Shown piece by piece: positions 1-64,000 of a stretch of DNA of 64,000 nucleotides. The stretch comes from Candidatus Pacebacteria bacterium UBA1364. GTDB lineage: Bacteria > Patescibacteriota > Microgenomatia > UBA1400 > PJMF01. The position numbers were made by a program, and so were the translations under genes. The stretch covers positions 85,197 to 149,196 of the forward strand of contig DBRQ01000009.1 in assembly GCA_002306345.1 (NCBI GenBank). Reading direction: 5' to 3'. Each line of letters starts with the position of its first letter. Positions within the stretch are counted from its first letter, which is position 1. The notes under the pieces are model-generated. The model did no database searches. It saw only the letters and a list, made by a program, of their open reading frames with translations, and was not told the origin of the DNA.

Positions 1-37
1 TTTCCTATGAGTTCCACTGGTCACACGGCGGTGATGG

Positions 38-1015
38 ATGCACCTAGCGCAGCTTCAGCGGAGCAACTTAAAGAATTGGGTATTAGACTGGCTTAGCTTT
101 TGCTACAATGAATTGGTGAGAAAAACTTTAGTTTTATTATTGGTGGTTTTGTTTGGTTCTTTGTTAGGATCAGTTTATGTGTGGTTTTTTTATCCACAAA
201 AAACTGAACAAGAGTTTGTCGTTGAGCTTTTTCCTTTAGAAAATATACCGGTTTTTAAAAGTAGTGCTTTAGCTTATGAAGACTTAATTTTAAGCGCTAC
301 AGCAGTTTATGCCCTCGATCTCTCTTCTGAAACGGTGCTTTATGAAAAAAATAGCCAAACACCACTTTATCCAGCCTCAACCAGTAAAATGATGACTGCT
401 TTAGTAGCTGTAGATTCATTCGCTTTGGATCAAACTCTGCGAGCTAATCATGAAGCCACTGTATCTGGTAATAAGCTTGGAGTCAAAGAAGGACAGTTGC
501 TGACAGTGCAAGACCTTTTGGCGGCCATGTTGATCTTTTCAGCCAACGATAGCGCCTATGTTTTAGCTGATAATGATCAATTAGGTTTTAGCAATTTTAT
601 ACAAAAGATGAACAATAAAGCTTTAGAACTTGGACTTTTACAAACTCATTTTGCTAATCCAGCTGGTTTAGATGAAGAGGAGCAAAAAACTACTGCGAGA
701 GATTTAACCATTATTGCCAAAGAATTACTGAAAAATGAACAACTGAAAAAATTGGTGGCGATGCCTTATCAAAGGATAGAAGGTTCAGATTGGAGCTATG
801 ATCTTTATAACAGCAATCAATTAATTGGCCAAATTCAAGGGGTAATGGGAGTGAAAACGGGTACTACAGAATTGGCAGGTGAAGTTTTAGTGGCTTTTTT
901 AGAAAAAGATAATCATCAAATTTTATTAACTTTAATGGGCAGTCAAGATCGCTATCAAGATGCCAGTCAATTAATTGCCTGGATATTTAATAATTACGAG
1001 TGGAAAACACTCTGA
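38..1015 (+). CDS. Serine-type D-Ala-D-Ala carboxypeptidase (PBP5 / peptidase S11-like), N-terminally membrane anchored
   Basis: 325-aa ORF with SxxK (STSK), SxN (SAND) and KTG (KTGTT) motifs in canonical order, plus a hydrophobic N-terminal helix. Start is uncertain; in-frame TTG 113 and GTG 116 just before the helix are alternatives. Confidence 0.85.
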   Translation: MHLAQLQRSNLKNWVLDWLSFCYNELVRKTLVLLLVVLFGSLLGSVYVWFFYPQKTEQEFVVELFPLENIPVFKSSALAYEDLILSATAVYALDLSSETVLYEKNSQTPLYPASTSKMMTALVAVDSFALDQTLRANHEATVSGNKLGVKEGQLLTVQDLLAAMLIFSANDSAYVLADNDQLGFSNFIQKMNNKALELGLLQTHFANPAGLDEEEQKTTARDLTIIAKELLKNEQLKKLVAMPYQRIEGSDWSYDLYNSNQLIGQIQGVMGVKTGTTELAGEVLVAFLEKDNHQILLTLMGSQDRYQDASQLIAWIFNNYEWKTL

Positions 1016-1036
1016 AGAAACGATTAGAATAGACTT

Positions 1037-2122
1037 ATGTCTACCACCACTACAGAAAGTTCCGGGCCAAATCTTACTAGCGCTAATTATTTGGGCCGTT
1101 TGCTAGTTAAATATGGTTTAGTTTTTTTAGTTGCGCTGATGGTAGGAAGGATTTTATTTAATGCTTTTATGAATTACTGGAAGGCAACTCATCCAGAACC
1201 GCCTCCACCTCCCACCGTTGGTTTTGGTATTTTGCCCAATATTAAATTTCCTTCCCAGGATGAAACTGATAAGCCTCAATCTTATAGTTTGGAAATGGCT
1301 TATGGTATTAAAGAAATTACCGATCGAGCTAAGGTTTTTTTGGTTATCAAATCAGCTGCTAATTTATTGGCCGATGAACGTATTAAAGAAATTGCTGCCA
1401 ATTATGGTTTTATTTTTTCTCCAGAGGTAATTTCTGATCAAACTTATCGTTTCACCAAAAATACTCCTTTGGATATGAGCTTGGAAATTAATTCGGTTGA
1501 TTTTACTTTTTCACTACGAAGTAATTTTTTATCAAGGCCAGATTTATTAACCAGTAATGGCCAATTGCCAGAAGAATTTGAAGCTATTAAACAAGTAAAA
1601 AATTTTGTTTCATCAGCTGATTTACTAGGTTCGGACATGGCCTCTGCTTCTGGTAAGGTAACTTTTTTAAAATCAATTGGTGGAGAGTTAAAACCAGCCT
1701 ATTCACTTTCTGAGGCTAATTTTTTGCAGGTTGATATCAATCGCAATCCAATTGATCAGCTTTATAAAATTTACACTAGTGAGGGAGAAAAGGGGGTTAT
1801 CTCGGCCAAATTAACTTCGGCTTTTTCTTCTAACAATGCAATTGTAGAAATGGACTATTTTTATCGTCAAGTCGATTATTTAAATTTTGAAACTTACCCA
1901 TTGCGTACCGCTAAGTCAGCTTGGAACCTCGTTCAATCCGGAGATGCTTACGTTCTTAATGGTAAAGGTTTAAAAGAAGCAGTGGTGAGAGAAGTAGAAC
2001 TAGCTTACTATGATAGTTTTGATGAGCAAAAATATTTACAACCAATTTATGTTTTTAAAGGTGATAATAATTTTATGGCCTTTGTTCCAGCAGTTAGTGC
2101 CAATTATTTAAGTAGAAATTAA
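1037..2122 (+). CDS. Hypothetical membrane-anchored extracytoplasmic protein
   Basis: 361-aa ORF starting 21 nt after the carboxypeptidase. One N-terminal TM helix (LVFLVALMVGRILF) is followed by a PPPPP linker and a large soluble domain. No family recognised. Confidence 0.65.
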   Translation: MSTTTTESSGPNLTSANYLGRLLVKYGLVFLVALMVGRILFNAFMNYWKATHPEPPPPPTVGFGILPNIKFPSQDETDKPQSYSLEMAYGIKEITDRAKVFLVIKSAANLLADERIKEIAANYGFIFSPEVISDQTYRFTKNTPLDMSLEINSVDFTFSLRSNFLSRPDLLTSNGQLPEEFEAIKQVKNFVSSADLLGSDMASASGKVTFLKSIGGELKPAYSLSEANFLQVDINRNPIDQLYKIYTSEGEKGVISAKLTSAFSSNNAIVEMDYFYRQVDYLNFETYPLRTAKSAWNLVQSGDAYVLNGKGLKEAVVREVELAYYDSFDEQKYLQPIYVFKGDNNFMAFVPAVSANYLSRN

Positions 2123-2142
2123 GATGGTAAAATATCACTAAT

Positions 2143-3579
2143 ATGACTTGTGTTCGTACAAGAATGGCTCCTAGTCCGACTGGTGAAATGCATGTTGGTA
2201 GCATGGCAACTTTGCTTAAAAATTATGCCTTTGCCAAAAAACATGGTGGCCAGTTTATTTTACGCATCGAAGACACCGATAAGGAAAGAGAAGTAGCTGG
2301 TGGGGTGGCAGCTATTCAAGAAATTATTCACCGCTATGGTTTGGATTGGGACGAGGGTCCTGATAAAGATGGTAGCTTTGGGCCTTATATTCAATCGGAA
2401 AGATTGGCTATTTATAAACAAGCCGCTTTAGATTTAGTTGCCAATGGGAAAGCTTATTACTGTTTTTGCTCAAAAGAGCGTCTATCTGACGTCAAAAAAC
2501 AGCAGCTGGCTGATAAAAAACCGCCTCACTATGATCGCCATTGTCGAAATATTCCTTTGAAGGAGGCACAAAAAAGAGTGGCTGAAGGAGAAAGCTATGT
2601 TATTCGTTTGAAAGTGCCGGAAAATCAAACAATTACTTTTACTGATCTTATCAGAGGACAAATTACCTTTAATTCTAATTTGATAGATGATCAGATTTTG
2701 TTAAAGTCTGATGGTTATCCTACTTATCACCTAGCGGTGGTAGTTGATGATCATTTAATGAAAATTACTCACGTTATGCGTGGTGAAGAATGGATCAGTT
2801 CCACTCCCAAGCATATTTTACTGTATCAAGCTTTTGCTTGGGATATACCAATTTTTGCTCATATACCAGTCTTTTTAAATCCAGATGGCAAGGGTAAAAT
2901 GAGTAAAAGAAAAGGGATGGTTTCGGCAGCTTCCTTTTTGGACAGAGGTTATTTACCAGAAGCGATGCTGAATTTTTTCATGATTTTGGGTTGGGCAAAG
3001 AAAGACCAACAAGAAGTGATCAGCCTTGAAGAATATATTCGGGAGTTTGAGCCTAGTGATTTAAGTAGTAACAGCGTAGCTTTTGATATTCAAAAATTAA
3101 ATTGGCTCAACGGAGTTTACATTCGCAAGCTTAGCATCGAGCAATTAAAAACTCATATTTTACCGTTTGTATCAGCAAATTTTCCACTAGAAAAACTTGA
3201 GGAGGTTTTACCTTTGATTCAAGAACGGTTGGTGACATTGGCAGATTTTGACCAATTAACCAAATTTTTCTATACAACACCTAATTATGAGCCCACTTCG
3301 TTGTTGCAAAAAAACGTATCTAAGGAATTAGTAATTGAAGAATTAAAGGCAACTATAGATTCAATTCAATCACTTACAATTTGGTCTTTGCCACACTTGG
3401 AAAAGGCGATTAGAAATTTGCAGGAGAAAAATGATTGGCACAAAGGTCAATTTTTTATGATGCTCCGCATTGCTGCCACTGGTGAAAAAGCCACCCCGCC
3501 ACTATTTGCTACAATGATAGTTTTGGGTCAGGACTTATTGATCACTCGTCTGCAAGAAGCTTTAAATAAATTGGTTTAA
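2143..3579 (+). CDS. gltX: Glutamyl-tRNA synthetase
   Basis: RMAPSPTGEMHVGS (HIGH-type motif), KMSKRK (KMSKS motif), and length typical of bacterial GluRS. Confidence 0.93.
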   Translation: MTCVRTRMAPSPTGEMHVGSMATLLKNYAFAKKHGGQFILRIEDTDKEREVAGGVAAIQEIIHRYGLDWDEGPDKDGSFGPYIQSERLAIYKQAALDLVANGKAYYCFCSKERLSDVKKQQLADKKPPHYDRHCRNIPLKEAQKRVAEGESYVIRLKVPENQTITFTDLIRGQITFNSNLIDDQILLKSDGYPTYHLAVVVDDHLMKITHVMRGEEWISSTPKHILLYQAFAWDIPIFAHIPVFLNPDGKGKMSKRKGMVSAASFLDRGYLPEAMLNFFMILGWAKKDQQEVISLEEYIREFEPSDLSSNSVAFDIQKLNWLNGVYIRKLSIEQLKTHILPFVSANFPLEKLEEVLPLIQERLVTLADFDQLTKFFYTTPNYEPTSLLQKNVSKELVIEELKATIDSIQSLTIWSLPHLEKAIRNLQEKNDWHKGQFFMMLRIAATGEKATPPLFATMIVLGQDLLITRLQEALNKLV

Positions 3580-3584
3580 AAATT

Positions 3585-4400
3585 ATGACTGCCCAGAGCA
3601 AATCACAACAAATTCTCGCTAGTTTAGCTATGGCTGGACAAGTTGCCATGACTACTCCGGTGCCTTCTACAAACCAAAATCAGTCAGTTGTAGATGAAAA
3701 AACTAAGGCAGTAGCGCTGGACATCTCGCAACAAGAACATCAAGAGATCATTGCTAAACTGAGTGCTTACGTTAATTCTCCGGCTGGTCATTTAGAAAAA
3801 GAAACTGAGCTTTATCTTGAGCAACAATTATCAGAAATTTTAGGATTTAAAGTACGCGCAGAATTAGACGGCAAAAGACTTAATCATAGTATTGGCACTA
3901 TGGGTGCGGAACAACATTTATTGCGTTTTCCCGGGGATGAATTGCAAGCACATGATGCTTATCTTGAAGCGGGGATCGCGCCTCATCGAGGAGCTTTTGG
4001 CTGGTTTACGCAAAATGGTCAATTAACTAAAGAATCAATTTTAAGAGAAAAGTATTATTTTGCAGTGCAATTAATGTATTTACCAGGATGGGGTCAAGAC
4101 TATCAAGAACTAAAACCTTGGTACAAATTTCGCAAAATGATTGTTATTAATCCTGCCGAACAAGTTGCAGTGGTGGGCGTGGTGGCTGACGCCGGCCCCA
4201 GCATGTGGGTGAAAAAACAATTTGGTGGTTCCCCAGAAGTGATTCGCGAGGGTAGAATTTGGAGTCCTAATAGTAAAGGAAAAGTAATGATTTTGTTTAT
4301 TGACGACGAAGAAGATCAAGTACCGCTGGGTCCAATTTCGCTAGATTTCAAAACAATCCTGGCTCGTAGCCAAAACAATCAAAATAAAGATAATTCTTAA
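3585..4400 (+). CDS. Hypothetical protein; C-terminal half has a tentative RlpA/DPBB-like pattern
   Basis: 271-aa ORF tightly packed between gltX and ybeY. The segment MIVINPAEQVAVVGVVADAGPSMW..FGGSPEV resembles the 'V.V.N...g..vvv.V.DrGP' core of double-psi beta-barrel proteins. No clear signal peptide. Confidence 0.6.
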   Translation: MTAQSKSQQILASLAMAGQVAMTTPVPSTNQNQSVVDEKTKAVALDISQQEHQEIIAKLSAYVNSPAGHLEKETELYLEQQLSEILGFKVRAELDGKRLNHSIGTMGAEQHLLRFPGDELQAHDAYLEAGIAPHRGAFGWFTQNGQLTKESILREKYYFAVQLMYLPGWGQDYQELKPWYKFRKMIVINPAEQVAVVGVVADAGPSMWVKKQFGGSPEVIREGRIWSPNSKGKVMILFIDDEEDQVPLGPISLDFKTILARSQNNQNKDNS

Positions 4401-4409
4401 ACTAACCAT

Positions 4410-4805
4410 ATGATTAAAGTAAATTTGTTTGTAGGATCTCGCTATTTAGTCAATCGACGTCAAATTAAAGAAACTGTTCAACGTGTTTTAAATGAACACA
4501 ATGTCGATAATGTCCAAGTTGATATTTCAATTGTTGGCGTGAGAAAGATTACTACTCTTAATGAAAAGTTTTTGCAGCATTCCGGGCCAACTGATGTTTT
4601 ATCTTTTCCACAACAGGAACGAGGACAAGGGCAAGATATTCCTTTGCCAGAAAAAGAATTAACTCATTTGGGGGATGTGGTTATTAGTTTTCCTGAAGCA
4701 GTAAAAACTGCCAAAAGATTTGGCAAAATGGTTGATCAGCAAATTTGTTTTTATTTAGAGCATGCTCTTTTGCATTTGCTTGGCTATCATCATGACGATC
4801 ACTAA
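4410..4805 (+). CDS. ybeY: rRNA maturation endoribonuclease YbeY
   Basis: 131 aa with a C-terminal HALLHLLGYHH zinc-binding motif (HxxxHxxGxxH). Confidence 0.9.
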   Translation: MIKVNLFVGSRYLVNRRQIKETVQRVLNEHNVDNVQVDISIVGVRKITTLNEKFLQHSGPTDVLSFPQQERGQGQDIPLPEKELTHLGDVVISFPEAVKTAKRFGKMVDQQICFYLEHALLHLLGYHHDDH

Positions 4806-4945
4806 AAGATCACTGAAAGAATAAATTCAGAAATGGCTTTTCATCCCTGCCTCATAATTTACTGTCAAGGCAGTGATATGATTAGTTAAATTGCGGGTGA
4901 TGAACAAAAAATCAATTTCAACATAAAATGTGCTAAACTCTAGCT

Positions 4946-6499
4946 ATGGCTTGGTATCGTCTTTATCGTCCTAAAAAAGTTCAAGATTTAAGCATTGAAC
5001 CGGTGCGGCAAGCACTACAAAAAATGATGGCTGATGGCAAAATTCCGCAGTCTTTGTTATTTGCTGGACCAAAAGGCACTGGTAAAACTTCAGCTTCCCG
5101 TATTTTAGGAGCGATGCTGAATGATCCAGCCAACGCTGCTTTAGTAGATTATCTTTTTTTCAAAAAAAAAGCGCCAACTAGGTTATCTTTTGTAGAACCA
5201 GACGAAAAAAGTGATTTTGCCAAGAGAGTTTATGAAGGTCATTCTTTTGTGGTACAGGAATTAGATGCTGCTTCCAATCGACGCATTGATGATATTCGTT
5301 TACTTAAGGAAAGAATCAATTTACCTCCTTCTGAAGGCAAAATGATGGTTTATATCTTAGACGAAGTACACATGTTGACCAATGAAGCTTTTAACGCTTT
5401 ATTGAAAATTTTGGAAGAACCACCTTCTCATGTGGTTTTTATTTTGGCCACCACCGAATTACATAAATTACCTGCGACGATTATTTCTCGTTGCAGCGTG
5501 ATTAATTTTAGGAAAGCCACTGATGAAGAACTTAAAGAAGCTCTTAAAAAGGTGTTAGAGGCAGAAAAAATTAAATTTAAAGAAACTGATCTAGAAAAAA
5601 TTGTTTTGCGAGCTGATGGCAGTTTTCGCGATGGGATAAAAATTTTGGAGATGGCCTGCAAAAATAAACAACTGGATTTAATCAGTATCAAAGATCTTTT
5701 AGCCACTGACAATGAAAGTTACATTAAAAACCTACTGACAGCAGTCATGCATAAGCAAGATCAAACTTTAATTAAAATTTTTGAAGAACTAAGAAATGAA
5801 AATTGTAATCAAAAGGATTTTTATAAAGATCTTTTTGAATTTTTACATAAAGATTTACTAGTCAATTTGGCAATAATCAATGGGACAGCTCATTATTCTC
5901 GCGCAATTGACCAATTTTTTCTTAAAGAGCTTGTGGCCAGTGACTTAAATCAAGAAACGCCCATTTCTTTTTTGGTTCTAGAATTAAAATTTTTAGACAT
6001 CATTGAACGATCGAAAAAAAACTCGGCTACTTCTTTGCCGCCAAAAGACCAGGCCGATGCAGTAGATAGCAAAAAAAAAATTCAAAAAAGTGAAATGACT
6101 GCCGATTTAAGTACTGCGGATGATGTTGTGAATGCTTCATCTGATTTAATTACTCCACCAAGTTTGCCTAATATTCCAGATATTAAGGATTTATGGCAAA
6201 GCTTAATCAAAACTTTTGAACACAATAATTTTGCCCTTCTCACCTTACTTAAATCTTGCAAATTAGATAGTTTAGATAATGGGATAGCCAAAGTTTTGGT
6301 TTATTATTCTTTCCACAAAGAACAGCTTGAACAGAATAAAAACAAAGAACTTTTAAATCAGGCTGCTAAAGAAATTTTTGGCGTAGATTTACAGTTCACT
6401 TTTGTTTTGCAAAATAAGTCAGTTTTGGCAGAGAGTGTAGATGAGAGCGAAACTAGGAGAGCAAATTTAATCCTTGCAGCTGAGGATTCGCTGTTATAA
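4946..6499 (+). CDS. dnaX: DNA polymerase III subunit gamma/tau
   Basis: Walker A GPKGTGKTS, Walker B LDEVHML, sensor SRC motif, followed by a divergent C-terminal tau-like region. Confidence 0.92.
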   Translation: MAWYRLYRPKKVQDLSIEPVRQALQKMMADGKIPQSLLFAGPKGTGKTSASRILGAMLNDPANAALVDYLFFKKKAPTRLSFVEPDEKSDFAKRVYEGHSFVVQELDAASNRRIDDIRLLKERINLPPSEGKMMVYILDEVHMLTNEAFNALLKILEEPPSHVVFILATTELHKLPATIISRCSVINFRKATDEELKEALKKVLEAEKIKFKETDLEKIVLRADGSFRDGIKILEMACKNKQLDLISIKDLLATDNESYIKNLLTAVMHKQDQTLIKIFEELRNENCNQKDFYKDLFEFLHKDLLVNLAIINGTAHYSRAIDQFFLKELVASDLNQETPISFLVLELKFLDIIERSKKNSATSLPPKDQADAVDSKKKIQKSEMTADLSTADDVVNASSDLITPPSLPNIPDIKDLWQSLIKTFEHNNFALLTLLKSCKLDSLDNGIAKVLVYYSFHKEQLEQNKNKELLNQAAKEIFGVDLQFTFVLQNKSVLAESVDESETRRANLILAAEDSLL

Positions 6500-6621
6500 T
6501 GTCTTTTTACAAGTTAATAATTTAAAGAAAGGAGCAAATAATTTTTATGCAGCTTTGATGATTCGAAAAGATGTGTCTGTTTGAGTCATCTTAAGTAAGT
6601 AAAAATCATTCGCGAAATAAT

Positions 6622-6900
6622 ATGGCAGGTTTTATCAATCAAATTGGGGATTTAAACAAATTAAAAAATCAAGCTAAACAAATGCAAAAAGAATTAGCGG
6701 CAGAAGAGATTATCGTTGAACGTGGTGATATCATTGTCAAGATCACTGGCGGTCAAGAAATCAAAGATATTTCTGTACAAAATATTCACAGTGATGAATT
6801 AGTTAAAGCTCTTAATGAAGCAATTAAAAAATCTCAAGAAGTAGCTGCCAAAAAATTGCAAAGTATGACTGGTGGTTTAGGTGCGCTGATGGGCAAATAA
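6622..6900 (+). CDS. ybaB: Nucleoid-associated protein YbaB/EbfC
   Basis: 92 aa with an N-terminal LNKLKNQAKQMQKEL motif, in the conserved position directly after dnaX. Confidence 0.85.
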   Translation: MAGFINQIGDLNKLKNQAKQMQKELAAEEIIVERGDIIVKITGGQEIKDISVQNIHSDELVKALNEAIKKSQEVAAKKLQSMTGGLGALMGK

Positions 6901-6909
6901 CTATTTTCC

Positions 6910-7545
6910 ATGAACGTTTTTATTGCCAGCACCAATCAGGGTAAAATTAAAGAAATTAAGGCTATTCTTGGCGATCATTCACTGAATTTATTAAGCATTT
7001 TAGATGCTGAAAAACTAAAAAAATTAAATATCGTCATCAAGCAAGATTTTGAAGTAATTGAGAGTGGTCAAACTTTTCAGGACAATGCTCTGCTAAAAGC
7101 CAAAGCTTACGCCGAACTAACTCAATTACCAACCATTGCCGATGATTCTGGCTTAGAAGTGCAAGCTCTTGGCGGTTTTCCAGCTGTAAATTCTAACCGT
7201 TGGTTTAAGGGGAGTGCATCTGAGCGTAATTTAGCATTACTAAATTTACTTAAAGATACAAATAACCGTCAGGCTAGGTTTTACAGTGTCATTTGTTTTT
7301 TTGATCCCCAAAAAAACTTAGTTAAATTTTTTGATGGAGAAGTACAAGGCACAATCGCCACTAGACCAAGAGGAAGCAAAAACAGGGGTTTTGGTTATGA
7401 TCCAATTTTTATTCCCCAAGGTTATGAGCAAACTTTTGCCCAACTGGGGATAAAACTAAAAAATAACATCTCTCATCGTCGCAAAGCTTTAATTAAGCTA
7501 AGCCGATACCTTCTTCCAAATAAACATCTTGAACAGCTTGAATAA
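6910..7545 (+). CDS. rdgB: Non-canonical purine NTP pyrophosphatase (RdgB/HAM1 family)
   Basis: IASTNQGKIKEI N-terminus, FGYDPIF and SHRRKAL C-terminal motifs. Confidence 0.88.
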   Translation: MNVFIASTNQGKIKEIKAILGDHSLNLLSILDAEKLKKLNIVIKQDFEVIESGQTFQDNALLKAKAYAELTQLPTIADDSGLEVQALGGFPAVNSNRWFKGSASERNLALLNLLKDTNNRQARFYSVICFFDPQKNLVKFFDGEVQGTIATRPRGSKNRGFGYDPIFIPQGYEQTFAQLGIKLKNNISHRRKALIKLSRYLLPNKHLEQLE

Positions 7546-8563
7546 TTTTAATTCCTTCTTCCATTGGTTTTTTGAAAGCTTTTCTGCCCATAATTAAGCC
7601 GGCTCCACCAGCTCTTTTATTAATCACAGCACTTTTAATTGCAGCTTTTAAATCTTTTTGTAAATCGCCTTGCTCATCGCTTTCACCGCCAGAATTAATT
7701 AAACTAATTTTACCAGCGTAGCAATTCATCACCTGCAAGCGAACCATATCAATGGGATTTTCTGTACTTAAAGTTTCATACATTTCCGCATTTTCTTTGC
7801 CAAATTTAAATTTGCGAAAAGCACCATCATTTGTTGGCATTTTTTGCTTGATAATATCCGCCTCAATAGTTACGCCTAGGCGATTAGCATAAGAAGTCAC
7901 ATCGGCGGCATTTTCATAATCAAGATTCTTATCCCGCCAAGCTTGGTTGCGTGGATAACACCATAAAATTGTGGCTAAGCCCAATTGATGAGCTTCGTAA
8001 AAGGCTCGACTGATTTCTACAATTTGACGATTCGAAGCTTGTGAACCGAAATAAATGGTTGCCCCAATAGCTACAGCACCCATATTATAGGCTTGACGCA
8101 CTTGAGCGAATAAAATTTGGTCCCATTTGTTTGGATAAGTCAACAATTCATTGTGATTAATTTTGACAATAAAAGGTATTTTTTCAGCATATTTTCTACT
8201 AACTAATCCAAGAGTACCTAAACTTGCGGCGACACCACTGCAATTGGCCTCTAGCGCTAATTTAATTACATTCTCTGGATCGAAGTAAAGTGGATTCTTG
8301 TAAAAAGAATAAGCAGCGTTATGTTCAACATCTTGATCAACTGGCAAAATTGATAAATAGCCAGTGTTGCCCAAACGGCCATGCTGATAAAGTCGCTCTA
8401 AATTTTGGATGACTTCTTCACTACGATCGGAATTGGCAAACACACTTTGTACGTGATCAGCTTTGGGAAACTCAAGCAATTCTTTTGGTAACAATTGACA
8501 TTGATGAGCTAGAAGATATTGAGCCTCACTACCCAAAGCATCAATTATTTCTTGATAAGTCAT
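7493..8563 (-). CDS. fbaB: Class I fructose-bisphosphate aldolase (FbaB/DhnA type)
   Basis: Collinear with my recollection of E. coli FbaB: GYLSILPVDQ, NPLYFDP, VKINHNE, GATIYFGS, DIIKQKM, SENPID, INSGG, VINKRAGG, GRKAFKK, AVQDVYL. Confidence 0.92.
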   Translation of the reverse strand: MTYQEIIDALGSEAQYLLAHQCQLLPKELLEFPKADHVQSVFANSDRSEEVIQNLERLYQHGRLGNTGYLSILPVDQDVEHNAAYSFYKNPLYFDPENVIKLALEANCSGVAASLGTLGLVSRKYAEKIPFIVKINHNELLTYPNKWDQILFAQVRQAYNMGAVAIGATIYFGSQASNRQIVEISRAFYEAHQLGLATILWCYPRNQAWRDKNLDYENAADVTSYANRLGVTIEADIIKQKMPTNDGAFRKFKFGKENAEMYETLSTENPIDMVRLQVMNCYAGKISLINSGGESDEQGDLQKDLKAAIKSAVINKRAGGAGLIMGRKAFKKPMEEGIKIIQAVQDVYLEEGIGLA

Positions 8564-8581
8564 TTTCTTTCAATTTTACTT

Positions 8582-9157
8582 TTATTTTTTACTTTTATTA
8601 GTAATTTTTTTCGTTTCATTTTTAATTTCTTTTTTGACAAACGTTTTAATTTCTTTTGTTTTATTAATTAAATTTTGTAGTGGAGAATATGCGGATTTAA
8701 TTTCATAAAGTACATAAAGGTTAATTAATAAACTCAATAGCGCACTAAGCAAACCACTGACAAACAGTAAGACACTGCAAAGGTTCATAATCAATTCTAA
8801 AAAACTTAAACAAAATAGAATAAACCAGCCATTAAGTTTTCTATTTTTGAGAGGTTTGTAAGCGATTAAAGCGATACTACCCATCAATATTCGTAACAAA
8901 CCAATTAAGTAAAAATACACCGGAGCAATTCCATACCAAGAACTAATAAGCTGATGGGGCGAACGAACACTATAAATGGTATTAAAACCACTAATAACTA
9001 AAAGTAAACCAGAAATTAGAATTAAGTAGGGAATGATTTTGACTATGATCCCCACCAGTGCTTTTGGTAAATGTGGCGCTTTCTTAAAGATTTGCTCAAG
9101 GTTTTTATCAAGCTTTTTGATGATGGGAGAAGTATACAAAGAAGTAATATTTTTCAT
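8582..9157 (-). CDS. Hypothetical polytopic membrane protein with Lys-rich C-terminal tail
   Basis: 191-aa ORF with about 4 hydrophobic helices and a KKEIKNETKKITNKSKK tail. Confidence 0.6.
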   Translation of the reverse strand: MKNITSLYTSPIIKKLDKNLEQIFKKAPHLPKALVGIIVKIIPYLILISGLLLVISGFNTIYSVRSPHQLISSWYGIAPVYFYLIGLLRILMGSIALIAYKPLKNRKLNGWFILFCLSFLELIMNLCSVLLFVSGLLSALLSLLINLYVLYEIKSAYSPLQNLINKTKEIKTFVKKEIKNETKKITNKSKK

Positions 9158-9260
9158 AAAATTATTTTAGCATAAATGCTAGTCTGTCGCCATCTTTTGT
9201 ATTGTTATTTTTTTCAAATCTCACACTGCGGAGATCTTTTTTTCAGTGTAAACTAATTTA

Positions 9261-10961
9261 GTGCACAAACTCCATCGCCTGCAAACTAAATTTAGTGGGT
9301 TGCGCTATAAACTAATTAATGCACGAAAGGAGCCATCTGATCGACAGTTTTTAGTGAGACTAGCGATTTGCTCCATCTTTTTTTTAGCTTTTTGTTTGCG
9401 TTTTACTCACTTAAATTGGGATGAGGGTTATTATTATCATCCAGATGAACGTAATATTGCCGCCGCCATTAGTCGCCTCGAGTTACCACAACAAAACAAC
9501 CCCGAATTTTATGCTTACAATGGTTTTCCACTTTTTTTTCTGGATATTGTGTCACAAATTGTGAGTTATCTAACACATAATCCAGATTGGTTGACCGATT
9601 GGCCTAAAATTATTTTATTAACAAGAATATTTTCTGCTGCTTGCTCATTCATTAGTGTTCGGCTCTGTTATCGTATTGCTTTAAAGGTTTTTCGCCCAAA
9701 AATTGCCATTTTGACCACTTTTATCGCTGCTACTACCGTTGGCTTGATTCAATATGCTCACTATGGAGTAACAGAGAGCCTTTTAGTGATGGAAGTGCTT
9801 TTACTTAGTTTGTTATCGATGCAATTAATGGAAAATAAAAAGAAAATTAATTTATTCTGGTTGGCAGTTGTTTTTGGAGTAAGTGTAGGGACTAAAACTT
9901 CAGCTTTATCTTTTATTTTAATTCCAGCTTTAGCTATTTTGATGACCTATGGCTTACGTTGGCGCACTGTCTTAATGGGTATTTGCTGTTCACTTGTGGC
10001 GGCAGCAGTTTTTTATGGTGTTTCTCCCAACACTATCCAACATTTAGATAAATTTTTAGAATCAATGCGCTATGAGGGAGGGGTAGTTAGAGGCGAATTT
10101 TTAGTGCCGTATACCATGCAATTTATTGATACACCCATATATTTATTTCAAATTAAAAATCTGTTTTGGCAAACTTCAATTAGCACAATGTTATTGGCTT
10201 TTTTTGGTTTATTTTTACTTTTTAAAAATGGTAAAAAATATCGTTTGTTGCGGCCATTGTTACTCTATTCTTTTTTGTATTTTGTCTACGTTGGTTCTTG
10301 GCATGCTAAATTTATTCGTTATATGTTGCCAATTGTGCCAGCAATCATTTTTTTATCTGGCATTGCTCTCAATCAATTGACTCTTCAACTTAAAAAGCCT
10401 CGATTAAAGCAAACTTTAATTTTAATTGTTTGTGCAGTTAACGTTTTTTGGGCGTTAGCCTATGTGAAAGTTTTTATCAAACAATCCACTAGAATTACCG
10501 CTTCTAAATGGATGTATCAGTATATTCCTAATCAGAGCACTGTTTTAACTGAGCACTGGGATGATGGTTTACCCAGCATGTCAGAAGATGGTTTCTCGTT
10601 TAATCATTTGGAATTAAAGCTTTATGACTACGACGATCAAGCAAAAGTTCAAGAGTTAGCCGACACTTTGAGTCAAGGTGATTATTTGGTAATTTCTAGT
10701 CGTCGCTTAACTGGTTCGATTCCACGCAATCAGGCATTTCCTTACACAACAAAATATTATCAGTTGTTATTTAGTGGTGATCTAGGTTATGACCAAGTAG
10801 CTATTTTTACTTCGTACCCCAATTTTTTTGGTTTAAACATTAACGATGATTCAGCCGAAGAAACTTTTCAAGTTTATGATCATCCAGTGGTAAAAATTTT
10901 TAAAAATATTGGCCATTTTTCTAGCGGCAAAATTGAATCGTTGATTTTGAGTAGCAAGTAA
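9261..10961 (+). CDS. GT-C fold membrane glycosyltransferase-like protein (ArnT/PMT-like)
   Basis: 566-aa polytopic ORF with a GTG start. The first loop carries an acidic motif (WDEGYYYHPDERN). There are about 10 or more TM helices and a C-terminal soluble domain. Confidence 0.7.
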   Translation: MHKLHRLQTKFSGLRYKLINARKEPSDRQFLVRLAICSIFFLAFCLRFTHLNWDEGYYYHPDERNIAAAISRLELPQQNNPEFYAYNGFPLFFLDIVSQIVSYLTHNPDWLTDWPKIILLTRIFSAACSFISVRLCYRIALKVFRPKIAILTTFIAATTVGLIQYAHYGVTESLLVMEVLLLSLLSMQLMENKKKINLFWLAVVFGVSVGTKTSALSFILIPALAILMTYGLRWRTVLMGICCSLVAAAVFYGVSPNTIQHLDKFLESMRYEGGVVRGEFLVPYTMQFIDTPIYLFQIKNLFWQTSISTMLLAFFGLFLLFKNGKKYRLLRPLLLYSFLYFVYVGSWHAKFIRYMLPIVPAIIFLSGIALNQLTLQLKKPRLKQTLILIVCAVNVFWALAYVKVFIKQSTRITASKWMYQYIPNQSTVLTEHWDDGLPSMSEDGFSFNHLELKLYDYDDQAKVQELADTLSQGDYLVISSRRLTGSIPRNQAFPYTTKYYQLLFSGDLGYDQVAIFTSYPNFFGLNINDDSAEETFQVYDHPVVKIFKNIGHFSSGKIESLILSSK

Positions 10962-11305
10962 AAAGACAAATCTTAATGGTTTAAAAACATCACCATGGGA
11001 AACTACTCAGAGTTACCACTGCGACTACTCAGCTTTCTCCAACCGATATTGGTGGGATAATTGTGCGACAAGTAGAAAATTACATCACAGGTTAAAACAG
11101 TGCTTTATCAATCCTTTTTACAGATGTTTGCTCTATAAATTTGTCTGAAAAAAAACGAATCACATACACTACTTCAATTAGGGAGTGCGCAAATTCAATT
11201 ACGAACTGATATGAGTTAAATATCATAGTTTTTAGGGCGAATGAAAGTGTAAAGGCAAGAACTGATACTAATTTGAAAGAGTATTTTTTACTTGTTAAAA
11301 CAAAA

Positions 11306-11380
11306 TGGTGACCCCATCGGGAATCGAACCCGAGTTGCAAGGATGAGAACCTTGTGTCCTAACCGCTAGACGATAGGGCC
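11306..11380 (-). tRNA. tRNA-Glu (anticodon CUC), CCA encoded
   Basis: Minus strand reads GGCCCTA-TC-GTC-TAGCGGTTAG-GAC-A-CAAGG-TTCTCAT-CCTTG-CAAC-TCGGG-TTCGATT-CCCGA-TGGGGTC-A-CCA. This folds as a full cloverleaf with a GTTCGAT T-loop. Confidence 0.92.
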
Positions 11381-11519
11381 GAACTTAAAGATAAAAAGGC
11401 GCCAAAAAAAACAAAGTCCCCTGTAGCAAGCTGCAGGAAAACCTATTTGATTATAGCAAAAAAGCCTCAAACCTGTAAGCGCTACACTTCTTGTAATCTA
11501 AGCGCTTCATAATGGCTTA

Positions 11520-12464
11520 ATGATTTTCATTTTAGTTTTATTAAGCGGGCTTTTTTGCACAACGATCTTTTTAGAAAAAGTGGAAGCTAAGGATTTTTCT
11601 TACCAATTTATTCTTACTGACAACACGATTGCTCTAGATTTTTTTACGATTGTCAATTTGCCAGTCGCAAATCCCTCTTCCAACGCTGTGAGTCCCATTG
11701 ATCCGAGTAGTTCTATAACTTTAACTCCTACAGTAGCTACCACGATAACTCCCACGGTAGCTACCACGATAACTCCTACAGAAGTACCCAAGCCGACAGA
11801 CCCTTTTCCGACAGACTCTCAGCTGCCTGTCAATCCAACCTCCGGTCCCGCAGCTTCAGCCCAAATTCTTTCCTTTGACTATAAAATGACTAAAAATCAA
11901 GATATACCAACTGATTTACCACTTTTTATAGTGACTTTTGATCAAGAAGTTATTTTTGCGGCTGACGCTAGTACAGCTGACGGCTTATCTCATCAAGTGC
12001 AATTAGATCTTAAACTTTTTGACCCAAATTATTTAAGAAAAGTACCAATATTTTATCAAAATAATTATATTAATGATTTTACGCTCAGTTTAAATAATTT
12101 AGCCTTTAGCGACCAAATTTTGGAGCCAACTAATAAGCTTTGCCAAATTCAAAATCTCAGCGCGATTAGAGAAGTTGATCAATCTTTAACTATTATTTTT
12201 TCTTTAGAAGAAGAAACTAAAAATCAACGTTTATATAAACTTTTTTGTCTTAATGAAAGACAAGAGATGACACACTTCACCAGACTTGTGCAAAAAGATA
12301 ATTTTCTTTGGCCTACTTTCACTTTTTTGAGCTTTTTATCTAATCAAAAAAATGAACTTATTTTTCACTTAGATGAATTTGAATGTGAGGGATTGGTTTA
12401 TGTAGCAGACGATTTTGGTACAAAATCAGAACAAGTTTCAATTGTAAACGTAGAGGAGTTATGA
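11520..12464 (+). CDS. Secreted hypothetical protein with Thr/Pro-rich tandem repeat linker
   Basis: Signal-peptide-like N-terminus (MIFILVLLSGLFCTTIFLEKVEA), a TPTVATTI repeat, and a Pro/Thr/Ser-rich linker. Stop overlaps the next start (ATGA). Confidence 0.7.
   Translation: MIFILVLLSGLFCTTIFLEKVEAKDFSYQFILTDNTIALDFFTIVNLPVANPSSNAVSPIDPSSSITLTPTVATTITPTVATTITPTEVPKPTDPFPTDSQLPVNPTSGPAASAQILSFDYKMTKNQDIPTDLPLFIVTFDQEVIFAADASTADGLSHQVQLDLKLFDPNYLRKVPIFYQNNYINDFTLSLNNLAFSDQILEPTNKLCQIQNLSAIREVDQSLTIIFSLEEETKNQRLYKLFCLNERQEMTHFTRLVQKDNFLWPTFTFLSFLSNQKNELIFHLDEFECEGLVYVADDFGTKSEQVSIVNVEEL
11724..11781 (+). repeat. 24-nt in-frame tandem repeat, about 2.4 copies (ACTCCTACAGTAGCTACCACGATA)
   Basis: Units at 11724-11747 and 11748-11771 differ only at two synonymous third positions (CCT/CCC, ACA/ACG). 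A partial third unit follows. Confidence 0.9.
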
Positions 12465-13135
12465 AAGAAATTAAACTTGATTGTTTTTTGGGGACTGAAA
12501 GTTGTGCAGTTATTTCCTCTCAAAATAAATTAATTCTAGATAATCCTACAGACAGAGAATTGACTTTGGAGGTTTTTAATCATCGTGATGATGATTGCCA
12601 GCTTGTTGTTACGGCTAAAAATTTAAAACAAGAAACAACTGCTTTGTTATCGCAAACTAATTTATTAATTACTAGTGACGAGCAATTAATTTTTCAGGAT
12701 AATTTGGCAGAATTTTTGACAAAAAATATCGATTTTCAATTAATTACTGCTCAGACAAACAGAAAATATTTATTTAATTTTGATTTTTTGAATTTAATTT
12801 TAGCAAAAGAAAAAAAATTTTTGATCACCTTTGACCTATATTTTGACTTTCGTTGTCAAAAAGCTCAAATGAAGGTAGATGCTCCAGAAGCAAGCCAAAG
12901 GACAGTCGCAACAGAAAACGAAGCAATTGATCAAACTAGCCAGACAGCAGTGTTAGCGGCCAATGACGGTGTCAAAGAACAGCTCACTGTTAATAGCAAG
13001 ATAACAAATCAGACTAATTCTTTTTGGTTTTCAACACTTTTTTATCTACTGTCAGGCTTGTTTATTATAATTTTTTTTGTCATAATTAAATTTGTTCATG
13101 GCAAAAAAAGCAAAAAAAAGCAAAAAAAAAGCTAA
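12461..13135 (+). CDS. Hypothetical surface protein with C-terminal TM anchor and poly-Lys tail
   Basis: 224-aa ORF translationally coupled to the upstream gene. C-terminus is FWFSTLFYLLSGLFIIIFFVIIKF plus HGKKSKKKQKKS. Confidence 0.65.
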   Translation: MKEIKLDCFLGTESCAVISSQNKLILDNPTDRELTLEVFNHRDDDCQLVVTAKNLKQETTALLSQTNLLITSDEQLIFQDNLAEFLTKNIDFQLITAQTNRKYLFNFDFLNLILAKEKKFLITFDLYFDFRCQKAQMKVDAPEASQRTVATENEAIDQTSQTAVLAANDGVKEQLTVNSKITNQTNSFWFSTLFYLLSGLFIIIFFVIIKFVHGKKSKKKQKKS

Positions 13136-14021
13136 TTTTCTATTTAGATTAAATCACCTTTTTAAACCACAAGCCTCAAATAAATATCGCTCAGAACTTT
13201 TGCATCCCCAAGCATTGCTCGTTCTGTCGTTTATTTTATTGGCTGGCTTTTCTTTTTTTAATATTTTGCGATTTTTTCCAAGTTTAACTGATAAAGTTTT
13301 GGGATTTAGTTCCAATATTAATGTCGATGGTTTACTGGTTAAAACTAATGAAGAACGGGCAAAGGCAAATTTAACCCCTTTAGTTATGAATGAAGAATTA
13401 AATCAAGCAGCCTTGGCTAAAGCCCAAGACATGTTAAACGATCAATATTGGGCGCACGTTGCTCCGGATGGCAAACAGGCTTGGGATTTTATCAAAGAAA
13501 CAGAATATGTTTATAAATATGCAGGAGAAAATTTAGCTAGAGATTTTAGCAATAATGAAGAAGTAATTAAAGCATGGATGGCTTCACCTACTCATCGGGA
13601 AAACATTCTTAATCAAGATTTTACGCAAATGGGTTTGGCGGTAGTGAATGGCAATTTAAATGGGGCTAATACTACTTTGGTGGTGCAAATTTTCGCTGTA
13701 CCCTCAGCAGTAACCATGAAAGATAATGCTGGCGCAGAATTTCATTTACCTAAAGCGGCTGAAAAAACTGATCAAAAAAATGAATTAGTAGCTGGAGAAA
13801 AAACTACTAATCGTGAAGTCGTTTTTTCTCCCCTCAATTTAACTAGAGCCTTCTTTCTGGTAGTTGTTTTGCTGATTATTTTAACCTTACTCTATGATTC
13901 CCTAGTAGCTTCAAATCGCAAATACGAGCGTTTAGTAGGACAAAATTTTGCTCACATTGCTCTTTTAGTTACCGTGGCTTTTTTACTGGTTTTCTTTAAG
14001 GGAGGAGTGGTTTTGCCATGA
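13098..14021 (+). CDS. CAP/SCP/PR1-like (YkwD-type) domain protein with N- and C-terminal TM segments
   Basis: Motifs QAALAKAQDM, YWAHV, GENLA and MASPTHRENIL. ATG 13098 is preferred over the TTG at 13092. The N-terminal Lys-rich stretch overlaps the previous gene's tail. Confidence 0.8.
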   Translation: MAKKAKKSKKKANFLFRLNHLFKPQASNKYRSELLHPQALLVLSFILLAGFSFFNILRFFPSLTDKVLGFSSNINVDGLLVKTNEERAKANLTPLVMNEELNQAALAKAQDMLNDQYWAHVAPDGKQAWDFIKETEYVYKYAGENLARDFSNNEEVIKAWMASPTHRENILNQDFTQMGLAVVNGNLNGANTTLVVQIFAVPSAVTMKDNAGAEFHLPKAAEKTDQKNELVAGEKTTNREVVFSPLNLTRAFFLVVVLLIILTLLYDSLVASNRKYERLVGQNFAHIALLVTVAFLLVFFKGGVVLP

Positions 14022-14275
14022 AAAAATTTTTGAAACAAAATCAATTGGCCTATTTATTTTTGTTTATTTTGCTTGCTGCTTTTGTTTTTTTATTTATGAG
14101 GGCCTGGCCTGATAAACAAATGCAACGTTATATAGCCATAATTTTTGGAACTCTGTATTTTATTTGGGGAGTTATTACTCACCTTAAAAGTAAAAAAATT
14201 AATAGTGAAATTGTTTTTGAATATTTATCCATTGCTATGTTGGCAACATTAGCGATCGTTTTGATCACTTTATAA
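14018..14275 (+). CDS. Small hypothetical membrane protein
   Basis: 85 aa with 3 hydrophobic helices. The start overlaps the upstream stop (ATGA). Confidence 0.55.
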   Translation: MKKFLKQNQLAYLFLFILLAAFVFLFMRAWPDKQMQRYIAIIFGTLYFIWGVITHLKSKKINSEIVFEYLSIAMLATLAIVLITL

Positions 14276-14337
14276 GTCGTGACTTGTTTTTAAAAATAGA
14301 TCGTGTTAGTTTTGACTAGCAAGAAAAGAAAGGTGAT

Positions 14338-15084
14338 ATGGCAGATAAAGAAATGAAAGGCATTATATTGGCTGGAGGAGCTGGCACACGACTTTATCCG
14401 TTAACCAAAGTAACTAGTAAACAGTTATTACCGATTTATAATAAGCCGATGATTCAGTATCCGCTCGAAACTTTGATACGGGCCGGAATTAAGGACATTT
14501 TAATTATCGTTGCTCCTGATCATGCTGGAGATTTTTTGAAATGTTTGGGGAGCGGCAAAGAATATGGTTGCCATTTTACTTACGAAATTCAAGATAAACC
14601 CGAAGGCATTGCGCAAGCCTTTATAATTGGTCGAGATTTTATTGATCGCGACAATGTGACGCTCATTTTGGGTGATAATCTTTATGAAGATGATTTTTCA
14701 ACAGCGATTAAAACATTTGTAAGTGGTGGACGTGTTTTTGCCAAAAAAGTCAGCGATCCGCAACGCTTTGGAGTAGTTGAATTTGATGAAAATAATAAAG
14801 CTATTTCCATCGAAGAAAAGCCTAAAATGCCCAAATCGCAATACTCTGTCACTGGACTTTATATTTATGACTCGACCGTCGTAGATAAAGTTAAAACTCT
14901 TGCTGTTTCGACTCGTGGAGAATTGGAAATTACTGATTTAAACAATCTTTATCTACGAGAAGGTAGCTTAGACGTAGCCTTTGTTAAAGGTAGATGGTTT
15001 GATACTGGTACTTTTGAATCTATGTATGAGGCTATTTCCTTTGCTAGAGATAAACATCTAGCCAAAGCAGCGCAGTCACTGTAA
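14338..15084 (+). CDS. Sugar-1-phosphate nucleotidylyltransferase (short RmlA-like glucose-1-phosphate thymidylyltransferase)
   Basis: GIILAGGAGTRLYPLT...SKQLLPIY N-terminal signature, GDNL, and EKP motifs. At 248 aa it is shorter than classical RmlA. Confidence 0.85.
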   Translation: MADKEMKGIILAGGAGTRLYPLTKVTSKQLLPIYNKPMIQYPLETLIRAGIKDILIIVAPDHAGDFLKCLGSGKEYGCHFTYEIQDKPEGIAQAFIIGRDFIDRDNVTLILGDNLYEDDFSTAIKTFVSGGRVFAKKVSDPQRFGVVEFDENNKAISIEEKPKMPKSQYSVTGLYIYDSTVVDKVKTLAVSTRGELEITDLNNLYLREGSLDVAFVKGRWFDTGTFESMYEAISFARDKHLAKAAQSL

Positions 15085-15085
15085 A

Positions 15086-15964
15086 ATGATTTTCATGCAA
15101 AGATTAGTGTTTTTTTTTCTAGCGTTTTTTCTTCTAACTTCACCAGTGTGGGCAGAAGAAGCTTCCGAAGTAACGCAAGAGCCGACTATTCAAGCGACAG
15201 AGGCAGCAGATCCCAATTTAAAAACCAGTATTATTTGGGAGCGTGAACGACTGGATCAAGAAATTGCCACGATCAAAGCGACCTATCAATCTCAACTAGA
15301 GACTTATTTATATCAAGATAAATTGTACCGAATTGCTTACGACCAACATAAACAATTACAAACTTTAGTTTCAATTGAAGACTTGACTCAAAAAGCAAAA
15401 ACTTTGGGTATTTCAAGAGACGACGTTTTAATTAGTTATTTAGATTTATTAAGATTAAATTTAATTGCCACAGAAGGGATTGAGTTGTCCCTTAAGGCGG
15501 AATATTTAACACAATTGGAAACTACTATTGATTACATGAAAAATCATCAGGAAAATTTGAAAAACTTAAGCAATAGAGATCAAGTGGCTTTATCATTGAG
15601 TACCTTTACTGCTGATCAACAAAATATTGAGAAATTGGCTAATGGAGTACTAGTTTTATTGTCAGTTGGTAATTTACAAATCATTTACGATAAAGCGGTA
15701 GCTCTTAAAACAGACATTGATGCTTATTTAAATATAAAAGGAACTTTTAATTTACCAGAAATTGATCGAGCTAGTAAGGAAACTAATCGCAGTTTGAATT
15801 CTGCCAAACTAAAACTCGACACTTTTTGGGCAGATGCGCTCAATTACGGTGGGAAGAGTGGATATTTGGCTTCATTTTATGATAATTTGCCTTCAGAAAT
15901 GAACCCTGTTTATGTTAACTTGTCTCAATCTATTTCTTATTTGAGTGAATTACTAAGTATTTAA
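15086..15964 (+). CDS. Secreted hypothetical helical protein
   Basis: 292 aa with a signal peptide (FFFLAFFLLTSPVWAEEA). The rest looks helical/coiled-coil. Confidence 0.6.
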   Translation: MIFMQRLVFFFLAFFLLTSPVWAEEASEVTQEPTIQATEAADPNLKTSIIWERERLDQEIATIKATYQSQLETYLYQDKLYRIAYDQHKQLQTLVSIEDLTQKAKTLGISRDDVLISYLDLLRLNLIATEGIELSLKAEYLTQLETTIDYMKNHQENLKNLSNRDQVALSLSTFTADQQNIEKLANGVLVLLSVGNLQIIYDKAVALKTDIDAYLNIKGTFNLPEIDRASKETNRSLNSAKLKLDTFWADALNYGGKSGYLASFYDNLPSEMNPVYVNLSQSISYLSELLSI

Positions 15965-15968
15965 AAAT

Positions 15969-16328
15969 ATGTCTTGGCGTAACGAAAATAACCAGATTAA
16001 TCAAACTGAATTTGCTGAGCAAGCCCAATTTTTGGAGGATCAGCCAACTAATTTTTTTCACTTTAAAGATTTGAAAAAAAACAAAAATTTAAGGCCTTTT
16101 TACCTTTTGGCCCTTGTGTTTTTTATTCTAGTTGCCTTGTTTTTAGTGCAAGCTTTTTCTCAAAAGCCGCCTGAGGATGAAGTAATTAATTATCGAGTGG
16201 CCGAAGATTTACAGTTGGATCCACTTAATCAGCGTGTTTATGAATTAAAAGAAAATTTAAAAATGCACGATCCAACTAAGCAAAGTTTACCTTTTCCAGA
16301 GGTTGATTTGAAATTTAATATCAATTAA
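15969..16328 (+). CDS. Hypothetical single-pass membrane protein
   Basis: 119 aa with a central TM helix (FYLLALVFFILVALFLVQAF). Confidence 0.55.
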   Translation: MSWRNENNQINQTEFAEQAQFLEDQPTNFFHFKDLKKNKNLRPFYLLALVFFILVALFLVQAFSQKPPEDEVINYRVAEDLQLDPLNQRVYELKENLKMHDPTKQSLPFPEVDLKFNIN

Positions 16329-16348
16329 AATCTTTAAGAATTAAAACT

Positions 16349-16903
16349 ATGCCGATACATAAGGCTAATTATTTAGAAAAATTTGAAAAAACTTTAAATC
16401 ATGCACGGGATGAATTTGCTACTTTGCGCACTGGCAAAGCCAGTGCGCAACTATTAGATAGTGTTACTGTAGAGGCTTATGGCAGTAAAATGTTTTTGCA
16501 TGAAATAGCTTCTATTTCTACTCCAGACACTCAACTTTTAATCATTAAACCATGGGATAAGAGTTTATTGTCTAATATAGAAAAAGCTGTTCAATTAGCT
16601 CAATTAAATTTAAATCCTGTGGTTGACGGAGAAATTGTGAGGATAGCCGTACCTGCTTTGACTCAGGAAAGAAGACAAGAAATGGTCAAAATTTTGCAGC
16701 AAAAAACAGAAGAAGCCAAAGTGATGTTGCGCAATGTACGTGCTGATTTACGTCGTGATATTGAAAAACAAAAAGGCGAGGCTGGGATTAGTGAAGACGA
16801 TATTAAAGTTGAAATGGAAGAATTAGATGAGGTGGTGCGGGAATATGTTGCTCAGTTAGAAGCGATGGCAAAAAAGAAAGAAATAGAACTTTTAAATATT
16901 TAA
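16349..16903 (+). CDS. frr: Ribosome recycling factor
   Basis: 184 aa with LRTGKAS, PWDKS and LTQERRQEMVK motifs. Confidence 0.93.
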   Translation: MPIHKANYLEKFEKTLNHARDEFATLRTGKASAQLLDSVTVEAYGSKMFLHEIASISTPDTQLLIIKPWDKSLLSNIEKAVQLAQLNLNPVVDGEIVRIAVPALTQERRQEMVKILQQKTEEAKVMLRNVRADLRRDIEKQKGEAGISEDDIKVEMEELDEVVREYVAQLEAMAKKKEIELLNI

Positions 16904-16922
16904 ATAGACAAATGAGCTTTTT

Positions 16923-18035
16923 ATGGCAGCTTTAATTTTTATAGTTATTTTATCTGTGTTAGTGATTGTCCATGAGGGTGGACATTTTCTTCTTGCTAAA
17001 AAAAATAAAATTGCGGTGACGGAATTTGGTTTTGGTTATCCTCCTAGGATTTTAAAGCTTTTTCATTGGCAAGGAACTCTTTTTTCGCTTAACTTAATTC
17101 CTTTTGGTGGTTTTGTCCAAATGGCGGGGGAAAATGGGCCAGGAGAAGATGCCGGAGATGCTGACGATTCGTTTTATAACAAGTCTATGCGAGCCAGATT
17201 AAAAGTTGTTCTCGCCGGTGTGTTTGCCAACTTAATTTTTGGTATTTTAGCCTTTGCGGTTGTTTTTTATAAGTTGGGTATTCCTGTTGAATTAAATGGG
17301 CAAGCTAGAATTGCGGAGATAGCTCCAGATTCTCCAGCTGCTTTAGCCAATTTGACGAGCAATACCAATATTTTAGCTTTTAAAGTTAATGAACAATGGG
17401 TAGAAATGCAGGATATTACTCAAGTGCAAACTTTTGCTAGCGCTCATTTAGGGGAAACAGTGGCTATTAGAACATCTTTACCTTGTGAGGAGACCAAATG
17501 TCCCGACGAGTATCAAGAACATAGTATCTATTTAAGAACCAAAGAAGAAACCCCCAGCGATGAGGGGGCAATAGGGGTTGTTTTCAGTGAGATTATCTAT
17601 AAAAAATATCCGTGGTATTTAATGCCCTTGATGACTATTTTTTATGCTTTTAAACAATCTATTACTCTCAGTTTATTAATTATCCAATCTTTATGGCAGC
17701 TAGTACTTGATTTATTTGCAGGCCGAGGTATGCAACAAGAGGTGGCTGGCCCAATTGGGATCATTGATCAAGCCAACACTTATGGTTTTTTTGAGGAAGG
17801 TTTTTTGAGTATTATTAATTTTACTGCTGTTTTATCCATTAATCTTGGTATTATAAATCTATTGCCTATTCCAGCCCTAGATGGAGGGAGAGCTTTTTTG
17901 ATTATTTTAGAAAAGTTTTTTAAGAGAAAAAAAATTGACCAAATTGGCAACTATTTAAATTATTTTGGTTATTTCTCTTTGGTGGCTTTAATGATTATTG
18001 TTTCTTTTAATGACATTAGGAATGTTTTAAGATAA
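16923..18035 (+). CDS. rseP: Site-2 (M50) intramembrane zinc metalloprotease RseP-like
   Basis: HEGGHF (HExxH), a PDZ-like middle region, and NLLPIPALDGG. Confidence 0.9.
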   Translation: MAALIFIVILSVLVIVHEGGHFLLAKKNKIAVTEFGFGYPPRILKLFHWQGTLFSLNLIPFGGFVQMAGENGPGEDAGDADDSFYNKSMRARLKVVLAGVFANLIFGILAFAVVFYKLGIPVELNGQARIAEIAPDSPAALANLTSNTNILAFKVNEQWVEMQDITQVQTFASAHLGETVAIRTSLPCEETKCPDEYQEHSIYLRTKEETPSDEGAIGVVFSEIIYKKYPWYLMPLMTIFYAFKQSITLSLLIIQSLWQLVLDLFAGRGMQQEVAGPIGIIDQANTYGFFEEGFLSIINFTAVLSINLGIINLLPIPALDGGRAFLIILEKFFKRKKIDQIGNYLNYFGYFSLVALMIIVSFNDIRNVLR

Positions 18036-18040
18036 GTTAT

Positions 18041-18301
18041 ATGAGTAAAAGAAGGAGCAAAAAAGATCGGATACACGCTAAACATCATTTTATTGATGCA
18101 GCAGCTTCATCCATAGGAGATGTAAGCACAGTTAGTACGCTTTTGCAGAGTCAACAATCAGAAAAAGATTCTTCCAAGAATTATTTACAAGAAATTTTTG
18201 CTTATGATCCTCGGCTAATTATTAGAGATTTAAAAAAAACTTTTTTTGTTACTCTGTTTATTTTAGTTATTTTGTTAATAATTACTTTAATATATACTTA
18301 A
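18041..18301 (+). CDS. Small tail-anchored hypothetical protein
   Basis: 86 aa with a basic N-terminus and a C-terminal TM helix. Confidence 0.5.
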   Translation: MSKRRSKKDRIHAKHHFIDAAASSIGDVSTVSTLLQSQQSEKDSSKNYLQEIFAYDPRLIIRDLKKTFFVTLFILVILLIITLIYT

Positions 18302-18408
18302 AACCTAATTTTAAATATTAAGAAAGGAAAAAGTTGGTCTTTTGTAAGCAAGCTCTGATTGCCTGAAGAGGTTTTTTTCAAGGGGTTTGGGGCAAAAAAG
18401 GTCAATTT

Positions 18409-19614
18409 ATGCATATGTCTAAGAAAAATCTAATAGTGAGCCTTTTGTTATATATTATTAGCGCTGGCTTATCATTTGCTGTTTTTTCTTACTCTGCCAA
18501 GGATTCTTTAGCTAGTAATGATCCAAAGGCAACACCAACACAGGATTCAGAACAAACATTGCTTGGCAGTTTATTAACGATTGATCCTAATGAACCAAAA
18601 GATCAAGCTTGCCCGCTAAATGGGGCATATTACACGCTGACAGAAAAAAATGCTTGGGAGCAACGTCGTCCACTTTACGTTATGATTGAAAATACTCCAG
18701 ACTCTCGTCCTCAATCTGGTTTAAGTCGAGCAGATGTGGTTTTTGAAGCCGTGGCTGAGGGCGGAGTGACCCGCTTTGGTGCTTTATTTTATTGTGCTGC
18801 CCAATATCAAGATTTAACTTTAGCACCAGTGCGTTCTGCCAGATCATATTTTGTTGATTGGGCTTCTGGTTTTAATTTGCCGATGTACGTTCATGTTGGA
18901 GGTGCAAACTTAGCTGGACCGGCTGACGCATTAGCGCAAATTCGTGAATATGGTTGGGAGGGAGAAAACGATATAAATCAATTTTCGGTCGGTTATCCTA
19001 CTTTTGTGCGTAATTATAACCGTATTCCTGGCAAAGAAATTGCCACAGAACACACTATGGAAACTACAACTGAAGGATTGTGGAAAGTGGCTGCAGACAG
19101 AGGTTGGACTGGCACGACGCCGGAAAGAACAGTGGCGCGTAAAACTATTCCTGCTGCTAGTTGGTTGAGTGCCTATGAAGGTTGGACTTTTGAAGATGAA
19201 CAAGCCGCGACTGGGACTACGAGTAAGATTGCTTACGATTTTTGGAGTGGCTACAACGAATATTCAGTTGAATGGAATTATGACTTAAGCAGTGATTCAT
19301 ATAAAAGGAGCAATGGAGGTGAAATACAGTTTGATTTAAACAATAACGAGCAGTTAGCTAGTAAAAATGTTGTCATTTTGTTTACTACTGAAAAAGGACC
19401 TATTGATGAAAAAAAACACATGTTATACACCACTACGGGTCGAGGGAAAGCTCTTATTTTTAAGCATGGTCAAACCCCGATTGAAGCCAATTGGGTGAAG
19501 GAGGATCGTGAAGCTGAATTAAAGTTTGTTGATTTACGTGGTAAACCAGTAGCATTGGCCAGAGGTCAAGTATGGATCTCTGTTTTAGCTACGAATTCGG
19601 CAGTGAATTATTAG
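18409..19614 (+). CDS. DUF3048 (YerB-like) secreted/lipoprotein-like protein
   Basis: N-terminal TM/signal segment and the motif NTPDSRPQSGLSRADVVFEAVAEGGVTRF, which I recall as typical of DUF3048. Confidence 0.75.
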   Translation: MHMSKKNLIVSLLLYIISAGLSFAVFSYSAKDSLASNDPKATPTQDSEQTLLGSLLTIDPNEPKDQACPLNGAYYTLTEKNAWEQRRPLYVMIENTPDSRPQSGLSRADVVFEAVAEGGVTRFGALFYCAAQYQDLTLAPVRSARSYFVDWASGFNLPMYVHVGGANLAGPADALAQIREYGWEGENDINQFSVGYPTFVRNYNRIPGKEIATEHTMETTTEGLWKVAADRGWTGTTPERTVARKTIPAASWLSAYEGWTFEDEQAATGTTSKIAYDFWSGYNEYSVEWNYDLSSDSYKRSNGGEIQFDLNNNEQLASKNVVILFTTEKGPIDEKKHMLYTTTGRGKALIFKHGQTPIEANWVKEDREAELKFVDLRGKPVALARGQVWISVLATNSAVNY

Positions 19615-19637
19615 AATTTAGTGTTTTACAAATTAAG

Positions 19638-19672
19638 AGCTGACGAGCGATTTTAGCTTGCCAGCTTTTTTT
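19638..19672 (+). terminator. Weak intrinsic-terminator-like hairpin plus T7
   Basis: AGCTG(19638-42)/CAGCT(19662-66) stem enclosing a small inner helix, followed by TTTTTTT. The loop is long, so support is only moderate. Confidence 0.4.
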
Positions 19673-19746
19673 GCTAAGTTGCTTTTTTGTTATTTTCTGT
19701 ATAAGATTAAAATTGAGTACAAATTGATTTCAATTAAGGAGTAATT

Positions 19747-20346
19747 ATGGCAGACTTAAGTGATTTAGTAGTTTCTAAAGTTAGAGTTAAAGTGTTAGAG
19801 CTTTTTTTTGCAAAGCCAAACGAAATGCTTTACGTGCGAGAAATTACACGACTAGTCAAAGAGGAAATTAATGCGGTTCGTCGCGAATTAGATAGAATGC
19901 TGGAATGTGGATTATTAAAAAGTGAGCAGCGTAGTAATCGCCTTTATTATTTTCTTAATAAAAGATACTTATATTTTCAAGAATTGCAAAGAATTGTGAT
20001 GAAAACCACTGGCTTAGGTAAAAAAATTCGTAAATTTAGACGCAAATTGGGAGATATTAATTATGTTGTTTTTACTGGGGCTTTTGTGAATCAGGAAAAG
20101 CTGAATAAAGACGAACTAGATATTTTAGTTATTGGGGCGATAGTTTTACCAGAATTGGAGGCCCTAATTAAGGCTGAGGAAAAAACTTTTGGGCGGGAAA
20201 TTAATTACGCTGTTTTAGAAAATGAAGAATTTGAATTTCGTAAGGCTCGCCGTGATCCTTTCATTATGGAGGCGATGTATGGGGTAAGAGTTATGATCAT
20301 TGGTGATGAATTGGAATTTTGTCATCGTGAATTACCAACTATTTAA
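19747..20346 (+). CDS. Winged-helix (ArsR-like) DNA-binding protein with C-terminal uncharacterised domain
   Basis: 199 aa with an N-terminal wHTH pattern (VKVLELFF...YVREITRLVKEEINAVRRELDRMLECGLL). Confidence 0.65.
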   Translation: MADLSDLVVSKVRVKVLELFFAKPNEMLYVREITRLVKEEINAVRRELDRMLECGLLKSEQRSNRLYYFLNKRYLYFQELQRIVMKTTGLGKKIRKFRRKLGDINYVVFTGAFVNQEKLNKDELDILVIGAIVLPELEALIKAEEKTFGREINYAVLENEEFEFRKARRDPFIMEAMYGVRVMIIGDELEFCHRELPTI

Positions 20347-20404
20347 TCTGTTGTCTAATTGAGAATTTTTTGTTAGAGTGAGCTGTTTCTTGTACAAAAA
20401 TTTT

Positions 20405-21793
20405 ATGAAAAAGAAATCGTTAGCCAGATCTTTATTTTTGGTTTTTTTCTTGACAGCCATTGCAGCTTTTATAGCTTTGCCGGATAAAATTGGTAATTTT
20501 AAGAAGCCGCCCATAGATTTTTATTTTTTAGGCAACCATGTTTATAAAAATTATCAATTACGTAAAGGTTTAGATATTCAAGGAGGCATGCAAGTGACCT
20601 TAGCAGCGCAAATGGATGATATTGCCGCTGAAGATAGGGCAACTGCTTTAGAATCAGCTAGAGAAATTATTGCCAAAAGAATTGACCTTTATGGTATCAG
20701 CGAAGCTTCTATTCAAACTTCACAAAATGGTGACCAATATCGTTTAATTATTGAATTACCCGGTGTTTCTGATCAAAAGCAGGCCTTGGCCTTGATTGGT
20801 CAAACGGCGCAGCTTGAATTTAAGTTACAAAAAGAGTTAAGTGAGGAAGAAATTTCGCAAGCGACAATTTCTGCACAAGTTTGGCTAGACTCCTTTGAAT
20901 CTACTGGTTTAACTGGCAAACAATTAAAAAGATCTTTGGCGCAACTAAATCCACAAACAAGTAAACCAGAAATTTCCTTAGAAATGAATGCTGAAGGTAG
21001 AGACTTGTTTGCTAATGTGACCAAAAATAATGTCAACAAAGTTTTAGCGATTTTTATTGATGGCATGCCCATTATGACCCCAGTTATTTCTACTCCCATT
21101 CTTGATGGCAGAGCAGTGATTAGTGGTGATTTTACCGTTGAAGAAGCCAAAAAATTAGCTATTCAACTGAATGCGGGGGCTTTGCCAGTTGACATTCAAG
21201 TGCTGGAGCAAAAAACTATTGGGGCTAGTTTGGGTGATGAATCAATTCAAAAAAGTTTAGTCGCTGGTTTAGTGGGGCTTAGTTTAGTTTTACTTTTTAT
21301 GGTGCTTTATTATGGTAATTTAGGAGTAATTGCTGGAATTTCTTTACTGATCTACGCCATCCTCACGATAGCGATTTATAAAGTTTTGGGAGTAGTCTTA
21401 ACTTTGCCTGGGATTGCGGGTTTAATTTTAACTATTGGTATGGCAGTCGATTCAAATATTCTCATTTTTGAAAGAATGAAAGAAGAATTAAGGGTTAATC
21501 AACCTTATGAGCGCGCAATGGAGTTGGGTTTTGGGCGAGCTTGGGATAGTATTAAAGATGCCAACGTAGCTTCTATTTTTACAGCTTTAGTTTTAATTAA
21601 TCCTCTTAATTTTTCTTTTCTAAGTACTAGTGGCTCTGTGAAAGGTTTTGGTTTGACTTTTTTACTCGGTACTTTACTCAGTCTATTTACTGGAGTAGTG
21701 GTCAGTCGATTATTGTTGAGGGCCTGTTTGCCAATTTTAAGCAAACAAAATAATAAAATAAAGGATAAAAACCATGAATTTAATGAGATCTAA
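20405..21793 (+). CDS. secD: Protein translocase subunit SecD
   Basis: LGLDIQGG-type motif (GLDIQGGMQV), LEFK motif, and 6 TM with a large first periplasmic loop. ATG 20405 (MKKKSLARS) is preferred over the GTG at 20378. Confidence 0.9.
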   Translation: MKKKSLARSLFLVFFLTAIAAFIALPDKIGNFKKPPIDFYFLGNHVYKNYQLRKGLDIQGGMQVTLAAQMDDIAAEDRATALESAREIIAKRIDLYGISEASIQTSQNGDQYRLIIELPGVSDQKQALALIGQTAQLEFKLQKELSEEEISQATISAQVWLDSFESTGLTGKQLKRSLAQLNPQTSKPEISLEMNAEGRDLFANVTKNNVNKVLAIFIDGMPIMTPVISTPILDGRAVISGDFTVEEAKKLAIQLNAGALPVDIQVLEQKTIGASLGDESIQKSLVAGLVGLSLVLLFMVLYYGNLGVIAGISLLIYAILTIAIYKVLGVVLTLPGIAGLILTIGMAVDSNILIFERMKEELRVNQPYERAMELGFGRAWDSIKDANVASIFTALVLINPLNFSFLSTSGSVKGFGLTFLLGTLLSLFTGVVVSRLLLRACLPILSKQNNKIKDKNHEFNEI

Positions 21794-22664
21794 AAAAATC
21801 TACTTTTTGATCTCTGCGTTTTTTCTTGTGCCAGGCATGATTTCTTTGATTTTATTTGGTCTAAAGTTAGCCATTGATTTTACGGGTGGCTCATTGTTAG
21901 AGTTACATTTTTTAGATGAACAAAAATTTGCTAATTATTCTGATGAAAATTTGCAAAATAATTTAAGTGGTTTTTATGATGCCAGTGTGATTCAAACTGC
22001 TGGAGACAGAAAAATTATTATTAAAGGCAAAGAAATTGATAATCAAAAAAAAGATGAATTAGTCGATTGGCTAAGTCAAAATTATGGTCCAATTGAAGTT
22101 CTGCGTTTTGAGACAGTAGGACCAACTTTGGGAGCAGAATTACTGACCAAAACTTTAACTGCAATTTTACTTGTCGCCTCAATTATTACTTTTTATGTTT
22201 GGAAGCAATTTGACGAGTTCAAATACGGCCTTTGTGCCGTTTTAGCCATGTTGCATGATTCACTAATTTTAATTGGCGCTTTCAGTCTTTTGGGTCATTT
22301 TTTTGGTGTAGAAGTTGATGCCTTATTTGTAACGGCTTTATTGACCACTTTGTCATTTTCTATACACGATACCATTGTAGTTTATGATCGGATTAGAGAG
22401 TTAAAACGTAAGCATGCACGCTTTTCTTTTGAACAAATTGCCAATGCGGCCGTTTTGGAAACTTTGGGCAGATCAATCAATAATTCTATGACGATCATTA
22501 TTATGCTTTTGGCGCTAGCTATTTTAGGAGGCAGTAGCATTCATTGGTTTGTGATTGCCTTATTAATTGGTTCAATTTCTGGAACCTATTCGAGTACTTT
22601 TACGGCTGTACCACTCCTTTTAGTGATTGATGAGTGGACACAAAAAAAAGGCAAAATCAAGTAA
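21774..22664 (+). CDS. secF: Protein translocase subunit SecF
   Basis: DFTGGS motif, HDTIVVYDRIRE, and a 20-nt overlap with secD. Confidence 0.9.
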   Translation: MNLMRSKKIYFLISAFFLVPGMISLILFGLKLAIDFTGGSLLELHFLDEQKFANYSDENLQNNLSGFYDASVIQTAGDRKIIIKGKEIDNQKKDELVDWLSQNYGPIEVLRFETVGPTLGAELLTKTLTAILLVASIITFYVWKQFDEFKYGLCAVLAMLHDSLILIGAFSLLGHFFGVEVDALFVTALLTTLSFSIHDTIVVYDRIRELKRKHARFSFEQIANAAVLETLGRSINNSMTIIIMLLALAILGGSSIHWFVIALLIGSISGTYSSTFTAVPLLLVIDEWTQKKGKIK

Positions 22665-22689
22665 AAAATGAAGCAAAACTGGGTGGAAG

Positions 22690-24285
22690 TTAGCCAAGCA
22701 ATTTTTTGGCCTGCGCCAGTAAAAGTTCTTTTTGATTTAGACTTGGGTCTTCTAAAGTTTTTTCCAAGAGTTGATTCAAAATTTTTCCCAAAAGGGGACC
22801 GGGCTTAATAGCTAATGCTTGCATTAAATCATTACCATCAATCGCCAAATCATTGAGATCCATGGGTTGATTAAGTTGTTCAATAATCCTTTTTTTCATT
22901 TCTTCTAAACGCCAACTAGTTTTTTTAGCCCCACTGCCTAAGCGGTCTCCTTCACGCAAATCCAGAATGTCATCAATATTTTCCAAACCGACTTTGCGAA
23001 TAAAGCGTCTGATAGAGGCATCAGAGTAATTGGCTTGATAATTAAACATGTGATAACGTACGAGAATAAAAATTCTTTGCACATCTTTTTTGGATAAATG
23101 TAAGCGATTGGCAATTTTGCTAGCAATTCTGGAACCTAAAATATCATGATTATAAAAAGTGATTTCATCATTCTCTTCCTTGTAGGACAATGGTTTGCCA
23201 ATATCGTGGAGCAAAGCAGCTAAGCGTACAATTGGGTCTTGAGAGGGGCAATATCTTAATGAATCAATACTATGAGTCCAAACATCAGTGGTGTGGTGTC
23301 CTTTTTGCTGCATGCCTACACCTTGGTAAAGTTCTGGAATAATGTTTGGTAAAAGTCCTGTTTGATCAAGCAATTCTATACCTTTGGCTGGATTATCGCT
23401 TGATAAAATTTTTAACAGTTCATCTCTAATTCTTTCCACACTGATAAATTTTAATAAATCTTTATGATATTTAATGGCAAAATAAGTGTCAGTTTCGATG
23501 TCCATGTTTAATTGTACCGCCAAACGCACGGCTCGCAGCATGCGCAGTGCATCTTCACTAAATCTTTGATCAGCATTGCCGACGGTACGAATAATTCTTT
23601 TTTCAAGATCTTCTTGACCATGATGCAGATCAATTAATGTGTATTTTTCTTTGTCTATTACGTAAAAAGCTTGCAATTTTTTGTGAGTAAATATTTCTTG
23701 TAAGTAATTTTTATCGAGAGTAATAGCCAAGGCGTTAATAGTAAAATCCCTTCTTTGCAAATCCTCTGCTATGCTTTTGCGCAAAGTGACATTTTCTGGT
23801 CGGCGATGATCTAAATAATTTTCATCGCTGCGATAAGTAGTTATTTCAAAAGGAGGAATATAGGTAGAAGTATTTAAACTTTCTTTTATTGTTTTCTGGC
23901 TGAGACAAGCGGCTTTGTCTTTGAGCGAAGCGTGAATTTTTTTAGCATTTTTTAAATCAATAATGCGATTTTTTTGAATTTTTTTCTTTTGCACAGAATC
24001 AACAAAGCTTTTGGTTGGCAATTGATATTTTGTGGCTATTTCTTCTATTAGATTCTCATAGGTAATGCTGACAGTACCAAATTTATTTTCATAAAAACTA
24101 TCTCTAAAAACTGTTTGGATTTGAGAAGGAGAAGCATTTGTGGCGAAATCAAAATCTTTGACTTGTTCAGGCTCAAAATTCATTATTAAATCTCGAATTG
24201 CTCCACCAACCAAAAAACTTTCATAACCAGCTTCATTGAGGCGATGGAGAATATACAAAACTTCAAATGGTAAATTTAATGTCAT
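22690..24285 (-). CDS. cca: CCA-adding tRNA nucleotidyltransferase with C-terminal HD domain
   Basis: GGAIRD...DFDFAT, RRDFTINAL and ALLHDIGK (HD) motifs. At 531 aa it carries an insertion of about 75 aa in the head domain. Confidence 0.88.
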   Translation of the reverse strand: MTLNLPFEVLYILHRLNEAGYESFLVGGAIRDLIMNFEPEQVKDFDFATNASPSQIQTVFRDSFYENKFGTVSITYENLIEEIATKYQLPTKSFVDSVQKKKIQKNRIIDLKNAKKIHASLKDKAACLSQKTIKESLNTSTYIPPFEITTYRSDENYLDHRRPENVTLRKSIAEDLQRRDFTINALAITLDKNYLQEIFTHKKLQAFYVIDKEKYTLIDLHHGQEDLEKRIIRTVGNADQRFSEDALRMLRAVRLAVQLNMDIETDTYFAIKYHKDLLKFISVERIRDELLKILSSDNPAKGIELLDQTGLLPNIIPELYQGVGMQQKGHHTTDVWTHSIDSLRYCPSQDPIVRLAALLHDIGKPLSYKEENDEITFYNHDILGSRIASKIANRLHLSKKDVQRIFILVRYHMFNYQANYSDASIRRFIRKVGLENIDDILDLREGDRLGSGAKKTSWRLEEMKKRIIEQLNQPMDLNDLAIDGNDLMQALAIKPGPLLGKILNQLLEKTLEDPSLNQKELLLAQAKKLLG

Positions 24286-24303
24286 AGCCTTATTATAAGG
24301 CTA

Positions 24304-25953
24304 ATGAAATGGCATATTCAATCAACAAATACTCCTAAAAATTTACAAGAATTAAAAAAAATTCTTCTTCAAAACCGTAAAATTAAGGATGAAAAGAGTT
24401 TTTTTAAAGGGGTATCTCCATTTAAAATTTCGCTAAAAGAGTTAGATATCAGCGCAAGAGATTTAACAAAAATTAAAAAACGCTTAAAAAAAGCTAAAGA
24501 TAATCAAGAAAAAATTGTTATTTTTGGTGATTATGATGCAGATGGCATTAGTGCCACAGCTGTTTTATGGCAGGTTTTGTATGCTCAATCTTATAATGTT
24601 TTGCCATTTATTCCCAATCGTCTCAAACACGGTTATGGGTTGTCAATTAAAGCAATTAATGATCTTCTGCTTGAGCAAGCAGACGTCTCTTTAATTATTA
24701 CCGTTGATAATGGCATCGTTGCTCATGACACTTTAAAATTACTTAAGAAGCATAAGATTGATGTCATTATTACTGATCATCACCAAAAAGATGAAGAAAA
24801 ATTGGATGCTTTAGCTATTTTCCATTCGACTAAAATTTGCGGTTGTGCACTGGCTTGGTTTTTAGCGAGGGAATTAAGCAGCCAAAAAGAAAAACAATTA
24901 TTAACTGATTTATTGGCTTTGGTAGCAATTGCTACTGTGACTGATTTAATGCCTTTATTGATGGTTAATCGCTCTTTATTGATTTATGGTTTGGCAGTTT
25001 TGCGCACGAATCCTAGTCTTGGTCTTCAACATTTATTTGCTTCAGCCAAAATTGATCAAAGTAAAATTGATACTTACACCTTGGGTTTTCAAATTGGGCC
25101 GCGAATTAATGCGATGGGTCGTCTGGCTAATGGCATGGATGCTTTACGCCTGCTTTGTACCAAAAATAAAACTCAGGCGACTGAATTAAGTCACTTATTG
25201 CAAGTCACTAATGAAGATCGTCAAAATTTAACTTTTGATTTAACTCAAAGCGCTGAGGAAATAGTTGCGCAAGAAACAACTGAAAAAATTATTATTTTAA
25301 GTTCGGTCGATTATCATGAGGGCATTATTGGTTTAATGGCTGGCAAAATGACCGAGAAATATGCCAAACCCAGCATTGTAATTAGTGAGGGGCCAGAGGT
25401 TTCTAAAGCTTCAGCTAGGTCTTTGCCTGGTTTTAATATTACGGAATTTATTCGTTTTTTTAAAAAAGATTTATTGGAAGTGGGAGGTCATCCTTTGGCA
25501 GCCGGATTTGCTTTAGAGACAAAAAAAATTCCTTTAGTAAAAATAAAAATGCAAAAACAAGCGAAAATTTTATTGGCAAAGAAAAATTTAGAAAAAATTT
25601 TACAAGTGGAAAATGTTTTGCCAATAAAACTCCTAACTCTTGAAACGGTTGCACTTGTAGAGCAATTTGCGCCTTTTGGTTTAGCTAATCCCAAACCAGT
25701 TTTTGCTTTGCAAAATGCTACCCTTAAAAATTATAAATTGTTAGGTAGAGATGGAGAGCATCTCAAATTAATTGTTGCTTTTGCAGGTTCGAATCAGGAA
25801 TATGAAGTTTTAGCTTGGCGCCAAGCAGCGCTTGCCCAAAAGCTGATTTTAGGTACTAAACTAAATTTAGCAGTTTCATTAGACATTAACAGTTATCGTG
25901 GTAGCAATAGACTACAGTTGATTTTGAAAGATTTAAAACCGCAAGCTAACTAG
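24304..25953 (+). CDS. recJ: Single-stranded-DNA-specific exonuclease RecJ
   Basis: DHH family motifs: GDYDADGISA, VDNG, ITDHHQ, and a GGHPLAAG DHHA1 motif. Confidence 0.92.
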   Translation: MKWHIQSTNTPKNLQELKKILLQNRKIKDEKSFFKGVSPFKISLKELDISARDLTKIKKRLKKAKDNQEKIVIFGDYDADGISATAVLWQVLYAQSYNVLPFIPNRLKHGYGLSIKAINDLLLEQADVSLIITVDNGIVAHDTLKLLKKHKIDVIITDHHQKDEEKLDALAIFHSTKICGCALAWFLARELSSQKEKQLLTDLLALVAIATVTDLMPLLMVNRSLLIYGLAVLRTNPSLGLQHLFASAKIDQSKIDTYTLGFQIGPRINAMGRLANGMDALRLLCTKNKTQATELSHLLQVTNEDRQNLTFDLTQSAEEIVAQETTEKIIILSSVDYHEGIIGLMAGKMTEKYAKPSIVISEGPEVSKASARSLPGFNITEFIRFFKKDLLEVGGHPLAAGFALETKKIPLVKIKMQKQAKILLAKKNLEKILQVENVLPIKLLTLETVALVEQFAPFGLANPKPVFALQNATLKNYKLLGRDGEHLKLIVAFAGSNQEYEVLAWRQAALAQKLILGTKLNLAVSLDINSYRGSNRLQLILKDLKPQAN

Positions 25954-25965
25954 CTTGCGGTTTTT
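25939..25965. terminator. Bidirectional intrinsic terminator between convergent recJ and dsbA-like genes
   Basis: Perfect 9-bp stem CCGCAAGCT/AGCTTGCGG with a 4-nt loop, flanked by AAA upstream and TTTTT downstream. The recJ stop codon lies in the 3' arm next to the loop. Confidence 0.8.
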
Positions 25966-25980
25966 AGCTTTATTTGGAAT

Positions 25981-26865
25981 TTAAAGGTGTTTTTCTAACG
26001 TTGTTTCCATTGTTGCGAGAGGTGCTGCTCCAACAACAAGTTCATAACCAGCTTTTTTGCTAATAATAATAGTGCTTGGAGTACCACTTATACCGGCATT
26101 TGTACCACTAGCTTGAATAGCTTGGACTTTTTGAGTCATTTCTTTATTATCAAGACAAGTTTTCACTTTATCTTGATCAGCCCCAGCAGCAACAGCTAAA
26201 CTAAGTATGGTTTCTTCACTTACTACACCACTTTTTACATCTGCTCCGTAAATGGTTTGGTCAGCCATTTTTGCGTAAGTACTGTCAACAAATTTCCAAA
26301 AAGCGTCTTCTCCACTATAAACGCTTATACACTCTCCGGCCTCTGCAAGAGTTTGTGCGTTTGGGTGAAAGGTCAGCGGATAGTATCTATAAACCCAGGC
26401 AATTTGATCGCTGTATTTAGTCATCAAATCAAGCATAGTTGAATGAAAGGCGTTGCAATATGGGCATTCAAAATCTGAATATTCAATCAAAACCACTTCG
26501 GCATCTTTGTTACCACGAAAATGATCCGTTGTGGGGTCAAAAGCGGGAACACTCTCTAATTGTTTTTGTGCATTAGCAGTGGCAATTTCATCCGCAGTAG
26601 CGAGTTGATTGCCAACATTTCCCTCCTTAAGAATTTTGTTTTCTCTCCACAAGGAGCCACTTAAAAAGCCTAAAATAAAAGCCATAACGAGTAAAATAAT
26701 TAAAGAGAAATTAGCATTAACAAAATCACTAAAAACCTTAAAAGAAAACTTGCCTGCATTTTTTTTTGGTTCTTTCTTTAGTTCTTTCGTTGGTTCTTTA
26801 ATGATTTTTTTTACAGTTTCCTTTTTTTGCTTTGTGATTTTATTTTTTTTAATTTTTTTTGCCAT
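25981..26865 (-). CDS. DsbA-family thiol:disulfide oxidoreductase, membrane anchored
   Basis: CPYC active site in a thioredoxin fold, with a Lys-rich N-terminus plus TM helix. The ORF extends to 26997, but that would overlap the divergent prmC. ATG 26865 (MAKKIKK, preceded by AAAGGGG) is preferred, and 26895 is also possible. Confidence 0.8.
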   Translation of the reverse strand: MAKKIKKNKITKQKKETVKKIIKEPTKELKKEPKKNAGKFSFKVFSDFVNANFSLIILLVMAFILGFLSGSLWRENKILKEGNVGNQLATADEIATANAQKQLESVPAFDPTTDHFRGNKDAEVVLIEYSDFECPYCNAFHSTMLDLMTKYSDQIAWVYRYYPLTFHPNAQTLAEAGECISVYSGEDAFWKFVDSTYAKMADQTIYGADVKSGVVSEETILSLAVAAGADQDKVKTCLDNKEMTQKVQAIQASGTNAGISGTPSTIIISKKAGYELVVGAAPLATMETTLEKHL

Positions 26866-26967
26866 AAATTTGGTAACCCCTTTGCTTTTTCTCATATATA
26901 AATTATTAATCGTCAAATTTATACTACAATATGCCTCATTATAGGGAATTTTACAAGCAGAATTTCT

Positions 26968-27771
26968 ATGATACAAATTAAGAAGCGCAAAAGTCAATTA
27001 ACTGTTTATGAAAAGAACCAATTGCTTCAATACGGTTTTCAAGAAGTTGATTTGATTAATCAAGGAGAATTGCCCGTTGAGTATTTAACTGGTTTTGTCA
27101 ATTTTGCAAATCTTACGTTAAAAATTAAGCCAAATGTTTTAATTCCTAGAGTAGAGACCGAAGAATTGGTTAGTTTAATTATTGATTTTGCCTCTGATAA
27201 TTTAAAAACTATTAGGTATTTAGAAGTTGGCACAGGTAGTGGAGCTATTAGTTTGGCCTTTTTTACTTACCTTCTACAACACAAAAAGTTATCACTAAAA
27301 AAATTTATTTTAACTGATATTTCACCAACTGCTTTAACCTTAGCAAAAGAAAATTTTTCTAGATTATTTAAAGAAGAAATGTCTCATAAAGTGAAGTTTT
27401 TAGAAAGCAATTTGTTGGCAAAATTCTCTAATAAGCGGAAGAATCAACAGCAATTTAACGTGATTGTAGCTAATTTACCTTATATTCCTTCTGATCAAAT
27501 TAGTGCTTTAGACTGTAGTGTCAAAAATTATGAACCATGCTTGGCTTTAGATGGGGGCAGCACTGGTTTTGAATTGATTAACCAAATGCTTATACAAATT
27601 ACCGCTAAAAATTTATTGGCCAAAAACGGTAAAATTTTTTTAGAAGTTTATCCAACGCACAATTTATTATTTATTCAAACTTATTTTCCTAAAATTGCCC
27701 AAGAATTTTTAATTAAAGAAGTCCAAGATCAGTTTGCAAAGCAGCGATTTTTAATTTTACAGAGGCGTTAA
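26968..27771 (+). CDS. prmC: Release-factor glutamine N5-methyltransferase (PrmC/HemK)
   Basis: EVGTGSGAISL SAM-binding motif and NLPYIP (an NPPY variant). Confidence 0.85.
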   Translation: MIQIKKRKSQLTVYEKNQLLQYGFQEVDLINQGELPVEYLTGFVNFANLTLKIKPNVLIPRVETEELVSLIIDFASDNLKTIRYLEVGTGSGAISLAFFTYLLQHKKLSLKKFILTDISPTALTLAKENFSRLFKEEMSHKVKFLESNLLAKFSNKRKNQQQFNVIVANLPYIPSDQISALDCSVKNYEPCLALDGGSTGFELINQMLIQITAKNLLAKNGKIFLEVYPTHNLLFIQTYFPKIAQEFLIKEVQDQFAKQRFLILQRR

Positions 27772-27855
27772 GTATTAAGTATCAAAATAATAGACGGCAG
27801 CATTGTTTTTTTTGTTAAACCTTGATTATTAAATTTTTAGTTGCAGTAATAAAAA

Positions 27856-28116
27856 TTAATTACTTTTTTCTTTAATTTGAACACTATTGTTTTCTAAATC
27901 TTTAGATAAATGATCTATCAATCGTTTAGCTGAATCAAAAAATGGAATTGAAATGTAAGCCAACAGTGCCAAAAAAATGATGTTAAAAACCCAAGAGCCA
28001 AGCCCACGCGCAAAACCGGCTAAAAAATTTTTTTTAAAAATCGCCCAATTGTTCACATTATAAATATTATCGTGAATTTCTAAATTAATATTGCGATCTT
28101 TTAGTTTTTTAAACAT
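27856..28116 (-). CDS. Small hypothetical membrane protein
   Basis: 86 aa with one or two hydrophobic segments. Confidence 0.5.
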   Translation of the reverse strand: MFKKLKDRNINLEIHDNIYNVNNWAIFKKNFLAGFARGLGSWVFNIIFLALLAYISIPFFDSAKRLIDHLSKDLENNSVQIKEKSN

Positions 28117-28205
28117 TGTTTCATTCTATCTTTTTTAATTATTTTTCGCTACAATGCAATTCGTTTATGGCTATTTAAAATAGAAAATAGAAAGGTTTTT
28201 CTCAT

Positions 28206-30428
28206 ATGAAGAATCAATTTAAAGCTGGGGTTTGGCAGAAAGAAATTAATACCAGAGATTTTATTTTAAATAATTTAACTCCCTATGATGGTGATCAGTC
28301 TTTTCTAGTAGGGCCAACCAAAGCGACCAAAAAATTATGGGAGAAATCGAGCGAACTATTGAAACAAGAAATTAAAAATGGTGGTGTCTTAGACATTGAC
28401 ACCAAAACCATTTCGTCCATTGTCAGTCACAAACCTGGTTATTTAGACAAAAGTTTAGAAAAAATTGTTGGTTTTCAAACTGACGCCCCATTGAAAAGAG
28501 CGATAAAACCGTATGGTGGAATCAGGGTCGTTGAAGCTGCTTGTGAAGAAAATGGTTATAAAATTGATCCACAGGTGGTGGAAATTTTTACTAAGTATCG
28601 CAAATCTCATAATGACGGTGTCTTTGACGCTTACACTAAAACCATGCGTCAATTGCGTTCAACCGGTATTTTGACCGGTTTGCCAGATAATTATGCTCGT
28701 GGTCGTATTATCGGTGATTATCGTCGCGTAGCTCTTTATGGGATTGACCATTTAATTGAAGCCAAAAAAGCGGATAAAGAGGCTTTAGATGGGGTAATGA
28801 CCGATGATTTAATTCAATTACGCGAGGAGGTCAGTGAACAAATTAAGGCTTTAGCAGAAATGAAAGAGATGGCAGCTACCTATGGTTTTGACATTTCTCA
28901 GCCAGCCACGAATGCCAAAGAGGCTATTCAATGGACTTGGTTTGGATTTTTGTCAGCACTTAAAGAACAGGACGGGGCGGCCATGAGTTTGGGGAATGTT
29001 AGTTCATTTTTTGATATTTATATTGAGCGTGATTTAAAAAATGGGACTCTCAACGAGGTAGAGGCTCAAGAATTAGTGGATCACTTTATTATGAAGTGTC
29101 GTTTTATTCGTCATTTGCGCATGAATGCTTACAATGAATTATTTGCTGGCGACCCCACTTGGACAACCGAAGCCATTGGTGGTTTTTTTGCCAATGGTCA
29201 GCACAAAATTACCAAAACTAGCTTTAGATTTTTGCAAAGCTTATACAATATTGGGCCCGCTCCAGAACCAAACTTAACCATTTTGTGGTCAGATAAGTTA
29301 CCAAAGGGTTTTAAGGAATTTTGTGCTCAGGTTTCCATTGATACTTCATCGCTACAGTATGAAAATGACACGCTGATGAGAGAAGTGAGCAGTGTTGACG
29401 ATTATTGTATTGCCTGTTGTGTTTCAATGATGGAAACTGGCAAAGAAATGCAGTTTTTTGGTGCGCGCTGCAATTTAGCCAAAGCTTTATTACTAGCTCT
29501 AAATGAAGGCCGTGATGAAAAAACTGGCGAATTGATCGTGCCCGACATCAAAAAAATGCCTAAGGGGCCAATTGATTACCAAGAATTTAATAAAAGATTC
29601 AAAAAAACTGTTGCTTATTTGGCCAAAGCTTACGTTAATACTATGGACGTGATTCATTACATGCACGATAAATATTACTATGAGCGCGCCCAAATGGCTC
29701 TTATGGACACTAAAGTCAAAAGAAACATGGCTTTTGGAATAGCCGGTTTAAGTGTGGTAGCTGATTCTATTTCGGCAATTAAATTTGCCAAAGTAACCGC
29801 CACGCGTGATAAAAATGGTTTAACCCAAGAATTTAAAATCAAAGGTGAGTTTCCAATGTATGGCAATGACGACGACAGAGTGGACGCAATTGCTCAAAAT
29901 TTGGTGAAAAACTTTAATCAAGAATTGGCTAAACAGCATATTTATCGTCATGCCACACCAACTTTATCAGTTTTAACTATCACTTCCAACGTGGTTTATG
30001 GTCATAAAACTGGAGCAACTCCAGATGGACGTAAGGCTGGCGAGCCTTTTGCTCCGGGAGCTAATCCAATGCATGGTCGTGATCATTCCGGCGCTATTGC
30101 TTCTTTAAATTCAGTTGCCAAAATTGATTACCGCAACGCTCGCGACGGCATTTCTAACACTTTTTCCATTGTACCAAAAACACTTGGTGAAAATAAGCCA
30201 GCGCAAATTAAAAATCTTTTAGCAATGTTGGATGGTTATTTTAATAAAAATGCTCACCATTTAAATGTCAATGTTTTAAATCGTGAAACTTTATTAGATG
30301 CCATGGATCATCCAGAGAAGTATCCACAATTAACCATTCGTGTCTCTGGTTATGCCGTCAACTTTATTAGATTAAGTAGAGATCATCAAAGAGAAGTCAT
30401 CGCTAGAACTTTTCATGAGAGTATGTAA
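28206..30428 (+). CDS. pflB: Pyruvate formate-lyase (formate C-acetyltransferase)
   Basis: Active-site CC (IACCVSMM) and glycyl-radical motif RVSGYAV near the C-terminus; 740 aa. Confidence 0.95.
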
Positions 30429-30440
30429 GGCAAGTTTGAG

Positions 30441-31175
30441 ATGTTAAAGATTCATTCATTGGACACCTTTGGTACTCATGATGGACCAGGCATTCGTTTG
30501 GTTATTTTTGTACAGGGGTGTCCATTTCGTTGTGTTTATTGTCACAATCCTGACACACAAGCTTTAACGACTGACAAAATGCAGTTGCTTGATACGGCAG
30601 AAATTCTTGAGCTTTTAACGAAAGAAAAAAGTTACTTTGGGGTAACTGGTGGTTTGACGATTTCTGGTGGTGAACCCACTTTGCAAGCACCAGCTCTCAT
30701 TGAACTTTTTAGAGAATGTCATCGACATGGATTTAATACCTGTTTAGATACTTGCGGAGCTATTTTTAATCAAACGATTAACGAACTTTATGATTTAACT
30801 GACATAGTAATGCTTGATGTTAAGCACATTGACCCAATTTGGCATCAAAAAATTACCCAAAATAACAATGAAAACGTGCTTGCAAATGCTCTTTATCGAG
30901 AAAAAAGTGGCAAAGAGCTGTGGTTGCGCTATGTTTTGGTTCCGGGTTGGAGCAATCAAGTAGAATATTTAGAGGCTTGGGCTAAATATTTTGCTGATTA
31001 TAAATCTCTAAAAAGAGTGGAAATTATTCCCTACCACAAATTAGGAGTTTTTAAATACGAGGCTTTAGGCAGAAAATATGAATTAGAAGGGGTGCAACCA
31101 CCAAACGGAGAAGAAATTGATCAAGCTTTAATAATTTTTAGTAAGTATTTAGGCAATAAGGTTGTGGTAGTATAG
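30441..31175 (+). CDS. pflA: Pyruvate formate-lyase activating enzyme (radical SAM)
   Basis: GCPFRCVYCHN CxxxCxxC cluster motif, 244 aa, immediately after pflB. Confidence 0.93.
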   Translation: MLKIHSLDTFGTHDGPGIRLVIFVQGCPFRCVYCHNPDTQALTTDKMQLLDTAEILELLTKEKSYFGVTGGLTISGGEPTLQAPALIELFRECHRHGFNTCLDTCGAIFNQTINELYDLTDIVMLDVKHIDPIWHQKITQNNNENVLANALYREKSGKELWLRYVLVPGWSNQVEYLEAWAKYFADYKSLKRVEIIPYHKLGVFKYEALGRKYELEGVQPPNGEEIDQALIIFSKYLGNKVVVV

Positions 31176-31202
31176 TCCACAAATACTAAATAGAAAGAAA
31201 AT

Positions 31203-33296
31203 ATGAATTTAGATGTCCTCTTTTATCCCAAATCAATTGCCATTATTGGTGCTTCTAGTAGAGAGAAAACAGTTGGCAACGATGTGGTAAAGAATTTGGT
31301 ACAGCAAGGTTATCAGGGAAAAATTTATCCCGTTAACCCTAAAATCGATCAACTTTATGGGCTTAAGGTTTACCGAGATGTTGATGATATTGAGGGAACA
31401 GTTGAATTAACGGTTTTTGCCATTCCAGCTAAATTCGTAGCACAGGAGGTCAAGAAAGTAGCTAAAAAAGGTGCTCAAGCCGCAATCGTTATCTCTGCTG
31501 GTTTTAAAGAAACAGGTAATGTGGAATTAGAAGAAGAATTGGCAGCCACTTGTAACAAATTAGGTATAATTTTAGTTGGTCCAAACTGTTTAGGTTCAAT
31601 CAACGCCGAATATCACATGAACGCTTCTTTTGCTGCTATTATGCCACCAGTTGGTGATGTGGCCTTTTTATCACAGAGTGGGGCCTTATGTACTGCTGTT
31701 TTGGATTATGCCAAAGATTTGGGAGTTGGATTTTCTAAATTTTTGAGTATTGGCAATAAAGCCGCTTTGAACGAACTTGATTTGATTAAATATTTGCATG
31801 CTGATCCAAAAACTAGAGTTATTTGCTTATATACCGAATCACTTAATAATGCACCTAAATTAATTGCAACCCTTAAAGAATTAAATCGTGGTGCAGGAGC
31901 GACTCCTAAGCCGGTGATTATTCTTAAATCTGGTAGAACTGCCGCTGGGGCTGGAGCAATTGCCTCGCACACTGGTTCATTAAGCAGTGGCGACAGCGCT
32001 TATCAAGCTTTGTTTGCTCAAGCTGGTATCATTCGCGCCAATAGTGTGAGTGAACTTTTTGATTTAGCTCAAGTTTTTTCTATGAATCAGATGCAAAAAG
32101 TTGAGACAGTCACCATTATCACTAATGCTGGTGGGCCAGGTGTTTTAACCACTGATGCGGTGATTGAAAGTGGCTTGCAAATGGCGGAATTAGCGCCAGA
32201 AACTGTTACTAAACTGCGATCTTTTTTACCCGCCTCAGCCAGTACCCACAATCCAGTTGATGTTCTAGGAGATGCAGTGGGCGAAGTTTATGAACAAACT
32301 ATCAACGCTGTGGCGCAAGACCCCAACACAGATGCCATAATTGTACTTTTAACGCCGCAATCAATGACTGAACCCGCTAAAACTGCTAGCGCCGTGGTTA
32401 AGATGCGTCGCGTGAGTAAAAAACCAATTATGGTGAGTTTAATGGGTAAAGCTTTAGTCGCGGCTGGGGTGAAAATTTTAGAAAAAAATCAAGTGGCAGT
32501 CTCTGCTTTTCCAGAACCGACGGCTCAGGCTCTAGCTAAATTTGCTCAATTTAGTAATTGGAGTCGAGAGAAAAACGAAGCTTTTTTAAGCTATCAAGAT
32601 GTCGATAAGGTCAAAGTGGCACAAATTTTTGCTAAGGCTAAAAGCCAAGGTCAAACTTCTTTTCCAGAAGCAGAAGCAATGGAAATTATGAAAGCCTATA
32701 ATTTTCCTTTGTTAAAATCAGCTATTGCTAAGAGTCCACAAGAGGCTTTAGCAATTATGCAAAAATTTAATTGTCAGGCAGCGATGAAGATTGTTTCCCC
32801 AGATATTTTGCATAAAAGTGACGTTGGCGGAGTTAGTCTTGATGTAAACACTAAGAATGTGATCAACGAATATGAGGCGATGATGACAAGAGTTGCCCAA
32901 AACAAACCAGAAGCAAAGTTGAAAGGTGTACTCTTAATGGAAATGGCGCCCAAAGGAGTTGAATTGATTCTTGGTATTAATAAAAATACTTTGGGAACCA
33001 TGCTCATGTTTGGTTTAGGGGGCATTTATGTAGAAGTCTTTAAAGATGTTAATTTTGCTTTTGCTCCGCTCACTAGAACAGATGCTTTACGTTTAATTAA
33101 TAGTCTTCGCTCTAGTAAATTACTTGAAGGTGTTAGAGGTGAGGCAGCTGTAAATAAAGAGAACATTATTGAGGCCATTGGTCGTTTATCTCAATTAGTG
33201 ACTGATTTTCCAGAGATAGTAGAATTAGATATTAATCCTTTATTGGCAACTGCATCTGGTGCTAAAGTGCTTGATGCTAGAATTGTGATAGAGTAG
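31203..33296 (+). CDS. ADP-forming acetyl-CoA synthetase (fused alpha/beta, ACD/NDP-forming acyl-CoA synthetase)
   Basis: N-terminal CoA-binding fold (IAIIGASSREKTVGN), phosphohistidine loop IASHTGSL, and a C-terminal ATP-grasp domain; 697 aa. Confidence 0.88.
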   Translation: MNLDVLFYPKSIAIIGASSREKTVGNDVVKNLVQQGYQGKIYPVNPKIDQLYGLKVYRDVDDIEGTVELTVFAIPAKFVAQEVKKVAKKGAQAAIVISAGFKETGNVELEEELAATCNKLGIILVGPNCLGSINAEYHMNASFAAIMPPVGDVAFLSQSGALCTAVLDYAKDLGVGFSKFLSIGNKAALNELDLIKYLHADPKTRVICLYTESLNNAPKLIATLKELNRGAGATPKPVIILKSGRTAAGAGAIASHTGSLSSGDSAYQALFAQAGIIRANSVSELFDLAQVFSMNQMQKVETVTIITNAGGPGVLTTDAVIESGLQMAELAPETVTKLRSFLPASASTHNPVDVLGDAVGEVYEQTINAVAQDPNTDAIIVLLTPQSMTEPAKTASAVVKMRRVSKKPIMVSLMGKALVAAGVKILEKNQVAVSAFPEPTAQALAKFAQFSNWSREKNEAFLSYQDVDKVKVAQIFAKAKSQGQTSFPEAEAMEIMKAYNFPLLKSAIAKSPQEALAIMQKFNCQAAMKIVSPDILHKSDVGGVSLDVNTKNVINEYEAMMTRVAQNKPEAKLKGVLLMEMAPKGVELILGINKNTLGTMLMFGLGGIYVEVFKDVNFAFAPLTRTDALRLINSLRSSKLLEGVRGEAAVNKENIIEAIGRLSQLVTDFPEIVELDINPLLATASGAKVLDARIVIE

Positions 33297-33392
33297 ACAA
33301 CAGACTTGTGGTGCAATAAAAATAAAGTTTCCTTATTGATCGATTATTTTATTTCGCTACAAGTCTAATCTGGTGTTATAATTATTTGACTT

Positions 33393-34529
33393 ATGAAGTC
33401 GGCTATTTACGCTTTTTCTGGCGACCCCATTACTTTTGGGCACATTGATATTATTTGTCGTGCGGCAGCGGTTTTTGATCGTTTAATAGTGGCTATTGGT
33501 GTTAACCCAGCTAAAAAATATCTTTTTTCTCAAGAAGAAAGAGTCGAAATGGCCAGACGATCATTACTTAACTTAAAAAATGTTGAAGTCAAGCCTTTTA
33601 CTGGTTTATTGGTAGATTTTGCTTATGAAAATAATATTGATGTGATCGTCAAAGGAGTGCGCAGCGGGGCCGATTTTGAATATGAGCGTGGTTTACATAA
33701 TTTAGGTGATAGTCAAAAACTTGGAATTGATACGTTTATTCTTTTTGCTAAACCAAGTTTAGCTCACATTAGCTCGAGCGCTGTTAAGGATATTCAAAAA
33801 GAACAGGGTTTGATTCAGGATTATGTGCCGGCTTACGTTAAGCAATGTGTTGAAATTAAGCTTAGTAGTCAGTACATCGTTGGTTTGACTGGTGAGATTG
33901 GCGCAGGTAAATCTTACGTTGGGCAAAAATTAGTAACTTTTGCCAATGCTTTGGGTTTAGAAGCGCACAACATTGATCTTGATTATCTAGCCAGACAAAT
34001 TCAAACTGATCTTCAGGAAGAAAAGTACGCGCTTGTACGCAGACAAATTATCAATGCTTTTGGAAAAAAAGTAACTAATTTAGATGGTACTATCAATCGA
34101 AAAGCTTTAGGAGAGATAGTGTTTGCTGATCGTAAAAAATTAGATCAACTCAACGAAATTATGGCCACTCCAATTTTGGTGCGTTTGCGTCACGAACTAA
34201 AAGCAAAAAAGGGCTTAATTTTTCTTAATGCTGCTTTATTAGTGGAGGCTGAAATGAGTCGCTTAGCTAATTATAATATGATTTTGTTGTCGGTTGATGC
34301 AGCAACTCAAGAAAAAAGATTGTTGGCCAGAGGGCTTAACAAAAAGCAAATTGAAAGAAGACTGAAGAGTCAGTATGATTTTGCTAGTAAGAAGGCTCTT
34401 TTGGAGCAAGAAATAAAGCAAAATCAACATGGTCAGCTTTGGTTTTTAGCTAATCAAGCTGCCAGCGACCAAGAAATTAAAAATCTACTTCAAGACATTT
34501 TAAGCTATTTTAAAATTGCAGTTCAATAG
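33393..34529 (+). CDS. Bifunctional phosphopantetheine adenylyltransferase / dephospho-CoA kinase (CoaD-CoaE fusion)
   Basis: The N-terminal ~160 aa is collinear with CoaD (SGDPITFGHIDII, VKGVRSGADFEYE, ISSSAVK). The C-terminal half has the CoaE P-loop (VGLTGEIGAGKSYV). Confidence 0.88.
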   Translation: MKSAIYAFSGDPITFGHIDIICRAAAVFDRLIVAIGVNPAKKYLFSQEERVEMARRSLLNLKNVEVKPFTGLLVDFAYENNIDVIVKGVRSGADFEYERGLHNLGDSQKLGIDTFILFAKPSLAHISSSAVKDIQKEQGLIQDYVPAYVKQCVEIKLSSQYIVGLTGEIGAGKSYVGQKLVTFANALGLEAHNIDLDYLARQIQTDLQEEKYALVRRQIINAFGKKVTNLDGTINRKALGEIVFADRKKLDQLNEIMATPILVRLRHELKAKKGLIFLNAALLVEAEMSRLANYNMILLSVDAATQEKRLLARGLNKKQIERRLKSQYDFASKKALLEQEIKQNQHGQLWFLANQAASDQEIKNLLQDILSYFKIAVQ

Positions 34530-35277
34530 AAATTGGGCAATGATCTGAACCCTGTACTTGATTGTGAATGTCCGCTTTTTGCAGGTTTTTTTTAAGATTT
34601 TGACTGATGAAAAAATAATCAATTCTCCAGCCGACATTTCTGACTCTAGCTCCAGAGCGTTGACTCCACCAAGTATAGCAATTTTTTTCCGTTGGATGTA
34701 AGGCACGAAAACTATCTACAAAACCAAGTTGTATTAATTGATCAATCCAAGCTCTTTCTTGCTTAAGAAAACCGGAAATCAATTGATTTTCTTTTGGTCT
34801 AGCTAGATCAATTTCTTGGTGAGCAGTATTAAAATCTCCACAAATAATAATATTTTTTTCTGTTTTTAAAAGTTCTCTAAGATAATTAAGTAAAAAATTG
34901 CAGTAATCCATCTTATATGCCAATCTTTCTGGAGAAGCTTTACCGTTTGGAAAATAAATATTAAATAAAGTAAAGTTGTTGTATTGACTAATGATGGTGC
35001 GACCTTCACGATCAAATTTATTTTCAGCTAAACCAATTTGTGTGGCGATAGGTTTAATTTTAGAATAGGTAATTACCCCGCTGTAACCCCTTTTTTCTGC
35101 ACAAGCAAAATAACTTTGGTAAGCAGAAACTTCACTTAAATCAAAACTTAATTGGTCTACGGAAATTTTGCTTTCTTGTAAACAAACAATGTCAGCATCT
35201 AAATTTTCAAGCCAGCTGAAAAAACCTTTTTTGGCAATGGCACGAATACCGTTCACATTCCAAGAATAAATCTTCAT
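34510..35277 (-). CDS. xth: Exodeoxyribonuclease III (AP endonuclease)
   Basis: MKIYSWNVNGIRA start, LQE, GDFN, and SDHCP C-terminal motifs. The ORF extends to 35313 but the conserved N-terminus begins at 35277. Confidence 0.9.
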   Translation of the reverse strand: MKIYSWNVNGIRAIAKKGFFSWLENLDADIVCLQESKISVDQLSFDLSEVSAYQSYFACAEKRGYSGVITYSKIKPIATQIGLAENKFDREGRTIISQYNNFTLFNIYFPNGKASPERLAYKMDYCNFLLNYLRELLKTEKNIIICGDFNTAHQEIDLARPKENQLISGFLKQERAWIDQLIQLGFVDSFRALHPTEKNCYTWWSQRSGARVRNVGWRIDYFFISQNLKKNLQKADIHNQVQGSDHCPISIELQF

Positions 35278-35311
35278 AATATAAAGATTATAGCGTATAT
35301 TTGGAAACGGC

Positions 35312-36166
35312 ATGAATGAATATGATTATTTAGTTTTATTAACTCTAACTTACAGCAGTTGTTTTTCCTTTGCTTTAACTGAAGACGAAGTCATCAAACG
35401 ATTACCAAAACCTCCAAAAGAATTATTATTTTCAAGTAAAAAAATCAAAAAGTCACTAAAAAAATTGGTAAATCAAGGTTTGGTTCAAAGTGATGATCAA
35501 TACTTTTATCTGCGAAATCAAGATTTAACCAATAGAAAAAAACGTATTAAGTTCATGGCTGAAAAACAGTTAAAAATCAATGAATTTGTTAAATTGGCGA
35601 GTAAAATTCCGTTTATTAAAGCAGTTGTTTTAACTGGTTCGACAGCTGTGAATAATGCTAAGAAAAATGATGACTTGGATTTTATGATTATTTGTCAAAA
35701 TAATACACTGTGGTTGAGTCGTTTTTTATTGATCATTTTAACTAAATTAAAGCATAAAAGACCTCATCAAGGACAAAATAACGCCTGGTGTTTTAATATT
35801 TTGTTAGATGAAAACGATTTAGTTATTGGTGAAGAAAGAAGAAGTCTCTATGAAGCTTATGAAATTTTGCAGATGGTTTTTGTTTTTGATCGCGATCATT
35901 ACCAAACAAAATTTCTCAATGCTAACGAATGGTTAAAAAAGTACCTATTTTTTTATGATAATTTTAAGTTCGAGACATACAATAAAACAATGTCTTTTTC
36001 ATTACTTAATCAAATTTTCTTTTGGTTGCAGCAAGGATATCGTTTGATTGCTTTTGGACAAGAGGATTTTTCTCTTAGTCCTTCACAGGCGTTTTTCAAT
36101 CGATTGACTTTTAGAGCCAAACTTTTTACTAAGTTAAGGAGAAGATTAACTGATTTTAATATGTAG
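35312..36166 (+). CDS. Hypothetical protein with Pol-beta-type nucleotidyltransferase motif
   Basis: 284 aa with VLTGSTAVNNAKKNDDLDFMII (GS...D.D pattern), preceded by a wHTH-like segment. Confidence 0.6.
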   Translation: MNEYDYLVLLTLTYSSCFSFALTEDEVIKRLPKPPKELLFSSKKIKKSLKKLVNQGLVQSDDQYFYLRNQDLTNRKKRIKFMAEKQLKINEFVKLASKIPFIKAVVLTGSTAVNNAKKNDDLDFMIICQNNTLWLSRFLLIILTKLKHKRPHQGQNNAWCFNILLDENDLVIGEERRSLYEAYEILQMVFVFDRDHYQTKFLNANEWLKKYLFFYDNFKFETYNKTMSFSLLNQIFFWLQQGYRLIAFGQEDFSLSPSQAFFNRLTFRAKLFTKLRRRLTDFNM

Positions 36167-36177
36167 AGTAAAAGGAA

Positions 36178-37566
36178 ATGTTAAATTTAGCAAAAAAGCT
36201 ATTTATTTCCGCAGAAGTTTGGCAAGGTGATAATAAAAGTAAAGCCTATTTTTTGAATTCTGTTAATTTTATTTTAGTTTCTTTTTTCTCACTTGTGCTT
36301 ATTATTCAATTTTCTAATGAAATATTTTTTGCTCATCCGGCTAATCAAAAAAATTTTCTTTCATTATTCTTTCTTATTGTTGCCTTGAGTTTAACAGGAT
36401 TTTTAATTAAAAAAGGTTCAATTCGTTTTGCTACTTTTTTAACAATTGGTTTAATATTGATTTTTTCTTTTGAGAATAGCTTTATTTTAGGCATTAATAC
36501 TTATGGTATTGATATCCTTTATTCATTGGCTATTTTAATTAGTGCTGTTTTAATTAATTTCAAATTTTCTTTTTTTATATTTTTGTTTATTTGTTTCGGT
36601 TTGTCTTTAATTTATTTTTTACAAAATGGCCATTCTTTTACAGATAATTTACTTTGGGAAAACTTTTCGTTTATTTTTGCCAATTTATTAACAATCTTTC
36701 TCTGCTTTATTTTAATTCTTTTTGTAGCCTGGTATTTTTCTAAAGAAACTGAAAAATTTTATAAAAGCAATAAAAAATTAAAACATAAATTAAAACTGCA
36801 AAATGATCATCTTGAAATAATTGTCAAAAATAGAACAAAAGAACTTGAAACCTTGCAACTAAAACAACTAATTAAAGTTGCTCCACTTTTAGATTTAGGT
36901 AAATTATCAATAGGGTTAGTTCATGATATTCGGGAATCTTTAGCAGTTTTAAGTATTGTTTTGCAAAATGCTCAGGAAGACAACAATGTTGTTTCCAATT
37001 TAGATAAGGCTTTTTTAGCTATAGATAGGATTGATGATCTTTCTAAGATGACTGTCTGCAAAATTTTTGATGAAGCAGAGACTGATGTTTTTAATTTAAA
37101 TCAAGAAATTGAGAAATTAATTAGCCTATTTGACTATAGGGCCAAGTTGAAAAGAATAAAAATTATTTTTAAACCAAACAAAGAATTTGAACTTTATTCA
37201 GATAAAAGTAAATTAAATCAAATTTTGTCTAATTTAATTTTAAATGCTTTAGAATCTTATGATAATTCTGATCAAAGTGATCGGTGTGTTTTTATTAAAT
37301 TGGTTAAAAAACCTAGAAACTTATTAATTATAGTTAAAGATTATGGAGTTGGGATTAGCAAAGAAAACTTGCCACACATTTTTGAACCAAAATTTTCTTC
37401 CAAAGATGAAAGACAATCTTTGGGGCTTGGTCTCTATGTTAGTCAAGAAGCAATGAGTAAAATATATGAGTCAAAAATAAAAGTGGAAAGTAAGGTCAAT
37501 TGTGGTTCGACTTTCACTGTTTTGATTAAGAATAAATTTATTATTAATGCATTGTCCAAAAAGTAA
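36178..37566 (+). CDS. Membrane sensor histidine kinase
   Basis: About 6 N-terminal TM helices and a coiled coil. H-box LVHDIRESL, N-box LSNLILNALES, G1 DYGVGI, G2 GLGLY. Confidence 0.88.
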   Translation: MLNLAKKLFISAEVWQGDNKSKAYFLNSVNFILVSFFSLVLIIQFSNEIFFAHPANQKNFLSLFFLIVALSLTGFLIKKGSIRFATFLTIGLILIFSFENSFILGINTYGIDILYSLAILISAVLINFKFSFFIFLFICFGLSLIYFLQNGHSFTDNLLWENFSFIFANLLTIFLCFILILFVAWYFSKETEKFYKSNKKLKHKLKLQNDHLEIIVKNRTKELETLQLKQLIKVAPLLDLGKLSIGLVHDIRESLAVLSIVLQNAQEDNNVVSNLDKAFLAIDRIDDLSKMTVCKIFDEAETDVFNLNQEIEKLISLFDYRAKLKRIKIIFKPNKEFELYSDKSKLNQILSNLILNALESYDNSDQSDRCVFIKLVKKPRNLLIIVKDYGVGISKENLPHIFEPKFSSKDERQSLGLGLYVSQEAMSKIYESKIKVESKVNCGSTFTVLIKNKFIINALSKK

Positions 37567-37590
37567 CATAAATACAATGATTCTCAAATT

Positions 37591-37677
37591 TCTTTTGCAT
37601 TTTTTTCTTTTGCATTTTGATATTTCTAATGCCTAATATTTCTAATACTTGCAATGATTTTTAATTTTTGTTAAATT
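37591..37677 (+). promoter_or_regulatory. Two pairs of direct repeats followed by a sigma70-like promoter
   Basis: TCTTTTGCATTTT at 37591-37603 and 37606-37618. ATATTTCTAAT at 37620-37630 and 37636-37646. Then TTGCAA (37649-54), a 17-nt spacer, and TAAATT (37672-77). Confidence 0.5.
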
Positions 37678-37682
37678 GAGTG

Positions 37683-37830
37683 TTGCTGTGGAATGTAGTG
37701 TAAATCTACAACTGTGCCGCAACGGTGATTCCTTTTAAGGATTAGTCCGGTCTTCAGCAAGAAAAATCTTGACGAGCATCGAGTTAAAGTTTGTTTTTAT
37801 ACATCGATGCTCCCTAAAGGGAGCTTTTTT
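37683..37830 (+). ncRNA. Candidate structured leader RNA (riboswitch-like/attenuator) or small RNA, class unknown
   Basis: P1 is UUGCUG(37683-88)/CAGCAA(37755-60) and encloses three hairpins at 37694-37710, 37715-37727 and 37728-37743. A 9-bp helix follows, GAGCAUCGA(37774-82)/UCGAUGCUC(37804-12). Its 3' arm overlaps the terminator stem. Confidence 0.55.
37809..37830 (+). terminator. Intrinsic terminator
   Basis: GCTCCC-TAAA-GGGAGC followed by TTTTTTGTTTT. Confidence 0.8.
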
Positions 37831-37903
37831 GTTTTAAGAGAGGCACAGCAATTATTTGTTAAGGCTTTAGAGTTATACTCTTTTAGGCCAAGAAAGGTTT
37901 ATC

Positions 37904-38614
37904 ATGGGAAAAGAAAACAGAAGTGCTGTGGAAATGGCGACGAGCATTGGTAGCGAACCAAGTCAACTGGATGAAAAATGGTCTTTGCTTGGCAAAATCA
38001 ATTTTACTAATATTTTAGAAAGTTTGGGTGAAGAACTTGATTTTGATCAATCAGAATGGCAAAGCATTCTTGCTCTCTCTGGTGTGTGGATGCTAAATAA
38101 TTTGGATAATCAAATTGTTGATTTAAAAAATAAGAAGGTGGAGCAAAACACAGCCGTTGAGTTAAGAAAAATGTTTGGTGTACCTTTATCTTTATTGGCG
38201 ATGCCCGTATTTATAGAATTAGAAAAAATGGAAGTTAATGCAAAAAAAGCTTTAAAAGAAGAAGCCGCCGCGACCGCACAAATTTTGGAGCAAATTAATA
38301 ATACATTGCTTTACATGGTTCAGCTTGTTTTAGCAGAGCAAATTAATTTGGTTGAAGAAGAGATTTCTGTTCATCAAGCGGCTTTAGATGCTTCTCAAAA
38401 AGAAGCAGAAGGAATGCCAGCTTTAGGAACAACAATGCAACATGTGGAAGGACAATTTAAAGAAAAAATGGAACAATTGCAAGAAAGAAAAAATCTTTTA
38501 ACTGATACTTTTTCTAAAGTAGGTGACAATTTAAAAAGTTCTATTGGAGAGGTTTTTGAAACCACTGTTTTTAGTGCGAAAGATCAGAGTCCAGTGGCAA
38601 ATGCTATCACTTAA
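37904..38614 (+). CDS. Hypothetical coiled-coil protein
   Basis: 236-aa ORF with GAAAGG 7 nt upstream of the ATG. No TM helix, no recognised motif, and helical heptad-like composition. Confidence 0.65.
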   Translation: MGKENRSAVEMATSIGSEPSQLDEKWSLLGKINFTNILESLGEELDFDQSEWQSILALSGVWMLNNLDNQIVDLKNKKVEQNTAVELRKMFGVPLSLLAMPVFIELEKMEVNAKKALKEEAAATAQILEQINNTLLYMVQLVLAEQINLVEEEISVHQAALDASQKEAEGMPALGTTMQHVEGQFKEKMEQLQERKNLLTDTFSKVGDNLKSSIGEVFETTVFSAKDQSPVANAIT

Positions 38615-38648
38615 TATAAAATGACCAGTTTTTAAAATATGAAATTTG

Positions 38649-38719
38649 ATCCCGGGTCAGGATTTGAACCTGAAACAACTGATTCAGAGTCAGTTATGAT
38701 GCCATTTCACTACCCGGGA
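38649..38719 (-). tRNA. tRNA-Gln (anticodon CUG), CCA not encoded
   Basis: Minus strand reads TCCCGGG-TA-GTGA-AATGGCA-TCAT-A-ACTGA-CTCTGAA-TCAGT-TGTT-TCAGG-TTCAAAT-CCTGA-CCCGGGA-T. It has a U1-A72 pair, and the 3' flank is CAAA. Confidence 0.85.
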
Positions 38720-38767
38720 GGGTAATTTTAAGATTTTTTTATCCCCTGATTATATAACACAATTAAT

Positions 38768-39439
38768 ATGAAGAGGATATTAATTCTTGATAACGATTGG
38801 CTTATTTTATCTTCTTTGAGTAATTTTTTAAGAAAAAAAGGCCATTTGGTAAATTGCGCTCAATCCATTGCAAGAGCAGAAGATTTGTTAATCAAATATA
38901 AATTTGATTTATTTTTATGTGAGCGCATTTTGACAGATGGCGATGTTATAGATCTTTTAAAAAAAATTAAGGAAAAAAAACTTTTCATGAGAACTTTAGT
39001 TTTTAGCAACAAAAAATCTTTGGTGGATCGAATTACTGTTTTAAAATTAGCCAATGATTTTTTAGCTAAACCATTTAATTCCATTGAACTCTGTTTAAAG
39101 ATAGAAAATCTTTTGCATTTAGAAAAAATTGAAACCAGTGGTTTTATTGAAAATTCCCTTTTTTTGTTTAAAGATGCCAATGTTATTGAAGATCATAATC
39201 ATTTTCGCCCTCAAGAACTAAAAATTCTTGAGTGCCTCTTTCGACATAAAAACATAGTTGTTTCCTACGAAACGATTTCTGCTTATGTTTGGGGATATAA
39301 AGAACCGCTTCCTTTGAAAAAAACTATTAGTGTTTACGTTCGGAGAATTAGAACAAAACTTTTTTTGAAAAATTTAAAAATTATTACCATTAAAAACAGA
39401 GGTTATAAACTTATTGATTTAGAGGAAAATAGCATTTAA
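38768..39439 (+). CDS. OmpR/PhoB-family response regulator with Glu at the predicted phospho-acceptor position
   Basis: Receiver domain (ILILDND..., FDLFLCERILTDGD, FSN, KPF) plus a winged-helix output domain (VWGY...SVYVRRIRTKL...NRGYKL). Confidence 0.85.
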   Translation: MKRILILDNDWLILSSLSNFLRKKGHLVNCAQSIARAEDLLIKYKFDLFLCERILTDGDVIDLLKKIKEKKLFMRTLVFSNKKSLVDRITVLKLANDFLAKPFNSIELCLKIENLLHLEKIETSGFIENSLFLFKDANVIEDHNHFRPQELKILECLFRHKNIVVSYETISAYVWGYKEPLPLKKTISVYVRRIRTKLFLKNLKIITIKNRGYKLIDLEENSI

Positions 39440-39881
39440 TTGTAGTGCCTTTATTTTTTTGAGAAATTATTTTAATATGACCGTTGAAGAATTTTTTAAT
39501 GGCTTGATTGGTCTGATAAATATTTAGATTTGTTTGATCTTCTTTAAAAATAAAAGCAATTTGTGTGATCAATTTCTTTTGCAAAAAAGAGAGCCCTTTA
39601 CCACCATGGGTGACGCTGATGGACAGTTCTTTCTCATTTTCAATTTGGCTAGTAATTAAAATTATTCTATTTGTTAAACTATCTTGGTAAGCTTTGCTGG
39701 CATTATTGATTAAATGAAAAAGTATTTCTTGAAAAAGAGCTTTATTGCCGCATAATTCCAATTCGCTTGGTATGTTTGTTTTAAAACTATAAATGAAATT
39801 TTTTTGACTCAAAGCGCTTAGTTGTTTGACTTCTCTAGTGGCAGCATTAACAAGAAATTTTTTCTTTTTAATTTGATTCAT
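39411..39881 (-). CDS. Stand-alone histidine-kinase-like ATPase (CA) domain protein, degenerate
   Basis: 156 aa with an N-box-like HLINNASKAY and a degenerate G1 (THGGKG). There is no DHp/H-box and no TM helix. It is the last gene of the minus-strand glycosylation operon. Confidence 0.6.
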   Translation of the reverse strand: MNQIKKKKFLVNAATREVKQLSALSQKNFIYSFKTNIPSELELCGNKALFQEILFHLINNASKAYQDSLTNRIILITSQIENEKELSISVTHGGKGLSFLQKKLITQIAFIFKEDQTNLNIYQTNQAIKKFFNGHIKIISQKNKGTTIKCYFPLNQ

Positions 39882-39926
39882 ATAAGAGAGGATTTTAAGA
39901 CTCTAACTTAAAATTTACTTAAAATC

Positions 39927-41420
39927 TCACTCTTCTATTTTCCACACTTGCAAGCAGGGCGCTTGATTGATTCGACAAAAACTTGCCAAAAGTTGAGATG
40001 TTGGCAAATCCATTTCAAGTCGATGAGAATTAACCACTAGCAATTTAAGATCAAATCCTTGAGCTTTCTGCCAAAAACTTGAAGGAATTTCTCGAATTGG
40101 TTGACCAATACCTTCCACATAAATGTTGTCGACATTTTGATTGTGTAAATTAAGTAAAATACCATCGGGCAAGGTGCCAAAATAACCTTCAGTGGCGACA
40201 GCCACTCTTTGTGTTTGAGCGAATTTTTCAATCATTTCGCTAATTTCTTTAATACCGTGGCCAGAAGACCATTCTTCTAGGAATTGTTCACGATCGATTT
40301 TACTGAGTTGCAATTGATCAACATTAAAATAAGCATTTTTGATAAAGAGCAAATAGGGCAAGATGATTAACAAAAGAGCTAAAGATTGAATGATTTTTTT
40401 ATTACGCAGGTTATGTAATGAAATGGCGGCCGAACTCAAAAAAAATAAACTACTGCTCAAAATGTAGCGAGGATAAATAATCTTGCCAAGTAAAACAAGA
40501 GGTAAAATAAAAACTATTGCTGAGCAAAATAAAATACTTTGTTTGCGACGAGTTTTTTTAAAAGCTGGTAAGGCTAAAACGAGCACAACTGGGCCTAAAT
40601 AAGTCATCAATTGTTCCATAAAAAATTTGGTATTTCTTATTATGACTGGCCAAATTGCTGTTGAAAAAATGACTGATTTATCTTGTAAAAAATTACCGCC
40701 GACCGCAAACAATTGGCTAAATAAAGGTTCATTCTTAAAACTGGCAAGAGCCAAACCGGCTAGAATTAGGCCCAAACTGATTTTTAAAGCTTTATTTATG
40801 AATAACTGCAGATTTAATTTTTCTGCAAAAAAAATGGCCAAGTAAAAAACAGGAATAAAAAGTAAAGCCGGAGTTTTACTCATAATTGCCAGAAAGAAAA
40901 ACAAAGCTAAACCTAAAACTGGCCAAAAACTTTTATTTTTTACAATTAAAAGCACGAAATAATAAGAGACAGTTAAATTGGCAAAAAGCAGTGCATCGGT
41001 GATGGCTAAACGATTGTGAAAAAAAATAAATGGATTAATGATAGCTAAAAACATAGCTATATAAGCTGCTTTTTTTTCATGGAGCTTTTTTAAAATTAGA
41101 AAAATAAAAGAAACATTCATTGCGCCAGCCAATACTGAAACTAATCTAGCGGCGAAAAGTTGATCAGTAAAAAGACGCAAAAATGGCACCGTCAACCACA
41201 TTAACAGTGGCGTTTTACCATCATTCATTGGGTAAAAAAGGTAACGTGAAAAATCATCAATAATGAGTTGAGACCAACGAATATAGATTGCTTCATCAGC
41301 AAAAACAGGCAGTGTGGTTAAGTTAAAAAGATGTAAGACAAAATATAAAACTAAAAGAGCCAAAAAACAAAGCAAGCTTTTATTTTTCACGTCTTCTATT
41401 AAATAGGAAGATAGCCCCAC
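39927..41420 (-). CDS. GT-C membrane glycosyltransferase (ArnT/PMT_2-like)
   Basis: 497-aa polytopic ORF with first-loop motif PVFADEAIYIRWSQ and a C-terminal soluble domain. Confidence 0.78.
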   Translation of the reverse strand: MGLSSYLIEDVKNKSLLCFLALLVLYFVLHLFNLTTLPVFADEAIYIRWSQLIIDDFSRYLFYPMNDGKTPLLMWLTVPFLRLFTDQLFAARLVSVLAGAMNVSFIFLILKKLHEKKAAYIAMFLAIINPFIFFHNRLAITDALLFANLTVSYYFVLLIVKNKSFWPVLGLALFFFLAIMSKTPALLFIPVFYLAIFFAEKLNLQLFINKALKISLGLILAGLALASFKNEPLFSQLFAVGGNFLQDKSVIFSTAIWPVIIRNTKFFMEQLMTYLGPVVLVLALPAFKKTRRKQSILFCSAIVFILPLVLLGKIIYPRYILSSSLFFLSSAAISLHNLRNKKIIQSLALLLIILPYLLFIKNAYFNVDQLQLSKIDREQFLEEWSSGHGIKEISEMIEKFAQTQRVAVATEGYFGTLPDGILLNLHNQNVDNIYVEGIGQPIREIPSSFWQKAQGFDLKLLVVNSHRLEMDLPTSQLLASFCRINQAPCLQVWKIEE

Positions 41421-42630
41421 TAAGCAAGAGGTAGAAAATTGGAATTAGCCAGGTGATGCCAATTTGCCAGGTGAGCAGTTTGCTAGTATCCAGATCAAAA
41501 CTCATCCAAGGAAGGTAATAAAGCCATGGTAAGTAACGTAGTAAAGAAGAAACAGAGAAAACTATCAATAAATTACGCCAGAATTTATTTTTGACAAATG
41601 GAATAAAAACTAAAGGCCAAAGTAAATACCAAGGTAGAAATTGTTTAGAACGTTCTGTAAAAAGTGGTAAAAATAGAACTAAGCTCATGAAATCAAAATT
41701 GTATTTAGATGCACTTAATTTATATTTTGCTAATGGACTCTTATTTAATTTTTCTTTAAATATAAAATAAAAAATGAATGGTACTAAAACTAAGGTGGCA
41801 TATTTAATAGAAATAGAAATTGCCATTAAAATTATAATTAAAATTAGTTTAATCAATTTATTTTTTTCCAAGTGATTAGTTAAATTAAAATGGCTGCCTA
41901 AATCTAACTGGTTGGCTAAATAAAGAGCCAATAAGGCTGGAGCCAACATCCACAAATCATTATGAGCACTACTTAGAACCTCTATTAAGACAAGAGGATT
42001 GAAAAAAAAGATGGCTAATTGGCGATAATTTATTTTTTTAAAGAACTTTTCACTAATTGATAAAGTTAACAAAAGGGACAAGAAAGCGAATAATTTAAAA
42101 ACAATAAAGGTAAGTGAGAATTTTCCTAAACCAGCCAAATAAGGTAGCAAAGATAAAACTGTCCAACCATAACCGTAGGGAGCAACACTGTGGGTGTTAT
42201 TCATAAAACGCAGCATTGGTTCACTTGGAAAATCTAAAGCTGTTTGTATATGAGGATTACCACCCAGCTCAACTACCATTTTGGCATTAAAAATATAATT
42301 GAACAGGTCATGAGAAAGAGCATTGTAAGAAAAAATCAAAGGTAAACTAATAATAATTAAAAATTTCCAGAAATTTTTTTTATTATCTAAATTTAATTTA
42401 GACCAATTTTTAAGAACTAATAAATAATTACAAAAAATTAAAATAATTAAAACAAAAAAGAAAATAGTGCGAAAATTTCGCAATGGCAAAACATTTTGCC
42501 ATAGATAAGTCTGAAAATTAGTGAAGAAATTAACGTTAAATAGAGTCAAATTTGGATCGGTTAAAACGAAGGAAAAAACTGCAAATATAACGAACAAAAT
42601 AAAGTAACTTTTAAGTAAAAAACTTTTCAT
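41380..42630 (-). CDS. Polytopic membrane protein, GT-C-like (tentative)
   Basis: 416 aa with about 11 TM helices and a loop motif LSHDLFNYIFNAKM. It sits between GT2 and GT-C genes and overlaps its neighbours by 41 nt (downstream) and 4 nt (upstream). Confidence 0.6.
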   Translation of the reverse strand: MKSFLLKSYFILFVIFAVFSFVLTDPNLTLFNVNFFTNFQTYLWQNVLPLRNFRTIFFFVLIILIFCNYLLVLKNWSKLNLDNKKNFWKFLIIISLPLIFSYNALSHDLFNYIFNAKMVVELGGNPHIQTALDFPSEPMLRFMNNTHSVAPYGYGWTVLSLLPYLAGLGKFSLTFIVFKLFAFLSLLLTLSISEKFFKKINYRQLAIFFFNPLVLIEVLSSAHNDLWMLAPALLALYLANQLDLGSHFNLTNHLEKNKLIKLILIIILMAISISIKYATLVLVPFIFYFIFKEKLNKSPLAKYKLSASKYNFDFMSLVLFLPLFTERSKQFLPWYLLWPLVFIPFVKNKFWRNLLIVFSVSSLLRYLPWLYYLPWMSFDLDTSKLLTWQIGITWLIPIFYLLLSGAIFLFNRRREK

Positions 42631-43382
42631 TGTTTTGGATATTTATTTGTCCAATCAGCTTTTTTAATACGTAAAATATCGATAAACATTAAAACAGAAT
42701 CTCTAATTGGATTAACTCGATTAGTTTGAAAATGTTTCCACAAAATTGGTACTTCTTTGAGAGCAAAATTATATTTTTTGGCCAAATAAAGTAATTCAAC
42801 GTCAAATGCGCCAGTAAAAGCATTCTGTTGTTCATTTTTACCAGAGTAAATATAAAGATTTTCAAAAAGTTTGACTGTAGCTCGTTCAGAGAGCAGCTTG
42901 AAACCACACTGGGTATCTTGTACACCTGGTACTGCTAATAATTGTACAATCAAATTAAAGCCTCGACCCATGATGTGCCTATAAAACGGCTCTTTTTCTC
43001 TTTTAGCTCCAGTCAGTTCTCGTGAGCCAAAAATGACTTCATATTGGTTAGTATATTTAAGAAGTTTGCGTACTTCTCTTAGCGGGGTAGATTGATCAAA
43101 ATCGGTGAAAAGTCGCCAACTACCCGTTGCCTGTAACATACCAGTTTTGACGGTAGGGCCTTTGCCTTTATGTGGATTAAGAATTACTCTGATACGATCG
43201 TCTTTTTTACTAAATTTTTCTAATAAAACAGCTGTATCATCGCTACTGCCATCATCGGAGAGAATCAACTCCCAAGTTCTTTCGTAATCTCGCAAAAATT
43301 GATAAACTTCATCTAGCGAACCACGAGCAATATTTTTGCTTTCATTATAGGATGGTAAAATGACTGATAAATATGGTTTCAT
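42627..43382 (-). CDS. GT2 polyprenyl-phosphate hexosyltransferase-like (ALG5/dolichyl-phosphate glucosyltransferase-like)
   Basis: SVILPSYNES, LSDDGSSDDT, TDFDQSTP (DxD region), and a soluble protein of about 250 aa. Confidence 0.8.
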   Translation of the reverse strand: MKPYLSVILPSYNESKNIARGSLDEVYQFLRDYERTWELILSDDGSSDDTAVLLEKFSKKDDRIRVILNPHKGKGPTVKTGMLQATGSWRLFTDFDQSTPLREVRKLLKYTNQYEVIFGSRELTGAKREKEPFYRHIMGRGFNLIVQLLAVPGVQDTQCGFKLLSERATVKLFENLYIYSGKNEQQNAFTGAFDVELLYLAKKYNFALKEVPILWKHFQTNRVNPIRDSVLMFIDILRIKKADWTNKYPKQ

Positions 43383-43390
43383 AAGTTTTT

Positions 43391-44929
43391 TTAATTATAA
43401 CTTTGTAAGACAGTGATTTCTGGGCCATTTTCTATTTGGAAAACTTCCTTAATATTTTTATTTGGAAAAACCACAATTTCGTAAATTAAAGAATCTAAAA
43501 CATTTTTTTCTGTTTTTTCTTCATTGATAATGAAAAGCTTGCTAGCTGATTGATGATCTTCAATTTTAACCGGTTCATTTTCATTAGTACTCAAAAAGTA
43601 TCGATAATTCATGCCATAAAGGTCTTTGCTTGCTGACAACAAAACAATGTTATATTTTTCGTTTTTATCCACTCTTTGATAAATTGCTTGGCTGGTCTTA
43701 ATCATGTCATCCATCGTCCAACTACTATCTGCTAGAGTATATCTTTTGCTATTGTTGACGATAAAATAAATTAAAAATGGTACCAACAAAATTAACATTA
43801 GCCATTTATTTTTAAATTTAGCAAAGAATAAACCGTAAAAGATATAAACAAAAGGAAAAAGATAGGCAATGTAATGTTCATAAACTTGGTGTTGATAAAA
43901 GCTGATGCCGATTATTCCTGATACTAGATAGGCTAGTAAAACAATTTCACTAGCTTTAAGTTTTTTTCTATTTTTAACCAGATAAATAACGGTTACGATT
44001 AAAGTAAAGAATAGCATTGGGTGGTTATTTTTATTAACTCCAAAACTTGGTTCGAAAAGGACTTGAGAGGCACGATCTTTTAGATCAATACTGATAAATT
44101 TGGTAATGGCAGATAAACCTTTTCTGTCAGCTTTTCTCTCTAGATTAAAACTTTCTTTTTCAGTCAAAATTGAAGTAAAAGATCGGTAGTTAATAAAGTC
44201 GTGTTTAAAATCGAAAAGGATGAGGGGTGTGAGAGAGAGAAAAAAAATGATGACAGCCAATAAAATATTGCTGATAAATTTTCTTTCTTTTTTAAAAAAA
44301 TTTTTCTTTTGTAATTTAATTTTTGCAATTAATTGTATTAGAAAAATTAAAAAAGCCCCTAAAAATGATAGCAAAGTAACGTAATGTAATTGAATCAAAA
44401 TAGCAAAACAAAGTGAAACAGCAAGCCAATATTTGCTATTTTTTTGCCAAGATAGATAGGTAAAATAAAACATCAATAAACTAAAAAATGGTGCGATGTT
44501 GGGATTCCAACTAAAACGAGCCAAATTAACTACGGCAGCGGATAGAGTAAAAAATATGGTGGCTAAATAGGCAGTTTTTTGGTCAAAAATTTTTTTACTG
44601 ATTTGAAACAACAAAAAAACAGTTAACACGGACAAACCGGCTACAGCATAAACTGGACCCATTGGATTGGGATAAGAGAGAAACAAGAAGGGCAACATAA
44701 AATAATAATAAAATGGTCCCAAATACATGTTGCCAATGCTGGTGACTGGGCCAATAAAAACGGGGTCTTTGTCCTTAAAAATTTGTGAAACTATTAAAGC
44801 GTCTCTACCTTGATCACCTTGGAACATAAAAGAATTCCTCAGGTTGTAGAAACGTAAATAAATAGCTAAAAGTAAAATTAAAAATAAAAACACATCTTGA
44901 GTTTTTATTTTTTTAATCAGAGAAAGCAT
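43391..44929 (-). CDS. GT-C membrane glycosyltransferase (ArnT/PMT_2-like)
   Basis: 512-aa polytopic ORF with first-loop acidic motif FQGDQGRDALIV and a C-terminal soluble domain. Confidence 0.72.
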   Translation of the reverse strand: MLSLIKKIKTQDVFLFLILLLAIYLRFYNLRNSFMFQGDQGRDALIVSQIFKDKDPVFIGPVTSIGNMYLGPFYYYFMLPFLFLSYPNPMGPVYAVAGLSVLTVFLLFQISKKIFDQKTAYLATIFFTLSAAVVNLARFSWNPNIAPFFSLLMFYFTYLSWQKNSKYWLAVSLCFAILIQLHYVTLLSFLGAFLIFLIQLIAKIKLQKKNFFKKERKFISNILLAVIIFFLSLTPLILFDFKHDFINYRSFTSILTEKESFNLERKADRKGLSAITKFISIDLKDRASQVLFEPSFGVNKNNHPMLFFTLIVTVIYLVKNRKKLKASEIVLLAYLVSGIIGISFYQHQVYEHYIAYLFPFVYIFYGLFFAKFKNKWLMLILLVPFLIYFIVNNSKRYTLADSSWTMDDMIKTSQAIYQRVDKNEKYNIVLLSASKDLYGMNYRYFLSTNENEPVKIEDHQSASKLFIINEEKTEKNVLDSLIYEIVVFPNKNIKEVFQIENGPEITVLQSYN

Positions 44930-44935
44930 TGTTTT

Positions 44936-46111
44936 TTAATTTTTCTTTTTTTTCCAAATAAAAGTGTTATAAGCAAAAAAATTCCAAAACATGCCAATTA
45001 AAATGCCAACGACCGCAGAAACGGTGCCAGTATCAACAACATAATGGAACAAAGGTAGAGTGAACATTGGTTTAATTCCGATGAATTTTGAGGTAGCAAA
45101 AGCGATGACAGTCTGAATCAAAATAGAACCAGCACTAGATAAATTAAAAGTGAGAAAACTTAAAGGAATTTGTTTGGTTTGGAGTTTACGATCTTTGAAT
45201 GTCCATAAGTTGCTTAAAATAAAATTAGAACAAACAGCGGTTTCAATAGCTAAGAAATTGGCCAAAACAAAAATTTGTTCTGAAGGAAAGACCACACGCC
45301 ACAACTGCAAAGCTACTAGTTGTACAAGAGCACCAAAAGCGCCCACCATAGCAAATTTTACCACTCTTTTTCCTAAAATTTCTTTAATTCTCACTTTCAT
45401 AAGATATAACAAAGTATTTTTAATATACTCTGGTCCAATTTTACTATTACCTGCTACTCGATCTTTGAATTTAAATGGCACTTCCGTGATTTTAAAATTG
45501 GCGCGCAAAGCTTTGTGCAAAAAGCCAATTTGAAAAGTATAACCTGAAAATCGTTCGCTGTGGAGTTCTTTTTCTACCGTTTGATAAACATTTTTTCTGA
45601 TTGCACGAAAGCCTGTGGTCCAATCTCTGATAGAAAAATCTAGCATTAAAAAATTAATAAAACGGTTGCCAATTACACTTAAAAATTTACGATGTATACC
45701 CCAATCTTGAGGGATAGAACCACCTTTAATGTATCTGGAACCTAAAACAAGATCGTAGCCTTGGTCTATTTTAGCTAAAAATTCTGGAATCTTTTTGGGA
45801 TCATGAGAAAGATCAGCATCAAACTCAAAAACTACATCCGCTCCTAATTGGTTAAAAGCTTGATTCATGCCACTTAAATATGCTCCTCCGAGACCAGATT
45901 TTTTCTTATTGACCAAAAGATTTAAAAATTTTATTTTTTTCTGTAATGCTTTGACAAGAATCGCTGTGCCGTCTGGAGAATTATCATCTACCACCAAAAT
46001 TTGCATTTCCCAATTTTTAATTTTTTTAAAAACTAATTCCAAGGCATTGATAGTCTGAACAATATTATCTTTTTCGTTGTAAGTGGGAATAATTACAATG
46101 GCTTTTTGCAT
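44936..46111 (-). CDS. Polyprenol-phosphate mannosyltransferase-like GT2 (DPM1/Ppm1-like) fused to a GtrA-like 4-TM domain
   Basis: IIPTYNEKDNI, VVDDNSPDGT, FDADLSHDP and GSRY motifs. The C-terminal ~130 aa has 4 hydrophobic helices (VKFAMVGAFGALVQL...), typical of GtrA. Confidence 0.85.
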   Translation of the reverse strand: MQKAIVIIPTYNEKDNIVQTINALELVFKKIKNWEMQILVVDDNSPDGTAILVKALQKKIKFLNLLVNKKKSGLGGAYLSGMNQAFNQLGADVVFEFDADLSHDPKKIPEFLAKIDQGYDLVLGSRYIKGGSIPQDWGIHRKFLSVIGNRFINFLMLDFSIRDWTTGFRAIRKNVYQTVEKELHSERFSGYTFQIGFLHKALRANFKITEVPFKFKDRVAGNSKIGPEYIKNTLLYLMKVRIKEILGKRVVKFAMVGAFGALVQLVALQLWRVVFPSEQIFVLANFLAIETAVCSNFILSNLWTFKDRKLQTKQIPLSFLTFNLSSAGSILIQTVIAFATSKFIGIKPMFTLPLFHYVVDTGTVSAVVGILIGMFWNFFAYNTFIWKKKKN

Positions 46112-46112
46112 T

Positions 46113-48025
<1,913 letters not shown>

Positions 48026-48063
48026 ACAGTCAATTCCTAACTATTTTCACACGTCAAACTTTA

Positions 48064-49344
48064 TTATCTTTTACCAATTCCCAAGTAGTGATATTGCCAA
48101 TTTTTAATTTGTACTGCATTAAATTGGTTGCGACAGTCAATAAAAAATTGCAGTTTTTCGGTTTTCACTTTGGAAAAATCAAAGTGAAGAATTTCTGGCC
48201 ATTCTATAACTGCCATAATGATGTCAGCTCCTTCGCAAGTCTCTTGAATGCTTGAAAATTGTGTTTGAACTTCAGCCCCGGAAGGGATGTATTTTGCTAC
48301 GGGATCATAACTCCTAATTTTGGCAGAGTGTTGACTTAAAAAAGGAATAATTTTTGTGGCTGGCGCTTCTCTAGTGTCATCGGTATTAGGTTTAAAAGAT
48401 AAACCCAAAACAGCAACAGTTTTGTTTTCAAATCCACCAGTTTCTTGCATGAATTTATTTAAAAGGCGAAAGATGCGGTTTTCATTGATCTCATTGACAC
48501 GATTTAACAAATTGCCCTCTTCACCAATACTGCGTGAATAAGCAGCTAATTCTTTAACATCTTTTGGAAAACAAGAACCGCCATAACCAAGACCTGGATA
48601 CCAGTAATGTTGGCCAATTCTTTTATCATAACCGATAGCTTGAATGACCTCTTGAATGTCGGCACCATTTCTTTCACACAGATTAGCAATTTCATTAATA
48701 AAAGTGATGCGAGTGGCTAAATATGAATTAGCAGTATATTTGGCCATTTGTGCAGAAGCAATTTTACAGCGAATTATAGGGGCATTTAAAGTTTGGTGCA
48801 ATTTTTGCAACTTATCAAAGACAAAATCGTCTTCGGTGCCGATGACAATTCTATCTGGATGAAGAGTGTCGTAAACGGCCGAACCTTCTCTCAAAAATTC
48901 AGGTAAAGACGCGCCGTAAAAATGAACATTTGTTTTTTCTTTAACAATGGCAAGAGTTTTTTCTAAAGTACCTGGCGGAACTGTTGATTTAATGACAATA
49001 ATAGCGTTTTCTTTTAAATATGGGGCCAACGACTGAGCGCTGGCGAAAACAAAACGCAAATCGGCCGTACCGTCAGCCGCCGAAGGAGTACCTACAGCAA
49101 TAATGATGATTTCTGCTTCTTTAATAGCTTCCCTATAGGAAGTAGTAAATCTTAGTTGACCTTTTTGTTGCTGCTCTACCAATAAATCTTGAAGGTCTGG
49201 TTCATAGAAAGGCACTTGGCCTTTTGCCAGCAGTTGAATTTTTTTTTCATCAATATCAAGTCCAATAACTTGATGACCAAAAGAGGCATAAACAGCAGCA
49301 GAAACTACCCCCACAAAGCCAGTACCAATGACCGTTATTTTCAT
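48064..49344 (-). CDS. ugd: UDP-glucose 6-dehydrogenase
   Basis: MKITVIGTGFVGVV, GGSCFPKD catalytic Cys motif, and GLSFKPNTDDTREAP. Confidence 0.92.
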   Translation of the reverse strand: MKITVIGTGFVGVVSAAVYASFGHQVIGLDIDEKKIQLLAKGQVPFYEPDLQDLLVEQQQKGQLRFTTSYREAIKEAEIIIIAVGTPSAADGTADLRFVFASAQSLAPYLKENAIIVIKSTVPPGTLEKTLAIVKEKTNVHFYGASLPEFLREGSAVYDTLHPDRIVIGTEDDFVFDKLQKLHQTLNAPIIRCKIASAQMAKYTANSYLATRITFINEIANLCERNGADIQEVIQAIGYDKRIGQHYWYPGLGYGGSCFPKDVKELAAYSRSIGEEGNLLNRVNEINENRIFRLLNKFMQETGGFENKTVAVLGLSFKPNTDDTREAPATKIIPFLSQHSAKIRSYDPVAKYIPSGAEVQTQFSSIQETCEGADIIMAVIEWPEILHFDFSKVKTEKLQFFIDCRNQFNAVQIKNWQYHYLGIGKR

Positions 49345-49471
49345 GTTTAGCTTTCTATTTTACTTGCTCTAGTATAATATCAAAAGACACTACTAATTTA
49401 TCACGATTTTACGCAAAGACCTATGATAAAAAAGATTTGTTATAAATTCATTGTCAATTCATAGATAGCTT

Positions 49472-50143
49472 ATGAAAATCAATATTTTAACTATTTTTCC
49501 TGAGTTTTTTCTAAGTCCTTTACAAACTTCAATTTTGAAAAGAGCGACGAGCAGACATTTAATTGAATTTAATCTGCTGAATTTGCGTGATTTTACGAGC
49601 GACAAGCATCAAACTACAGACAGCAGACCTTTTGGCGGTGGTCCTGGGATGGTGATGATGATTGAGCCAATTGATAAAGCACTGCAATCTTTGCATCTGA
49701 GCCCAAAGCAATCTCACAAAAAAATTCTTTTAACCTCTGCCAAAGGTACATTATTTACTCAAGAAACAGCCAGAAATTTTGCTACTTTAGATGAGTTAAC
49801 ACTAATTTGTGGTCACTACGAAGGAGTAGACGAGCGAGTAGCAATGCATTTAGTAGATGGTGAAATTAGCATTGGTGATTACGTCTTAACTGGTGGTGAA
49901 GCTGCTGCTTTAGTGATTAGTGATGCTGTCACAAGATTAATTCCAGGCGTTTTAGGCAATGAGTTGAGCAATCAAGACGAATCCCATTCTCAGCCTCACA
50001 AAATCGGCCATCCACAATTTAGCAAGCCGGCTGATTATCGAGGTTGGACAGTACCGGAAATTTTACTCTCTGGCCATCACGAAAAAATTAAAGCTTGGCG
50101 TAAGCAAAGTGGTGTCAATCATGGTAAAAATAATGATTTTTAG
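49472..50143 (+). CDS. trmD: tRNA (guanine37-N1)-methyltransferase
   Basis: ILTIFPEFF, RPFGGGPGMVM, CGHYEGVDERV and GDYVLTGGE motifs. Confidence 0.93.
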   Translation: MKINILTIFPEFFLSPLQTSILKRATSRHLIEFNLLNLRDFTSDKHQTTDSRPFGGGPGMVMMIEPIDKALQSLHLSPKQSHKKILLTSAKGTLFTQETARNFATLDELTLICGHYEGVDERVAMHLVDGEISIGDYVLTGGEAAALVISDAVTRLIPGVLGNELSNQDESHSQPHKIGHPQFSKPADYRGWTVPEILLSGHHEKIKAWRKQSGVNHGKNNDF

Positions 50144-51018
50144 ATTATTGTTTCTGCAATGGCTTGTTTAACAGTTTTTAGCTTAAAGTCTAAATGTTTT
50201 TTGATTTGATCAGTATTTAAAGCAGTGTTTTTTTGGTAAGGTCTATTGTTAGTTGCCAAATATTTAGCCAACGATCCCTCTTTTAGATCGAAATTAAAGC
50301 CAAAATGCTCATTAATTAACTGAGCAAAAGTAAAATCACTCCAAGATTCTCCAGAAGTAGCGTGATAAAGGCCGGTGATCTTTTGACGAATAACCAAATC
50401 AATGATCTTAGCTAAATCATTGATATAGGTTGGGCCAAAAAAGTGATCGCTAAATTGTGGATAAAGTTGACCGCCGCGAATTCCTTCAATAATGCGATGC
50501 AGTGTATCAATTTTAGGAAATGGATCATTTCTAAAAGGTTGATCAATTCGTAAAATAGTCCAATTAATATTGCTACTGATGATGACTTCTTCAGCCAAAG
50601 CTTTGGTTTTACCATACCATTCAATTGGATTAGTTGGGTCGGTTTCTAAATACATTTCTTTTTTTAAACCGTCAAAAACATAGGCTGTCGAAAGATGAAT
50701 CAAGTGTTTGCCAGTTTTATCGCAAGCTTTGACCAAATTTTGTGTGCCCCGAACGTTTACGAGGTAGCAAAGACCGTTTTGATCATTTGTTTGTTGCCAG
50801 GCTGCGGTGACATCGGTAAAAGCGGCCATGTGAACGACAAATTTGGCTTTTGAGCGAGACAAAGCTGCTAAAACTTGTTTTTCGTCAGTAATGTCTATTG
50901 GTCGGATGGAATTTCTTAGATCCAAATTATCAAAATCATATCGATTGCTAAAATCAGTCACAAATTTAGAGCCAACTAAACCATTTAAACCAGTACCGAT
51001 TAAGGGAATTTTGCTCAT
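50140..51018 (-). CDS. rfbD: dTDP-4-dehydrorhamnose reductase-like (RmlD family)
   Basis: 292 aa with Rossmann-type GTGLNGLVGS, STAYVFDG and YGKTK (YxxxK), directly downstream of rfbB. Confidence 0.78.
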   Translation of the reverse strand: MSKIPLIGTGLNGLVGSKFVTDFSNRYDFDNLDLRNSIRPIDITDEKQVLAALSRSKAKFVVHMAAFTDVTAAWQQTNDQNGLCYLVNVRGTQNLVKACDKTGKHLIHLSTAYVFDGLKKEMYLETDPTNPIEWYGKTKALAEEVIISSNINWTILRIDQPFRNDPFPKIDTLHRIIEGIRGGQLYPQFSDHFFGPTYINDLAKIIDLVIRQKITGLYHATSGESWSDFTFAQLINEHFGFNFDLKEGSLAKYLATNNRPYQKNTALNTDQIKKHLDFKLKTVKQAIAETII

Positions 51019-51021
51019 CTG

Positions 51022-52044
51022 TTATCTTTCTATATATTGTTTGGTAAAGTAATTTTGGTTTTGCTTTTTGAGTGGTCGCCACCAGTCTTGATTATTTTGG
51101 TACCAAGTAATAGTTTTTTGTAAACCTTCTTCCAAACTCACGCTTGGTTGCCAACCCAAAGCCGCTTTGGTTTGAGAGAAATCAACACTGTATCTGCGAT
51201 CATGACCAGGACGATCTTTAATGTATTCAATCATATTTTCGTCTTGGTTCATGATTTTTAAAATCATTTTAATTAAATCGAGATTGTTAACATCCTTGTA
51301 AAGTCCGCCAAAAAGATAAGTTGCTCCGTTTTGACCATTTTGTAAAATTAAATCGATGCCTCTACAGTGGTCTTGCACATAGAGCCAATCGCGTACATAA
51401 AGACCATCACCATAAATTGGTACTTTTTGGTGATCTATCAGATTAGTGATGGCCAAAGGAATCATTTTTTCTGGAAAGTGATATTCACCATAATTATTGG
51501 AGCAATTACTTAGAGTAAAAGGTAAACCATAAGTATCACCATAGGCTCTCACTAGATGGTCAGAAGCGGCTTTGGAAGCAGCATAAGGACTATGAGGGTT
51601 GTAAGCCGTTTTTTCATTGAATTGTAGAGTCGAACCAAGATCAAGTGCGCCAAAAACTTCATCTGTAGAAATGTGGTGAAAACGCTTAATTTTATGTCGC
51701 AATGCGCTATCCAACAAAACCTGTGTGCCCATGACGTTGGTTTCTAGGAAAACGCTTGGCTCCATGATAGAACGGTCAACGTGAGTTTCCGCAGCAAAAT
51801 GCACCACAACATCAATCTCTGCCATAAGGCGATCAACTAGCTGACGATCTCTAATGTTGCCTTGCACAAATTTATAGTTAGGTTGATTAGCTATGTCTTT
51901 TAGAGAACTTAAATTGCCAGCATAAGTTAATAAATCTAAATTGATAATTTTATCCTCGGGGTGATTTTTTAGGTAATAACGAATAAAATTTGAGCCGATG
52001 AAGCCGGCCCCACCAGTAATCAGTAAAGTTTGATTTGTTTGCAT
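51022..52044 (-). CDS. rfbB: dTDP-glucose 4,6-dehydratase
   Basis: LITGGAGFIGSNF, HISTDEVFG, YAASKAASDHL and DRRY motifs. Confidence 0.92.
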   Translation of the reverse strand: MQTNQTLLITGGAGFIGSNFIRYYLKNHPEDKIINLDLLTYAGNLSSLKDIANQPNYKFVQGNIRDRQLVDRLMAEIDVVVHFAAETHVDRSIMEPSVFLETNVMGTQVLLDSALRHKIKRFHHISTDEVFGALDLGSTLQFNEKTAYNPHSPYAASKAASDHLVRAYGDTYGLPFTLSNCSNNYGEYHFPEKMIPLAITNLIDHQKVPIYGDGLYVRDWLYVQDHCRGIDLILQNGQNGATYLFGGLYKDVNNLDLIKMILKIMNQDENMIEYIKDRPGHDRRYSVDFSQTKAALGWQPSVSLEEGLQKTITWYQNNQDWWRPLKKQNQNYFTKQYIER

Positions 52045-52046
52045 AA

Positions 52047-52235
52047 TTAAAAGTCCAAAGTTGTTTTTTCTATTGTTTTATTTGTTTGTTTTTCGAGTAT
52101 TTTGACTTTTTCTTCCAAAATTTTGCAGTTTTTAATTTCTGTTTCTAAAGCTGATTTATAAAAACCAGCAGCCAAAGCCAAGATGATGATTGTAATAAGC
52201 ATTAGACGAGTAAGGTTTTTATTTGAAAATAACAT
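52047..52235 (-). CDS. Small single-pass membrane protein
   Basis: 62 aa with an N-terminal TM helix and a short coiled coil. It lies in-operon between the LCP gene and rfbB. Confidence 0.45.
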   Translation of the reverse strand: MLFSNKNLTRLMLITIIILALAAGFYKSALETEIKNCKILEEKVKILEKQTNKTIEKTTLDF

Positions 52236-53328
52236 TGATACTTTCGCTAAATTTGGCTAAATCCTTAATTTTATATACCCATAGTTGTTCACTTTGCCAA
52301 AGTGGGGGATTGTAAATTACTCCATTTTCATCATCCGGATAAATAGAAAGTTGGTGTTTTTCAAATTCAATATTTTTTCCTTCATTTTTACTTGAATAAT
52401 CAAGAAAAACCGCGCCAATACTCGCTATTTCTTCAAGAGTTAAATTCTTTGAAAAACGATCTAAATAAAAGCGATAAAGTTGTCCGAAAATTTGAGGATC
52501 TCTAATAGTTGTCATTTTACTAAATAAGGCTTGTAGGATTAATTGTTGTCTTAGAGAGCGAGCGTCATCTGTGCCTTGATCACCTGTACTGTGACGACTG
52601 CGCATGTATTTTAAAGCGGTGACACTATCCATGTTTTGTAAACCTTTTTCGAAGCTAATTTCTTCATAAAGAATTTTTGGATCAGAAACTTCACTGACAT
52701 CTACACCTGGCACTGGAAATTGTGAATCAGTAAAAGCCTCTGGCACATCAATTTCAATGCCGCCGACAATGGCAATTAACTTTTCTAAATCTTCAATGCT
52801 AATGACAAGCACGTGATCTATTTTGATATTACCTATCTTTTCAATGACTTCTTTGGGTAATTGCGCCGCGTCTTCTCCATATTTTTCTTTACCATAAAAA
52901 TAAAGAGCGTTAATTTTGGTTTGGTAATCATCTAAATAGAGGTCTCTTGGTAGGGAAAGAGTTTTAATTTTGCCACTTTCAAGATCAAGTTGTAAAAGCA
53001 TTATCGTATCCGTTAATTCTGGTTCACCCTCTCTACCAGTCAGTTTGTCGGTACCTAAAATTAAAAAATTGTACTTTTTGGGTAATTCTGCTACTTTTTC
53101 ATAGTCACTTTGAAATTGATCGAGCACAGCGGTAACAGTATTGAGAAATTCTTCTTTTGTAATATTGGCAGAGGCAGTGAAAGCCTTAATAAATTGATTG
53201 CTTTTAACATCAAAATAGATCAAGCTGGCGATGGTAGCTAAGAATAAAAGCCCAAGCAACCAAAGTAATACTCTGACAAATAACTTTGGTTTTTTATATT
53301 CTAAAACAAGGTGCAGATCGGTATTCAT
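52219..53328 (-). CDS. LytR-CpsA-Psr (LCP) family glycopolymer-phosphotransferase
   Basis: N-terminal TM helix, LILGTD...TDTIMLLQ, SLPRDLY, and a RSRHS...DD.R region. Confidence 0.85.
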   Translation of the reverse strand: MNTDLHLVLEYKKPKLFVRVLLWLLGLLFLATIASLIYFDVKSNQFIKAFTASANITKEEFLNTVTAVLDQFQSDYEKVAELPKKYNFLILGTDKLTGREGEPELTDTIMLLQLDLESGKIKTLSLPRDLYLDDYQTKINALYFYGKEKYGEDAAQLPKEVIEKIGNIKIDHVLVISIEDLEKLIAIVGGIEIDVPEAFTDSQFPVPGVDVSEVSDPKILYEEISFEKGLQNMDSVTALKYMRSRHSTGDQGTDDARSLRQQLILQALFSKMTTIRDPQIFGQLYRFYLDRFSKNLTLEEIASIGAVFLDYSSKNEGKNIEFEKHQLSIYPDDENGVIYNPPLWQSEQLWVYKIKDLAKFSESINVIFK

Positions 53329-53386
53329 TAGGCCTACAGTATATTGGAAAAGTCGCTTATTTTCAAAGAGAAAAAAGTCGAATAGA

Positions 53387-54892
53387 ATGGGGTCTTATAT
53401 GGGTGACCAAGAAATTTTGCCAACTGATGATTTAAACGTTGCCTTAGATAGTGAGGAAATTGAGCAAATTAAGAAAAGATCAGTCAAAGGAGTCTTGTCT
53501 TTTTTTCTACGTACCTTGCTTATACAAGGGATCGGTTTAGTTTCTGCTTTTGTATTAAGTGCTTTTCTTTCTCCAGAAGATTTTGGTATTTATGGGATAG
53601 TTACGCAAATTATTGCTTTATTAGTCTTTTTTTCTGATATCGGCATGGCAGCTTCTTTAATTCAAAAAAAGGAGGAACCAGGCGAAAATGATTATGAAAC
53701 AGCTTTTAGCGTGCAATTCATTTTAGCTTTGTTGATTTTTCTGATAATTTTAATCATGATTAAGTCAGGCCTTCTGGAAGCCAAAATAGGTAGCCAAGGC
53801 CTTTTAGTGCTTTTTGCCTTAGGTCTTTCTTTCCCTTTGGCAACTTTTAAAACGATTCCTTCTATTATTTTAGAGAGAAGATTAGATTTTAATAAATTAG
53901 TCTTACCCCAAATTTTTGAGCAATTAGTTTTTCATTCAATTTTAATTGTTTTAGCTTGGAAAGGTTTTGGAGTCAGTTCTTATTTTTATGCTATTTTATG
54001 CCGCAGTGTAGTTGGCTTATTTGTGATGCAAATTTTGCAACCATGGTTGCCGAAACTCAGAATTAATAAAAAATCATTAAAAGGTTTGTTAGGTTTTGGT
54101 TTTAAGTTTCAACTCAATGATCTTTTGGCGCGCATTAAAGATCAACTTTATTTTTTAGCTTTAGGAGCTTTTTTGCCACTTAAAGACTTTGGCTATTTAC
54201 AGTGGGCGAAAAATTGGTCTATGTATCCATATAATTTAACTGTGCAAAATGTTATGTCTATTACTTTTCCCACTTTTTCTCGATTACAAGCTCATAAAGA
54301 TTTACTAAAGAGGGCAATTGAGAAGGCAATTTATTTTATTGCTTTATTTATTTTTCCAATTTTAGTTGGCATGTCAGTTTTTATTTATCCATTAACAGAA
54401 TTAGTAGACAGATACCAAAAATGGCAACCTGCCTTATTTAGTTTTGTTTTGTTTTCGTTAAGTGTAGCTTGGTCGGCAATTTCTACCCCTTTAACCAATA
54501 GCCTGAATGCCATCGGAAAAATTAACCAGACTTTAAAATTGATGGTGATGTGGACAGTTTTAACTTGGGTTCTAACACCGATTTTAGTCTGGAAATTTGG
54601 TTTCAATGGTGTAGCCATCGCAGCTTTTTTAATTTCTTTCACTTCGATTTTTTCGGTAATTATAACAAAGAAATACATTGCCGTAGAAATTATGAAAAAC
54701 ATTTGGCCACAATTGGTAGCCAGTCTTTTTATGGCAGTTTTTGGTTGTTTTGGGATTAAATATTGGAGCATGAGTTATTGGCATTTTTTCTTTGGAGGAA
54801 TTTCCTCAGTTTTAGTTTATATTGTGGTTTTTTTGCTTTTATCTAAAGATAAATTTTTAAGAGAAATGCAAAGTCTTAAAAGAAATATATGA
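53387..54892 (+). CDS. Wzx-like polysaccharide/oligosaccharide flippase (MOP superfamily)
   Basis: About 12 or more TM helices with a typical 'polysaccharide biosynthesis protein' N-terminus (KGVLSFFLRTLLIQGIGLVS). ATG 53387 avoids the overlap with the divergent LCP gene. Confidence 0.8.
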   Translation: MGSYMGDQEILPTDDLNVALDSEEIEQIKKRSVKGVLSFFLRTLLIQGIGLVSAFVLSAFLSPEDFGIYGIVTQIIALLVFFSDIGMAASLIQKKEEPGENDYETAFSVQFILALLIFLIILIMIKSGLLEAKIGSQGLLVLFALGLSFPLATFKTIPSIILERRLDFNKLVLPQIFEQLVFHSILIVLAWKGFGVSSYFYAILCRSVVGLFVMQILQPWLPKLRINKKSLKGLLGFGFKFQLNDLLARIKDQLYFLALGAFLPLKDFGYLQWAKNWSMYPYNLTVQNVMSITFPTFSRLQAHKDLLKRAIEKAIYFIALFIFPILVGMSVFIYPLTELVDRYQKWQPALFSFVLFSLSVAWSAISTPLTNSLNAIGKINQTLKLMVMWTVLTWVLTPILVWKFGFNGVAIAAFLISFTSIFSVIITKKYIAVEIMKNIWPQLVASLFMAVFGCFGIKYWSMSYWHFFFGGISSVLVYIVVFLLLSKDKFLREMQSLKRNI

Positions 54893-56550
54893 AAAAAATA
54901 GCGCTATTTTTGGCGATCGCATTCTTAATGCTTTTTTTACGTTTTTTTCATTTTAATCAGTCTCCGCCTAGTCCATATTGGGAAGAAGTGGCGCTTGCTT
55001 ATGATGCTTACAGTATTTCTCAAACTGCGAAAGATCATCATGGTAATTTTTTGCCACGAGTGGCTTTCGAATCCTTTGGTGATTTCAAGCCAAGTCTTTA
55101 TTTTTACTTGGCTGTGCCTTTTATTAAAGTCTTTGGTTTAAATGTTTTTGCCATTCGATTGCCCACTGTTTTATCTTCCATAGCTATTATTTTTGGGATT
55201 GCTTTTTTGGCTAAAAATTTATTTCAATATTTTTATTTGAAAAACGATCCAAAAGCGGCCAATTTTATTTTTTACCTGGCTTTATTTTTGGCTAGTTTAT
55301 CGCCTTGGTTATTAACTTTTTCTAGATCGGCTTGGGAAAGCACTTTGGCAACAGCCCTGATTCTTTGGGGTTGTAATTTTTGGTTGTATTTTATGGTTAA
55401 GAATAAAAGCAAGTGGGCGATTTTGGCAGTTATTTTTTTAGTTCTCTCAACTTATGCTTATCACGCGGCTAGAATTACCGCCCCTTTGCTTGGTTTAGCT
55501 TTAGTTTTAGCTTATCTAAAAAAAAAGACTTTCTTTGCTCTAAAAAAATCACTGAATTTGCCAGCTTTGTTTACCGCTATTTTGTTAGCTATATATCTTT
55601 TTTGGCCAATTGGTCAATCTTTATTTGAAAAAACTGGTCAGCAGCGTATTGCCGAAACAAGTATTTTTTCTGATATCTCTATTATTGAAAAAAGCAACGA
55701 ATTGAAAGCCAAACACAATAATTCTTTATTTTCTAGAATTGTTTATCATCGTTATCTTCTTTTTAGCAAAGAAGCAGCGGGAAATTTTTTGGATCATTTT
55801 AATTTTACTTACTTATTTGTTAGTGGCGATCATAATCCAAGGCACAGTATCCAAACTTTTGGTGAATTTTATTATCTTGACGCGCTGTTTTTTGTAGCGG
55901 CTTTAGTTTTTTTCTTCCGTCATAGAAATCGTCTTACTTACTTTTTGTTTTTTTGGTTATTCGTGGCAATTTTGCCAGCTGCTTTCACTCAAGCTACGCC
56001 TCATGCTTTAAGAACTTTAGCGGCTTTACCGATTTTATTAATTTTTTTGAGTTTTGGGGTGTGGCAATTTTTACAAGTTTTTAAAAATCTCAAACAAAAA
56101 AAATTCGCTTTATTATCAATTGTTGTTGTTTATTTATTTTTTGCGACTACATTTTTTTATCAATTAATTTACATTTATCCAAATCAGTACAGAAGCGAAT
56201 GGCAGTTTGGTTATGAAGAAATGATTCAAAAATTATTGTTAATAAAAAATAATTATGAAAAAATTTATGTGACTAGAGAACAGGGTAGACCGGCCATGTA
56301 TTATTTTTTTTATGCGCAAGTTGACCCAAAATTAGTCCAAGCTTTTGACCAACAAGCGAAAAAAGATCAAGGTGAATTTTTAAATTTTGCGAATATTGAA
56401 TTTATAGATAAAAGTGATCAAGTTGATGGAACTAAAAAAAGTTTAATTATTAGCTCGCCAGATTTTTACAAACGTTTTTTTGCGGAGCAAAATTTTGCTA
56501 TTATCGATGAAACTGAAAACCAAACTTGGGTATTTTATGAAAATAAATAA
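54889..56550 (+). CDS. GT-C membrane glycosyltransferase (ArnT/PMT_2-like), tandem paralog 1
   Basis: LRFFHF..SPPSPYWEEVALAYDAYSI, IRLP, GDHNPRHS and TPHALR motifs shared with the next two genes. Confidence 0.8.
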   Translation: MKKIALFLAIAFLMLFLRFFHFNQSPPSPYWEEVALAYDAYSISQTAKDHHGNFLPRVAFESFGDFKPSLYFYLAVPFIKVFGLNVFAIRLPTVLSSIAIIFGIAFLAKNLFQYFYLKNDPKAANFIFYLALFLASLSPWLLTFSRSAWESTLATALILWGCNFWLYFMVKNKSKWAILAVIFLVLSTYAYHAARITAPLLGLALVLAYLKKKTFFALKKSLNLPALFTAILLAIYLFWPIGQSLFEKTGQQRIAETSIFSDISIIEKSNELKAKHNNSLFSRIVYHRYLLFSKEAAGNFLDHFNFTYLFVSGDHNPRHSIQTFGEFYYLDALFFVAALVFFFRHRNRLTYFLFFWLFVAILPAAFTQATPHALRTLAALPILLIFLSFGVWQFLQVFKNLKQKKFALLSIVVVYLFFATTFFYQLIYIYPNQYRSEWQFGYEEMIQKLLLIKNNYEKIYVTREQGRPAMYYFFYAQVDPKLVQAFDQQAKKDQGEFLNFANIEFIDKSDQVDGTKKSLIISSPDFYKRFFAEQNFAIIDETENQTWVFYENK

Positions 56551-58075
56551 AATTTTATTGCTTTTGATATTTTTTTTAGGTTTGTCCTTGCGCTTTTTTC
56601 ATTTAGGTCAAATTCCGGCAATTCTTAATCGAGATGAGGCGGCTTTGGCTTATAATGCGCACTTAATTGCAACAAGTGGTCAAGATGAATGGCAAGTATC
56701 TTGGCCCTTAACTTTCAAATCTTTTGGGGATTATAAATTGCCTGGTTACCCTTATTTATTAGCGTTTTTATTTAAGTTTTTACCAGAAAATGATTTTGTC
56801 ACTCGTTTGCCTTCTGCTTTAGCAGGTAGTTGCTTGATCATTGTAGCTTTTTTCTTTGCTAGAGATATTTTGAAAGTTAAAGAGCGATCGGCCTTATTAA
56901 TGGCTTTACTGGTAGCCATTACTCCAGTTTTTTTCTTTTATTCACGGATTGCTTTTGAGGCGAACGTAGCTTTATTTTTATTTGTTTTGGGGTTGTATTT
57001 TCTTTTAAAAGATAAAGCAAATTTTGTTTTGGCTAGTAGCTTAATTTTTTTAGCAATTTTAACTTACAACACTCCTTTATTATTGCTGCCATTTATTATT
57101 TTTATTTTGATTTATAAAATTGGTTTTAAAAAAATCAAACAGTGGCTAGGACCAGTTTTTTTATTATCGATAATTTTTCTTTGGGCTATCATTAATTTTT
57201 ACACACTTGCTACACAAAAAAGCACGATTACTATTTTTGGTGATCCGGGAGTTTGGGAGCAATTTGCGCTGTATCGGTCTAATTTGTCAGGATTTTGGCA
57301 AACAATTTTTGGTAATAAATACGTTTTTTACTTACAAATTTTATGGCAAAATTTACTCAAAAGTTTTTCTATTAAATTTTTAGTAGAACAAGGAGGTAGC
57401 CATCCTTGGCACGCTTTACCCTCTTTTGGGCATCTTTTTTACAGTGTTTATTTTTTAGCGATTTTTATGTTAATTGACTTTTTTGGAGAAATTGTCATTG
57501 CGTTGCAAGATGGTTCTTTTAATAAAAAGCATTTGATTTTGCTCTATTTAACCATTGTGGCTTTGGCGCCATCCGTGGTGACAGTAGATAGTCCACACGC
57601 TACACGAAGTTTATTTTTCTTTTTTATGTTGATTGCTTTATGCACAATGTTTATTGACAAACTTTGTCGTATTTTATCTAAAAAAAGTAAATGGTTTATA
57701 GTTTTTTTCCTAAGTCTTCTAACTATAGAAAGTTTTATTTATTACCAAAATTATTTTCTGCAATACCCCAAACATCAACCAGAAAGTCTTTTTGTTGATT
57801 ATAAAAATTTAATTCAAGAGGCTAGAAGCCAATACAATGATGAACCAGTGGCAGTAATTGATCCCGGAGGATATCAATACATTATCACTGCTTGGTATTT
57901 AAAACTAACAAATGAGCAATTTTTCGCTACAATGCAGTATCAAAGCGCTGATAACATTAATTTTTATTATGGTGAAAGGCTGTTGAATTATCATTTTATT
58001 AAAAATTTAGCAGATAAAAATGAGAAAGAGAAAATTGTTCTTTCTCAAGAATCAGGATTAGTTAAATATGAATAA
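56537..58075 (+). CDS. GT-C membrane glycosyltransferase (ArnT/PMT_2-like), tandem paralog 2
   Basis: LRFFHLGQIPAILNRDEAALAYNAHLI, TRLP and SPHATR motifs. ATG 56537 overlaps the end of the upstream gene (stop codon 56548-56550). Confidence 0.8.
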   Translation: MKINKILLLLIFFLGLSLRFFHLGQIPAILNRDEAALAYNAHLIATSGQDEWQVSWPLTFKSFGDYKLPGYPYLLAFLFKFLPENDFVTRLPSALAGSCLIIVAFFFARDILKVKERSALLMALLVAITPVFFFYSRIAFEANVALFLFVLGLYFLLKDKANFVLASSLIFLAILTYNTPLLLLPFIIFILIYKIGFKKIKQWLGPVFLLSIIFLWAIINFYTLATQKSTITIFGDPGVWEQFALYRSNLSGFWQTIFGNKYVFYLQILWQNLLKSFSIKFLVEQGGSHPWHALPSFGHLFYSVYFLAIFMLIDFFGEIVIALQDGSFNKKHLILLYLTIVALAPSVVTVDSPHATRSLFFFFMLIALCTMFIDKLCRILSKKSKWFIVFFLSLLTIESFIYYQNYFLQYPKHQPESLFVDYKNLIQEARSQYNDEPVAVIDPGGYQYIITAWYLKLTNEQFFATMQYQSADNINFYYGERLLNYHFIKNLADKNEKEKIVLSQESGLVKYE

Positions 58076-59717
58076 GAAAAAAGAAATTATTTTTTTAATA
58101 ATAATACTCGCCATAGCCTTTTTTTTGCGTTTTTTTCAACTAGGCAGTAATCCTGCTGCTTTATATTGGGATGAGGCAGCCATTGCTTTGGATGCTTACA
58201 GTATTGCGACTACGGGCAAGGACATGAATAACCAATTTTTCATGCAGCCAGTTTTAGGTTCTTATGGAGATTTTAAAGCGCCAGTGCTGATTTGGTTAGC
58301 AGTTCCATCAGTATATTTATTTGGCATGACGCCTTTTGCCATTCGTTTGCCCGTGGCCTTATTTTCTATTCTCAGTATTTATTTGGCTTATTTATTATTG
58401 AAAGAACTACTTACTTTTGACGGTCAACTGGCCAAGCGCTACAAATTTATGCCGCTTTTATTAGCGCTAATCATGGCAATTTCTCCCTGGACAGTTCATT
58501 TTGGCCGCATTGGTTTTGAATCCAGTCTTTCGGTAGCCTTTTTGCTTTTAGCTTTGTTGTTTTTTCTTAAAGCCTTAAAAAATAAAGGTCACTACTTTTT
58601 ATTGAGTGCTTTTTTTGCCAGCATAGCGGTTTATTCATATTATTCTTTGCGTATTGTTCTGCCTTTGTTTTACTTAGCTTTAGTGATCATCTTTTTTAAA
58701 GAAATTAAAAAGAATCACCTTTGGCGTAAATTAATTTTGGCCCTTTGCTTATTTGCTGTTACCATGATTCCTATTCTCAGTTCGCCTTACTATGCGAGGA
58801 GTCAGGATTATCGTCTCAATAATGATAATTTAATTCATCACCAAAAAGTAATTGAAGAATCAAGTAAATATTTGGAAAGATATAATTCCAATTTGTATTC
58901 AAGAGTGGTTTATCACCGCTACGTATTTGTAGTCCGAGATTTTTTAAGCAACATGGCCGCTCATTTTAGTAACGACTTTTTGTTTTTTAAAGGAGACAAT
59001 AATTTACGCCAACACTCTGGTTATTTTGGCGAATTTTTATTAGTTAGTTTGCCTTTTTATTATTTGGGATTGTTTTTACTTTTTAAAAATTACAAAAGTA
59101 AATTATCGGCTTTTTTAGTAGTTTTTATGGTTTTATCACCGATTCCTGCAGCCATGGTTTATGAAGTCCCACATGCTTCTCGAGCAATTTATTTATTTGT
59201 GCCTTTTTCAATATTGATTGCTTGGGGAATCAATCAATTTATACTTTTTGGTAAAAAAATTGCCATTTTTATTACTGCGGGTTTATTTTTAATTAATGCC
59301 ATTTTTTATTATAGTGATTATTTTATTGAATATCCAAAAAGATCCAGTGAGGCGTGGCTCTATAGTTACAATCAAGTAGCTATATATATTAAGGAGCACT
59401 ATCAAGAGTTTTCTAAAATAGAAATCGATGAACGTTATTGGCTACCTAGAATTTTTGTTTATTACCAATTTCCGCAATTGTTGGATCAAACTAGAGAGCT
59501 CAAAAATGCCCTACTCAATAATCCAATCAATAGTTTTGGTTTGGCTGATCCTTTTGCTTATCTTTTAGATCAAAATGATCTCGGTAAGAAGCAGGCTAAA
59601 TTTATTTATTATAAAGATGAAATTCCCACCGGTTTTTATGCGGTCAAAAATTTTGATTTCTTAAATGGTGAAAAAAGTTTAGTTTTAGTTGTCAAAGACG
59701 GTCAAAAAAGTAATTGA
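58068..59717 (+). CDS. GT-C membrane glycosyltransferase (ArnT/PMT_2-like), tandem paralog 3
   Basis: LRFFQLGSNPAALYWDEAAIALDAYSI, IRLP, GDNNLRQHS and VPHASR motifs. 8-nt overlap with the upstream gene. Confidence 0.8.
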   Translation: MNKKKEIIFLIIILAIAFFLRFFQLGSNPAALYWDEAAIALDAYSIATTGKDMNNQFFMQPVLGSYGDFKAPVLIWLAVPSVYLFGMTPFAIRLPVALFSILSIYLAYLLLKELLTFDGQLAKRYKFMPLLLALIMAISPWTVHFGRIGFESSLSVAFLLLALLFFLKALKNKGHYFLLSAFFASIAVYSYYSLRIVLPLFYLALVIIFFKEIKKNHLWRKLILALCLFAVTMIPILSSPYYARSQDYRLNNDNLIHHQKVIEESSKYLERYNSNLYSRVVYHRYVFVVRDFLSNMAAHFSNDFLFFKGDNNLRQHSGYFGEFLLVSLPFYYLGLFLLFKNYKSKLSAFLVVFMVLSPIPAAMVYEVPHASRAIYLFVPFSILIAWGINQFILFGKKIAIFITAGLFLINAIFYYSDYFIEYPKRSSEAWLYSYNQVAIYIKEHYQEFSKIEIDERYWLPRIFVYYQFPQLLDQTRELKNALLNNPINSFGLADPFAYLLDQNDLGKKQAKFIYYKDEIPTGFYAVKNFDFLNGEKSLVLVVKDGQKSN

Positions 59718-59720
59718 TTT

Positions 59721-61364
59721 ATGAAAATGAAAAAATTTTTTGCCTTGGTTTTTTTCTCTTTATTAACTCTTATTAGTTGTCATTATTTTTTCCACCCCGG
59801 GGTACCAGTTACTCATGATGGCAATAATCATTTAGTGCGTTTTGCCAATTACAAAATAGCGTTGCGCGAATTACAAATTCCGCCTCGTTTGGCTCCAAAT
59901 TTGTTAAATGGCTATGGTTATCCGGTCTTTAATTATAATTATCCATTGGCTAATATTTTATCCCTCCCTTTTTCTATTCTTAATTTCCATTATGAGACAA
60001 CTTTTAAAATAATTATTAGCCTCTCTGTTTTTTTTGCTTTTGTCGGGGCAAATTTATTTTTAAAAAGTAAAAAATTTAAAAGAAATGCCAGAATTTTTTC
60101 CTTGCTTGTTTTTGCCCTCAATCCTTATATTTTTACTAGCATTATTTTTCGAGGTAATATTGGAGAAATAATGGCTTGGAGTATTTTACCTTGGATTTTT
60201 TATTTCATAGAAAAAATTAAAACAAGCCAGGTTTTGCTTGAAAAAAATTTGCTTTTTTTAACTATTTCTTTAAGTCTTTTACTTTTAGCACACAACGTAA
60301 CTGCACTTTTTGCTTGCATTTTAATCGGTTTTTATTTGTTATTTAATTTCGGGCGCAATTGGTCAGCTTGGAAAAAATTTATTGTCAGTTTTATTTGGGC
60401 TTTTGCCATTGCTTTATGGTTTTGGTTGCCAGCAATGCTCGAAAAAAATTTAGTGACATTAGACGACGTTGATTTGACTCTCAATTATTACAAACATTTT
60501 CCAACGCTTAGTCAATTAATTCGTTTGCCCATTTCTTTTGGCTATTCTTATTGGGGCAGTATTGACTCAATGTCTTTTGGTTTGGGAGCTTTGCAATTAA
60601 TTTTAATTTTTTTATCTTTATTTTATTTGTTTAAAAACAAAGCCAAAGACAATCTTGTTTTTATTCTTGCCCTTTTTATTTTAATTTTAGGTCAATTGCC
60701 CATTACTAAACCACTTTATGATTTTTTACCGTTCGTTAAATTTATTCAGTTTCCTTGGCGCTTGACACTGTTAATTTCCATAGTTTTATTGCCCATTAGC
60801 GCTCTTATTTTTGAAAACGCTAAAAAATATTGGAAAATTTTGCTCGTTATTTTGACTTTTTTGCAATTATTACAATTTATTAAAACTGAGCCTATAGATT
60901 ATCGGCATAAAGATGAAATTGATTATGATGCCAGTAGTGAAACCACCTCAGTAAATCAAGAAAATATGCCAAAAAGCTTTACTTTTGCTTTTTTTGAGAC
61001 AAAACAAGAGCCAGTTTTTATTTTAAAAGGAGCTGGTCAAGTGACTGTTAAAGATTTTTTTGGCTCTTATCGTCACTACTTGTTGCAGTTGGAAGAAAAA
61101 TCAATTGTTGTTGAATCAACCGCCTTTTTTCCAGGTTGGCAAAGTAAAGTTAATGGTCAGAAAATTAATTATTTAGATAATGAAGAAATCAAAGGGCGGA
61201 TTGCCTACGAATTAGAAGCTGGTCAATATGAAGTTAGTACACGCTTTACTCAACAAACTTGGCCTAGGATAGTTGGCAACAGTGTTAGCGCTTTCGCTTT
61301 ATTGCTTTTACTTTTTGTAAGTTTTGATTTTTGGCAAAAGGATAGAAAAAATAAAAAACAGTGA
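59721..61364 (+). CDS. Polytopic membrane protein, second GT-C-like family, with C-terminal extracytoplasmic domain and TM anchor
   Basis: 547 aa with THDGNNHLVRFANY, GYGYPVFNYNYPL, FIQFPWRL and FPGWQSKVNGQK motifs, then a terminal TM helix and KDRKNKKQ tail. Confidence 0.72.
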   Translation: MKMKKFFALVFFSLLTLISCHYFFHPGVPVTHDGNNHLVRFANYKIALRELQIPPRLAPNLLNGYGYPVFNYNYPLANILSLPFSILNFHYETTFKIIISLSVFFAFVGANLFLKSKKFKRNARIFSLLVFALNPYIFTSIIFRGNIGEIMAWSILPWIFYFIEKIKTSQVLLEKNLLFLTISLSLLLLAHNVTALFACILIGFYLLFNFGRNWSAWKKFIVSFIWAFAIALWFWLPAMLEKNLVTLDDVDLTLNYYKHFPTLSQLIRLPISFGYSYWGSIDSMSFGLGALQLILIFLSLFYLFKNKAKDNLVFILALFILILGQLPITKPLYDFLPFVKFIQFPWRLTLLISIVLLPISALIFENAKKYWKILLVILTFLQLLQFIKTEPIDYRHKDEIDYDASSETTSVNQENMPKSFTFAFFETKQEPVFILKGAGQVTVKDFFGSYRHYLLQLEEKSIVVESTAFFPGWQSKVNGQKINYLDNEEIKGRIAYELEAGQYEVSTRFTQQTWPRIVGNSVSAFALLLLLFVSFDFWQKDRKNKKQ

Positions 61365-63048
61365 TAAACAGAGCAACCAGAGAGAGACTGTCGCCAATTT
61401 TTCTGGCAGTAGTGTTTTCACTTAAATAAATACCCACTTGGTGATGACCGGCAGGCACGCTAATTTGAATGTTTCCTAAACTGCTATTTGTTTGAATATC
61501 TTGTTTTTGGCCATCAATTTCAGCTTGCCAGCCAGCAAAATTGGCTACTTTGAAATTGACAAGCTCAGCTTCCCTTAATTCAAGACTGATTAATTTTTCG
61601 AAACTATGATCAACAATTGTTTCTAATTTATCTATTTCTTGGCCACTGGCTAGCCACACTGCAGGTAATTCTTGATTACTTTTTAATAAAATTGTTTGCT
61701 CTGCCATTTGCTTTGGAATGTAGTCAGGCAAAATGGCGCTCATTTCATTTTGAATTCTTTCCGCATCAGTGTAATAAAGAGCGTCTTGCTCATCTAAATA
61801 TTTTTCTGGTTTAAAATAAGTTGCATTAAAAAGTAAAACAAATAATATAAAAAGTCCGTATAAACCGCGTTGCTGCCGATTTTTAATCAAGTAAGCTGAA
61901 ATTGCCAAGAGAATAGCGATGAAAAAAACCGCTACAGAGAGAAAACGCCAAGGAAATTGAATAAATTGTAAAATTGCTAAATTATCCCAAATAAATTGAC
62001 TCTTCATCAAACTCATAAAAAGAGCAAACAAAGTAAAAAAACCAAAAAGCAAAATTAAAAAGAACAAATGACTTTTGCGAAATTTTTTGAAATTTTTATA
62101 TAAATGAAAAGCACAAAAAAGGCCCAAACATAAAAGTCCCAATAATTGGCCTTTACCCAAGAAAAAAGAAATCCCATCGTCAGGACCCCAAACTGAGCCC
62201 TCATATTGCCAGCGATCTTGGAAAAATTGTCTAATGTAAAGAAAATGATTCGAATAATGAAAATAACCGGAAAAAATTGTATTAATGACGGTTAAATCTT
62301 TTTCCAGCAGAGCAGGAACAACGTAAAAAGCTGACGCCGCGCCGGCCAACAAAAATTGTGCAGCTAAAGGCCATAGTAACTTCATTTTTTTCTGATGCAG
62401 CAAGTAAATAAAAGTAAAGACAGCAGCGAGAGGAATAAAAATTAAAGCAGTTAAATTATGGGAAAGAAGAATGGCAAATAAAGAAATAAACAAAATAAAT
62501 AAGTATTTTTTTCTTTGTTCTTTAGTGAAGGCAATGATGGCGAAAAGGACCAAAGGCAAAAAAGCCATGGCAAAAGTTTCACTCAAAGCTTCTCTGACAA
62601 AAAGATTGACGCTACGATATGGCGCTAATGTGTAAGCAGCAGCGAGTAATAAACCGCCCCATCTACCCAGTAATTTTCTGCCCAAAAAGTAGGCTCCAAG
62701 TAAAGTGATAGCGTTTACTAATAAATATAAAATTTTTATACTAGTAACCACACTGCAACCAAGCTTGCAAAAAATAGCCCCAATGAAATAAGGCAGAGGA
62801 GCATAAAAATTAAAAAGCGGCATCCCAAATCCATAACCGAAATTACCACTCCAGCGAACTGGGAATTGTCCTTCATCAAGAGCCCTCGACATTTCGGCAA
62901 TTCTACTGGCATGAGTGAAATCATGGCCGCGAAAAAAACTTTCGTGGAGAACTGAGTAACTGCTGGCCAGAAAAATGAAGAATAAAAAAATCACTACAAA
63001 ATAACTTTTGAGAAAAGAGAATAGTTGATGTAAAAATTTATTTAGCAT
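61285..63048 (-). CDS. Paralog of 59721-61364 (same polytopic family), convergent
   Basis: 587 aa with GHDFTHASRIAEM, GYGFGMPLFNFYAPL, FIQFPWRF and FAGWQAEIDGQK motifs, then a terminal TM helix and KVKAIKRKR tail. Confidence 0.72.
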   Translation of the reverse strand: MLNKFLHQLFSFLKSYFVVIFLFFIFLASSYSVLHESFFRGHDFTHASRIAEMSRALDEGQFPVRWSGNFGYGFGMPLFNFYAPLPYFIGAIFCKLGCSVVTSIKILYLLVNAITLLGAYFLGRKLLGRWGGLLLAAAYTLAPYRSVNLFVREALSETFAMAFLPLVLFAIIAFTKEQRKKYLFILFISLFAILLSHNLTALIFIPLAAVFTFIYLLHQKKMKLLWPLAAQFLLAGAASAFYVVPALLEKDLTVINTIFSGYFHYSNHFLYIRQFFQDRWQYEGSVWGPDDGISFFLGKGQLLGLLCLGLFCAFHLYKNFKKFRKSHLFFLILLFGFFTLFALFMSLMKSQFIWDNLAILQFIQFPWRFLSVAVFFIAILLAISAYLIKNRQQRGLYGLFILFVLLFNATYFKPEKYLDEQDALYYTDAERIQNEMSAILPDYIPKQMAEQTILLKSNQELPAVWLASGQEIDKLETIVDHSFEKLISLELREAELVNFKVANFAGWQAEIDGQKQDIQTNSSLGNIQISVPAGHHQVGIYLSENTTARKIGDSLSLVALFITVFYFFYPFAKNQNLQKVKAIKRKR

Positions 63049-63782
63049 CGCTCTTTAGATTTTAAAGAAGAAAATTTAATACTTAAATAAGTAGTTAAAG
63101 CTTGCCAACAGGCTTTAATAATGATTTTAAAATTAGCGCCGGTAGCTTGACCGTAAAGTCGGGGATAGTGAGTAACGGCAATTTCTTTAAATTTCACTCC
63201 CTTTTTCTTAAGACGATAAAGAATTTCTGCACTGGTAAAAGCACTGCCAGAATTAAGCTTTAAGTTTTTGAGTAAATCTGCCTTAAATAGTTTAAAAGCA
63301 CAATCAATATCTTTGACGTGAATGCGAAATAATAAGTCAATGTAAATTTTAAAAAGATTGGCATTTAAACGCCTTTTGAAACCCTCTGCTCTTTTTTTTC
63401 TATATCCAATAATTGCATCATACTGTGTACTTGCCTCTACAAAATTGGCTAATTCTGCTAAATCAAACTGCAAATCGCTGTCAGTCCAAAAAATCCATTC
63501 ATATTGGCTTTTTTTAATACCAGTTTTGAGTACTTCACCATAACCTTTATTAGATTGGTGAGAATAGATTTTTATATGTGCATCTTCACTTTGCAATTTT
63601 TTAGCAATACTCAAACTAGCGTCGGTGCTGCCGTCATTAATGATTAATAACTCATATTGATGAGCCAAAGTGGGCACAATGCGCAGAGCTTGTTTGATTA
63701 AAACCTCTAAATTGGCTTCTTCATTGTAAACAGGAAAGAAAACCGATAGAGACCTAAGTTTTTTCATGACAGTTGCTATCAT
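63042..63782 (-). CDS. GT2 glycosyltransferase (polyprenyl-phosphate sugar synthase-like, GtrB/DPM1-like)
   Basis: VFFPVYNEEANL, INDGSTDAS and WTDSDLQFD (DxD) motifs. 7-nt overlap with the downstream membrane protein gene. Confidence 0.82.
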   Translation of the reverse strand: MIATVMKKLRSLSVFFPVYNEEANLEVLIKQALRIVPTLAHQYELLIINDGSTDASLSIAKKLQSEDAHIKIYSHQSNKGYGEVLKTGIKKSQYEWIFWTDSDLQFDLAELANFVEASTQYDAIIGYRKKRAEGFKRRLNANLFKIYIDLLFRIHVKDIDCAFKLFKADLLKNLKLNSGSAFTSAEILYRLKKKGVKFKEIAVTHYPRLYGQATGANFKIIIKACWQALTTYLSIKFSSLKSKERC

Positions 63783-63945
63783 ACTATTAATGAGCCCATA
63801 GCGAAATAAAGAAAAGCCTTTTTGTGTCGGCGAAAATAAACTAGATTAAAAAACAAGCTAATTTAAAATAAGCTAGATTAAAAATCAGTTAAAATGTAGT
63901 AAAATGGACCCTGGTTGATTCTTTTTATTTTGTTATGGGTCTATT

Positions 63946-64000
63946 ATGTCTATTTCAGTAGTCACTATCGCTAAAAATGCTGAAAACACCATTCTTAAGA
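63946..64000 (+). CDS. Partial CDS (5' end only), probable GT2 glycosyltransferase
   Basis: MSISVVTIAKNAENTILK resembles a GT2 N-terminal beta1-loop. It runs off the window. Confidence 0.45.
   Translation, partial: MSISVVTIAKNAENTILK

What the first reader, a model, noticed from the sequence alone, without database searches (positions are those of the whole stretch)
36178..39881. Atypical two-component island: kinase, repeat-flanked promoter, structured leader, unknown protein, Glu-acceptor regulator and orphan ATPase domain
Seven unusual elements sit together within 3.7 kb. They are a canonical membrane histidine kinase, two pairs of direct repeats upstream of a good promoter, a ~150-nt structured RNA with an antiterminator/terminator choice, and a 236-aa coiled-coil protein of no recognisable family. 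The remaining three are a tRNA-Gln, an OmpR-type regulator whose acceptor Asp is Glu, and a stand-alone degenerate kinase ATPase domain. The ATPase-domain gene converges on and overlaps the regulator gene by 29 nt. That gene is also the last gene of the large minus-strand glycosylation operon. A plausible model is a combined transcriptional and RNA-level switch that controls the unknown protein and possibly the envelope glycosylation genes. I cannot assign the module to any described system.
Basis: partly seen in the sequence, partly recalled or inferred. Interest (0 to 1): 0.7.

Follow-up and report, generated by a model that had tools for sequence, protein, structure and literature searches.

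The report
B12 riboswitch controlling an orphan protein
The "structured leader" is a vitamin B12 (cobalamin) riboswitch that switches off a small helical protein of unknown family found only in ultra-small CPR bacteria, and related genomes put that protein in the same B12-controlled operons as putative B12-uptake genes, while the neighbouring two-component genes are separate neighbours.

Summary
They do not form one integrated module.

- **The leader is a riboswitch.** The RNA at 37683-37830 is a cobalamin riboswitch (Rfam RF01482, 58.1 bits, gathering score 50). It has a conserved promoter, an aptamer with covariation, a P13 hairpin, an antiterminator and an intrinsic terminator. I infer a B12-OFF transcriptional switch.
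- **The 236-aa protein ("X") is an orphan.** It belongs to a narrow family of acidic, all-helical proteins found only in CPR-type genomes. Every homologue with readable upstream DNA has this riboswitch. This holds at 19-30% identity and in at least five unrelated gene neighbourhoods.
- **Link to B12 uptake.** A metagenome scan with the aptamer core found two main downstream gene classes: X-family proteins and membrane-anchored DUF4430 proteins (transcobalamin C-terminal-domain family). In at least one lineage (L053), and probably a second, X is the first gene of a riboswitch-X-DUF4430-DUF6580 operon. X is therefore probably part of a CPR B12 acquisition or handling pathway. Its biochemistry is unknown.
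- **The kinase genes are separate.** The kinase, the Glu52 regulator (a known "aspartate-less receiver" type) and the degenerate ATPase-only protein are lost together in two lineages that keep the riboswitch cassette.
- **The direct repeats** occur only in this species.

The parts
36178..37566 (+). Membrane histidine kinase (462 aa). A syntenic neighbour, not part of the riboswitch cassette.
   Evidence: HATPase_c 67.8 bits. NCBIfam alignments to AtoS/ZraS-type kinases cover residues 230-452. It is absent together with the regulator and the ATPase ORF in L009 and L012.
37589..37618 (.). Exact tandem duplication of the 15-nt unit TTTCTTTTGCATTTT. Species-specific.
   Evidence: Present only in the window and the 99%-identical strain L054, and absent in L084, L048 and L057. 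Other loci have no room for it.
37620..37646 (.). Two exact copies of ATATTTCTAAT, 16 nt apart start to start. Species-specific.
37649..37677 (+). Promoter: -35 TTGCAA (37649-54), 17-nt spacer, TG-extended -10 TAAATT (37672-77). The transcript is expected to start at about 37682-37685, right at P1.
   Evidence: The -35 TTG and the TGnTAnnTT element are at least 90% conserved in the 14-sequence alignment A2. It falls below the consensus scanner's threshold. The transcription start is inferred, not mapped.
37683..37760 (+). Cobalamin riboswitch aptamer. P1 is UUGCUG (37683-88) paired with CAGCAA (37755-60). It contains the P4, P5 and P6 hairpins and the conserved AGUCCGGUCUUCAGC core.
   Evidence: Rfam RF01482, 58.1 bits against a gathering score of 50, E 4e-9. 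P4 and P6 carry six compensatory pairs in 15 sequences. 97.3% of cells are paired versus at most 54.5% in slid controls, and 0 of 500 shuffles reach the covariation score.
37768..37783 (+). P13 hairpin CUUGA[CGAGCA]UCGAG. Inferred ligand-stabilised anti-antiterminator. Its loop can pair with the L5 loop GCCG if one A is bulged.
   Evidence: RNAalifold consensus. The loop is invariant and the stem tolerates U-G to U-A or C-G changes in distant loci. The kissing-loop pairing is my inference.
37774..37812 (+). Antiterminator: GAGCAUCGA (37774-82) pairs with UCGAUGCUC (37804-12). It shares GCUC with the 5' arm of the terminator.
   Evidence: I4. The antiterminator state is -18.3 kcal/mol and the P13-plus-terminator state is -15.5 kcal/mol. 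Both arms are invariant in 14-15 loci.
37809..37830 (+). Intrinsic terminator GCUCCCUAAAGGGAGC followed by UUUUUU.
   Evidence: Invariant across loci.
37904..38614 (+). X: a 236-aa acidic, all-helical orphan protein and the riboswitch's regulated gene. The most conserved element is E80..L87R88..F91G92xP94xSLLAxPVF at the turn between the first two long helices.
   Evidence: 41 homologue clusters. Only 39 representatives among 1.84 billion proteins. AF2 pLDDT 87.5, and 93.6 for a 29%-identical homologue. No transmembrane helix, pI 4.6. A riboswitch lies upstream in every readable locus.
38648..38719 (-). tRNA-Gln(CTG). A conserved neighbour on the opposite strand.
38768..39439 (+). OmpR/PhoB-type regulator with an aspartate-less receiver. 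Glu52 replaces the acceptor Asp. Ser80 and Lys101 are retained.
   Evidence: Pfam Response_reg 47.7 bits plus Trans_reg_C 53.3 bits. Glu is invariant in 12 of 12 orthologues and in distant L026.
39411..39881 (-). Stand-alone degenerate HATPase_c protein (156 aa). It converges on the regulator gene and overlaps it by 29 nt.
   Evidence: HATPase_c 31.7 bits. 29% identical to the neighbouring kinase's CA domain. The ORF is kept at 133-164 aa in 10 orthologues, but the N-box Asn and G1 Asp are not conserved and the G2 box is absent.

Best explanation
The region holds two independent units.

**Unit 1: a cobalamin-riboswitch cassette.**
- A conserved sigma-70-type promoter starts the transcript directly at the aptamer.
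- Without B12, GAGCAUCGA pairs with UCGAUGCUC (the antiterminator). Transcription then reads through into the gene for X.
- With B12 bound, the aptamer stabilises the small P13 hairpin CUUGA[CGAGCA]UCGAG, probably through an L5-L13 loop-loop contact. This withdraws the 5' arm of the antiterminator, so the terminator GCUCCCU/AGGGAGC-U6 forms and transcription stops.
- X is therefore made only when B12 is scarce.
- X is a cytoplasmic or membrane-peripheral, acidic helical-bundle protein of a family restricted to CPR bacteria.
- The family is always under this riboswitch. In some lineages X is the first gene of a riboswitch-controlled operon that also encodes a DUF4430 protein (transcobalamin-type B12-binder domain) and a DUF6580 multi-pass membrane protein.
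- I therefore infer that X takes part in B12 acquisition or intracellular handling. Its exact activity is unknown.

**Unit 2: three signalling genes.**
- These are a membrane histidine kinase, an OmpR-type regulator whose receiver has Glu instead of the acceptor Asp, and a degenerate ATPase-only paralogue of the kinase's catalytic domain.
- The three are gained and lost together. The regulator presumably acts without phosphorylation.
- They sit around the cassette by synteny only.

**Shown versus inferred.**
- Shown: riboswitch identity, covariation, universal coupling to X, operon links, and independence from the kinase genes.
- Inferred: the OFF logic, the kissing loop, and X's role in B12 handling.
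For: **Riboswitch identity and structure**
- RF01482 at 58.1 bits against a gathering score of 50.
- The same family, or RF01689, lies upstream of X homologues in L001, L002, L004-L012, L014, L016, L017 and L019, in L020/L021, and in L022, L024 and L026.
- Covariation is shown.
- The platform energetics are -18.3 versus -15.5 kcal/mol.
- P13, antiterminator and terminator are invariant.

**X is a real, narrow family**
-, with confident AF2 models.

**Independence from the two-component genes**
- Synteny map and the different contexts of L020, L022 and L024.

**Link to B12 uptake**
- The scan with the aptamer core gave 80 loci.
- 28 have an X-family gene downstream, and 6 more have a weak match.
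- 33 have a DUF4430 domain downstream. In three of these (L083, L085, L086, one sequence) a marginal X-like gene comes first.
- Pfam confirmed DUF4430 and DUF6580.
- The operon riboswitch-X-DUF4430-DUF6580 occurs in L053 (X: 30.6 bits; hhalign 85% probability, E 6e-6). In L093 (X: 20.2 bits) the contig ends after DUF4430, so DUF6580 is not seen there. The L083 group has the whole gene order but a marginal X match.
- All 40 loci whose riboswitch scores at least 72.9 bits on the X-type model have an X or X-like first gene, or are cut too short to tell.
- DUF4430 is the C-terminal domain of transcobalamin-type binders (PMC4350170).
Against: - No ligand-binding or expression data exist. The OFF direction rests on structure logic alone.
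- L5 and L13 are invariant, so the proposed loop-loop contact has no covariation within this clade.
- X has no detectable similarity to any B12-binding, transport or enzymatic family.
- X lacks a signal peptide and a transmembrane helix, so a direct role in transport is not obvious.
- In the window and most relatives X stands alone, with no uptake genes beside it.
- The operon links rest on two to three divergent lineages, and the L083-group match is marginal (hhalign probability 6.5%).
- DUF6580 itself is uncharacterised. It did not match CbrT or any other solved structure by sequence.
- Several DUF4430-associated and distant X-associated riboswitches score below Rfam's gathering thresholds.
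Confidence: 0.7

Rival explanations
1. The Glu-type regulator, possibly controlled by the kinase and the ATPase-only protein, binds the direct repeats at 37589-37646. Together with the leader RNA it forms one combined switch for X and perhaps for the glycosylation operon.
For: The kinase, X, regulator and ATPase ORF are syntenic in most close relatives, and also in distant L026. OmpR-family regulators typically bind direct repeats (established knowledge). The repeats are exact.
Against: The repeats exist only in the window species, and their motifs do not recur at other promoters. Their periods of 15 and 16 nt do not fit the 10-11-nt spacing usual for OmpR-type sites. L009 and L012 keep riboswitch+X without any of the three signalling genes. 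L020, L022 and L024 carry the cassette elsewhere.
Confidence: 0.06
2. X is a ClyA/AhlC-like alpha-helical membrane-inserting or pore-forming protein. It is produced under B12 starvation to permeabilise the host cell on which the CPR bacterium lives, and so release cobalamin.
For: Two independent AF2 models, 29% identical in sequence, both give ClyA-family toxins (AhlC, ClyA, YaxB, SmhB, AhlB, PaxB, MakA/E) among the top PDB matches. The most conserved element is a hydrophobic turn at the tip of a long helical hairpin.
Against: The Foldseek E-values are 0.05-0.5 and the TM-scores 0.3-0.5. A designed three-helix bundle scores equally well, so the match may only reflect 'long helical bundle'. The hydrophobic patch is only 13 residues, with a 19-residue KD maximum of 1.26, and it is weaker in distant members. 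There is no signal peptide. There is no sequence-level hit to any toxin family.
Confidence: 0.1
3. X is not involved in B12 uptake. It is a B12-starvation response factor, for example a regulator, an adaptor or a structural protein that adjusts metabolism or stabilises a B12-independent pathway when the cofactor is scarce.
For: X is soluble and acidic, has no ligand-binding fold that could be recognised, and is usually monocistronic. Cobalamin riboswitches also control B12-independent isozymes in other bacteria (established knowledge).
Against: X has no enzyme-like fold. Operon linkage with DUF4430 and DUF6580 in some lineages points to uptake or handling rather than metabolic substitution.
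Confidence: 0.2
4. The RNA is a degenerate or re-purposed relative of cobalamin riboswitches that senses another ligand, or none at all.
For: Scores are only modestly above the gathering threshold, and below it in some relatives. The model's outer P1 helix is missing. The P6 extension is short, so the RNA sits between RF01482 and RF01689.
Against: The core is invariant over deep divergence, with compensatory changes confined to the stems. The same core precedes DUF4430 proteins and a secreted protein with a weak Cobalamin_bind match, which is a gene set typical of B12 regulons.
Confidence: 0.04

Closest known systems
Cobalamin riboswitches (Rfam clan CL00101: RF00174 Cobalamin, RF01482 AdoCbl, RF01689 AdoCbl-II)
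   Same: It scores above the RF01482 gathering threshold. It has a conserved core, stems that covary, a 5'-UTR location and a P13-type hairpin next to an expression platform. It precedes genes of a B12 regulon (DUF4430 binders) in related genomes.
   Different: The model's outer P1 helix is absent, so the transcript seems to start at the inner P1. The short P6 places it between the AdoCbl and AdoCbl-II models. The X-associated subtype has an invariant P13, antiterminator and terminator module, and is coupled exclusively to one orphan protein family.
B12-riboswitch-controlled uptake systems (BtuB/BtuFCD, ECF-CbrT, BtuM, BtuG-type surface binders)
   Same: Expression is repressed by B12. In some CPR lineages X shares an operon with a putative extracellular B12 binder (DUF4430) and a small multi-pass membrane protein (DUF6580). 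This arrangement resembles binder-plus-transporter operons.
   Different: X has no similarity to any known component. It has no signal peptide and no transmembrane helix. DUF6580 did not match CbrT or any other solved transporter by sequence.
Aspartate-less receiver (ALR) response regulators, e.g. ChxR of Chlamydia trachomatis (PMC4395418, PMC3960148)
   Same: OmpR/PhoB architecture with Glu at the phospho-acceptor position. The conserved Ser/Thr and Lys are retained and the second acidic residue is degenerate. According to PMC4395418, Glu is the commonest substitution in ALRs (26%).
   Different: It is encoded next to an apparently intact histidine kinase and a degenerate ATPase-only paralogue, and all three co-occur. 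Phosphorylation-independence was not tested.
ClyA-family alpha-pore-forming toxins (ClyA, AhlC, YaxB, SmhB)
   Same: X has a predicted elongated bundle of three long helices with a conserved hydrophobic turn at one tip. These toxins are the best, though weak, structural matches for two independent models.
   Different: The matches are not significant. The hydrophobic element is far shorter than a toxin head. There is no secretion signal and no sequence similarity.

Membership tests
Cobalamin riboswitch (Rfam RF01482 / RF01689, clan CL00101) | Covariance-model score at or above the curated gathering score | tested here: met
   Window: 58.1 bits against 50. Orthologous loci: 50.4-63 bits for RF01482, or 44.9-46 bits for RF01689 against 36.5. 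Some distant loci fall just below threshold.
Cobalamin riboswitch (Rfam RF01482 / RF01689, clan CL00101) | Helices supported by compensatory base changes around an invariant core | tested here: met
   Six compensatory pairs in P4 and P6. 97.3% of cells are paired against at most 54.5% in slid controls, and four of five P4 pairs are compensatory.
Cobalamin riboswitch (Rfam RF01482 / RF01689, clan CL00101) | L5-L13 kissing loop linking the aptamer to the expression platform | tested here: inconclusive
   L5 GCCG can pair with L13 CG(A)GC if one A is bulged. Both loops are invariant in all loci, so there is no covariation within the clade.
Cobalamin riboswitch (Rfam RF01482 / RF01689, clan CL00101) | Binds a cobalamin and changes gene expression | not testable with these tools
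   This needs in-line probing or ITC, and transcription termination assays.
Cobalamin riboswitch (Rfam RF01482 / RF01689, clan CL00101) | Lies in the 5' leader of B12-related genes | tested here: met
   The same aptamer core precedes DUF4430 (transcobalamin-domain) genes in 33 of 80 metagenome loci.
Canonical two-component pair (His-Asp phosphotransfer between the kinase and the regulator) | Phospho-acceptor Asp in the receiver domain | tested here: not met
   Glu52 is invariant in 12 orthologues and in L026.
Aspartate-less receiver (ALR) regulators of OmpR/PhoB type | REC plus winged-helix domains, with a non-Asp residue at the acceptor position | tested here: met
   Response_reg 47.7 bits plus Trans_reg_C 53.3 bits, and Glu52. 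The class is described in PMC4395418.
Histidine kinase (applied to the 156-aa ORF) | DHp domain with phospho-accepting His, plus a catalytic domain with intact N, G1 and G2 boxes | tested here: not met
   Only HATPase_c is present. The N-box Asn and G1 Asp vary among orthologues, and the G2 box is absent.
ClyA-family alpha-pore-forming toxins (applied to X) | Significant structural or sequence similarity, a hydrophobic head able to span a membrane leaflet, and secretion | tested here: not met
   Foldseek E-values are at least 0.05 and TM-scores at most 0.5. The 19-residue KD maximum is 1.26. There is no family hit and no signal peptide in the sequence.
Known B12-binding or transport families (applied to X) | A profile match to Cobalamin_bind, DUF4430, BtuF, CbrT, BtuM or similar | tested here: not met
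   No Pfam or NCBIfam match for X or for 45 family members. The PDB profile search gave only coiled-coil noise.

The most novel reading that the evidence does not exclude
X defines a new, CPR-specific component of vitamin B12 acquisition. It would be a cytoplasmic or membrane-peripheral helical-bundle protein that works with a DUF4430 binder and a DUF6580 membrane protein, for example as the intracellular acceptor, chaperone or gate of a previously undescribed uptake route. Less probably, it would be a host-directed membrane-active factor. Either way, it would reveal how ultra-small symbiotic bacteria obtain a cofactor they cannot make.
Probability: 0.4. Interest if true: 0.75.

Novelty: new variant of a known kind. 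Interest (0 to 1): 0.6.

Why it matters
CPR/Patescibacteria have tiny genomes, cannot make most cofactors, and are thought to depend on host cells. How they obtain B12 is not known.

- **A B12-sensing RNA.** The riboswitch shows that these organisms sense B12 directly.
- **A dedicated regulon.** The riboswitch's downstream genes appear specific to this lineage:
  - membrane-anchored transcobalamin-domain proteins (DUF4430);
  - a DUF6580 membrane protein;
  - the orphan X family, which is tied to the riboswitch in every locus examined.
- **A concrete, testable gene set.** These genes can be tested for B12 capture and uptake in the group.
- **A possible tool.** The riboswitch is a natural ligand-controlled switch. 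A recent perspective suggested riboswitches in general as candidates for controlling gene expression in Patescibacteria (PMC11665869).

The two-component part is of lesser interest. It adds one more lineage in which an aspartate-less OmpR-type regulator co-occurs with a kinase and a pseudo-ATPase.

Tried and rejected
1. **Family searches for X.** Pfam, NCBIfam, PADLOC and PHROGs gave nothing.
   - A scan of 45 family members against Pfam gave only scattered coiled-coil noise.
   - A family profile searched against PDB sequences gave only latrotoxin, fusion-protein and apolipoprotein noise.
2. **Structure searches.** Foldseek against BFVD found nothing. Against the PDB it gave only weak ClyA-family and designed-bundle matches. 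I kept this as a low-probability rival.
3. **The repeats as operators.** Rejected, because they are not conserved and do not recur elsewhere.
4. **Shared neighbours in distant contexts.** The large proteins flanking X in L020 and L022 are unrelated to each other.
5. **DUF6580 as CbrT.** There was no sequence match to any solved structure and no NCBIfam hit. The CbrT paper does not mention the family. The identity of DUF6580 stays open.
6. **Protein-based metagenome scans.** I replaced them with a DNA scan for the aptamer core.
7. **Literature.** No paper in the library links cobalamin riboswitches to CPR, Microgenomates or Patescibacteria.
8. **B12-related genes in the window.** The 28 ORFs scanned included none. 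About half of the window's larger ORFs (roughly the first 18 kb) were not scanned.
10. **PduO-type adenosyltransferase** (a helical-bundle B12 enzyme). Considered from memory. No Pfam or Foldseek support.

Full report
**Observation.**
- The ORFs at 36178-37566 (+), 37904-38614 (+), 38768-39439 (+) and 39411-39881 (-) are as stated.
- tRNA-Gln(CTG) lies at 38648-38719 on the minus strand.
- Pfam confirms HATPase_c in the kinase, Response_reg plus Trans_reg_C in the regulator, and HATPase_c alone in the 156-aa ORF. It finds nothing for the 236-aa protein. NCBIfam agrees.
- The exact 15-nt tandem pair (37589-37618) and the exact 11-nt pair (37620-30 and 37636-46) are real.
- The regulator and the ATPase ORF overlap by 29 nt (39411-39439).
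- The ATPase ORF follows an unbroken minus-strand run of glycosyltransferase and sugar-nucleotide genes.

**What the leader is.** A scan of 35000-41000 against Rfam gave a cobalamin riboswitch: RF01482 AdoCbl, 37663-37798, 58.1 bits against a gathering score of 50, E 4e-9. It is the only riboswitch in the 64-kb window.

**Conservation of the cassette.** The 236-aa protein, here called X, has 41 homologue clusters at 48-99% identity. None is named and none has a Pfam domain.
- Loci around these homologues show the same gene order: kinase, X, tRNA-Gln, regulator, small minus-strand ORF, PMT_2 operon.
- Rfam finds a cobalamin riboswitch directly upstream of X in every one with intact upstream DNA. 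In L018 the score is 44.1 bits, below threshold, but the sequence is almost identical.
- Genome records label the carriers as candidate-phyla MAGs: Microgenomatus, Pacebacteria and 'Parcubacteria group'. One is the complete 853-kb genome CP011212.1.

**Structure and mechanism of the switch.**
- *Promoter.* An alignment of 14 loci shows a conserved promoter: -35 TTG and a TG-extended -10, both at least 90% conserved. In the window these are TTGCAA (37649-54) and TAAATT (37672-77). The transcript should therefore start at the first helix.
- *Consensus fold.* RNAalifold on 15 sequences gives the following:
  - P1, UUGCUG paired with CAGCAA;
  - P4 and P6 hairpins with six compensatory pairs;
  - a P5 hairpin;
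  - a small hairpin CUUGA[CGAGCA]UCGAG;
  - the terminator.
- *Covariation on 18 sequences, including distant ones.* 97.3% of cells are paired, against at most 54.5% when partners are slid. Four of five P4 pairs show compensatory change. None of 500 shuffles reaches the covariation score.
- *Competing structures.* GAGCAUCGA (37774-82) can pair with UCGAUGCUC (37804-12). That pairing shares GCUC with the terminator's 5' arm (37809-24).
- *Energetics.* In the isolated platform the antiterminator state is -18.3 kcal/mol and the small-hairpin-plus-terminator state is -15.5 kcal/mol.
- *Inferred logic.* I infer a B12-OFF switch. Ligand binding stabilises the small hairpin (P13). A contact between its loop and L5 is possible, since GCCG can pair with CG(A)GC. 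The stabilised hairpin removes the antiterminator's 5' arm and lets the terminator form.
- *What is shown and what is not.* The loops are invariant everywhere, even where the P13 stem changes. The contact is therefore plausible but not shown.

**The repeats.** In other loci the stop codon of the upstream gene lies immediately upstream of the -35, leaving no room for the repeats. Both repeat pairs are present in the 99%-identical strain (L054) and absent from other relatives. Their motifs do not recur at other promoters beyond chance. They are a species-specific duplication in an AT-rich spacer, not a conserved operator.

**X and the riboswitch are one unit; the signalling genes are another.**
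- L009 and L012 keep the upstream nucleotidyltransferase-like gene, the riboswitch, X, the tRNA and the PMT_2 operon. They lack the kinase, the regulator and the ATPase ORF all together.
- L019 keeps the kinase, riboswitch and X, but not the regulator.
- A profile search of 1.84 billion representative proteins found only 39 family members, all about 225-260 aa.
- Distant members at 19-30% identity sit in unrelated neighbourhoods:
  - L020 lies beside a 1421-aa M23 peptidase;
  - L022 lies between large unknown proteins;
  - L024 lies beside metK and ahcY.
- L026 repeats the kinase..X..regulator synteny.
- All four (L020, L022, L024, L026) have a cobalamin riboswitch upstream, at 36.3-47.7 bits.

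**What X looks like.**
- AF2 gives a confident all-helical model, pLDDT 87.5. It has long helices at 62-91, 100-168 and 172-226 and several short N-terminal helices.
- A 29%-identical homologue gives pLDDT 93.6 with the same plan.
- The most conserved stretch is E80..L87R88..F91G92xP94xSLLAxPVF, at the turn between the first two long helices.
- X is acidic (pI 4.6) and has no transmembrane helix. The 19-residue hydropathy maximum is 1.26, and only a 13-residue patch is hydrophobic.
- Foldseek against the PDB gives no significant match. The top weak hits for both models are ClyA-family pore-forming toxins and a designed three-helix bundle, with E 0.05-0.5 and TM-scores 0.3-0.5. BFVD gives nothing.
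- I treat the toxin resemblance as a lead only.

**What else this riboswitch controls.** I scanned the metagenome collection for the invariant aptamer core, ACTGTGCCGCAACGGT-N15-45-AGTCCGRTCTTCAG. This gave 101 stretches, of which 80 loci were returned. Each locus has exactly one match to a covariance model built from the X-associated riboswitches.

| Gene class downstream of the riboswitch | Loci |
|---|---|
| X-family gene (profile E < 1e-3) | 28 |
| Weak X-like match | 6 |
| DUF4430 domain | 33 |
| Other genes | 6 |
| Too short to tell | 7 |

- *DUF4430 genes.* In most of the 33 loci the DUF4430 gene is the first gene after the riboswitch. It encodes a protein with an N-terminal membrane anchor and a C-terminal DUF4430 domain (Pfam 48.9-59.3 bits). 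In three of the 33 (L083, L085, L086, one sequence) a marginal X-like gene comes first. DUF4430 is the C-terminal domain of transcobalamin-type B12 binders (PMC4350170).
- *Operon type 1.* Riboswitch, DUF4430, a 526-556-aa secreted protein with a weak alpha/alpha-toroid match, then a DUF6580 multi-pass membrane protein. This occurs in L031, L034, L041, L077, L099 and L102.
- *Operon type 2.* Riboswitch, an X-family gene, DUF4430, DUF6580, then folD.
  - L053 is the full example. Its X gene scores 30.6 bits, with hhalign probability 85% and E 6e-6 over 153 co-linear columns.
  - L093 shows X (20.2 bits) followed by DUF4430, but the contig ends before any DUF6580.
  - The L083 group has the whole gene order, but its X match is marginal.
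- *Riboswitch subtype.* All 40 loci whose riboswitch scores at least 72.9 bits on the X-type model have an X or X-like first gene, or are cut too short to tell. The DUF4430-associated riboswitches score 30-68 bits.

**Conclusion on X.** X belongs to a B12 regulon specific to this lineage and is sometimes co-transcribed with a putative binder and membrane component. That is the basis for my inference that X acts in B12 acquisition or handling. The biochemical role remains unknown.

**The signalling genes.**
- *Regulator.* The acceptor residue is Glu52 in all 12 orthologues (LCE, ICE or LSE) and in distant L026. Ser80 and Lys101 are retained, and the first acidic pair is degenerate. This is the described aspartate-less receiver class. 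Glu is the commonest substitution in that class (26%), and ChxR is the OmpR-type example (PMC4395418). The regulator family is as narrow as the X family, with 42 clusters.
- *ATPase-only ORF.* It is maintained at 133-164 aa and 35-54% identity, always converging on the regulator gene. Its N-box Asn and G1 Asp vary and the G2 box is missing. It is 29% identical to the neighbouring kinase's catalytic domain.
- *Second regulator in some lineages.* L004, L008, L017 and L026 carry a second, Asp-containing but degenerate regulator, plus an unknown protein, between the kinase and the riboswitch. The window lineage has lost these.
- *What they do.* How the three genes signal is unknown. Their joint presence and absence suggests they work together, independently of the riboswitch cassette.

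**Verdict.** The interpretation as one integrated module is not supported. The finding resolves into three parts:
- a known class of riboswitch;
- a known class of atypical regulator;
- an orphan protein family whose strict coupling to a B12 riboswitch, and occasional operon linkage to putative B12-uptake genes, makes it a good candidate for a new component of cofactor acquisition in CPR bacteria.

Noticed in passing
L031, L034, L041, L077, L099, L102 (downstream of the aptamer match in each): There is a recurrent B12-riboswitch operon in CPR-like contigs. Its genes are a membrane-anchored DUF4430 protein, a 526-556-aa secreted protein with a weak alpha/alpha-toroid (SQHop_cyclase_C) match, and a DUF6580 multi-pass membrane protein. 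It looks like a 'split transcobalamin' plus transporter, and may be an undescribed B12 uptake system.
   Followed up: partly
L049, L088, L098 (first ORF after the aptamer match): Large, very acidic proteins of 522-725 aa with a shared N-terminal 'TETE..DEE(F/I)L.DAE' motif follow the same aptamer core. Not scanned against any family library; only the N-terminal sequences were read. Not examined further.
   Followed up: no
L096, about 1972-2085 and downstream: A secreted protein of at least 656 aa follows a riboswitch that passes the RF01482 gathering score. It has an alpha/alpha-toroid match and a weak Cobalamin_bind (PF01122, E 2e-4) match. It may be a full transcobalamin-like binder in a bacterium.
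   Followed up: partly
Distant X homologues P0055, P0058, P0061, P0065, P0067, P0072, P0073, P0076, P0077; also L045: Many distant family members end in ...LAA, ...MAA or ...MAL after a conserved 'QST.P' segment. This resembles an ssrA-like C-terminal degradation tag or a sorting signal. The window protein ends in ...NAIT and lacks it.
   Followed up: no
L004 3360-5818; also L008, L017, L026: In some lineages an unknown 603-aa protein (299 aa in L026) and a second regulator lie between the kinase and the riboswitch. That regulator is degenerate but contains the Asp. The 3' end of its ORF runs across the -35 of the riboswitch promoter.
   Followed up: partly
L009 5748-7690: Three unknown minus-strand genes, one on the PMT_2 side of tRNA-Gln, occupy the place of the regulator and the ATPase ORF. 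The kinase is also missing from this locus. This may be an insertion or replacement at the tRNA.
   Followed up: no
L024 3561-3681 (-): A SAM riboswitch-like element lies upstream of metK, next to the riboswitch-X cassette, with pfkB and ahcY beyond. It scores 41.3 bits on RF00162, just below the gathering score of 44.4.
   Followed up: no
window 33393-34529 (+): This 378-aa ORF looks like a CoaD-CoaE fusion. Its orthologues in L001 and L002 carry CTP_transf_like plus CoaE domains in the precomputed Pfam annotation. The fusion is conserved across all related loci.
   Followed up: no
window 28206-33296 (+): Pyruvate formate-lyase (674 bits), its radical-SAM activase and an ADP-forming acetyl-CoA synthetase-like protein sit in a row. 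This is a compact fermentative module typical of CPR genomes.
   Followed up: no
window 35312-36166 (+): This 284-aa ORF has weak nucleotidyltransferase matches (Polbeta, NTP_transf_2) and faint PADLOC PDC-M05A and PDC-S09 hits (E about 0.003). It is conserved immediately upstream of the kinase or, where the kinase is missing, of the riboswitch.
   Followed up: no

Follow-up and report, generated by a model that had tools for sequence, protein, structure and literature searches.

The window, that is, the whole 64,000-nt stretch of DNA that was analyzed, contains a structured leader RNA directly upstream of a gene for a 236-aa protein. The two are flanked by a histidine-kinase gene (36178-37566) and an OmpR-type response-regulator gene (38768-39439). 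In the closer relatives of this locus, a tRNA gene was found on the opposite strand directly downstream of the ORF (tRNA-Gln in the window); thus, the transcription unit consists of a single gene. The gene content of the window fits Microgenomates UBA1400, as it includes many GT-C/PMT_2 glycosyltransferases, an LCP protein, DUF3048, PFL with its activase, and an ADP-forming acetyl-CoA synthetase. A relative, CP011212.1, has been placed in the Microgenomates order UBA1400 (PMC7143001). The features of the locus are as follows.

37649 to 37677, + strand: predicted promoter, with the -35 element TTGCAA (37649-54), a 17-nt spacer, the extended -10 TGn (37669-71), and the -10 element TAAATT (37672-77)
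37683 to 37760, + strand: cobalamin aptamer of class II architecture, identified by its match to RF01482 and by covariation
37683-88 with 37755-60, + strand: closing helix (P1/P3), 6 bp, UUGCUG with CAGCAA
Between the closing helix and P4, + strand: J1/3, UGGAA
37694 to 37710, + strand: P4/L4 (hairpin 1), 37694-98 with 37706-10, loop UGUAAAU
37713 to 37721, + strand: P5 (hairpin 2), 37713-14 with 37720-21, L5 being UGCCG (37715-19)
37723 to 37749, + strand: P6 (hairpin 3), 37723-25 with 37747-49, with a short extension hairpin (37728-42)
37744 to 37752, + strand: B12-box-like AGUCCGGUC, aligned with the model
37761 to 37767, + strand: J1/13 linker GAAAAAU, 7 nt, A-rich in the window
37768 to 37783, + strand: P13/L13 stem-loop, P13 being CUUGA (37768-72) with UCGAG (37779-83) and L13 being CGAGCA (37773-78)
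37715-19 with 37773-78: proposed L5-L13 kissing loop (U37715-A37778, G37716-C37777, C37717-G37776, C37718-G37774, G37719-C37773; A37775 bulged)
37774 to 37812, + strand: predicted antiterminator, 9 bp, GAGCAUCGA (37774-82) with UCGAUGCUC (37804-12), variable loop 37783-37803
37809 to 37830, + strand: predicted intrinsic terminator, GCUCCC (37809-14), loop UAAA, GGGAGC (37819-24), U6 (37825-30), also listed by a terminator scan
37843 to 37853, + strand: motif M1, GCACAGCAAUU, complementary to the 5' side of the aptamer (37682-90, GUUGCUGUG), 9 bp, -13.2 kcal/mol
37863 to 37897, + strand: hairpin (37863-89) immediately 5' of the Shine-Dalgarno sequence AAGAAAGG (37890-97), with the ATG at 37904
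37904 to 38614, + strand: regulated gene for the 236-aa all-helical protein, a member of a small uncharacterized family with the conserved core ELRKMFGVPLSLLAMPVFVELEKME

The promoter TTGCAA-17-TAAATT, which had been picked out from the sequence alone, was present at the locus, and its motif was conserved among relatives. Specifically, 19 of 21 homologous leaders had TTGnnn-17-TGnTAnnnT at a distance of 11-12 nt upstream of GGAA. In a consensus promoter scan, the window promoter fell below the threshold. Because the conserved promoter lies at a fixed distance, we placed the predicted transcription start at about 37682-85, where the closing helix begins.

Searching Rfam 15 with cmscan over the whole window yielded a match to RF01482, the AdoCbl cobalamin riboswitch family of clan CL00101, which we take to be equivalent to class Cbl-IIb. 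The match covered positions 37663-37798 of the + strand, and its covariance-model score of 58.1 bits exceeded the gathering threshold of 50 (E = 4.5e-8), which placed the leader in the cobalamin riboswitch clan. The sequence-only reading had described the leader as unclassified and without a match to the B12 consensus, and it had named a hit to a known family beforehand as the outcome that refutes novelty; the claim of novelty was therefore withdrawn. In the model alignment, GUGUAAAUC, GCCGCAACGG, and AGUCCGGUC were all in the expected places. The closing helix aligned with the inner part of the P1/P3 of the model, hairpin 1 with P4/L4 (GUGUAAAUC), hairpin 2 with P5/L5, hairpin 3 with P6 and a short extension, and AGUCCGGUC with the B12-box region. 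The P3-P6 junction carried the conserved core of such riboswitches, namely, the L4 loop, a GCCACUG-like J5/6, and the B12-box AGUCxGG in J6/3.

The likeness to RF01482 extended beyond the best score to the absence of a P2 arm between P1 and P3, the short P6-extension hairpin, and the aligned L4 loop, GCC(G/A)C-AC(G/U)G, and AGUC-GG motifs, and the L13 consensus of the family (CGAGGcA) is close to CGAGCA. In contrast, the closing helix here is just 5-6 bp and is placed at the predicted 5' end of the transcript, and the P13 of about 12 bp that runs directly into Us in RF01482 is replaced by a 5-bp P13, with an antiterminator and a terminator as separate elements after it.

Class Cbl-II is defined by the lack of the P2 loop-stem-loop between P1 and P3 and by a simple stem-loop on P6, with no P7-P11 (PMC7367189). 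The window leader has a J1/3 of UGGAA(U) and a P6 with one 15-nt hairpin, which are features of Cbl-II rather than Cbl-I; because it has no P2 arm and no P7-P11 extension, we assigned it a class II architecture. Cbl-IIb elements have a short or paired J1/3 and a short P6 hairpin and are AdoCbl selective, whereas Cbl-IIa elements have a bulged J1/3 and a loop on P6 and are MeCbl/HyCbl selective, and sequence alone does not predict selectivity (PMC7367189). For the window leader, IIb was favored by the short hairpin on P6 and by RF01482 as the best match, in which case the ligand may be AdoCbl, whereas close homologues of the leader scored best with RF01689 (AdoCbl-II, or AdoCbl-variant; env8HyCbl, Cbl-IIa). 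The compact core, the unpaired L13 nucleotides in the proposed kissing loop, and the 7-nt J1/13 are likenesses to this second family (PMC5028336).

We fetched the loci that code for members of the ORF family (n = 27), and part or all of the aptamer was kept in 24 of them. In each of these 24 related leaders, the same aptamer directly preceded a homologue of the 236-aa ORF, and protein identity to the window ORF went down to about 23% among these aptamer-carrying loci. Nineteen of the 24 leaders passed the gathering score of either RF01482 or RF01689. The scores of homologous leaders were 50-59 bits with RF01482, or 45-46 bits with RF01689 (cut-off, 36.5), which was the best-scoring family for L002, L020, and L022. 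Four complete, more divergent leaders were below the cut-off (34.1-43.5 bits), and the truncated L008 leader scored 48.2 bits.

These scores bear on whether the leader might represent a new, unclassified riboswitch class with another ligand. This idea draws on the lack of a consensus match by eye, on the scores of some divergent homologues (34-44 bits, under the RF01482 cut-off), and on an L5 of UGCCG in place of the cobalamin consensus UCCCG (PMC10327014). However, RF01482 scored above its gathering score in the window, the L4 loop, GCCGCAACGG, and AGUCCGGUC aligned with the model, most homologues were above the cut-off of one of the two families, and the kissing-loop logic described below is typical of the family. 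We therefore consider a new class extremely improbable.

Folding of the 176-nt leader gave a z score of -2.0, and 6 of 200 shuffles folded as well or better. This is a modest signal from a single sequence, and thus the functional case rests on the comparison with relatives. In an alignment of 22 leaders, 97.2% of the cells were paired compared to 91.3% in shuffles (0 of 500 shuffles reached the observed value), and controls with slid partners in the same alignment were 27-45% paired. Ten pairs were changed on both sides, a number that was matched by 0 of 500 shuffles. Compensatory changes were found in four of the five pairs of hairpin 1 and in two of the three pairs of the P6 extension, and the closing helix was compensated in L024 (ACUAC/GUAGU, five pairs) and in L026 (AAGCUG/CAGUUU). 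In the case of L024, MAFFT misaligned the 3' strand of the closing helix, and the pairing was read by hand. The closing helix with its three hairpins, which had been proposed as a four-way-junction riboswitch aptamer, was thus upheld by both the RF01482 match and covariation; the search for compensatory changes among homologues succeeded in the closing helix, hairpin 1, the P6 extension, and P13.

The invariant stretch downstream of the aptamer is AUCUUGACGAGCAUCGAG, which folds as a 5-bp P13 that closes the loop CGAGCA. P13 was paired in 99% of the cells of the leader alignment, and four compensated variants were observed: AUCGA/UCGAU (L024), CUCAA/UUGAG (L026), CUUGA/UCAAG (L025), and CUUGA/UCAGG (L027). 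The J1/13 linker that precedes P13 is somewhat longer in most relatives than in the window and is much longer in L024. L13 and L5 were invariant across all loci, and CGAGCA was the sole L5-complementary site found in every locus; the chance of such a match for a random 6-nt loop is about 0.001. Published work indicates that cobalamin kissing loops always have at least one unpaired nucleotide, that L13 needs to be presented by a stem-loop, and that the wild-type J1/13 linker of env8 is 7 nt (PMC5028336). Based on the complementarity of L13 and L5 and these published features, we assigned the stem-loop at 37768-83 as P13/L13. The assignment is our own because the Rfam model puts its much longer P13 on a different, poorly pairing stretch (37771-95). 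L5 would kiss L13 via five Watson-Crick pairs with one bulged A. This pairing is proposed from complementarity and conservation, since loops that never vary provide no covariation support for a kissing loop here.

Two other partners for L5 were considered and rejected. In the Rfam placement, L13 would lie within the large loop enclosed by the 9-bp helix; this loop is otherwise unconserved, and only the L004 group has a GGC in it that could pair with L5. The post-terminator CCACGGC could pair with L5 (GCCG/CGGC), but the variants UAGU (L022), CACAGC (window, L015, and L027), and CAUGGC (L021) lack this complementarity and still pair with the 5' strand GCUGUGG.

A different link between the aptamer and the downstream helices had been suggested in the sequence-only reading, whereby the 3' strand of P1 changes partners to form CAAGA-AAAA-UCUUG (37758-71). 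If so, the cobalamin aptamer might set the choice between antiterminator and terminator through P1 versus this hairpin, without a kissing loop. The hairpin does exist in the window, and the kissing loop lacks covariation support. However, the hairpin is not conserved: it cannot form in L008, L016, L017, L018, L021, or L022, even though UCUUGACGAGCAUCGAG is invariant there. In addition, UCUUG is the 5' side of P13, which covaries, and the scheme offers no path from the hairpin to the antiterminator. We consider it very unlikely that this hairpin sets the choice; the conserved, covarying element between the aptamer and the expression platform is P13/L13.

The 9-bp helix (37774-82 with 37804-12) and the terminator (37809-30) were both present as previously described, and the two are mutually exclusive through a shared GCUC. 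The 5' arm of the antiterminator consists of L13 and the 3' side of P13, and its 3' arm has the GCUC in common with the terminator. An antiterminator of 7-10 bp was found in all 19 terminator-bearing leaders. The predicted terminator is a G+C-rich stem-loop of 6 bp (5 of them G-C) with a loop of 4 nt that leads directly into U6, and it was kept with U5-U9 in 19 of 21 leaders. A single compensatory change was found, a G>A/C>U change in L027 that is compensated in both P13 and the antiterminator; the antiterminator and terminator pairings thus rest mostly on sequence conservation. The terminator was absent in L025 and L026, in which the aptamer and P13/L13 were kept, there was no GCUCCC terminator, and U5-6 came 3 nt after P13. 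Part of the family thus has a different read-out. In the window, the antiterminator was the minimum-energy structure (-17.0 kcal/mol), compared to -13.7 kcal/mol for P13 plus the terminator. The gap of 3.3 kcal/mol is of a size that a ligand-stabilized tertiary contact could close; in other loci, the gap was 0.2-6 kcal/mol.

These elements suggest how the switch may work. Transcription would start at about 37682-85, and the aptamer (37683-37760) would fold cotranscriptionally. When a corrinoid is bound, L5 (37715-19) would kiss L13 (37773-78) and stabilize the weak 5-bp P13. With P13 held, GAGCAUCGA would be unavailable, and GCUCCC (37809-14) would be free to pair with GGGAGC (37819-24). RNA polymerase would then stop in the U6 tract, so that the transcript would end after about 148 nt and the gene would be off. 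In the absence of ligand, P13 would be too weak to persist, and L13 and the 3' side of P13 would pair with 37804-12 to form the 9-bp antiterminator; no terminator would form, and the gene would be transcribed. Because the P13/kissing loop state and the antiterminator are exclusive, and the antiterminator and terminator are exclusive as well, bound B12 should lead to termination and turn the gene off. We are confident that the element is a class II cobalamin (vitamin B12/corrinoid) riboswitch, which uses premature termination of transcription to repress the 236-aa gene downstream.

The scheme of P13, antiterminator, and terminator was previously demonstrated by compensatory mutagenesis for the Priestia megaterium metE riboswitch (Kennedy et al., PMC10327014). 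As proposed for the window leader, the kissing loop of the metE riboswitch stabilizes a P13 that is weaker than the antiterminator, and its P13 and terminator are separated by a variable structured insert. The two differ in aptamer sequence, host, and downstream gene. They also differ in the kissing loop, which has five contiguous pairs in metE and a proposed five pairs plus a bulged A here, where L13 is part of the antiterminator as well. In the case of env8, control is translational and the ribosome-binding site is inside L13, whereas L13 here has no ribosome-binding site and the predicted read-out is an intrinsic terminator; the env8 bulge contains two purines plus an A-G pair, compared to one A here. 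As a riboswitch, the element thus offers nothing categorically new, and its switch would work like that of metE.

RF01482 riboswitches in the eut loci of Enterococcus and Listeria control the EutX and Rli55 RNAs, which sequester a response regulator. By analogy, the terminated RNA of about 148 nt might also, or mainly, act in trans as a small RNA. The best-scoring family here is RF01482, and the flanking genes code for a histidine kinase and an OmpR-type regulator, a neighborhood that was at least partly seen again (a histidine kinase or regulator) in L018-L021. On the other hand, the leader precedes, in every locus, a well-conserved coding gene that has a Shine-Dalgarno sequence of its own. 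The regulator does not belong to the ANTAR class, target hairpins of the ANTAR kind were not seen, and the neighborhood is different in L022, L025, and L026. We regard a role in trans as improbable.

The region between the terminator and the gene contains a second conserved complementarity. M1, which is ACCACGGCU in most relatives, is located 8-19 nt past the U tract, and its partner comprises the 5' strand of the closing helix and J1/3. When RNAduplex energies were compared to those of shuffled sequences, the window value was matched by 1 of 300 shuffles and the values for most loci by 0-5 of 300; duplex energies in other loci were -10.5 to -16.3 kcal/mol. The pairing was in register in 19-20 of 21 loci, and changes in M1 always kept it (G-C/G-U and U-A/U-G at three positions). 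M1 was kept in the terminator-less L025 and L026, where it is stronger, at 9 bp. It was absent in L024, which has a different 5' strand, and was weak in L002. The long-range helix between M1 and the aptamer was present in the minimum-energy folds of eight full-length leaders. M1 could provide a translational layer of control, a lock on read-through mRNA, or protection of the 5' end.

Control may accordingly be dual or mainly post-transcriptional, with M1 pairing with the 5' side of the aptamer in the ligand-free read-through mRNA, steering its translation or stability, and serving as the sole read-out in terminator-less relatives. The register of the complementarity, the variation that keeps it, its retention in L025 and L026, and the eight minimum-energy folds all speak for this. 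However, the 5' strand is invariant and all of the variation is one-sided, M1 is not found in every relative, and predicted effects on the Shine-Dalgarno sequence were inconsistent. In nearly all leaders, a hairpin of unrelated sequence was found at the same spot, 5' of the Shine-Dalgarno sequence; when the predicted accessibility of this sequence was compared between free and aptamer-folded leaders, there was no consistent direction (0.68 to 0.05 in L007, 0.28 to 0.60 in the window, and unchanged in many loci). We view such post-transcriptional control as possible but less likely than not, and premature termination as the probable read-out in the window. Two leader 9-mers recurred in the first 45 nt of the ORF; they were not conserved in other loci and were taken as coincidence.

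The regulated protein belongs to a family of 41 clusters at 90% identity, or 28 representatives at 50%, and none of the clusters had a Pfam domain or a name. Neither a signal peptide nor a transmembrane helix was found in the 236-aa protein. Searches of the protein against Pfam, NCBIfam, PHROGs, PADLOC, and a PDB sequence profile, along with Foldseek searches of PDB and BFVD, yielded nothing significant, and two large homologue searches and a profile search yielded only the family itself or insignificant matches. An AlphaFold2 model based on a 20-sequence alignment (pLDDT, 87) began with four short helices at the N terminus, after which came three long ones (62-91, 100-168, and 172-226). The most conserved segment of the family, FGVPLSLLAMPVF, was located at the first turn between the long helices of the model.

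The top Foldseek matches in PDB were the pore-forming toxins AhlC, ClyA, YaxB, XaxB, and MakE, with E values of at least 0.05, TM scores of 0.3-0.47, and an rmsd of about 10 A, which are not significant. Long helical bundles often give such fold matches. The likeness to the ClyA family (AhlC, ClyA, YaxB/XaxB, and MakE) lies in the long three-helix bundle and in the short conserved hydrophobic segment FGVPLSLLAMPVF at a turn, whereas there is no sequence or profile similarity and no genes for partner components adjoin the ORF here. We therefore did not assign the protein to the ClyA-family alpha-pore-forming toxins, as the best Foldseek E value was 0.05, the TM scores were at most 0.47, and no Pfam or PDB sequence match was found.

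The association between the riboswitch and a single gene family in 24 of 24 leaders is strong guilt-by-association evidence that the protein has a B12-related role. The regulatory logic itself says only that the protein would be wanted when B12 is scarce. Among the 55 ORFs of at least 110 aa in the 64-kb window, no B12-dependent enzymes or Btu transporters were recognized. One speculative idea, which we consider rather unlikely, is that the helical family, which occurs only together with this riboswitch, provides a previously unknown B12-linked function in Microgenomates, such as corrinoid capture, or ClyA-like membrane insertion under B12 starvation to obtain the cofactor from a host cell, and that the leader adds an undescribed second layer, in which, in read-through mRNA, the strand after the terminator and the aptamer's 5' side form a helix.

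The element described here is of a well-known kind, and it is unusual only in its candidate-phyla-radiation host and in its constant link to one small uncharacterized protein family. In a literature search, we found no paper that ties cobalamin riboswitches to the candidate phyla radiation. Microgenomates, a member of this radiation, is an ultra-small, host-dependent lineage with a poorly known cofactor economy. The value of the finding is as a pointer to a putatively B12-linked protein family in such a lineage, and the conserved sequence after the terminator that is complementary to the aptamer's 5' strand provides a lead on how read-through transcripts may be handled.

Further features were identified in and around the part of the leader between the aptamer and the regulated gene:

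37843-37853, conserved motif directly following the terminator, with complementarity to the aptamer 5' strand (37682-37690)
37863-37889, hairpin directly 5' of the Shine-Dalgarno sequence
37807-37953, open reading frame (ORF) with an MLPK-type start

An equivalent of the hairpin was found at the same position in nearly all leaders, including those of the related loci L003, L005, L019-L022, and L024-L027. Its sequence was wholly different from leader to leader; thus, conservation was limited to position and structure. This hairpin may serve as an insulator or as an mRNA-stabilizing element.

The MLPK-type start was an AUG inside the antiterminator/terminator (AUGCUCCCUAAA) that had been chosen by gene callers, and spurious N-terminal extensions beginning with MLPK were present in several database entries for the protein family (P0003, P0038, and others). 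Incidentally, these extensions showed the terminator sequence to be conserved.

Two 9-mers from the leader, GCUGUGGAA (5' strand of the aptamer) and GACGAGCAU (P13/L13 stem-loop region), recurred within the first 45 nt of the regulated ORF, at positions 37924-37932 and 37939-37947. The ORF copies of both coded for the conserved AVEMAxSIG motif. When we looked for conservation of the leader/ORF repeats in the other loci, none was found, and for this reason the repeats are probably a coincidence.

The riboswitch gene was flanked by the following genes:

36178-37566, + strand, histidine kinase
38768-39439, + strand, OmpR-type response regulator
39411-39881, - strand, short HATPase_c protein

Kinase or regulator neighbors were also found at related loci L018-L021 and on one further contig. 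Cell envelope glycosylation accounted for a large share of the window, which included six paralogous GT-C (PMT_2) membrane glycosyltransferases:

9261-10961, 39927-41420, 43391-44929, 56480-59717, and 61285-63048, GT-C (PMT_2) set with GT2, GtrA, LCP, and nucleotide-sugar genes

Related locus L004 is CP011212.1, titled "candidate division TM6 bacterium GW2011_GWF2_28_16" in GenBank. This genome has been assigned to the Microgenomates order UBA1400, family PJMF01 (PMC7143001), and the TM6 title appears to be misleading. Other relatives were titled Parcubacteria, Saccharibacteria, and even Pseudomonadales; therefore, the record titles of these MAGs were unreliable.

Complementarity between the post-terminator motif and the aptamer 5' strand was observed in register for 19-20 of 21 related leaders; relatives without the terminator also retained the motif. 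Two divergent relatives, L025 (about 1180-1215) and L026 (about 1445-1480), retained the aptamer and P13/L13 and lacked the GCUCCC/GGGAGC terminator; a run of five to six U residues began 3 nt past P13. These members of the family must rely on a read-out other than the GCUCCC/GGGAGC terminator.

Follow-up and report, generated by a model that had tools for sequence, protein, structure and literature searches.

Known systems closest to the locus

Arabinogalactan and LAM of mycobacteria are made by a hybrid assembly in which WecA, GlfT1/2, Ppm1/DPA synthesis, AftA-D, EmbA-C, MptA-C, PimE and Lcp1 take part. The donors decaprenyl-P-arabinose and polyprenyl-P-mannose are common to several of the Aft, Emb and Mpt enzymes, which differ in the linkages that they form. 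Here we analyzed a stretch of 64,000 nucleotides (the window, to which all positions refer) from a bacterium with a very small genome that belongs to the Microgenomates/Pacebacteria lineage of the Patescibacteria. A conserved block of about 30 kb, so far unstudied, most likely serves to assemble a complex polymer of sugars outside the membrane by means of about ten membrane-embedded transferases; its proteins are all annotated as "hypothetical". As in mycobacteria, cytoplasmic GT-A/GT-B transferases would act first, many GT-C paralogues would then share few polyprenyl-P-sugar donors, and an LCP enzyme would act last; the best match is AftD for 59721 and PimE for 41380. The two systems differ in phylum, in genome size (about five times smaller here; the relative CP011212.1 has 853 kb) and in sugars, which are Araf, Galf and Man in mycobacteria, whereas D-rhamnose, an L-rhamnose-type sugar and a uronic acid are implied here. 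A Wzx flippase is present here and WecA is not nearby, and most GT-Cs are PMT_2/ArnT-like, not Emb/Aft-like, with identities to the mycobacterial enzymes of 10-17%. We give about an even chance to the reading that the locus is the form which a secondary cell-wall glycopolymer pathway of hybrid topology takes in Microgenomates/Pacebacteria.

The rhamnose-rich wall polysaccharide loci of streptococci, lactococci and enterococci share with this locus the rml genes, rhamnosyltransferase-like GT2/GT4 enzymes, an LCP and extracytoplasmic side-chain addition by GT-Cs, but there an ABC transporter exports the rhamnan and one or two GT-Cs are present, whereas here we found Wzx, no ABC transporter and about ten GT-Cs. 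The Agl N-glycosylation system of Haloferax volcanii is similar in its GT2s acting on polyprenyl phosphate, its MOP flippase, its PMT_2-type GT-C (AglS-like) and its UDP-glucose dehydrogenase. A rhamnose wall polysaccharide was previously inferred for a Patescibacterium (PMC11809585).

Extent and conservation of the cluster

All cluster ORFs were found at, or a few codons from, the coordinates given in a first-pass annotation, and the polytopic, GT2, sugar-nucleotide, LCP and Wzx genes that it listed are real ORFs whose families, apart from the only probable GT-C 41380, were borne out by Pfam and NCBIfam profiles, structure comparison and PDB matches. The right end of the extent proposed there, 39927-63782, is an effect of the window edge: the cluster goes on for about 6.5 kb, in which a run of transferases (GT2a-GT2b-GT2c-GT4-GT2d) and a tenth GT-C are encoded. 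The very high GT-C density that had been pointed out is real, the nine GT-C ORFs covering 22% of the 64 kb. Because trmD and argS interrupt the cluster, it comprises several transcription units and not one operon.

Comparative genomics, proposed earlier as a check, showed that the gene order of both blocks is kept across dozens of Microgenomates/Pacebacteria genomes. Block A has the order LCP-rmlB-rmlD-ugd-rmd-gmd-GT2::GtrA-GTC-GT2-41380-GTC, which recurs in named Microgenomates, Pacebacteria, Woesebacteria and Shapirobacteria genomes, with the core run in 68/80 genome loci. In related metagenome contigs, block B consists of a G61285-like gene, Wzx and GT2a-d/GT4, followed by four to six GT-Cs; the GT2a-GT2b-GT2c-GT4 run was present in 29 of the 67 loci, a set with many short fragments. 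Two loci (L143 and L152) have blocks A and B directly fused. The GT-C array is not a chance grouping, since paralogue arrays recur in related contigs (median 6 per 21 kb).

Nucleotide-sugar genes

The first-pass annotation had reported genes for GDP-, UDP- and dTDP-sugars, and profiles and PDB matches confirmed gmd, an rmd-like gene, ugd, rmlB and rmlD.

14338..15084, plus strand: RmlA-like glucose-1-phosphate thymidylyltransferase (NTP_transferase E 3e-65; TIGR01207 rmlA 312.8 bits, cut-off of 360 not reached)
46113..47156, minus strand: GDP-mannose 4,6-dehydratase, gmd (TIGR01472 439.2 bits, above the cut-off of 415)
47087..48025, minus strand: GDP-4-keto-6-deoxy-D-mannose reductase, Rmd-like (PDB 2pk3, E 8.5e-51, full length; 6x3b, E 7.5e-37)
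48064..49344, minus strand: nucleotide-sugar 6-dehydrogenase, UDP-glucose dehydrogenase-like, ugd (TIGR03026 435.8 bits, above cut-off)
50140..51018, minus strand: dTDP-4-dehydrorhamnose reductase-like, RmlD (RmlD_sub_bind 161.6 bits; TIGR01214 151 bits, below the cut-off of 224)
51022..52044, minus strand: dTDP-glucose 4,6-dehydratase, RmlB (TIGR01181 460.6 bits, above the cut-off of 365)

The 2pk3 entry is a GDP-6-deoxy-D-lyxo-4-hexulose reductase and 6x3b a GDP-6-deoxy-D-mannose reductase; together, gmd and the Rmd-like enzyme would make GDP-D-rhamnose. The ugd product also matched TuaD (423 bits) and AglM (338 bits), each below the equivalog cut-off. The RmlA-like supplier of dTDP-sugar is distant from the cluster, and no RmlC was found within the 64-kb window.

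Candidate polyprenyl-phosphate-sugar synthases

Three GT2 genes had been likened to polyprenyl-phosphate-hexose synthases, each next to GT-C genes. The ORF coordinates agree with this adjacency in all three cases, and the PDB matches support the likeness strongly for 44936, moderately for 63042 and weakly for 42627.

42627..43382, minus strand: GT2 of 251 aa without a TM segment (Glycos_transf_2 73.6 bits)
44936..46111, minus strand: polyprenyl-phosphate glycosyltransferase of archaeal DPMS architecture (Glycos_transf_2 98.3 bits; GtrA_DPMS_TM 60.5 bits)
63042..63782, minus strand: GT2 of 246 aa without a TM segment (Glycos_transf_2 90.7 bits)

The GT2 catalytic domain of 44936 (DAD at residue 98) is followed by a four-helix GtrA/DPMS TM domain, the same arrangement as in PfDPMS of Pyrococcus furiosus (5mlz), which it matched nearly from end to end, with an E of 3.6e-37 over residues 3-347 (ArnC, about 1e-15). 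Unlike PfDPMS, it is encoded immediately downstream of gmd and rmd in 66/80 related genome loci, which makes a GDP-6-deoxyhexose, instead of GDP-mannose, a possible donor. The 63042 protein (DSD at residue 101) matched ArnC (9hwj) with an E of 1.8e-14 over residues 9-229 and GtrB with 4e-12, and is a candidate ArnC/GtrB-like polyprenyl-phosphate glycosyltransferase. The best PDB matches of 42627 (DFD at residue 94), to PfDPMS (7e-12) and ArnC, were confined to the first ~155 residues; it is possibly a polyprenyl-P-sugar synthase or an ordinary GT2.

A GT2 synthase gene beside a GT-C gene is also what the three-component systems have (GtrA/GtrB/GtrX, CsbB/GtcA/YfhO, GacI/GacJ/GacL, ArnC/ArnE-F/ArnT), and the likeness extends to 63042, resembling ArnC and GtrB, and to the GtrA-type TM domain of 44936. 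Such systems are widespread (PMC11127046, PMC8035078). The GT2/GT-C pairs could be independent modules of the Gtr, CsbB/YfhO or GacI/GacL type that add single side-chain sugars, with the backbone made wholly by cytoplasmic transferases and no chain extension by GT-Cs. The homologue of 61285 is frameshifted in three other assemblies, so that at least this step may be dispensable, as expected of a variable decoration. However, about ten GT-Cs per two or three synthases fit one-to-one modules poorly, no stand-alone GtrA flippase was found in the window, and the order and content of the GT-C array are strongly kept across deep lineages, in contrast to strain-variable or phage-borne serotype converters. 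We regard decoration alone as distinctly unlikely, and continue with the wall glycopolymer pathway.

GT-C enzymes

Nine polytopic ORFs in the window had been predicted to be GT-C enzymes. This was upheld for eight, six of them PMT_2/ArnT-like and two AftD/OST-like, and is only probable for 41380. The first-loop acidic motif expected of such enzymes is present right after TM1 in 8/9 ORFs, 41380 being the exception. The PMT_2/ArnT-like enzymes are the following.

9261..10961, plus strand: GT-C, PMT_2-type, 566 aa (PMT_2 28.6 bits against a cut-off of 26.1; weak Glyco_transf_22 match)
39927..41420, minus strand: GT-C, PMT_2-type, 497 aa, last gene of block A (PMT_2 50.7 bits)
43391..44929, minus strand: GT-C, PMT_2-type, 512 aa (PMT_2 30.9 bits)
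54889..56550, plus strand: GT-C, PMT_2/ArnT-like subfamily, 553 aa (paralogue of 58068, E 4e-55, and of 56480, E 9e-26)
56480..58075, plus strand: GT-C, PMT_2-type (PMT_2 38.3 bits)
58068..59717, plus strand: GT-C, PMT_2/ArnT-like, 549 aa (PMT_2 41.2 bits)

In the Pfam search that had been suggested, 39927, 43391, 56480, 58068 and 9261 scored above the gathering score for PMT_2, against which these calls were judged; 54889 had no Pfam match. The acidic residues are DE in 9261 (residues 62-63, after TM1), 39927 (42-43, after TM1) and 56480 (52-53), EE in 54889 (32-33, after TM1) and D39-Q40...D43 after TM1 in 43391. In the family of 58068, E36, D52, D68, K70, R147 and E151 are invariant, and its profile (A4) matched ArnT (5ezm, E 0.0056). 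The place of 39927 is syntenic in most genome loci displayed, and 9261 is an outlier, 30 kb from the main cluster.

PMT_2 is also the family of the protein O-mannosyltransferases, and actinobacterial Pmt/Ppm1 and Pgf of S. mutans O-glycosylate proteins from polyprenyl-P-sugars. Proteins could be acceptors of the PMT_2-type enzymes just as well: secreted or surface proteins (pili, S-layer, Thr/Pro-rich proteins) would receive sugars on Ser/Thr, with polyprenyl-P-sugars as donors, and the LCP enzyme could be a protein glycan ligase like LcpA of A. oris, an LCP enzyme that glycosylates a protein (PMC6381275). PgfS is the best NCBIfam model for two GT2 genes, although far below its cut-off; an O-glycosylation flippase model is weakly matched by Wzx, and a secreted Thr/Pro-rich protein is encoded at 11520-12464, 560 bp downstream of GT-C 9261. 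But PMT_2 includes ArnT-like enzymes with lipid and glycan acceptors, the family profile matches ArnT and not Pmt1/2, and a MIR domain is absent. Tight synteny with rml, five cytoplasmic transferases, Wzx and LCP, as seen here, is what wall polysaccharide loci typically show, and to our knowledge it would be without precedent for one small genome to encode ten different protein O-glycosyltransferases. Protein O-glycosylation as the function of the locus thus appears rather unlikely, and a wall glycopolymer remains our preferred product.

The two AftD/OST-like enzymes are full-length paralogues (E 5e-33).

59721..61364, plus strand: GT-C, second subfamily, AftD/OST-like fold (AF2 model, Foldseek, paralogy to 61285)
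61285..63048, minus strand: GT-C, PTPS_related/DUF6541, 587 aa (PTPS_related 36.7 bits, above cut-off)

The Pfam search gave no match for 59721. Its AF2 model (pLDDT 89.7, pTM 0.91), compared with ArnT and PglB as had been proposed, matched GT-C structures including both: Foldseek placed AftD (6w98, 3e-5) and STT3 (8age, 7e-5) first, followed by AglB, PglB, AftB and ArnT, and 11/11 matches at E <= 1e-3 were GT-C. Its C-terminal part comprises a beta-sandwich domain and, at the end, a TM helix. Residues H32 and D33 do not vary in its family, which hhalign related to the PMT_2-like family with a probability of 91%. The 61285 protein, with HD at residues 42-43, also matched DUF6541 (31 bits), PMT_2 (25.5 bits, just below cut-off) and, weakly, GT-C_AftD.

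The matches of 59721 to STT3, AglB and PglB (E 7e-5 to 3e-3) bear on an archaeal style of transfer, in which Wzx (like AglR) would flip a glycan built on polyprenyl monophosphate, and 59721 or 61285, as oligosaccharyltransferase, would transfer it en bloc. No phosphoglycosyltransferase would then be needed, and neither the window nor the flanking ORFs of relatives yielded one; cluster proteins also matched the NCBIfam models AglJ, AglM, AglF and Agl23 weakly, far below equivalog cut-offs. However, unlike the Haloferax system, the cluster has an LCP ligase, which requires a diphosphate-linked donor, and lacks the AglB-type oligosaccharyltransferase motif (WWD[YW]G in 0/9 polytopic proteins). 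The small beta-sandwich at the C-terminus of 59721 is not an OST-type domain, and the top match of this protein is AftD, not an OST. We give hardly any weight to en bloc transfer compared with stepwise extension of a wall glycopolymer.

The ninth polytopic ORF is a probable GT-C.

41380..42630, minus strand: polytopic protein, family PF26314, 416 aa (homologues carry precomputed PF26314)

It had no match in the local Pfam copy. Its AF2 model was confident (pLDDT 90.7), and the top Foldseek match, a weak one, was PimE (9dm7, prob 0.96, E 0.11, TM 0.34/0.37), followed by AglB, ArnT and ALG3. Comparison with the two other GT-C families gave hhalign probabilities of 31-40%, and N103, S106, D108, H223, N224, D225 and K276 are invariant in the family. 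From the model, 41380 is probably a divergent, PimE-like GT-C.

PimE is a phosphatidylinositol-mannoside mannosyltransferase. Its rank as best structural match of 41380, the match of 59721 to AftD and the DPMS-like 44936 would be consistent with a membrane-anchored lipoglycan (LM/LAM-like), the GT-Cs extending a glycolipid of the cytoplasmic membrane and not a peptidoglycan-linked polymer. Against this stand the weakness of the PimE match, the lack in the window of a PIM-type GT4 (PimA/B) signature and inositol genes, and the LCP ligase conserved at the head of block A. A lipoglycan is very improbable in our view, and we retain a peptidoglycan-linked polymer.

Flippase, ligase and the proposed pathway

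An LCP ligase and a Wzx-like flippase had been recognized earlier, and both scored above cut-offs.

52219..53328, minus strand: LCP (LytR-CpsA-Psr) glycopolymer ligase (LytR_cpsA_psr 98.9 bits; TIGR00350 81.3 bits, above the cut-off of 62.3)
53387..54892, plus strand: Wzx-type MOP flippase (Polysacc_synt_3 169.8 bits; ~12 TM segments)

The LCP protein has an N-terminal TM anchor (residues 16-34), and Wzx also weakly matched models for MOP flippase and TuaB. GT2a-GT2b-GT2c-GT4-GT2d is a conserved run of soluble cytoplasmic transferases that directly adjoins Wzx in most relatives; GT2b resembles rhamnosyltransferases. In agreement with the first-pass annotation, no priming transferase, Wzy, Wzz or ABC exporter was detected: profiles for Glycos_transf_4, Bac_transf, Wzy, Wzz and ABC transporters had no match among window ORFs of at least 100 aa. 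No priming phosphoglycosyltransferase was seen in 10 kb upstream or ~8 kb downstream of the window, nor in the +/-10 kb flanks of ~100 related loci in a search that weak matches would escape. This absence holds for the window and the flanks of relatives, not for the whole genome; the enzyme is either encoded elsewhere in the genome, which we predict, or absent.

Extracytoplasmic transfer from lipid-P-monosaccharides had been proposed for the cluster. It is the best reading for the GT-C and GT2 genes, because these are paired and PfDPMS, ArnC and GtrB, the closest solved relatives of the GT2s, are polyprenyl-P-sugar synthases. The accompanying claim that the locus does not follow classical lipid-linked assembly did not stand, given the cytoplasmic run beside Wzx and the LCP enzyme. 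Wzx flips lipid-PP-oligosaccharides, and the substrates of LCP enzymes are glycopolymers linked to polyprenyl diphosphate. This points to a hybrid logic, in which a primer made in the cytoplasm would be extended outside by GT-Cs.

In the first step, which homology shows, the cluster provides GDP-D-rhamnose from gmd and rmd, a UDP-uronic acid from ugd and a dTDP-6-deoxyhexose from rmlA/B/D. On the inner face of the membrane, with polyprenyl as carrier, GT2a-d and GT4 may then assemble a short glycan, which Wzx, judging from its family, would flip outside. Homology and gene adjacency suggest that 44936, 63042 and perhaps 42627 put single sugars on polyprenyl phosphate. With these lipid-P-sugars, about ten GT-Cs of three subfamilies could extend and branch the glycan outside, each donor being common to several GT-Cs that form different linkages, as with the Aft, Emb and Mpt enzymes. 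Finally, the LCP enzyme, again from its family, would move the finished polymer onto peptidoglycan.

Gene boundaries

The mechanical ORF of Wzx starts at 53231, and on identical contigs the gene is called from about 53387 or 53399. ORF 56480 has a TTG start assigned by the ORF tool, and 56537, the start in the first-pass annotation, is an internal ATG; the true start is likely 56507 or 56537 (gene calls of 522 or 512 aa). The 63042 gene overlaps the start of 61285 by 7 nt.

Genomic setting and extent of the cluster

The window is densely coding and low in G+C (0.28-0.39). Homologues of its proteins are named Candidatus Pacebacteria, Candidatus Microgenomatus, Microgenomates group, Woesebacteria, Shapirobacteria or Patescibacteria group, and the NCBI MAG GCA_035403425.1, like several JGI and Logan assemblies, contains the same sequence. 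In ORF 41380 (ORFs are named by their start coordinate in the window), 70% identity is shared with a relative whose complete genome, CP011212.1, measures 853 kb; the premise of a small genome is therefore reasonable. Record titles of the related genomes are unreliable for taxonomy; many related MAGs are titled 'uncultured Pseudomonadales bacterium' and CP011212.1 'candidate division TM6', yet elsewhere the proteins of CP011212.1 are named Pacebacteria. Besides the glycosylation genes, the window carries the following:

Housekeeping genes: gltX, ybeY, dnaX, frr, rseP, secDF, recJ, CCA-adding enzyme, coaD/E, trmD
Metabolic genes: pyruvate formate-lyase and its activase, ADP-forming acetyl-CoA synthetase

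The first-pass annotation had ended the cluster at 63782, and this boundary has to be moved. On contigs identical to the window, the cluster goes on past base 64000 with five transferase genes, GT2a, GT2b, GT2c, GT4 and GT2d, diverging from the GT2 gene 63042, beyond which lie a tenth GT-C (508 aa; E 2e-37 against the GT-C protein 54889), then argS and the start of another GT2. A metagenome scan that started from the tenth GT-C gave a 4.9-kb identical fragment, on which argS and the GT2 start lie downstream. GT2a-d and GT4 are ordinary cytoplasmic transferases, and GT2b resembles rhamnosyltransferases. Two housekeeping genes lie inside the cluster, trmD (49472-50143, + strand), whose position is kept in nearly all related genomes, and argS (2887-4686 on contig L009). 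Glycosyltransferase genes are also scattered well beyond it: a GT2 gene of 267 aa stands amid housekeeping genes about 3.4 kb upstream of the window start (6797-7600 on contig L158).

Conservation of gene order

We surveyed gene order in two blocks. For block A, which ends at the GT-C gene 39927, a genome scan was seeded on the 41380 family. The order in most of the loci listed was LCP-rmlB-rmlD-(trmD)-ugd-rmd-gmd-GT2::GtrA-43391-GT2-41380-39927; the core run was present in 68 of the 80 genome loci and rmd-gmd-GT2::GtrA in 66, with 35-72% identity in 41380. For block B, the tenth GT-C served as the seed of a metagenome scan, the results of which were mapped locally with phmmer. Its recurring order starts as [rmlB-LCP] - 61285-like - Wzx - GT2a-GT2b-GT2c-GT4-GT2d and continues as GT-C - GT-C - (GT-C) - GT-C - GT-C - GT2 - GT4 - 59721-like, with a median of six GT-C ORFs per 21-kb locus; the GT2a-GT4 run was found in 29 of the 67 loci, many of which are short. 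The two blocks are directly joined in two genomes (L143, L152). What had been called a supercluster from one genome is thus a lineage-wide conserved locus. Because the order is kept across lineages named Microgenomatus, Pacebacteria, Woesebacteria and Shapirobacteria, we consider the cluster to be under strong selection, and it probably determines the surface that hosts and phages encounter.

Just past the end of block A, the window carries two-component genes:

36178-37566: histidine kinase
38768-39439: OmpR-type response regulator
39411-39881: 156-aa HATPase_c fragment

In many relatives the 39927 homologue is followed, on the opposite strand, by an unassigned ORF about 220-230 aa long. This ORF or the two-component genes may be a regulator of the cluster.

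The polytopic proteins and their GT-C assignment

Nine polytopic genes of the window had been listed as GT-C-like. The assignment holds for six PMT_2/ArnT-like proteins (by Pfam or paralogy) and for 59721 and 61285, of the AftD/OST-like type (GT-C_A; by AlphaFold2, Foldseek, paralogy and PTPS_related), whereas for 41380, a candidate for the PimE-like class (GT-C_B/GT87) with weak matches, it is probable only. Five of the six exceed the Pfam gathering cut-off of 26.1 bits for PMT_2 (PF13231; CAZy GT39/GT83 neighbourhood). The sixth, 54889, is a member via paralogy only, to 58068 (E 4e-55) and 56480 (E 9e-26).

PMT_2 scores and acidic motifs past TM1 of the six PMT_2/ArnT-like proteins
39927: 50.7 bits; DE42-43
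58068: 41.2 bits; DE35-36
56480: 38.3 bits; DE52-53
43391: 30.9 bits; DQ39-40...D43
9261: 28.6 bits; DE62-63
54889: no Pfam match; EE32-33

These DE-type motifs were located by position, 7-16 residues past predicted TM1, and are putative counterparts of the catalytic Asp of ArnT/PMT. A profile of 53 sequences of the 58068-type subfamily, in which E36, D52, D68, K70, R147 and E151 are invariant, matched ArnT (5ezm) at E 0.0056, and 58068 as a single sequence matched only ArnT in the PDB (E 0.08).

The AlphaFold2 model of 59721, built from a 53-sequence alignment, had a pLDDT of 89.7 and a pTM of 0.91. The structural comparison proposed in the first-pass annotation gave a GT-C fold for this protein: all 11 Foldseek matches at E <= 1e-3 were GT-C, among them AftD (3e-5), STT3 (7e-5) and AglB (2e-4), with PglB, AftB and ArnT at weaker E-values. 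By hhalign, the 59721 family matched the PMT_2-like family with a probability of 91% (E 1e-6). Past TM1, H32 and D33 are invariant across the 53 sequences, and the C-terminal part of the model is a beta-sandwich of about 80 residues (432-509) followed by a terminal TM helix. 61285, of which 59721 is a full-length paralogue (E 5e-33), has an HD at residues 42-43 and matched PTPS_related at 36.7 bits, above the cut-off, as well as DUF6541. PDB searches gave nothing useful for 61285 as a single sequence and nothing meaningful for the family profile A3. We ruled out 59721 and 61285 as oligosaccharyltransferases of the STT3/AglB/PglB type, since the WWD motif is absent and the C-terminal domain is small. 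WW[DE], the WWDYG-type motif of oligosaccharyltransferases, was sought in all nine polytopic proteins and was absent, which argues against an archaeal-style pathway in which a finished glycan is transferred en bloc; we regard such a pathway as less likely.

The 61285 gene (61285-63048, - strand) is intact in the window and in a Logan contig (L006/L157). In other assemblies of about 99% identity it is split in two by independent 1-nt indels near 62185, 62061 and 61904: +C and -T (L001), -T in a T5 run (L002/L003) and +A (L007). Phase variation is disfavoured, as the indels, which differ among assemblies, fall in runs only 2-5 bases long; pseudogenisation at strain level or an error of assembly is the likelier cause. 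Among the homologues of 59721, some have roughly twice its length, about 920-950 aa (P0177, P0189, P0192, P0195, P0197, P0218 and others), and one of these is named 'Gpi18-like mannosyltransferase' by JGI, which suggests that two GT-C modules are fused in other Patescibacteria.

The remaining protein, 41380, belongs to a family with no solved or curated relative. It had no match in NCBIfam or in the Pfam copy searched, which lacks PF26314; PF26314 was precomputed on all 672 homologues of 41380, and no mention of it was found in the literature searched. PDB searches with the single sequence and with the family profile gave nothing meaningful. Its AlphaFold2 model had a pLDDT of 90.7, and the best Foldseek match was PimE, with a probability of 0.96 but weak values (E 0.11, TM 0.34/0.37), followed by AglB, ArnT, ALG3, ALG6 and Pmt1/2, all at E >= 0.11 and TM <= 0.37. 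Seven of the 10 best matches were GT-C, hhalign probabilities to GT-C families were 31-40%, and PMT_2 was matched weakly by 2 of 46 family members. The first-pass annotation had taken lack of a first-loop acidic motif to count against a GT-C identity. Such a motif was found in the six PMT_2/ArnT-like proteins and, as HD, in 59721 and 61285, whereas the first 70 residues of 41380 contain no acidic pair. The invariant D108 of 41380 lies in an extracytoplasmic loop past the third predicted TM helix, not in the first loop, and would be equivalent to the first-loop catalytic Asp only if TM1-2 are an N-terminal addition. On this evidence we class 41380 as a probable, divergent GT-C.

Candidate lipid-phosphate-sugar synthases and nucleotide-sugar genes

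Three GT2 proteins had been likened to polyprenyl-phosphate-hexose synthases, and all three have a DXD motif (DAD98 in 44936, DSD101 in 63042). The resemblance was borne out for 44936, which aligned with Pyrococcus DPMS over residues 3-347 (E 3.6e-37), and for 63042, which aligned with ArnC over residues 9-229 (E 1.8e-14) and also matched GtrB; in both, homology to polyprenyl-phosphate glycosyltransferases extends past the N-terminal nucleotide-binding half. It is less secure for 42627, whose match to DPMS/ArnC is limited to that half (residues 5-159). 44936 carries a GtrA/DPMS TM domain of about four TM helices (GtrA_DPMS_TM, 60.5 bits). No TM segments are present in 42627 or 63042, which would in this be like DPM1 and Ppm1-D2, both soluble catalytic subunits; the likeness is compatible with synthase membership and non-diagnostic. 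Among ORFs >= 100 aa, no small flippase of the GtrA family accompanied the synthase/GT-C pairs, and the sole GtrA_DPMS_TM match was to the C-terminal domain of 44936.

The nucleotide-sugar genes gmd, rmlB and the nucleotide-sugar dehydrogenase scored above curated cut-offs; rmlD and a distant rmlA fell below theirs. 47087 is Rmd-like, matching 2pk3 at E 8.5e-51, and its PDB matches led us to set aside UDP-xylose synthase and GDP-fucose synthase as assignments. Judged by sequence, gmd and 47087 would together yield GDP-D-rhamnose. RmlC (dTDP-4-dehydrorhamnose 3,5-epimerase) was not found in the window, so that the dTDP-sugar product may be something other than L-rhamnose, or the rmlC gene may be located elsewhere. 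rmlB and rmlD are adjacent in the window (50140-52044); several relatives (L123, L142, L153) have an extra ORF of 177-194 aa between them.

Flippase, LCP ligase and search for a priming transferase

The Wzx flippase matched Polysacc_synt_3 at 169.8 bits and has about 12 TM segments. The LCP protein matched PF03816 (LytR_cpsA_psr) at 98.9 bits and TIGR00350 at 81.3 bits, above the cut-off of 62.3, with a TM segment at residues 16-34. Together with the scores of gmd, rmlB and the dehydrogenase, these matches confirm the GDP-, UDP- and dTDP-sugar genes, LCP ligase and Wzx flippase reported earlier.

The same report had seen no priming transferase, Wzy/Wzz or ABC exporter, and this was borne out: among window ORFs >= 100 aa, Glycos_transf_4, Bac_transf, Wzy_C, Wzz and ABC transporter profiles found no match, with the reservation that Wzy is poorly covered by profiles. 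None of the nine window ORFs without a Pfam match is a polytopic phosphoglycosyltransferase, Wzy, Wzz or ABC-type protein. A priming transferase was likewise absent from 10 kb upstream and about 8 kb downstream of the window, and these flanks gave no Wzy_C or Wzz match either. The 44 unassigned flanking ORFs of related loci had no strong Glycos_transf_4 or Bac_transf match; 10 were scanned directly with Pfam and 34 as cluster representatives packed in one alignment, and for the latter the result covers the best 25 of 55 families, where matches weaker than about 1e-10 could be hidden. B. subtilis, S. aureus and mycobacteria likewise have their priming gene outside the main cluster, and its absence here is therefore not decisive.

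A proposed hybrid pathway for a wall polymer

Wzx flips lipid-diphosphate-linked oligosaccharides, LCP enzymes move diphosphate-linked glycopolymers onto peptidoglycan, and GT-C enzymes use lipid-phosphate-sugars at the membrane's outer face. Given these roles and the division of the cluster into two modules, the most parsimonious account is a hybrid pathway of the kind that assembles mycobacterial arabinogalactan/LAM, each step being read from family membership and synteny. The nucleotide-sugar enzymes and the five soluble transferases, encoded beside Wzx, would make a primer inside the cell, which would then be flipped. Outside, two or three polyprenyl-phosphate-sugar synthases would supply a few donors shared by some ten GT-Cs of three subfamilies, which would extend and branch the primer before the LCP protein, encoded at the head of block A, ligates the product to the wall; a lipoglycan as the product is less likely. 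The GT-Cs could instead only decorate another glycan in the manner of Gtr systems. The adjacency of GT2 and GT-C genes fits such a role, but the ratio of GT-C to synthase genes (10:3) and the deep conservation do not.

In 66 of the 80 related genome loci, the 44936 gene stands immediately downstream of gmd and rmd. On a further reading, which we consider rather unlikely, 44936 would make an undescribed lipid donor, polyprenyl-phosphate-D-rhamnose (or another GDP-derived 6-deoxyhexose donor), and about ten GT-Cs, including 41380/PF26314 as a GT-C family without relatives in CAZy or the PDB, would polymerise most of a lineage-specific wall polymer outside the cell. If this were so, Microgenomates would be a second, independent case after Mycobacteriales of envelope glycans built predominantly by GT-Cs, and such an investment in genomes below 1 Mb would imply an essential function, such as attachment to a host.

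About 30 kb devoted to envelope glycan assembly is about 3.5% of an 853-kb genome, and at least ten GT-C enzymes amount to about 12 per Mb, against about 4 per Mb in M. tuberculosis. The membrane enzymes of the cluster are all annotated as hypothetical. All components are members of known families or resemble them, and Mycobacteriales provide a precedent for the overall logic. The novelty lies in the setting in ultrasmall Patescibacteria, the density of GT-C genes and the composition, in which Wzx is combined with a DPMS-type synthase linked to GDP-D-rhamnose genes and with an uncharacterised polytopic family. Patescibacteria have been described as stripped of or depleted in polysaccharide metabolism and biosynthesis (PMC7137472), and glycans go unmentioned in a recent perspective on the biology of the group (PMC11665869). 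The nearest prior work inferred a rhamnose wall polysaccharide in Patescibacterium (PMC11809585), and no description of GT-C arrays in CPR/Patescibacteria was found in the literature searched. If the hybrid model is right, the identity of the wall polymer, a new lipid-linked donor and the ligase step become concrete targets, which could help explain how ultrasmall episymbionts build and display their surface.

The outlying GT-C gene 9261 and its neighbours

Protein O-glycosylation is a serious rival to wall-polymer assembly, most plausible for the outlying GT-C 9261, and it draws on a secreted Thr/Pro-rich protein encoded 560 bp past the 9261 stop. This protein is a plausible O-glycosylation substrate. 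The neighbouring genes are:

8582-9157, - strand: 191-aa membrane protein with 3-4 TM segments and no Pfam match, divergent from 9261
11520-12464, + strand: 314-aa protein with a signal peptide and Thr/Pro-rich repeats (TLTPTVATTITPTVATTITPTEVPKPTDP...)
12461-13135: 224-aa protein with a C-terminal TM anchor
13092-14021: CAP-domain protein

The pairing of 8582-9157 with 9261 is also present on contig L160, and the 191-aa product could be a small flippase-like partner of 9261.
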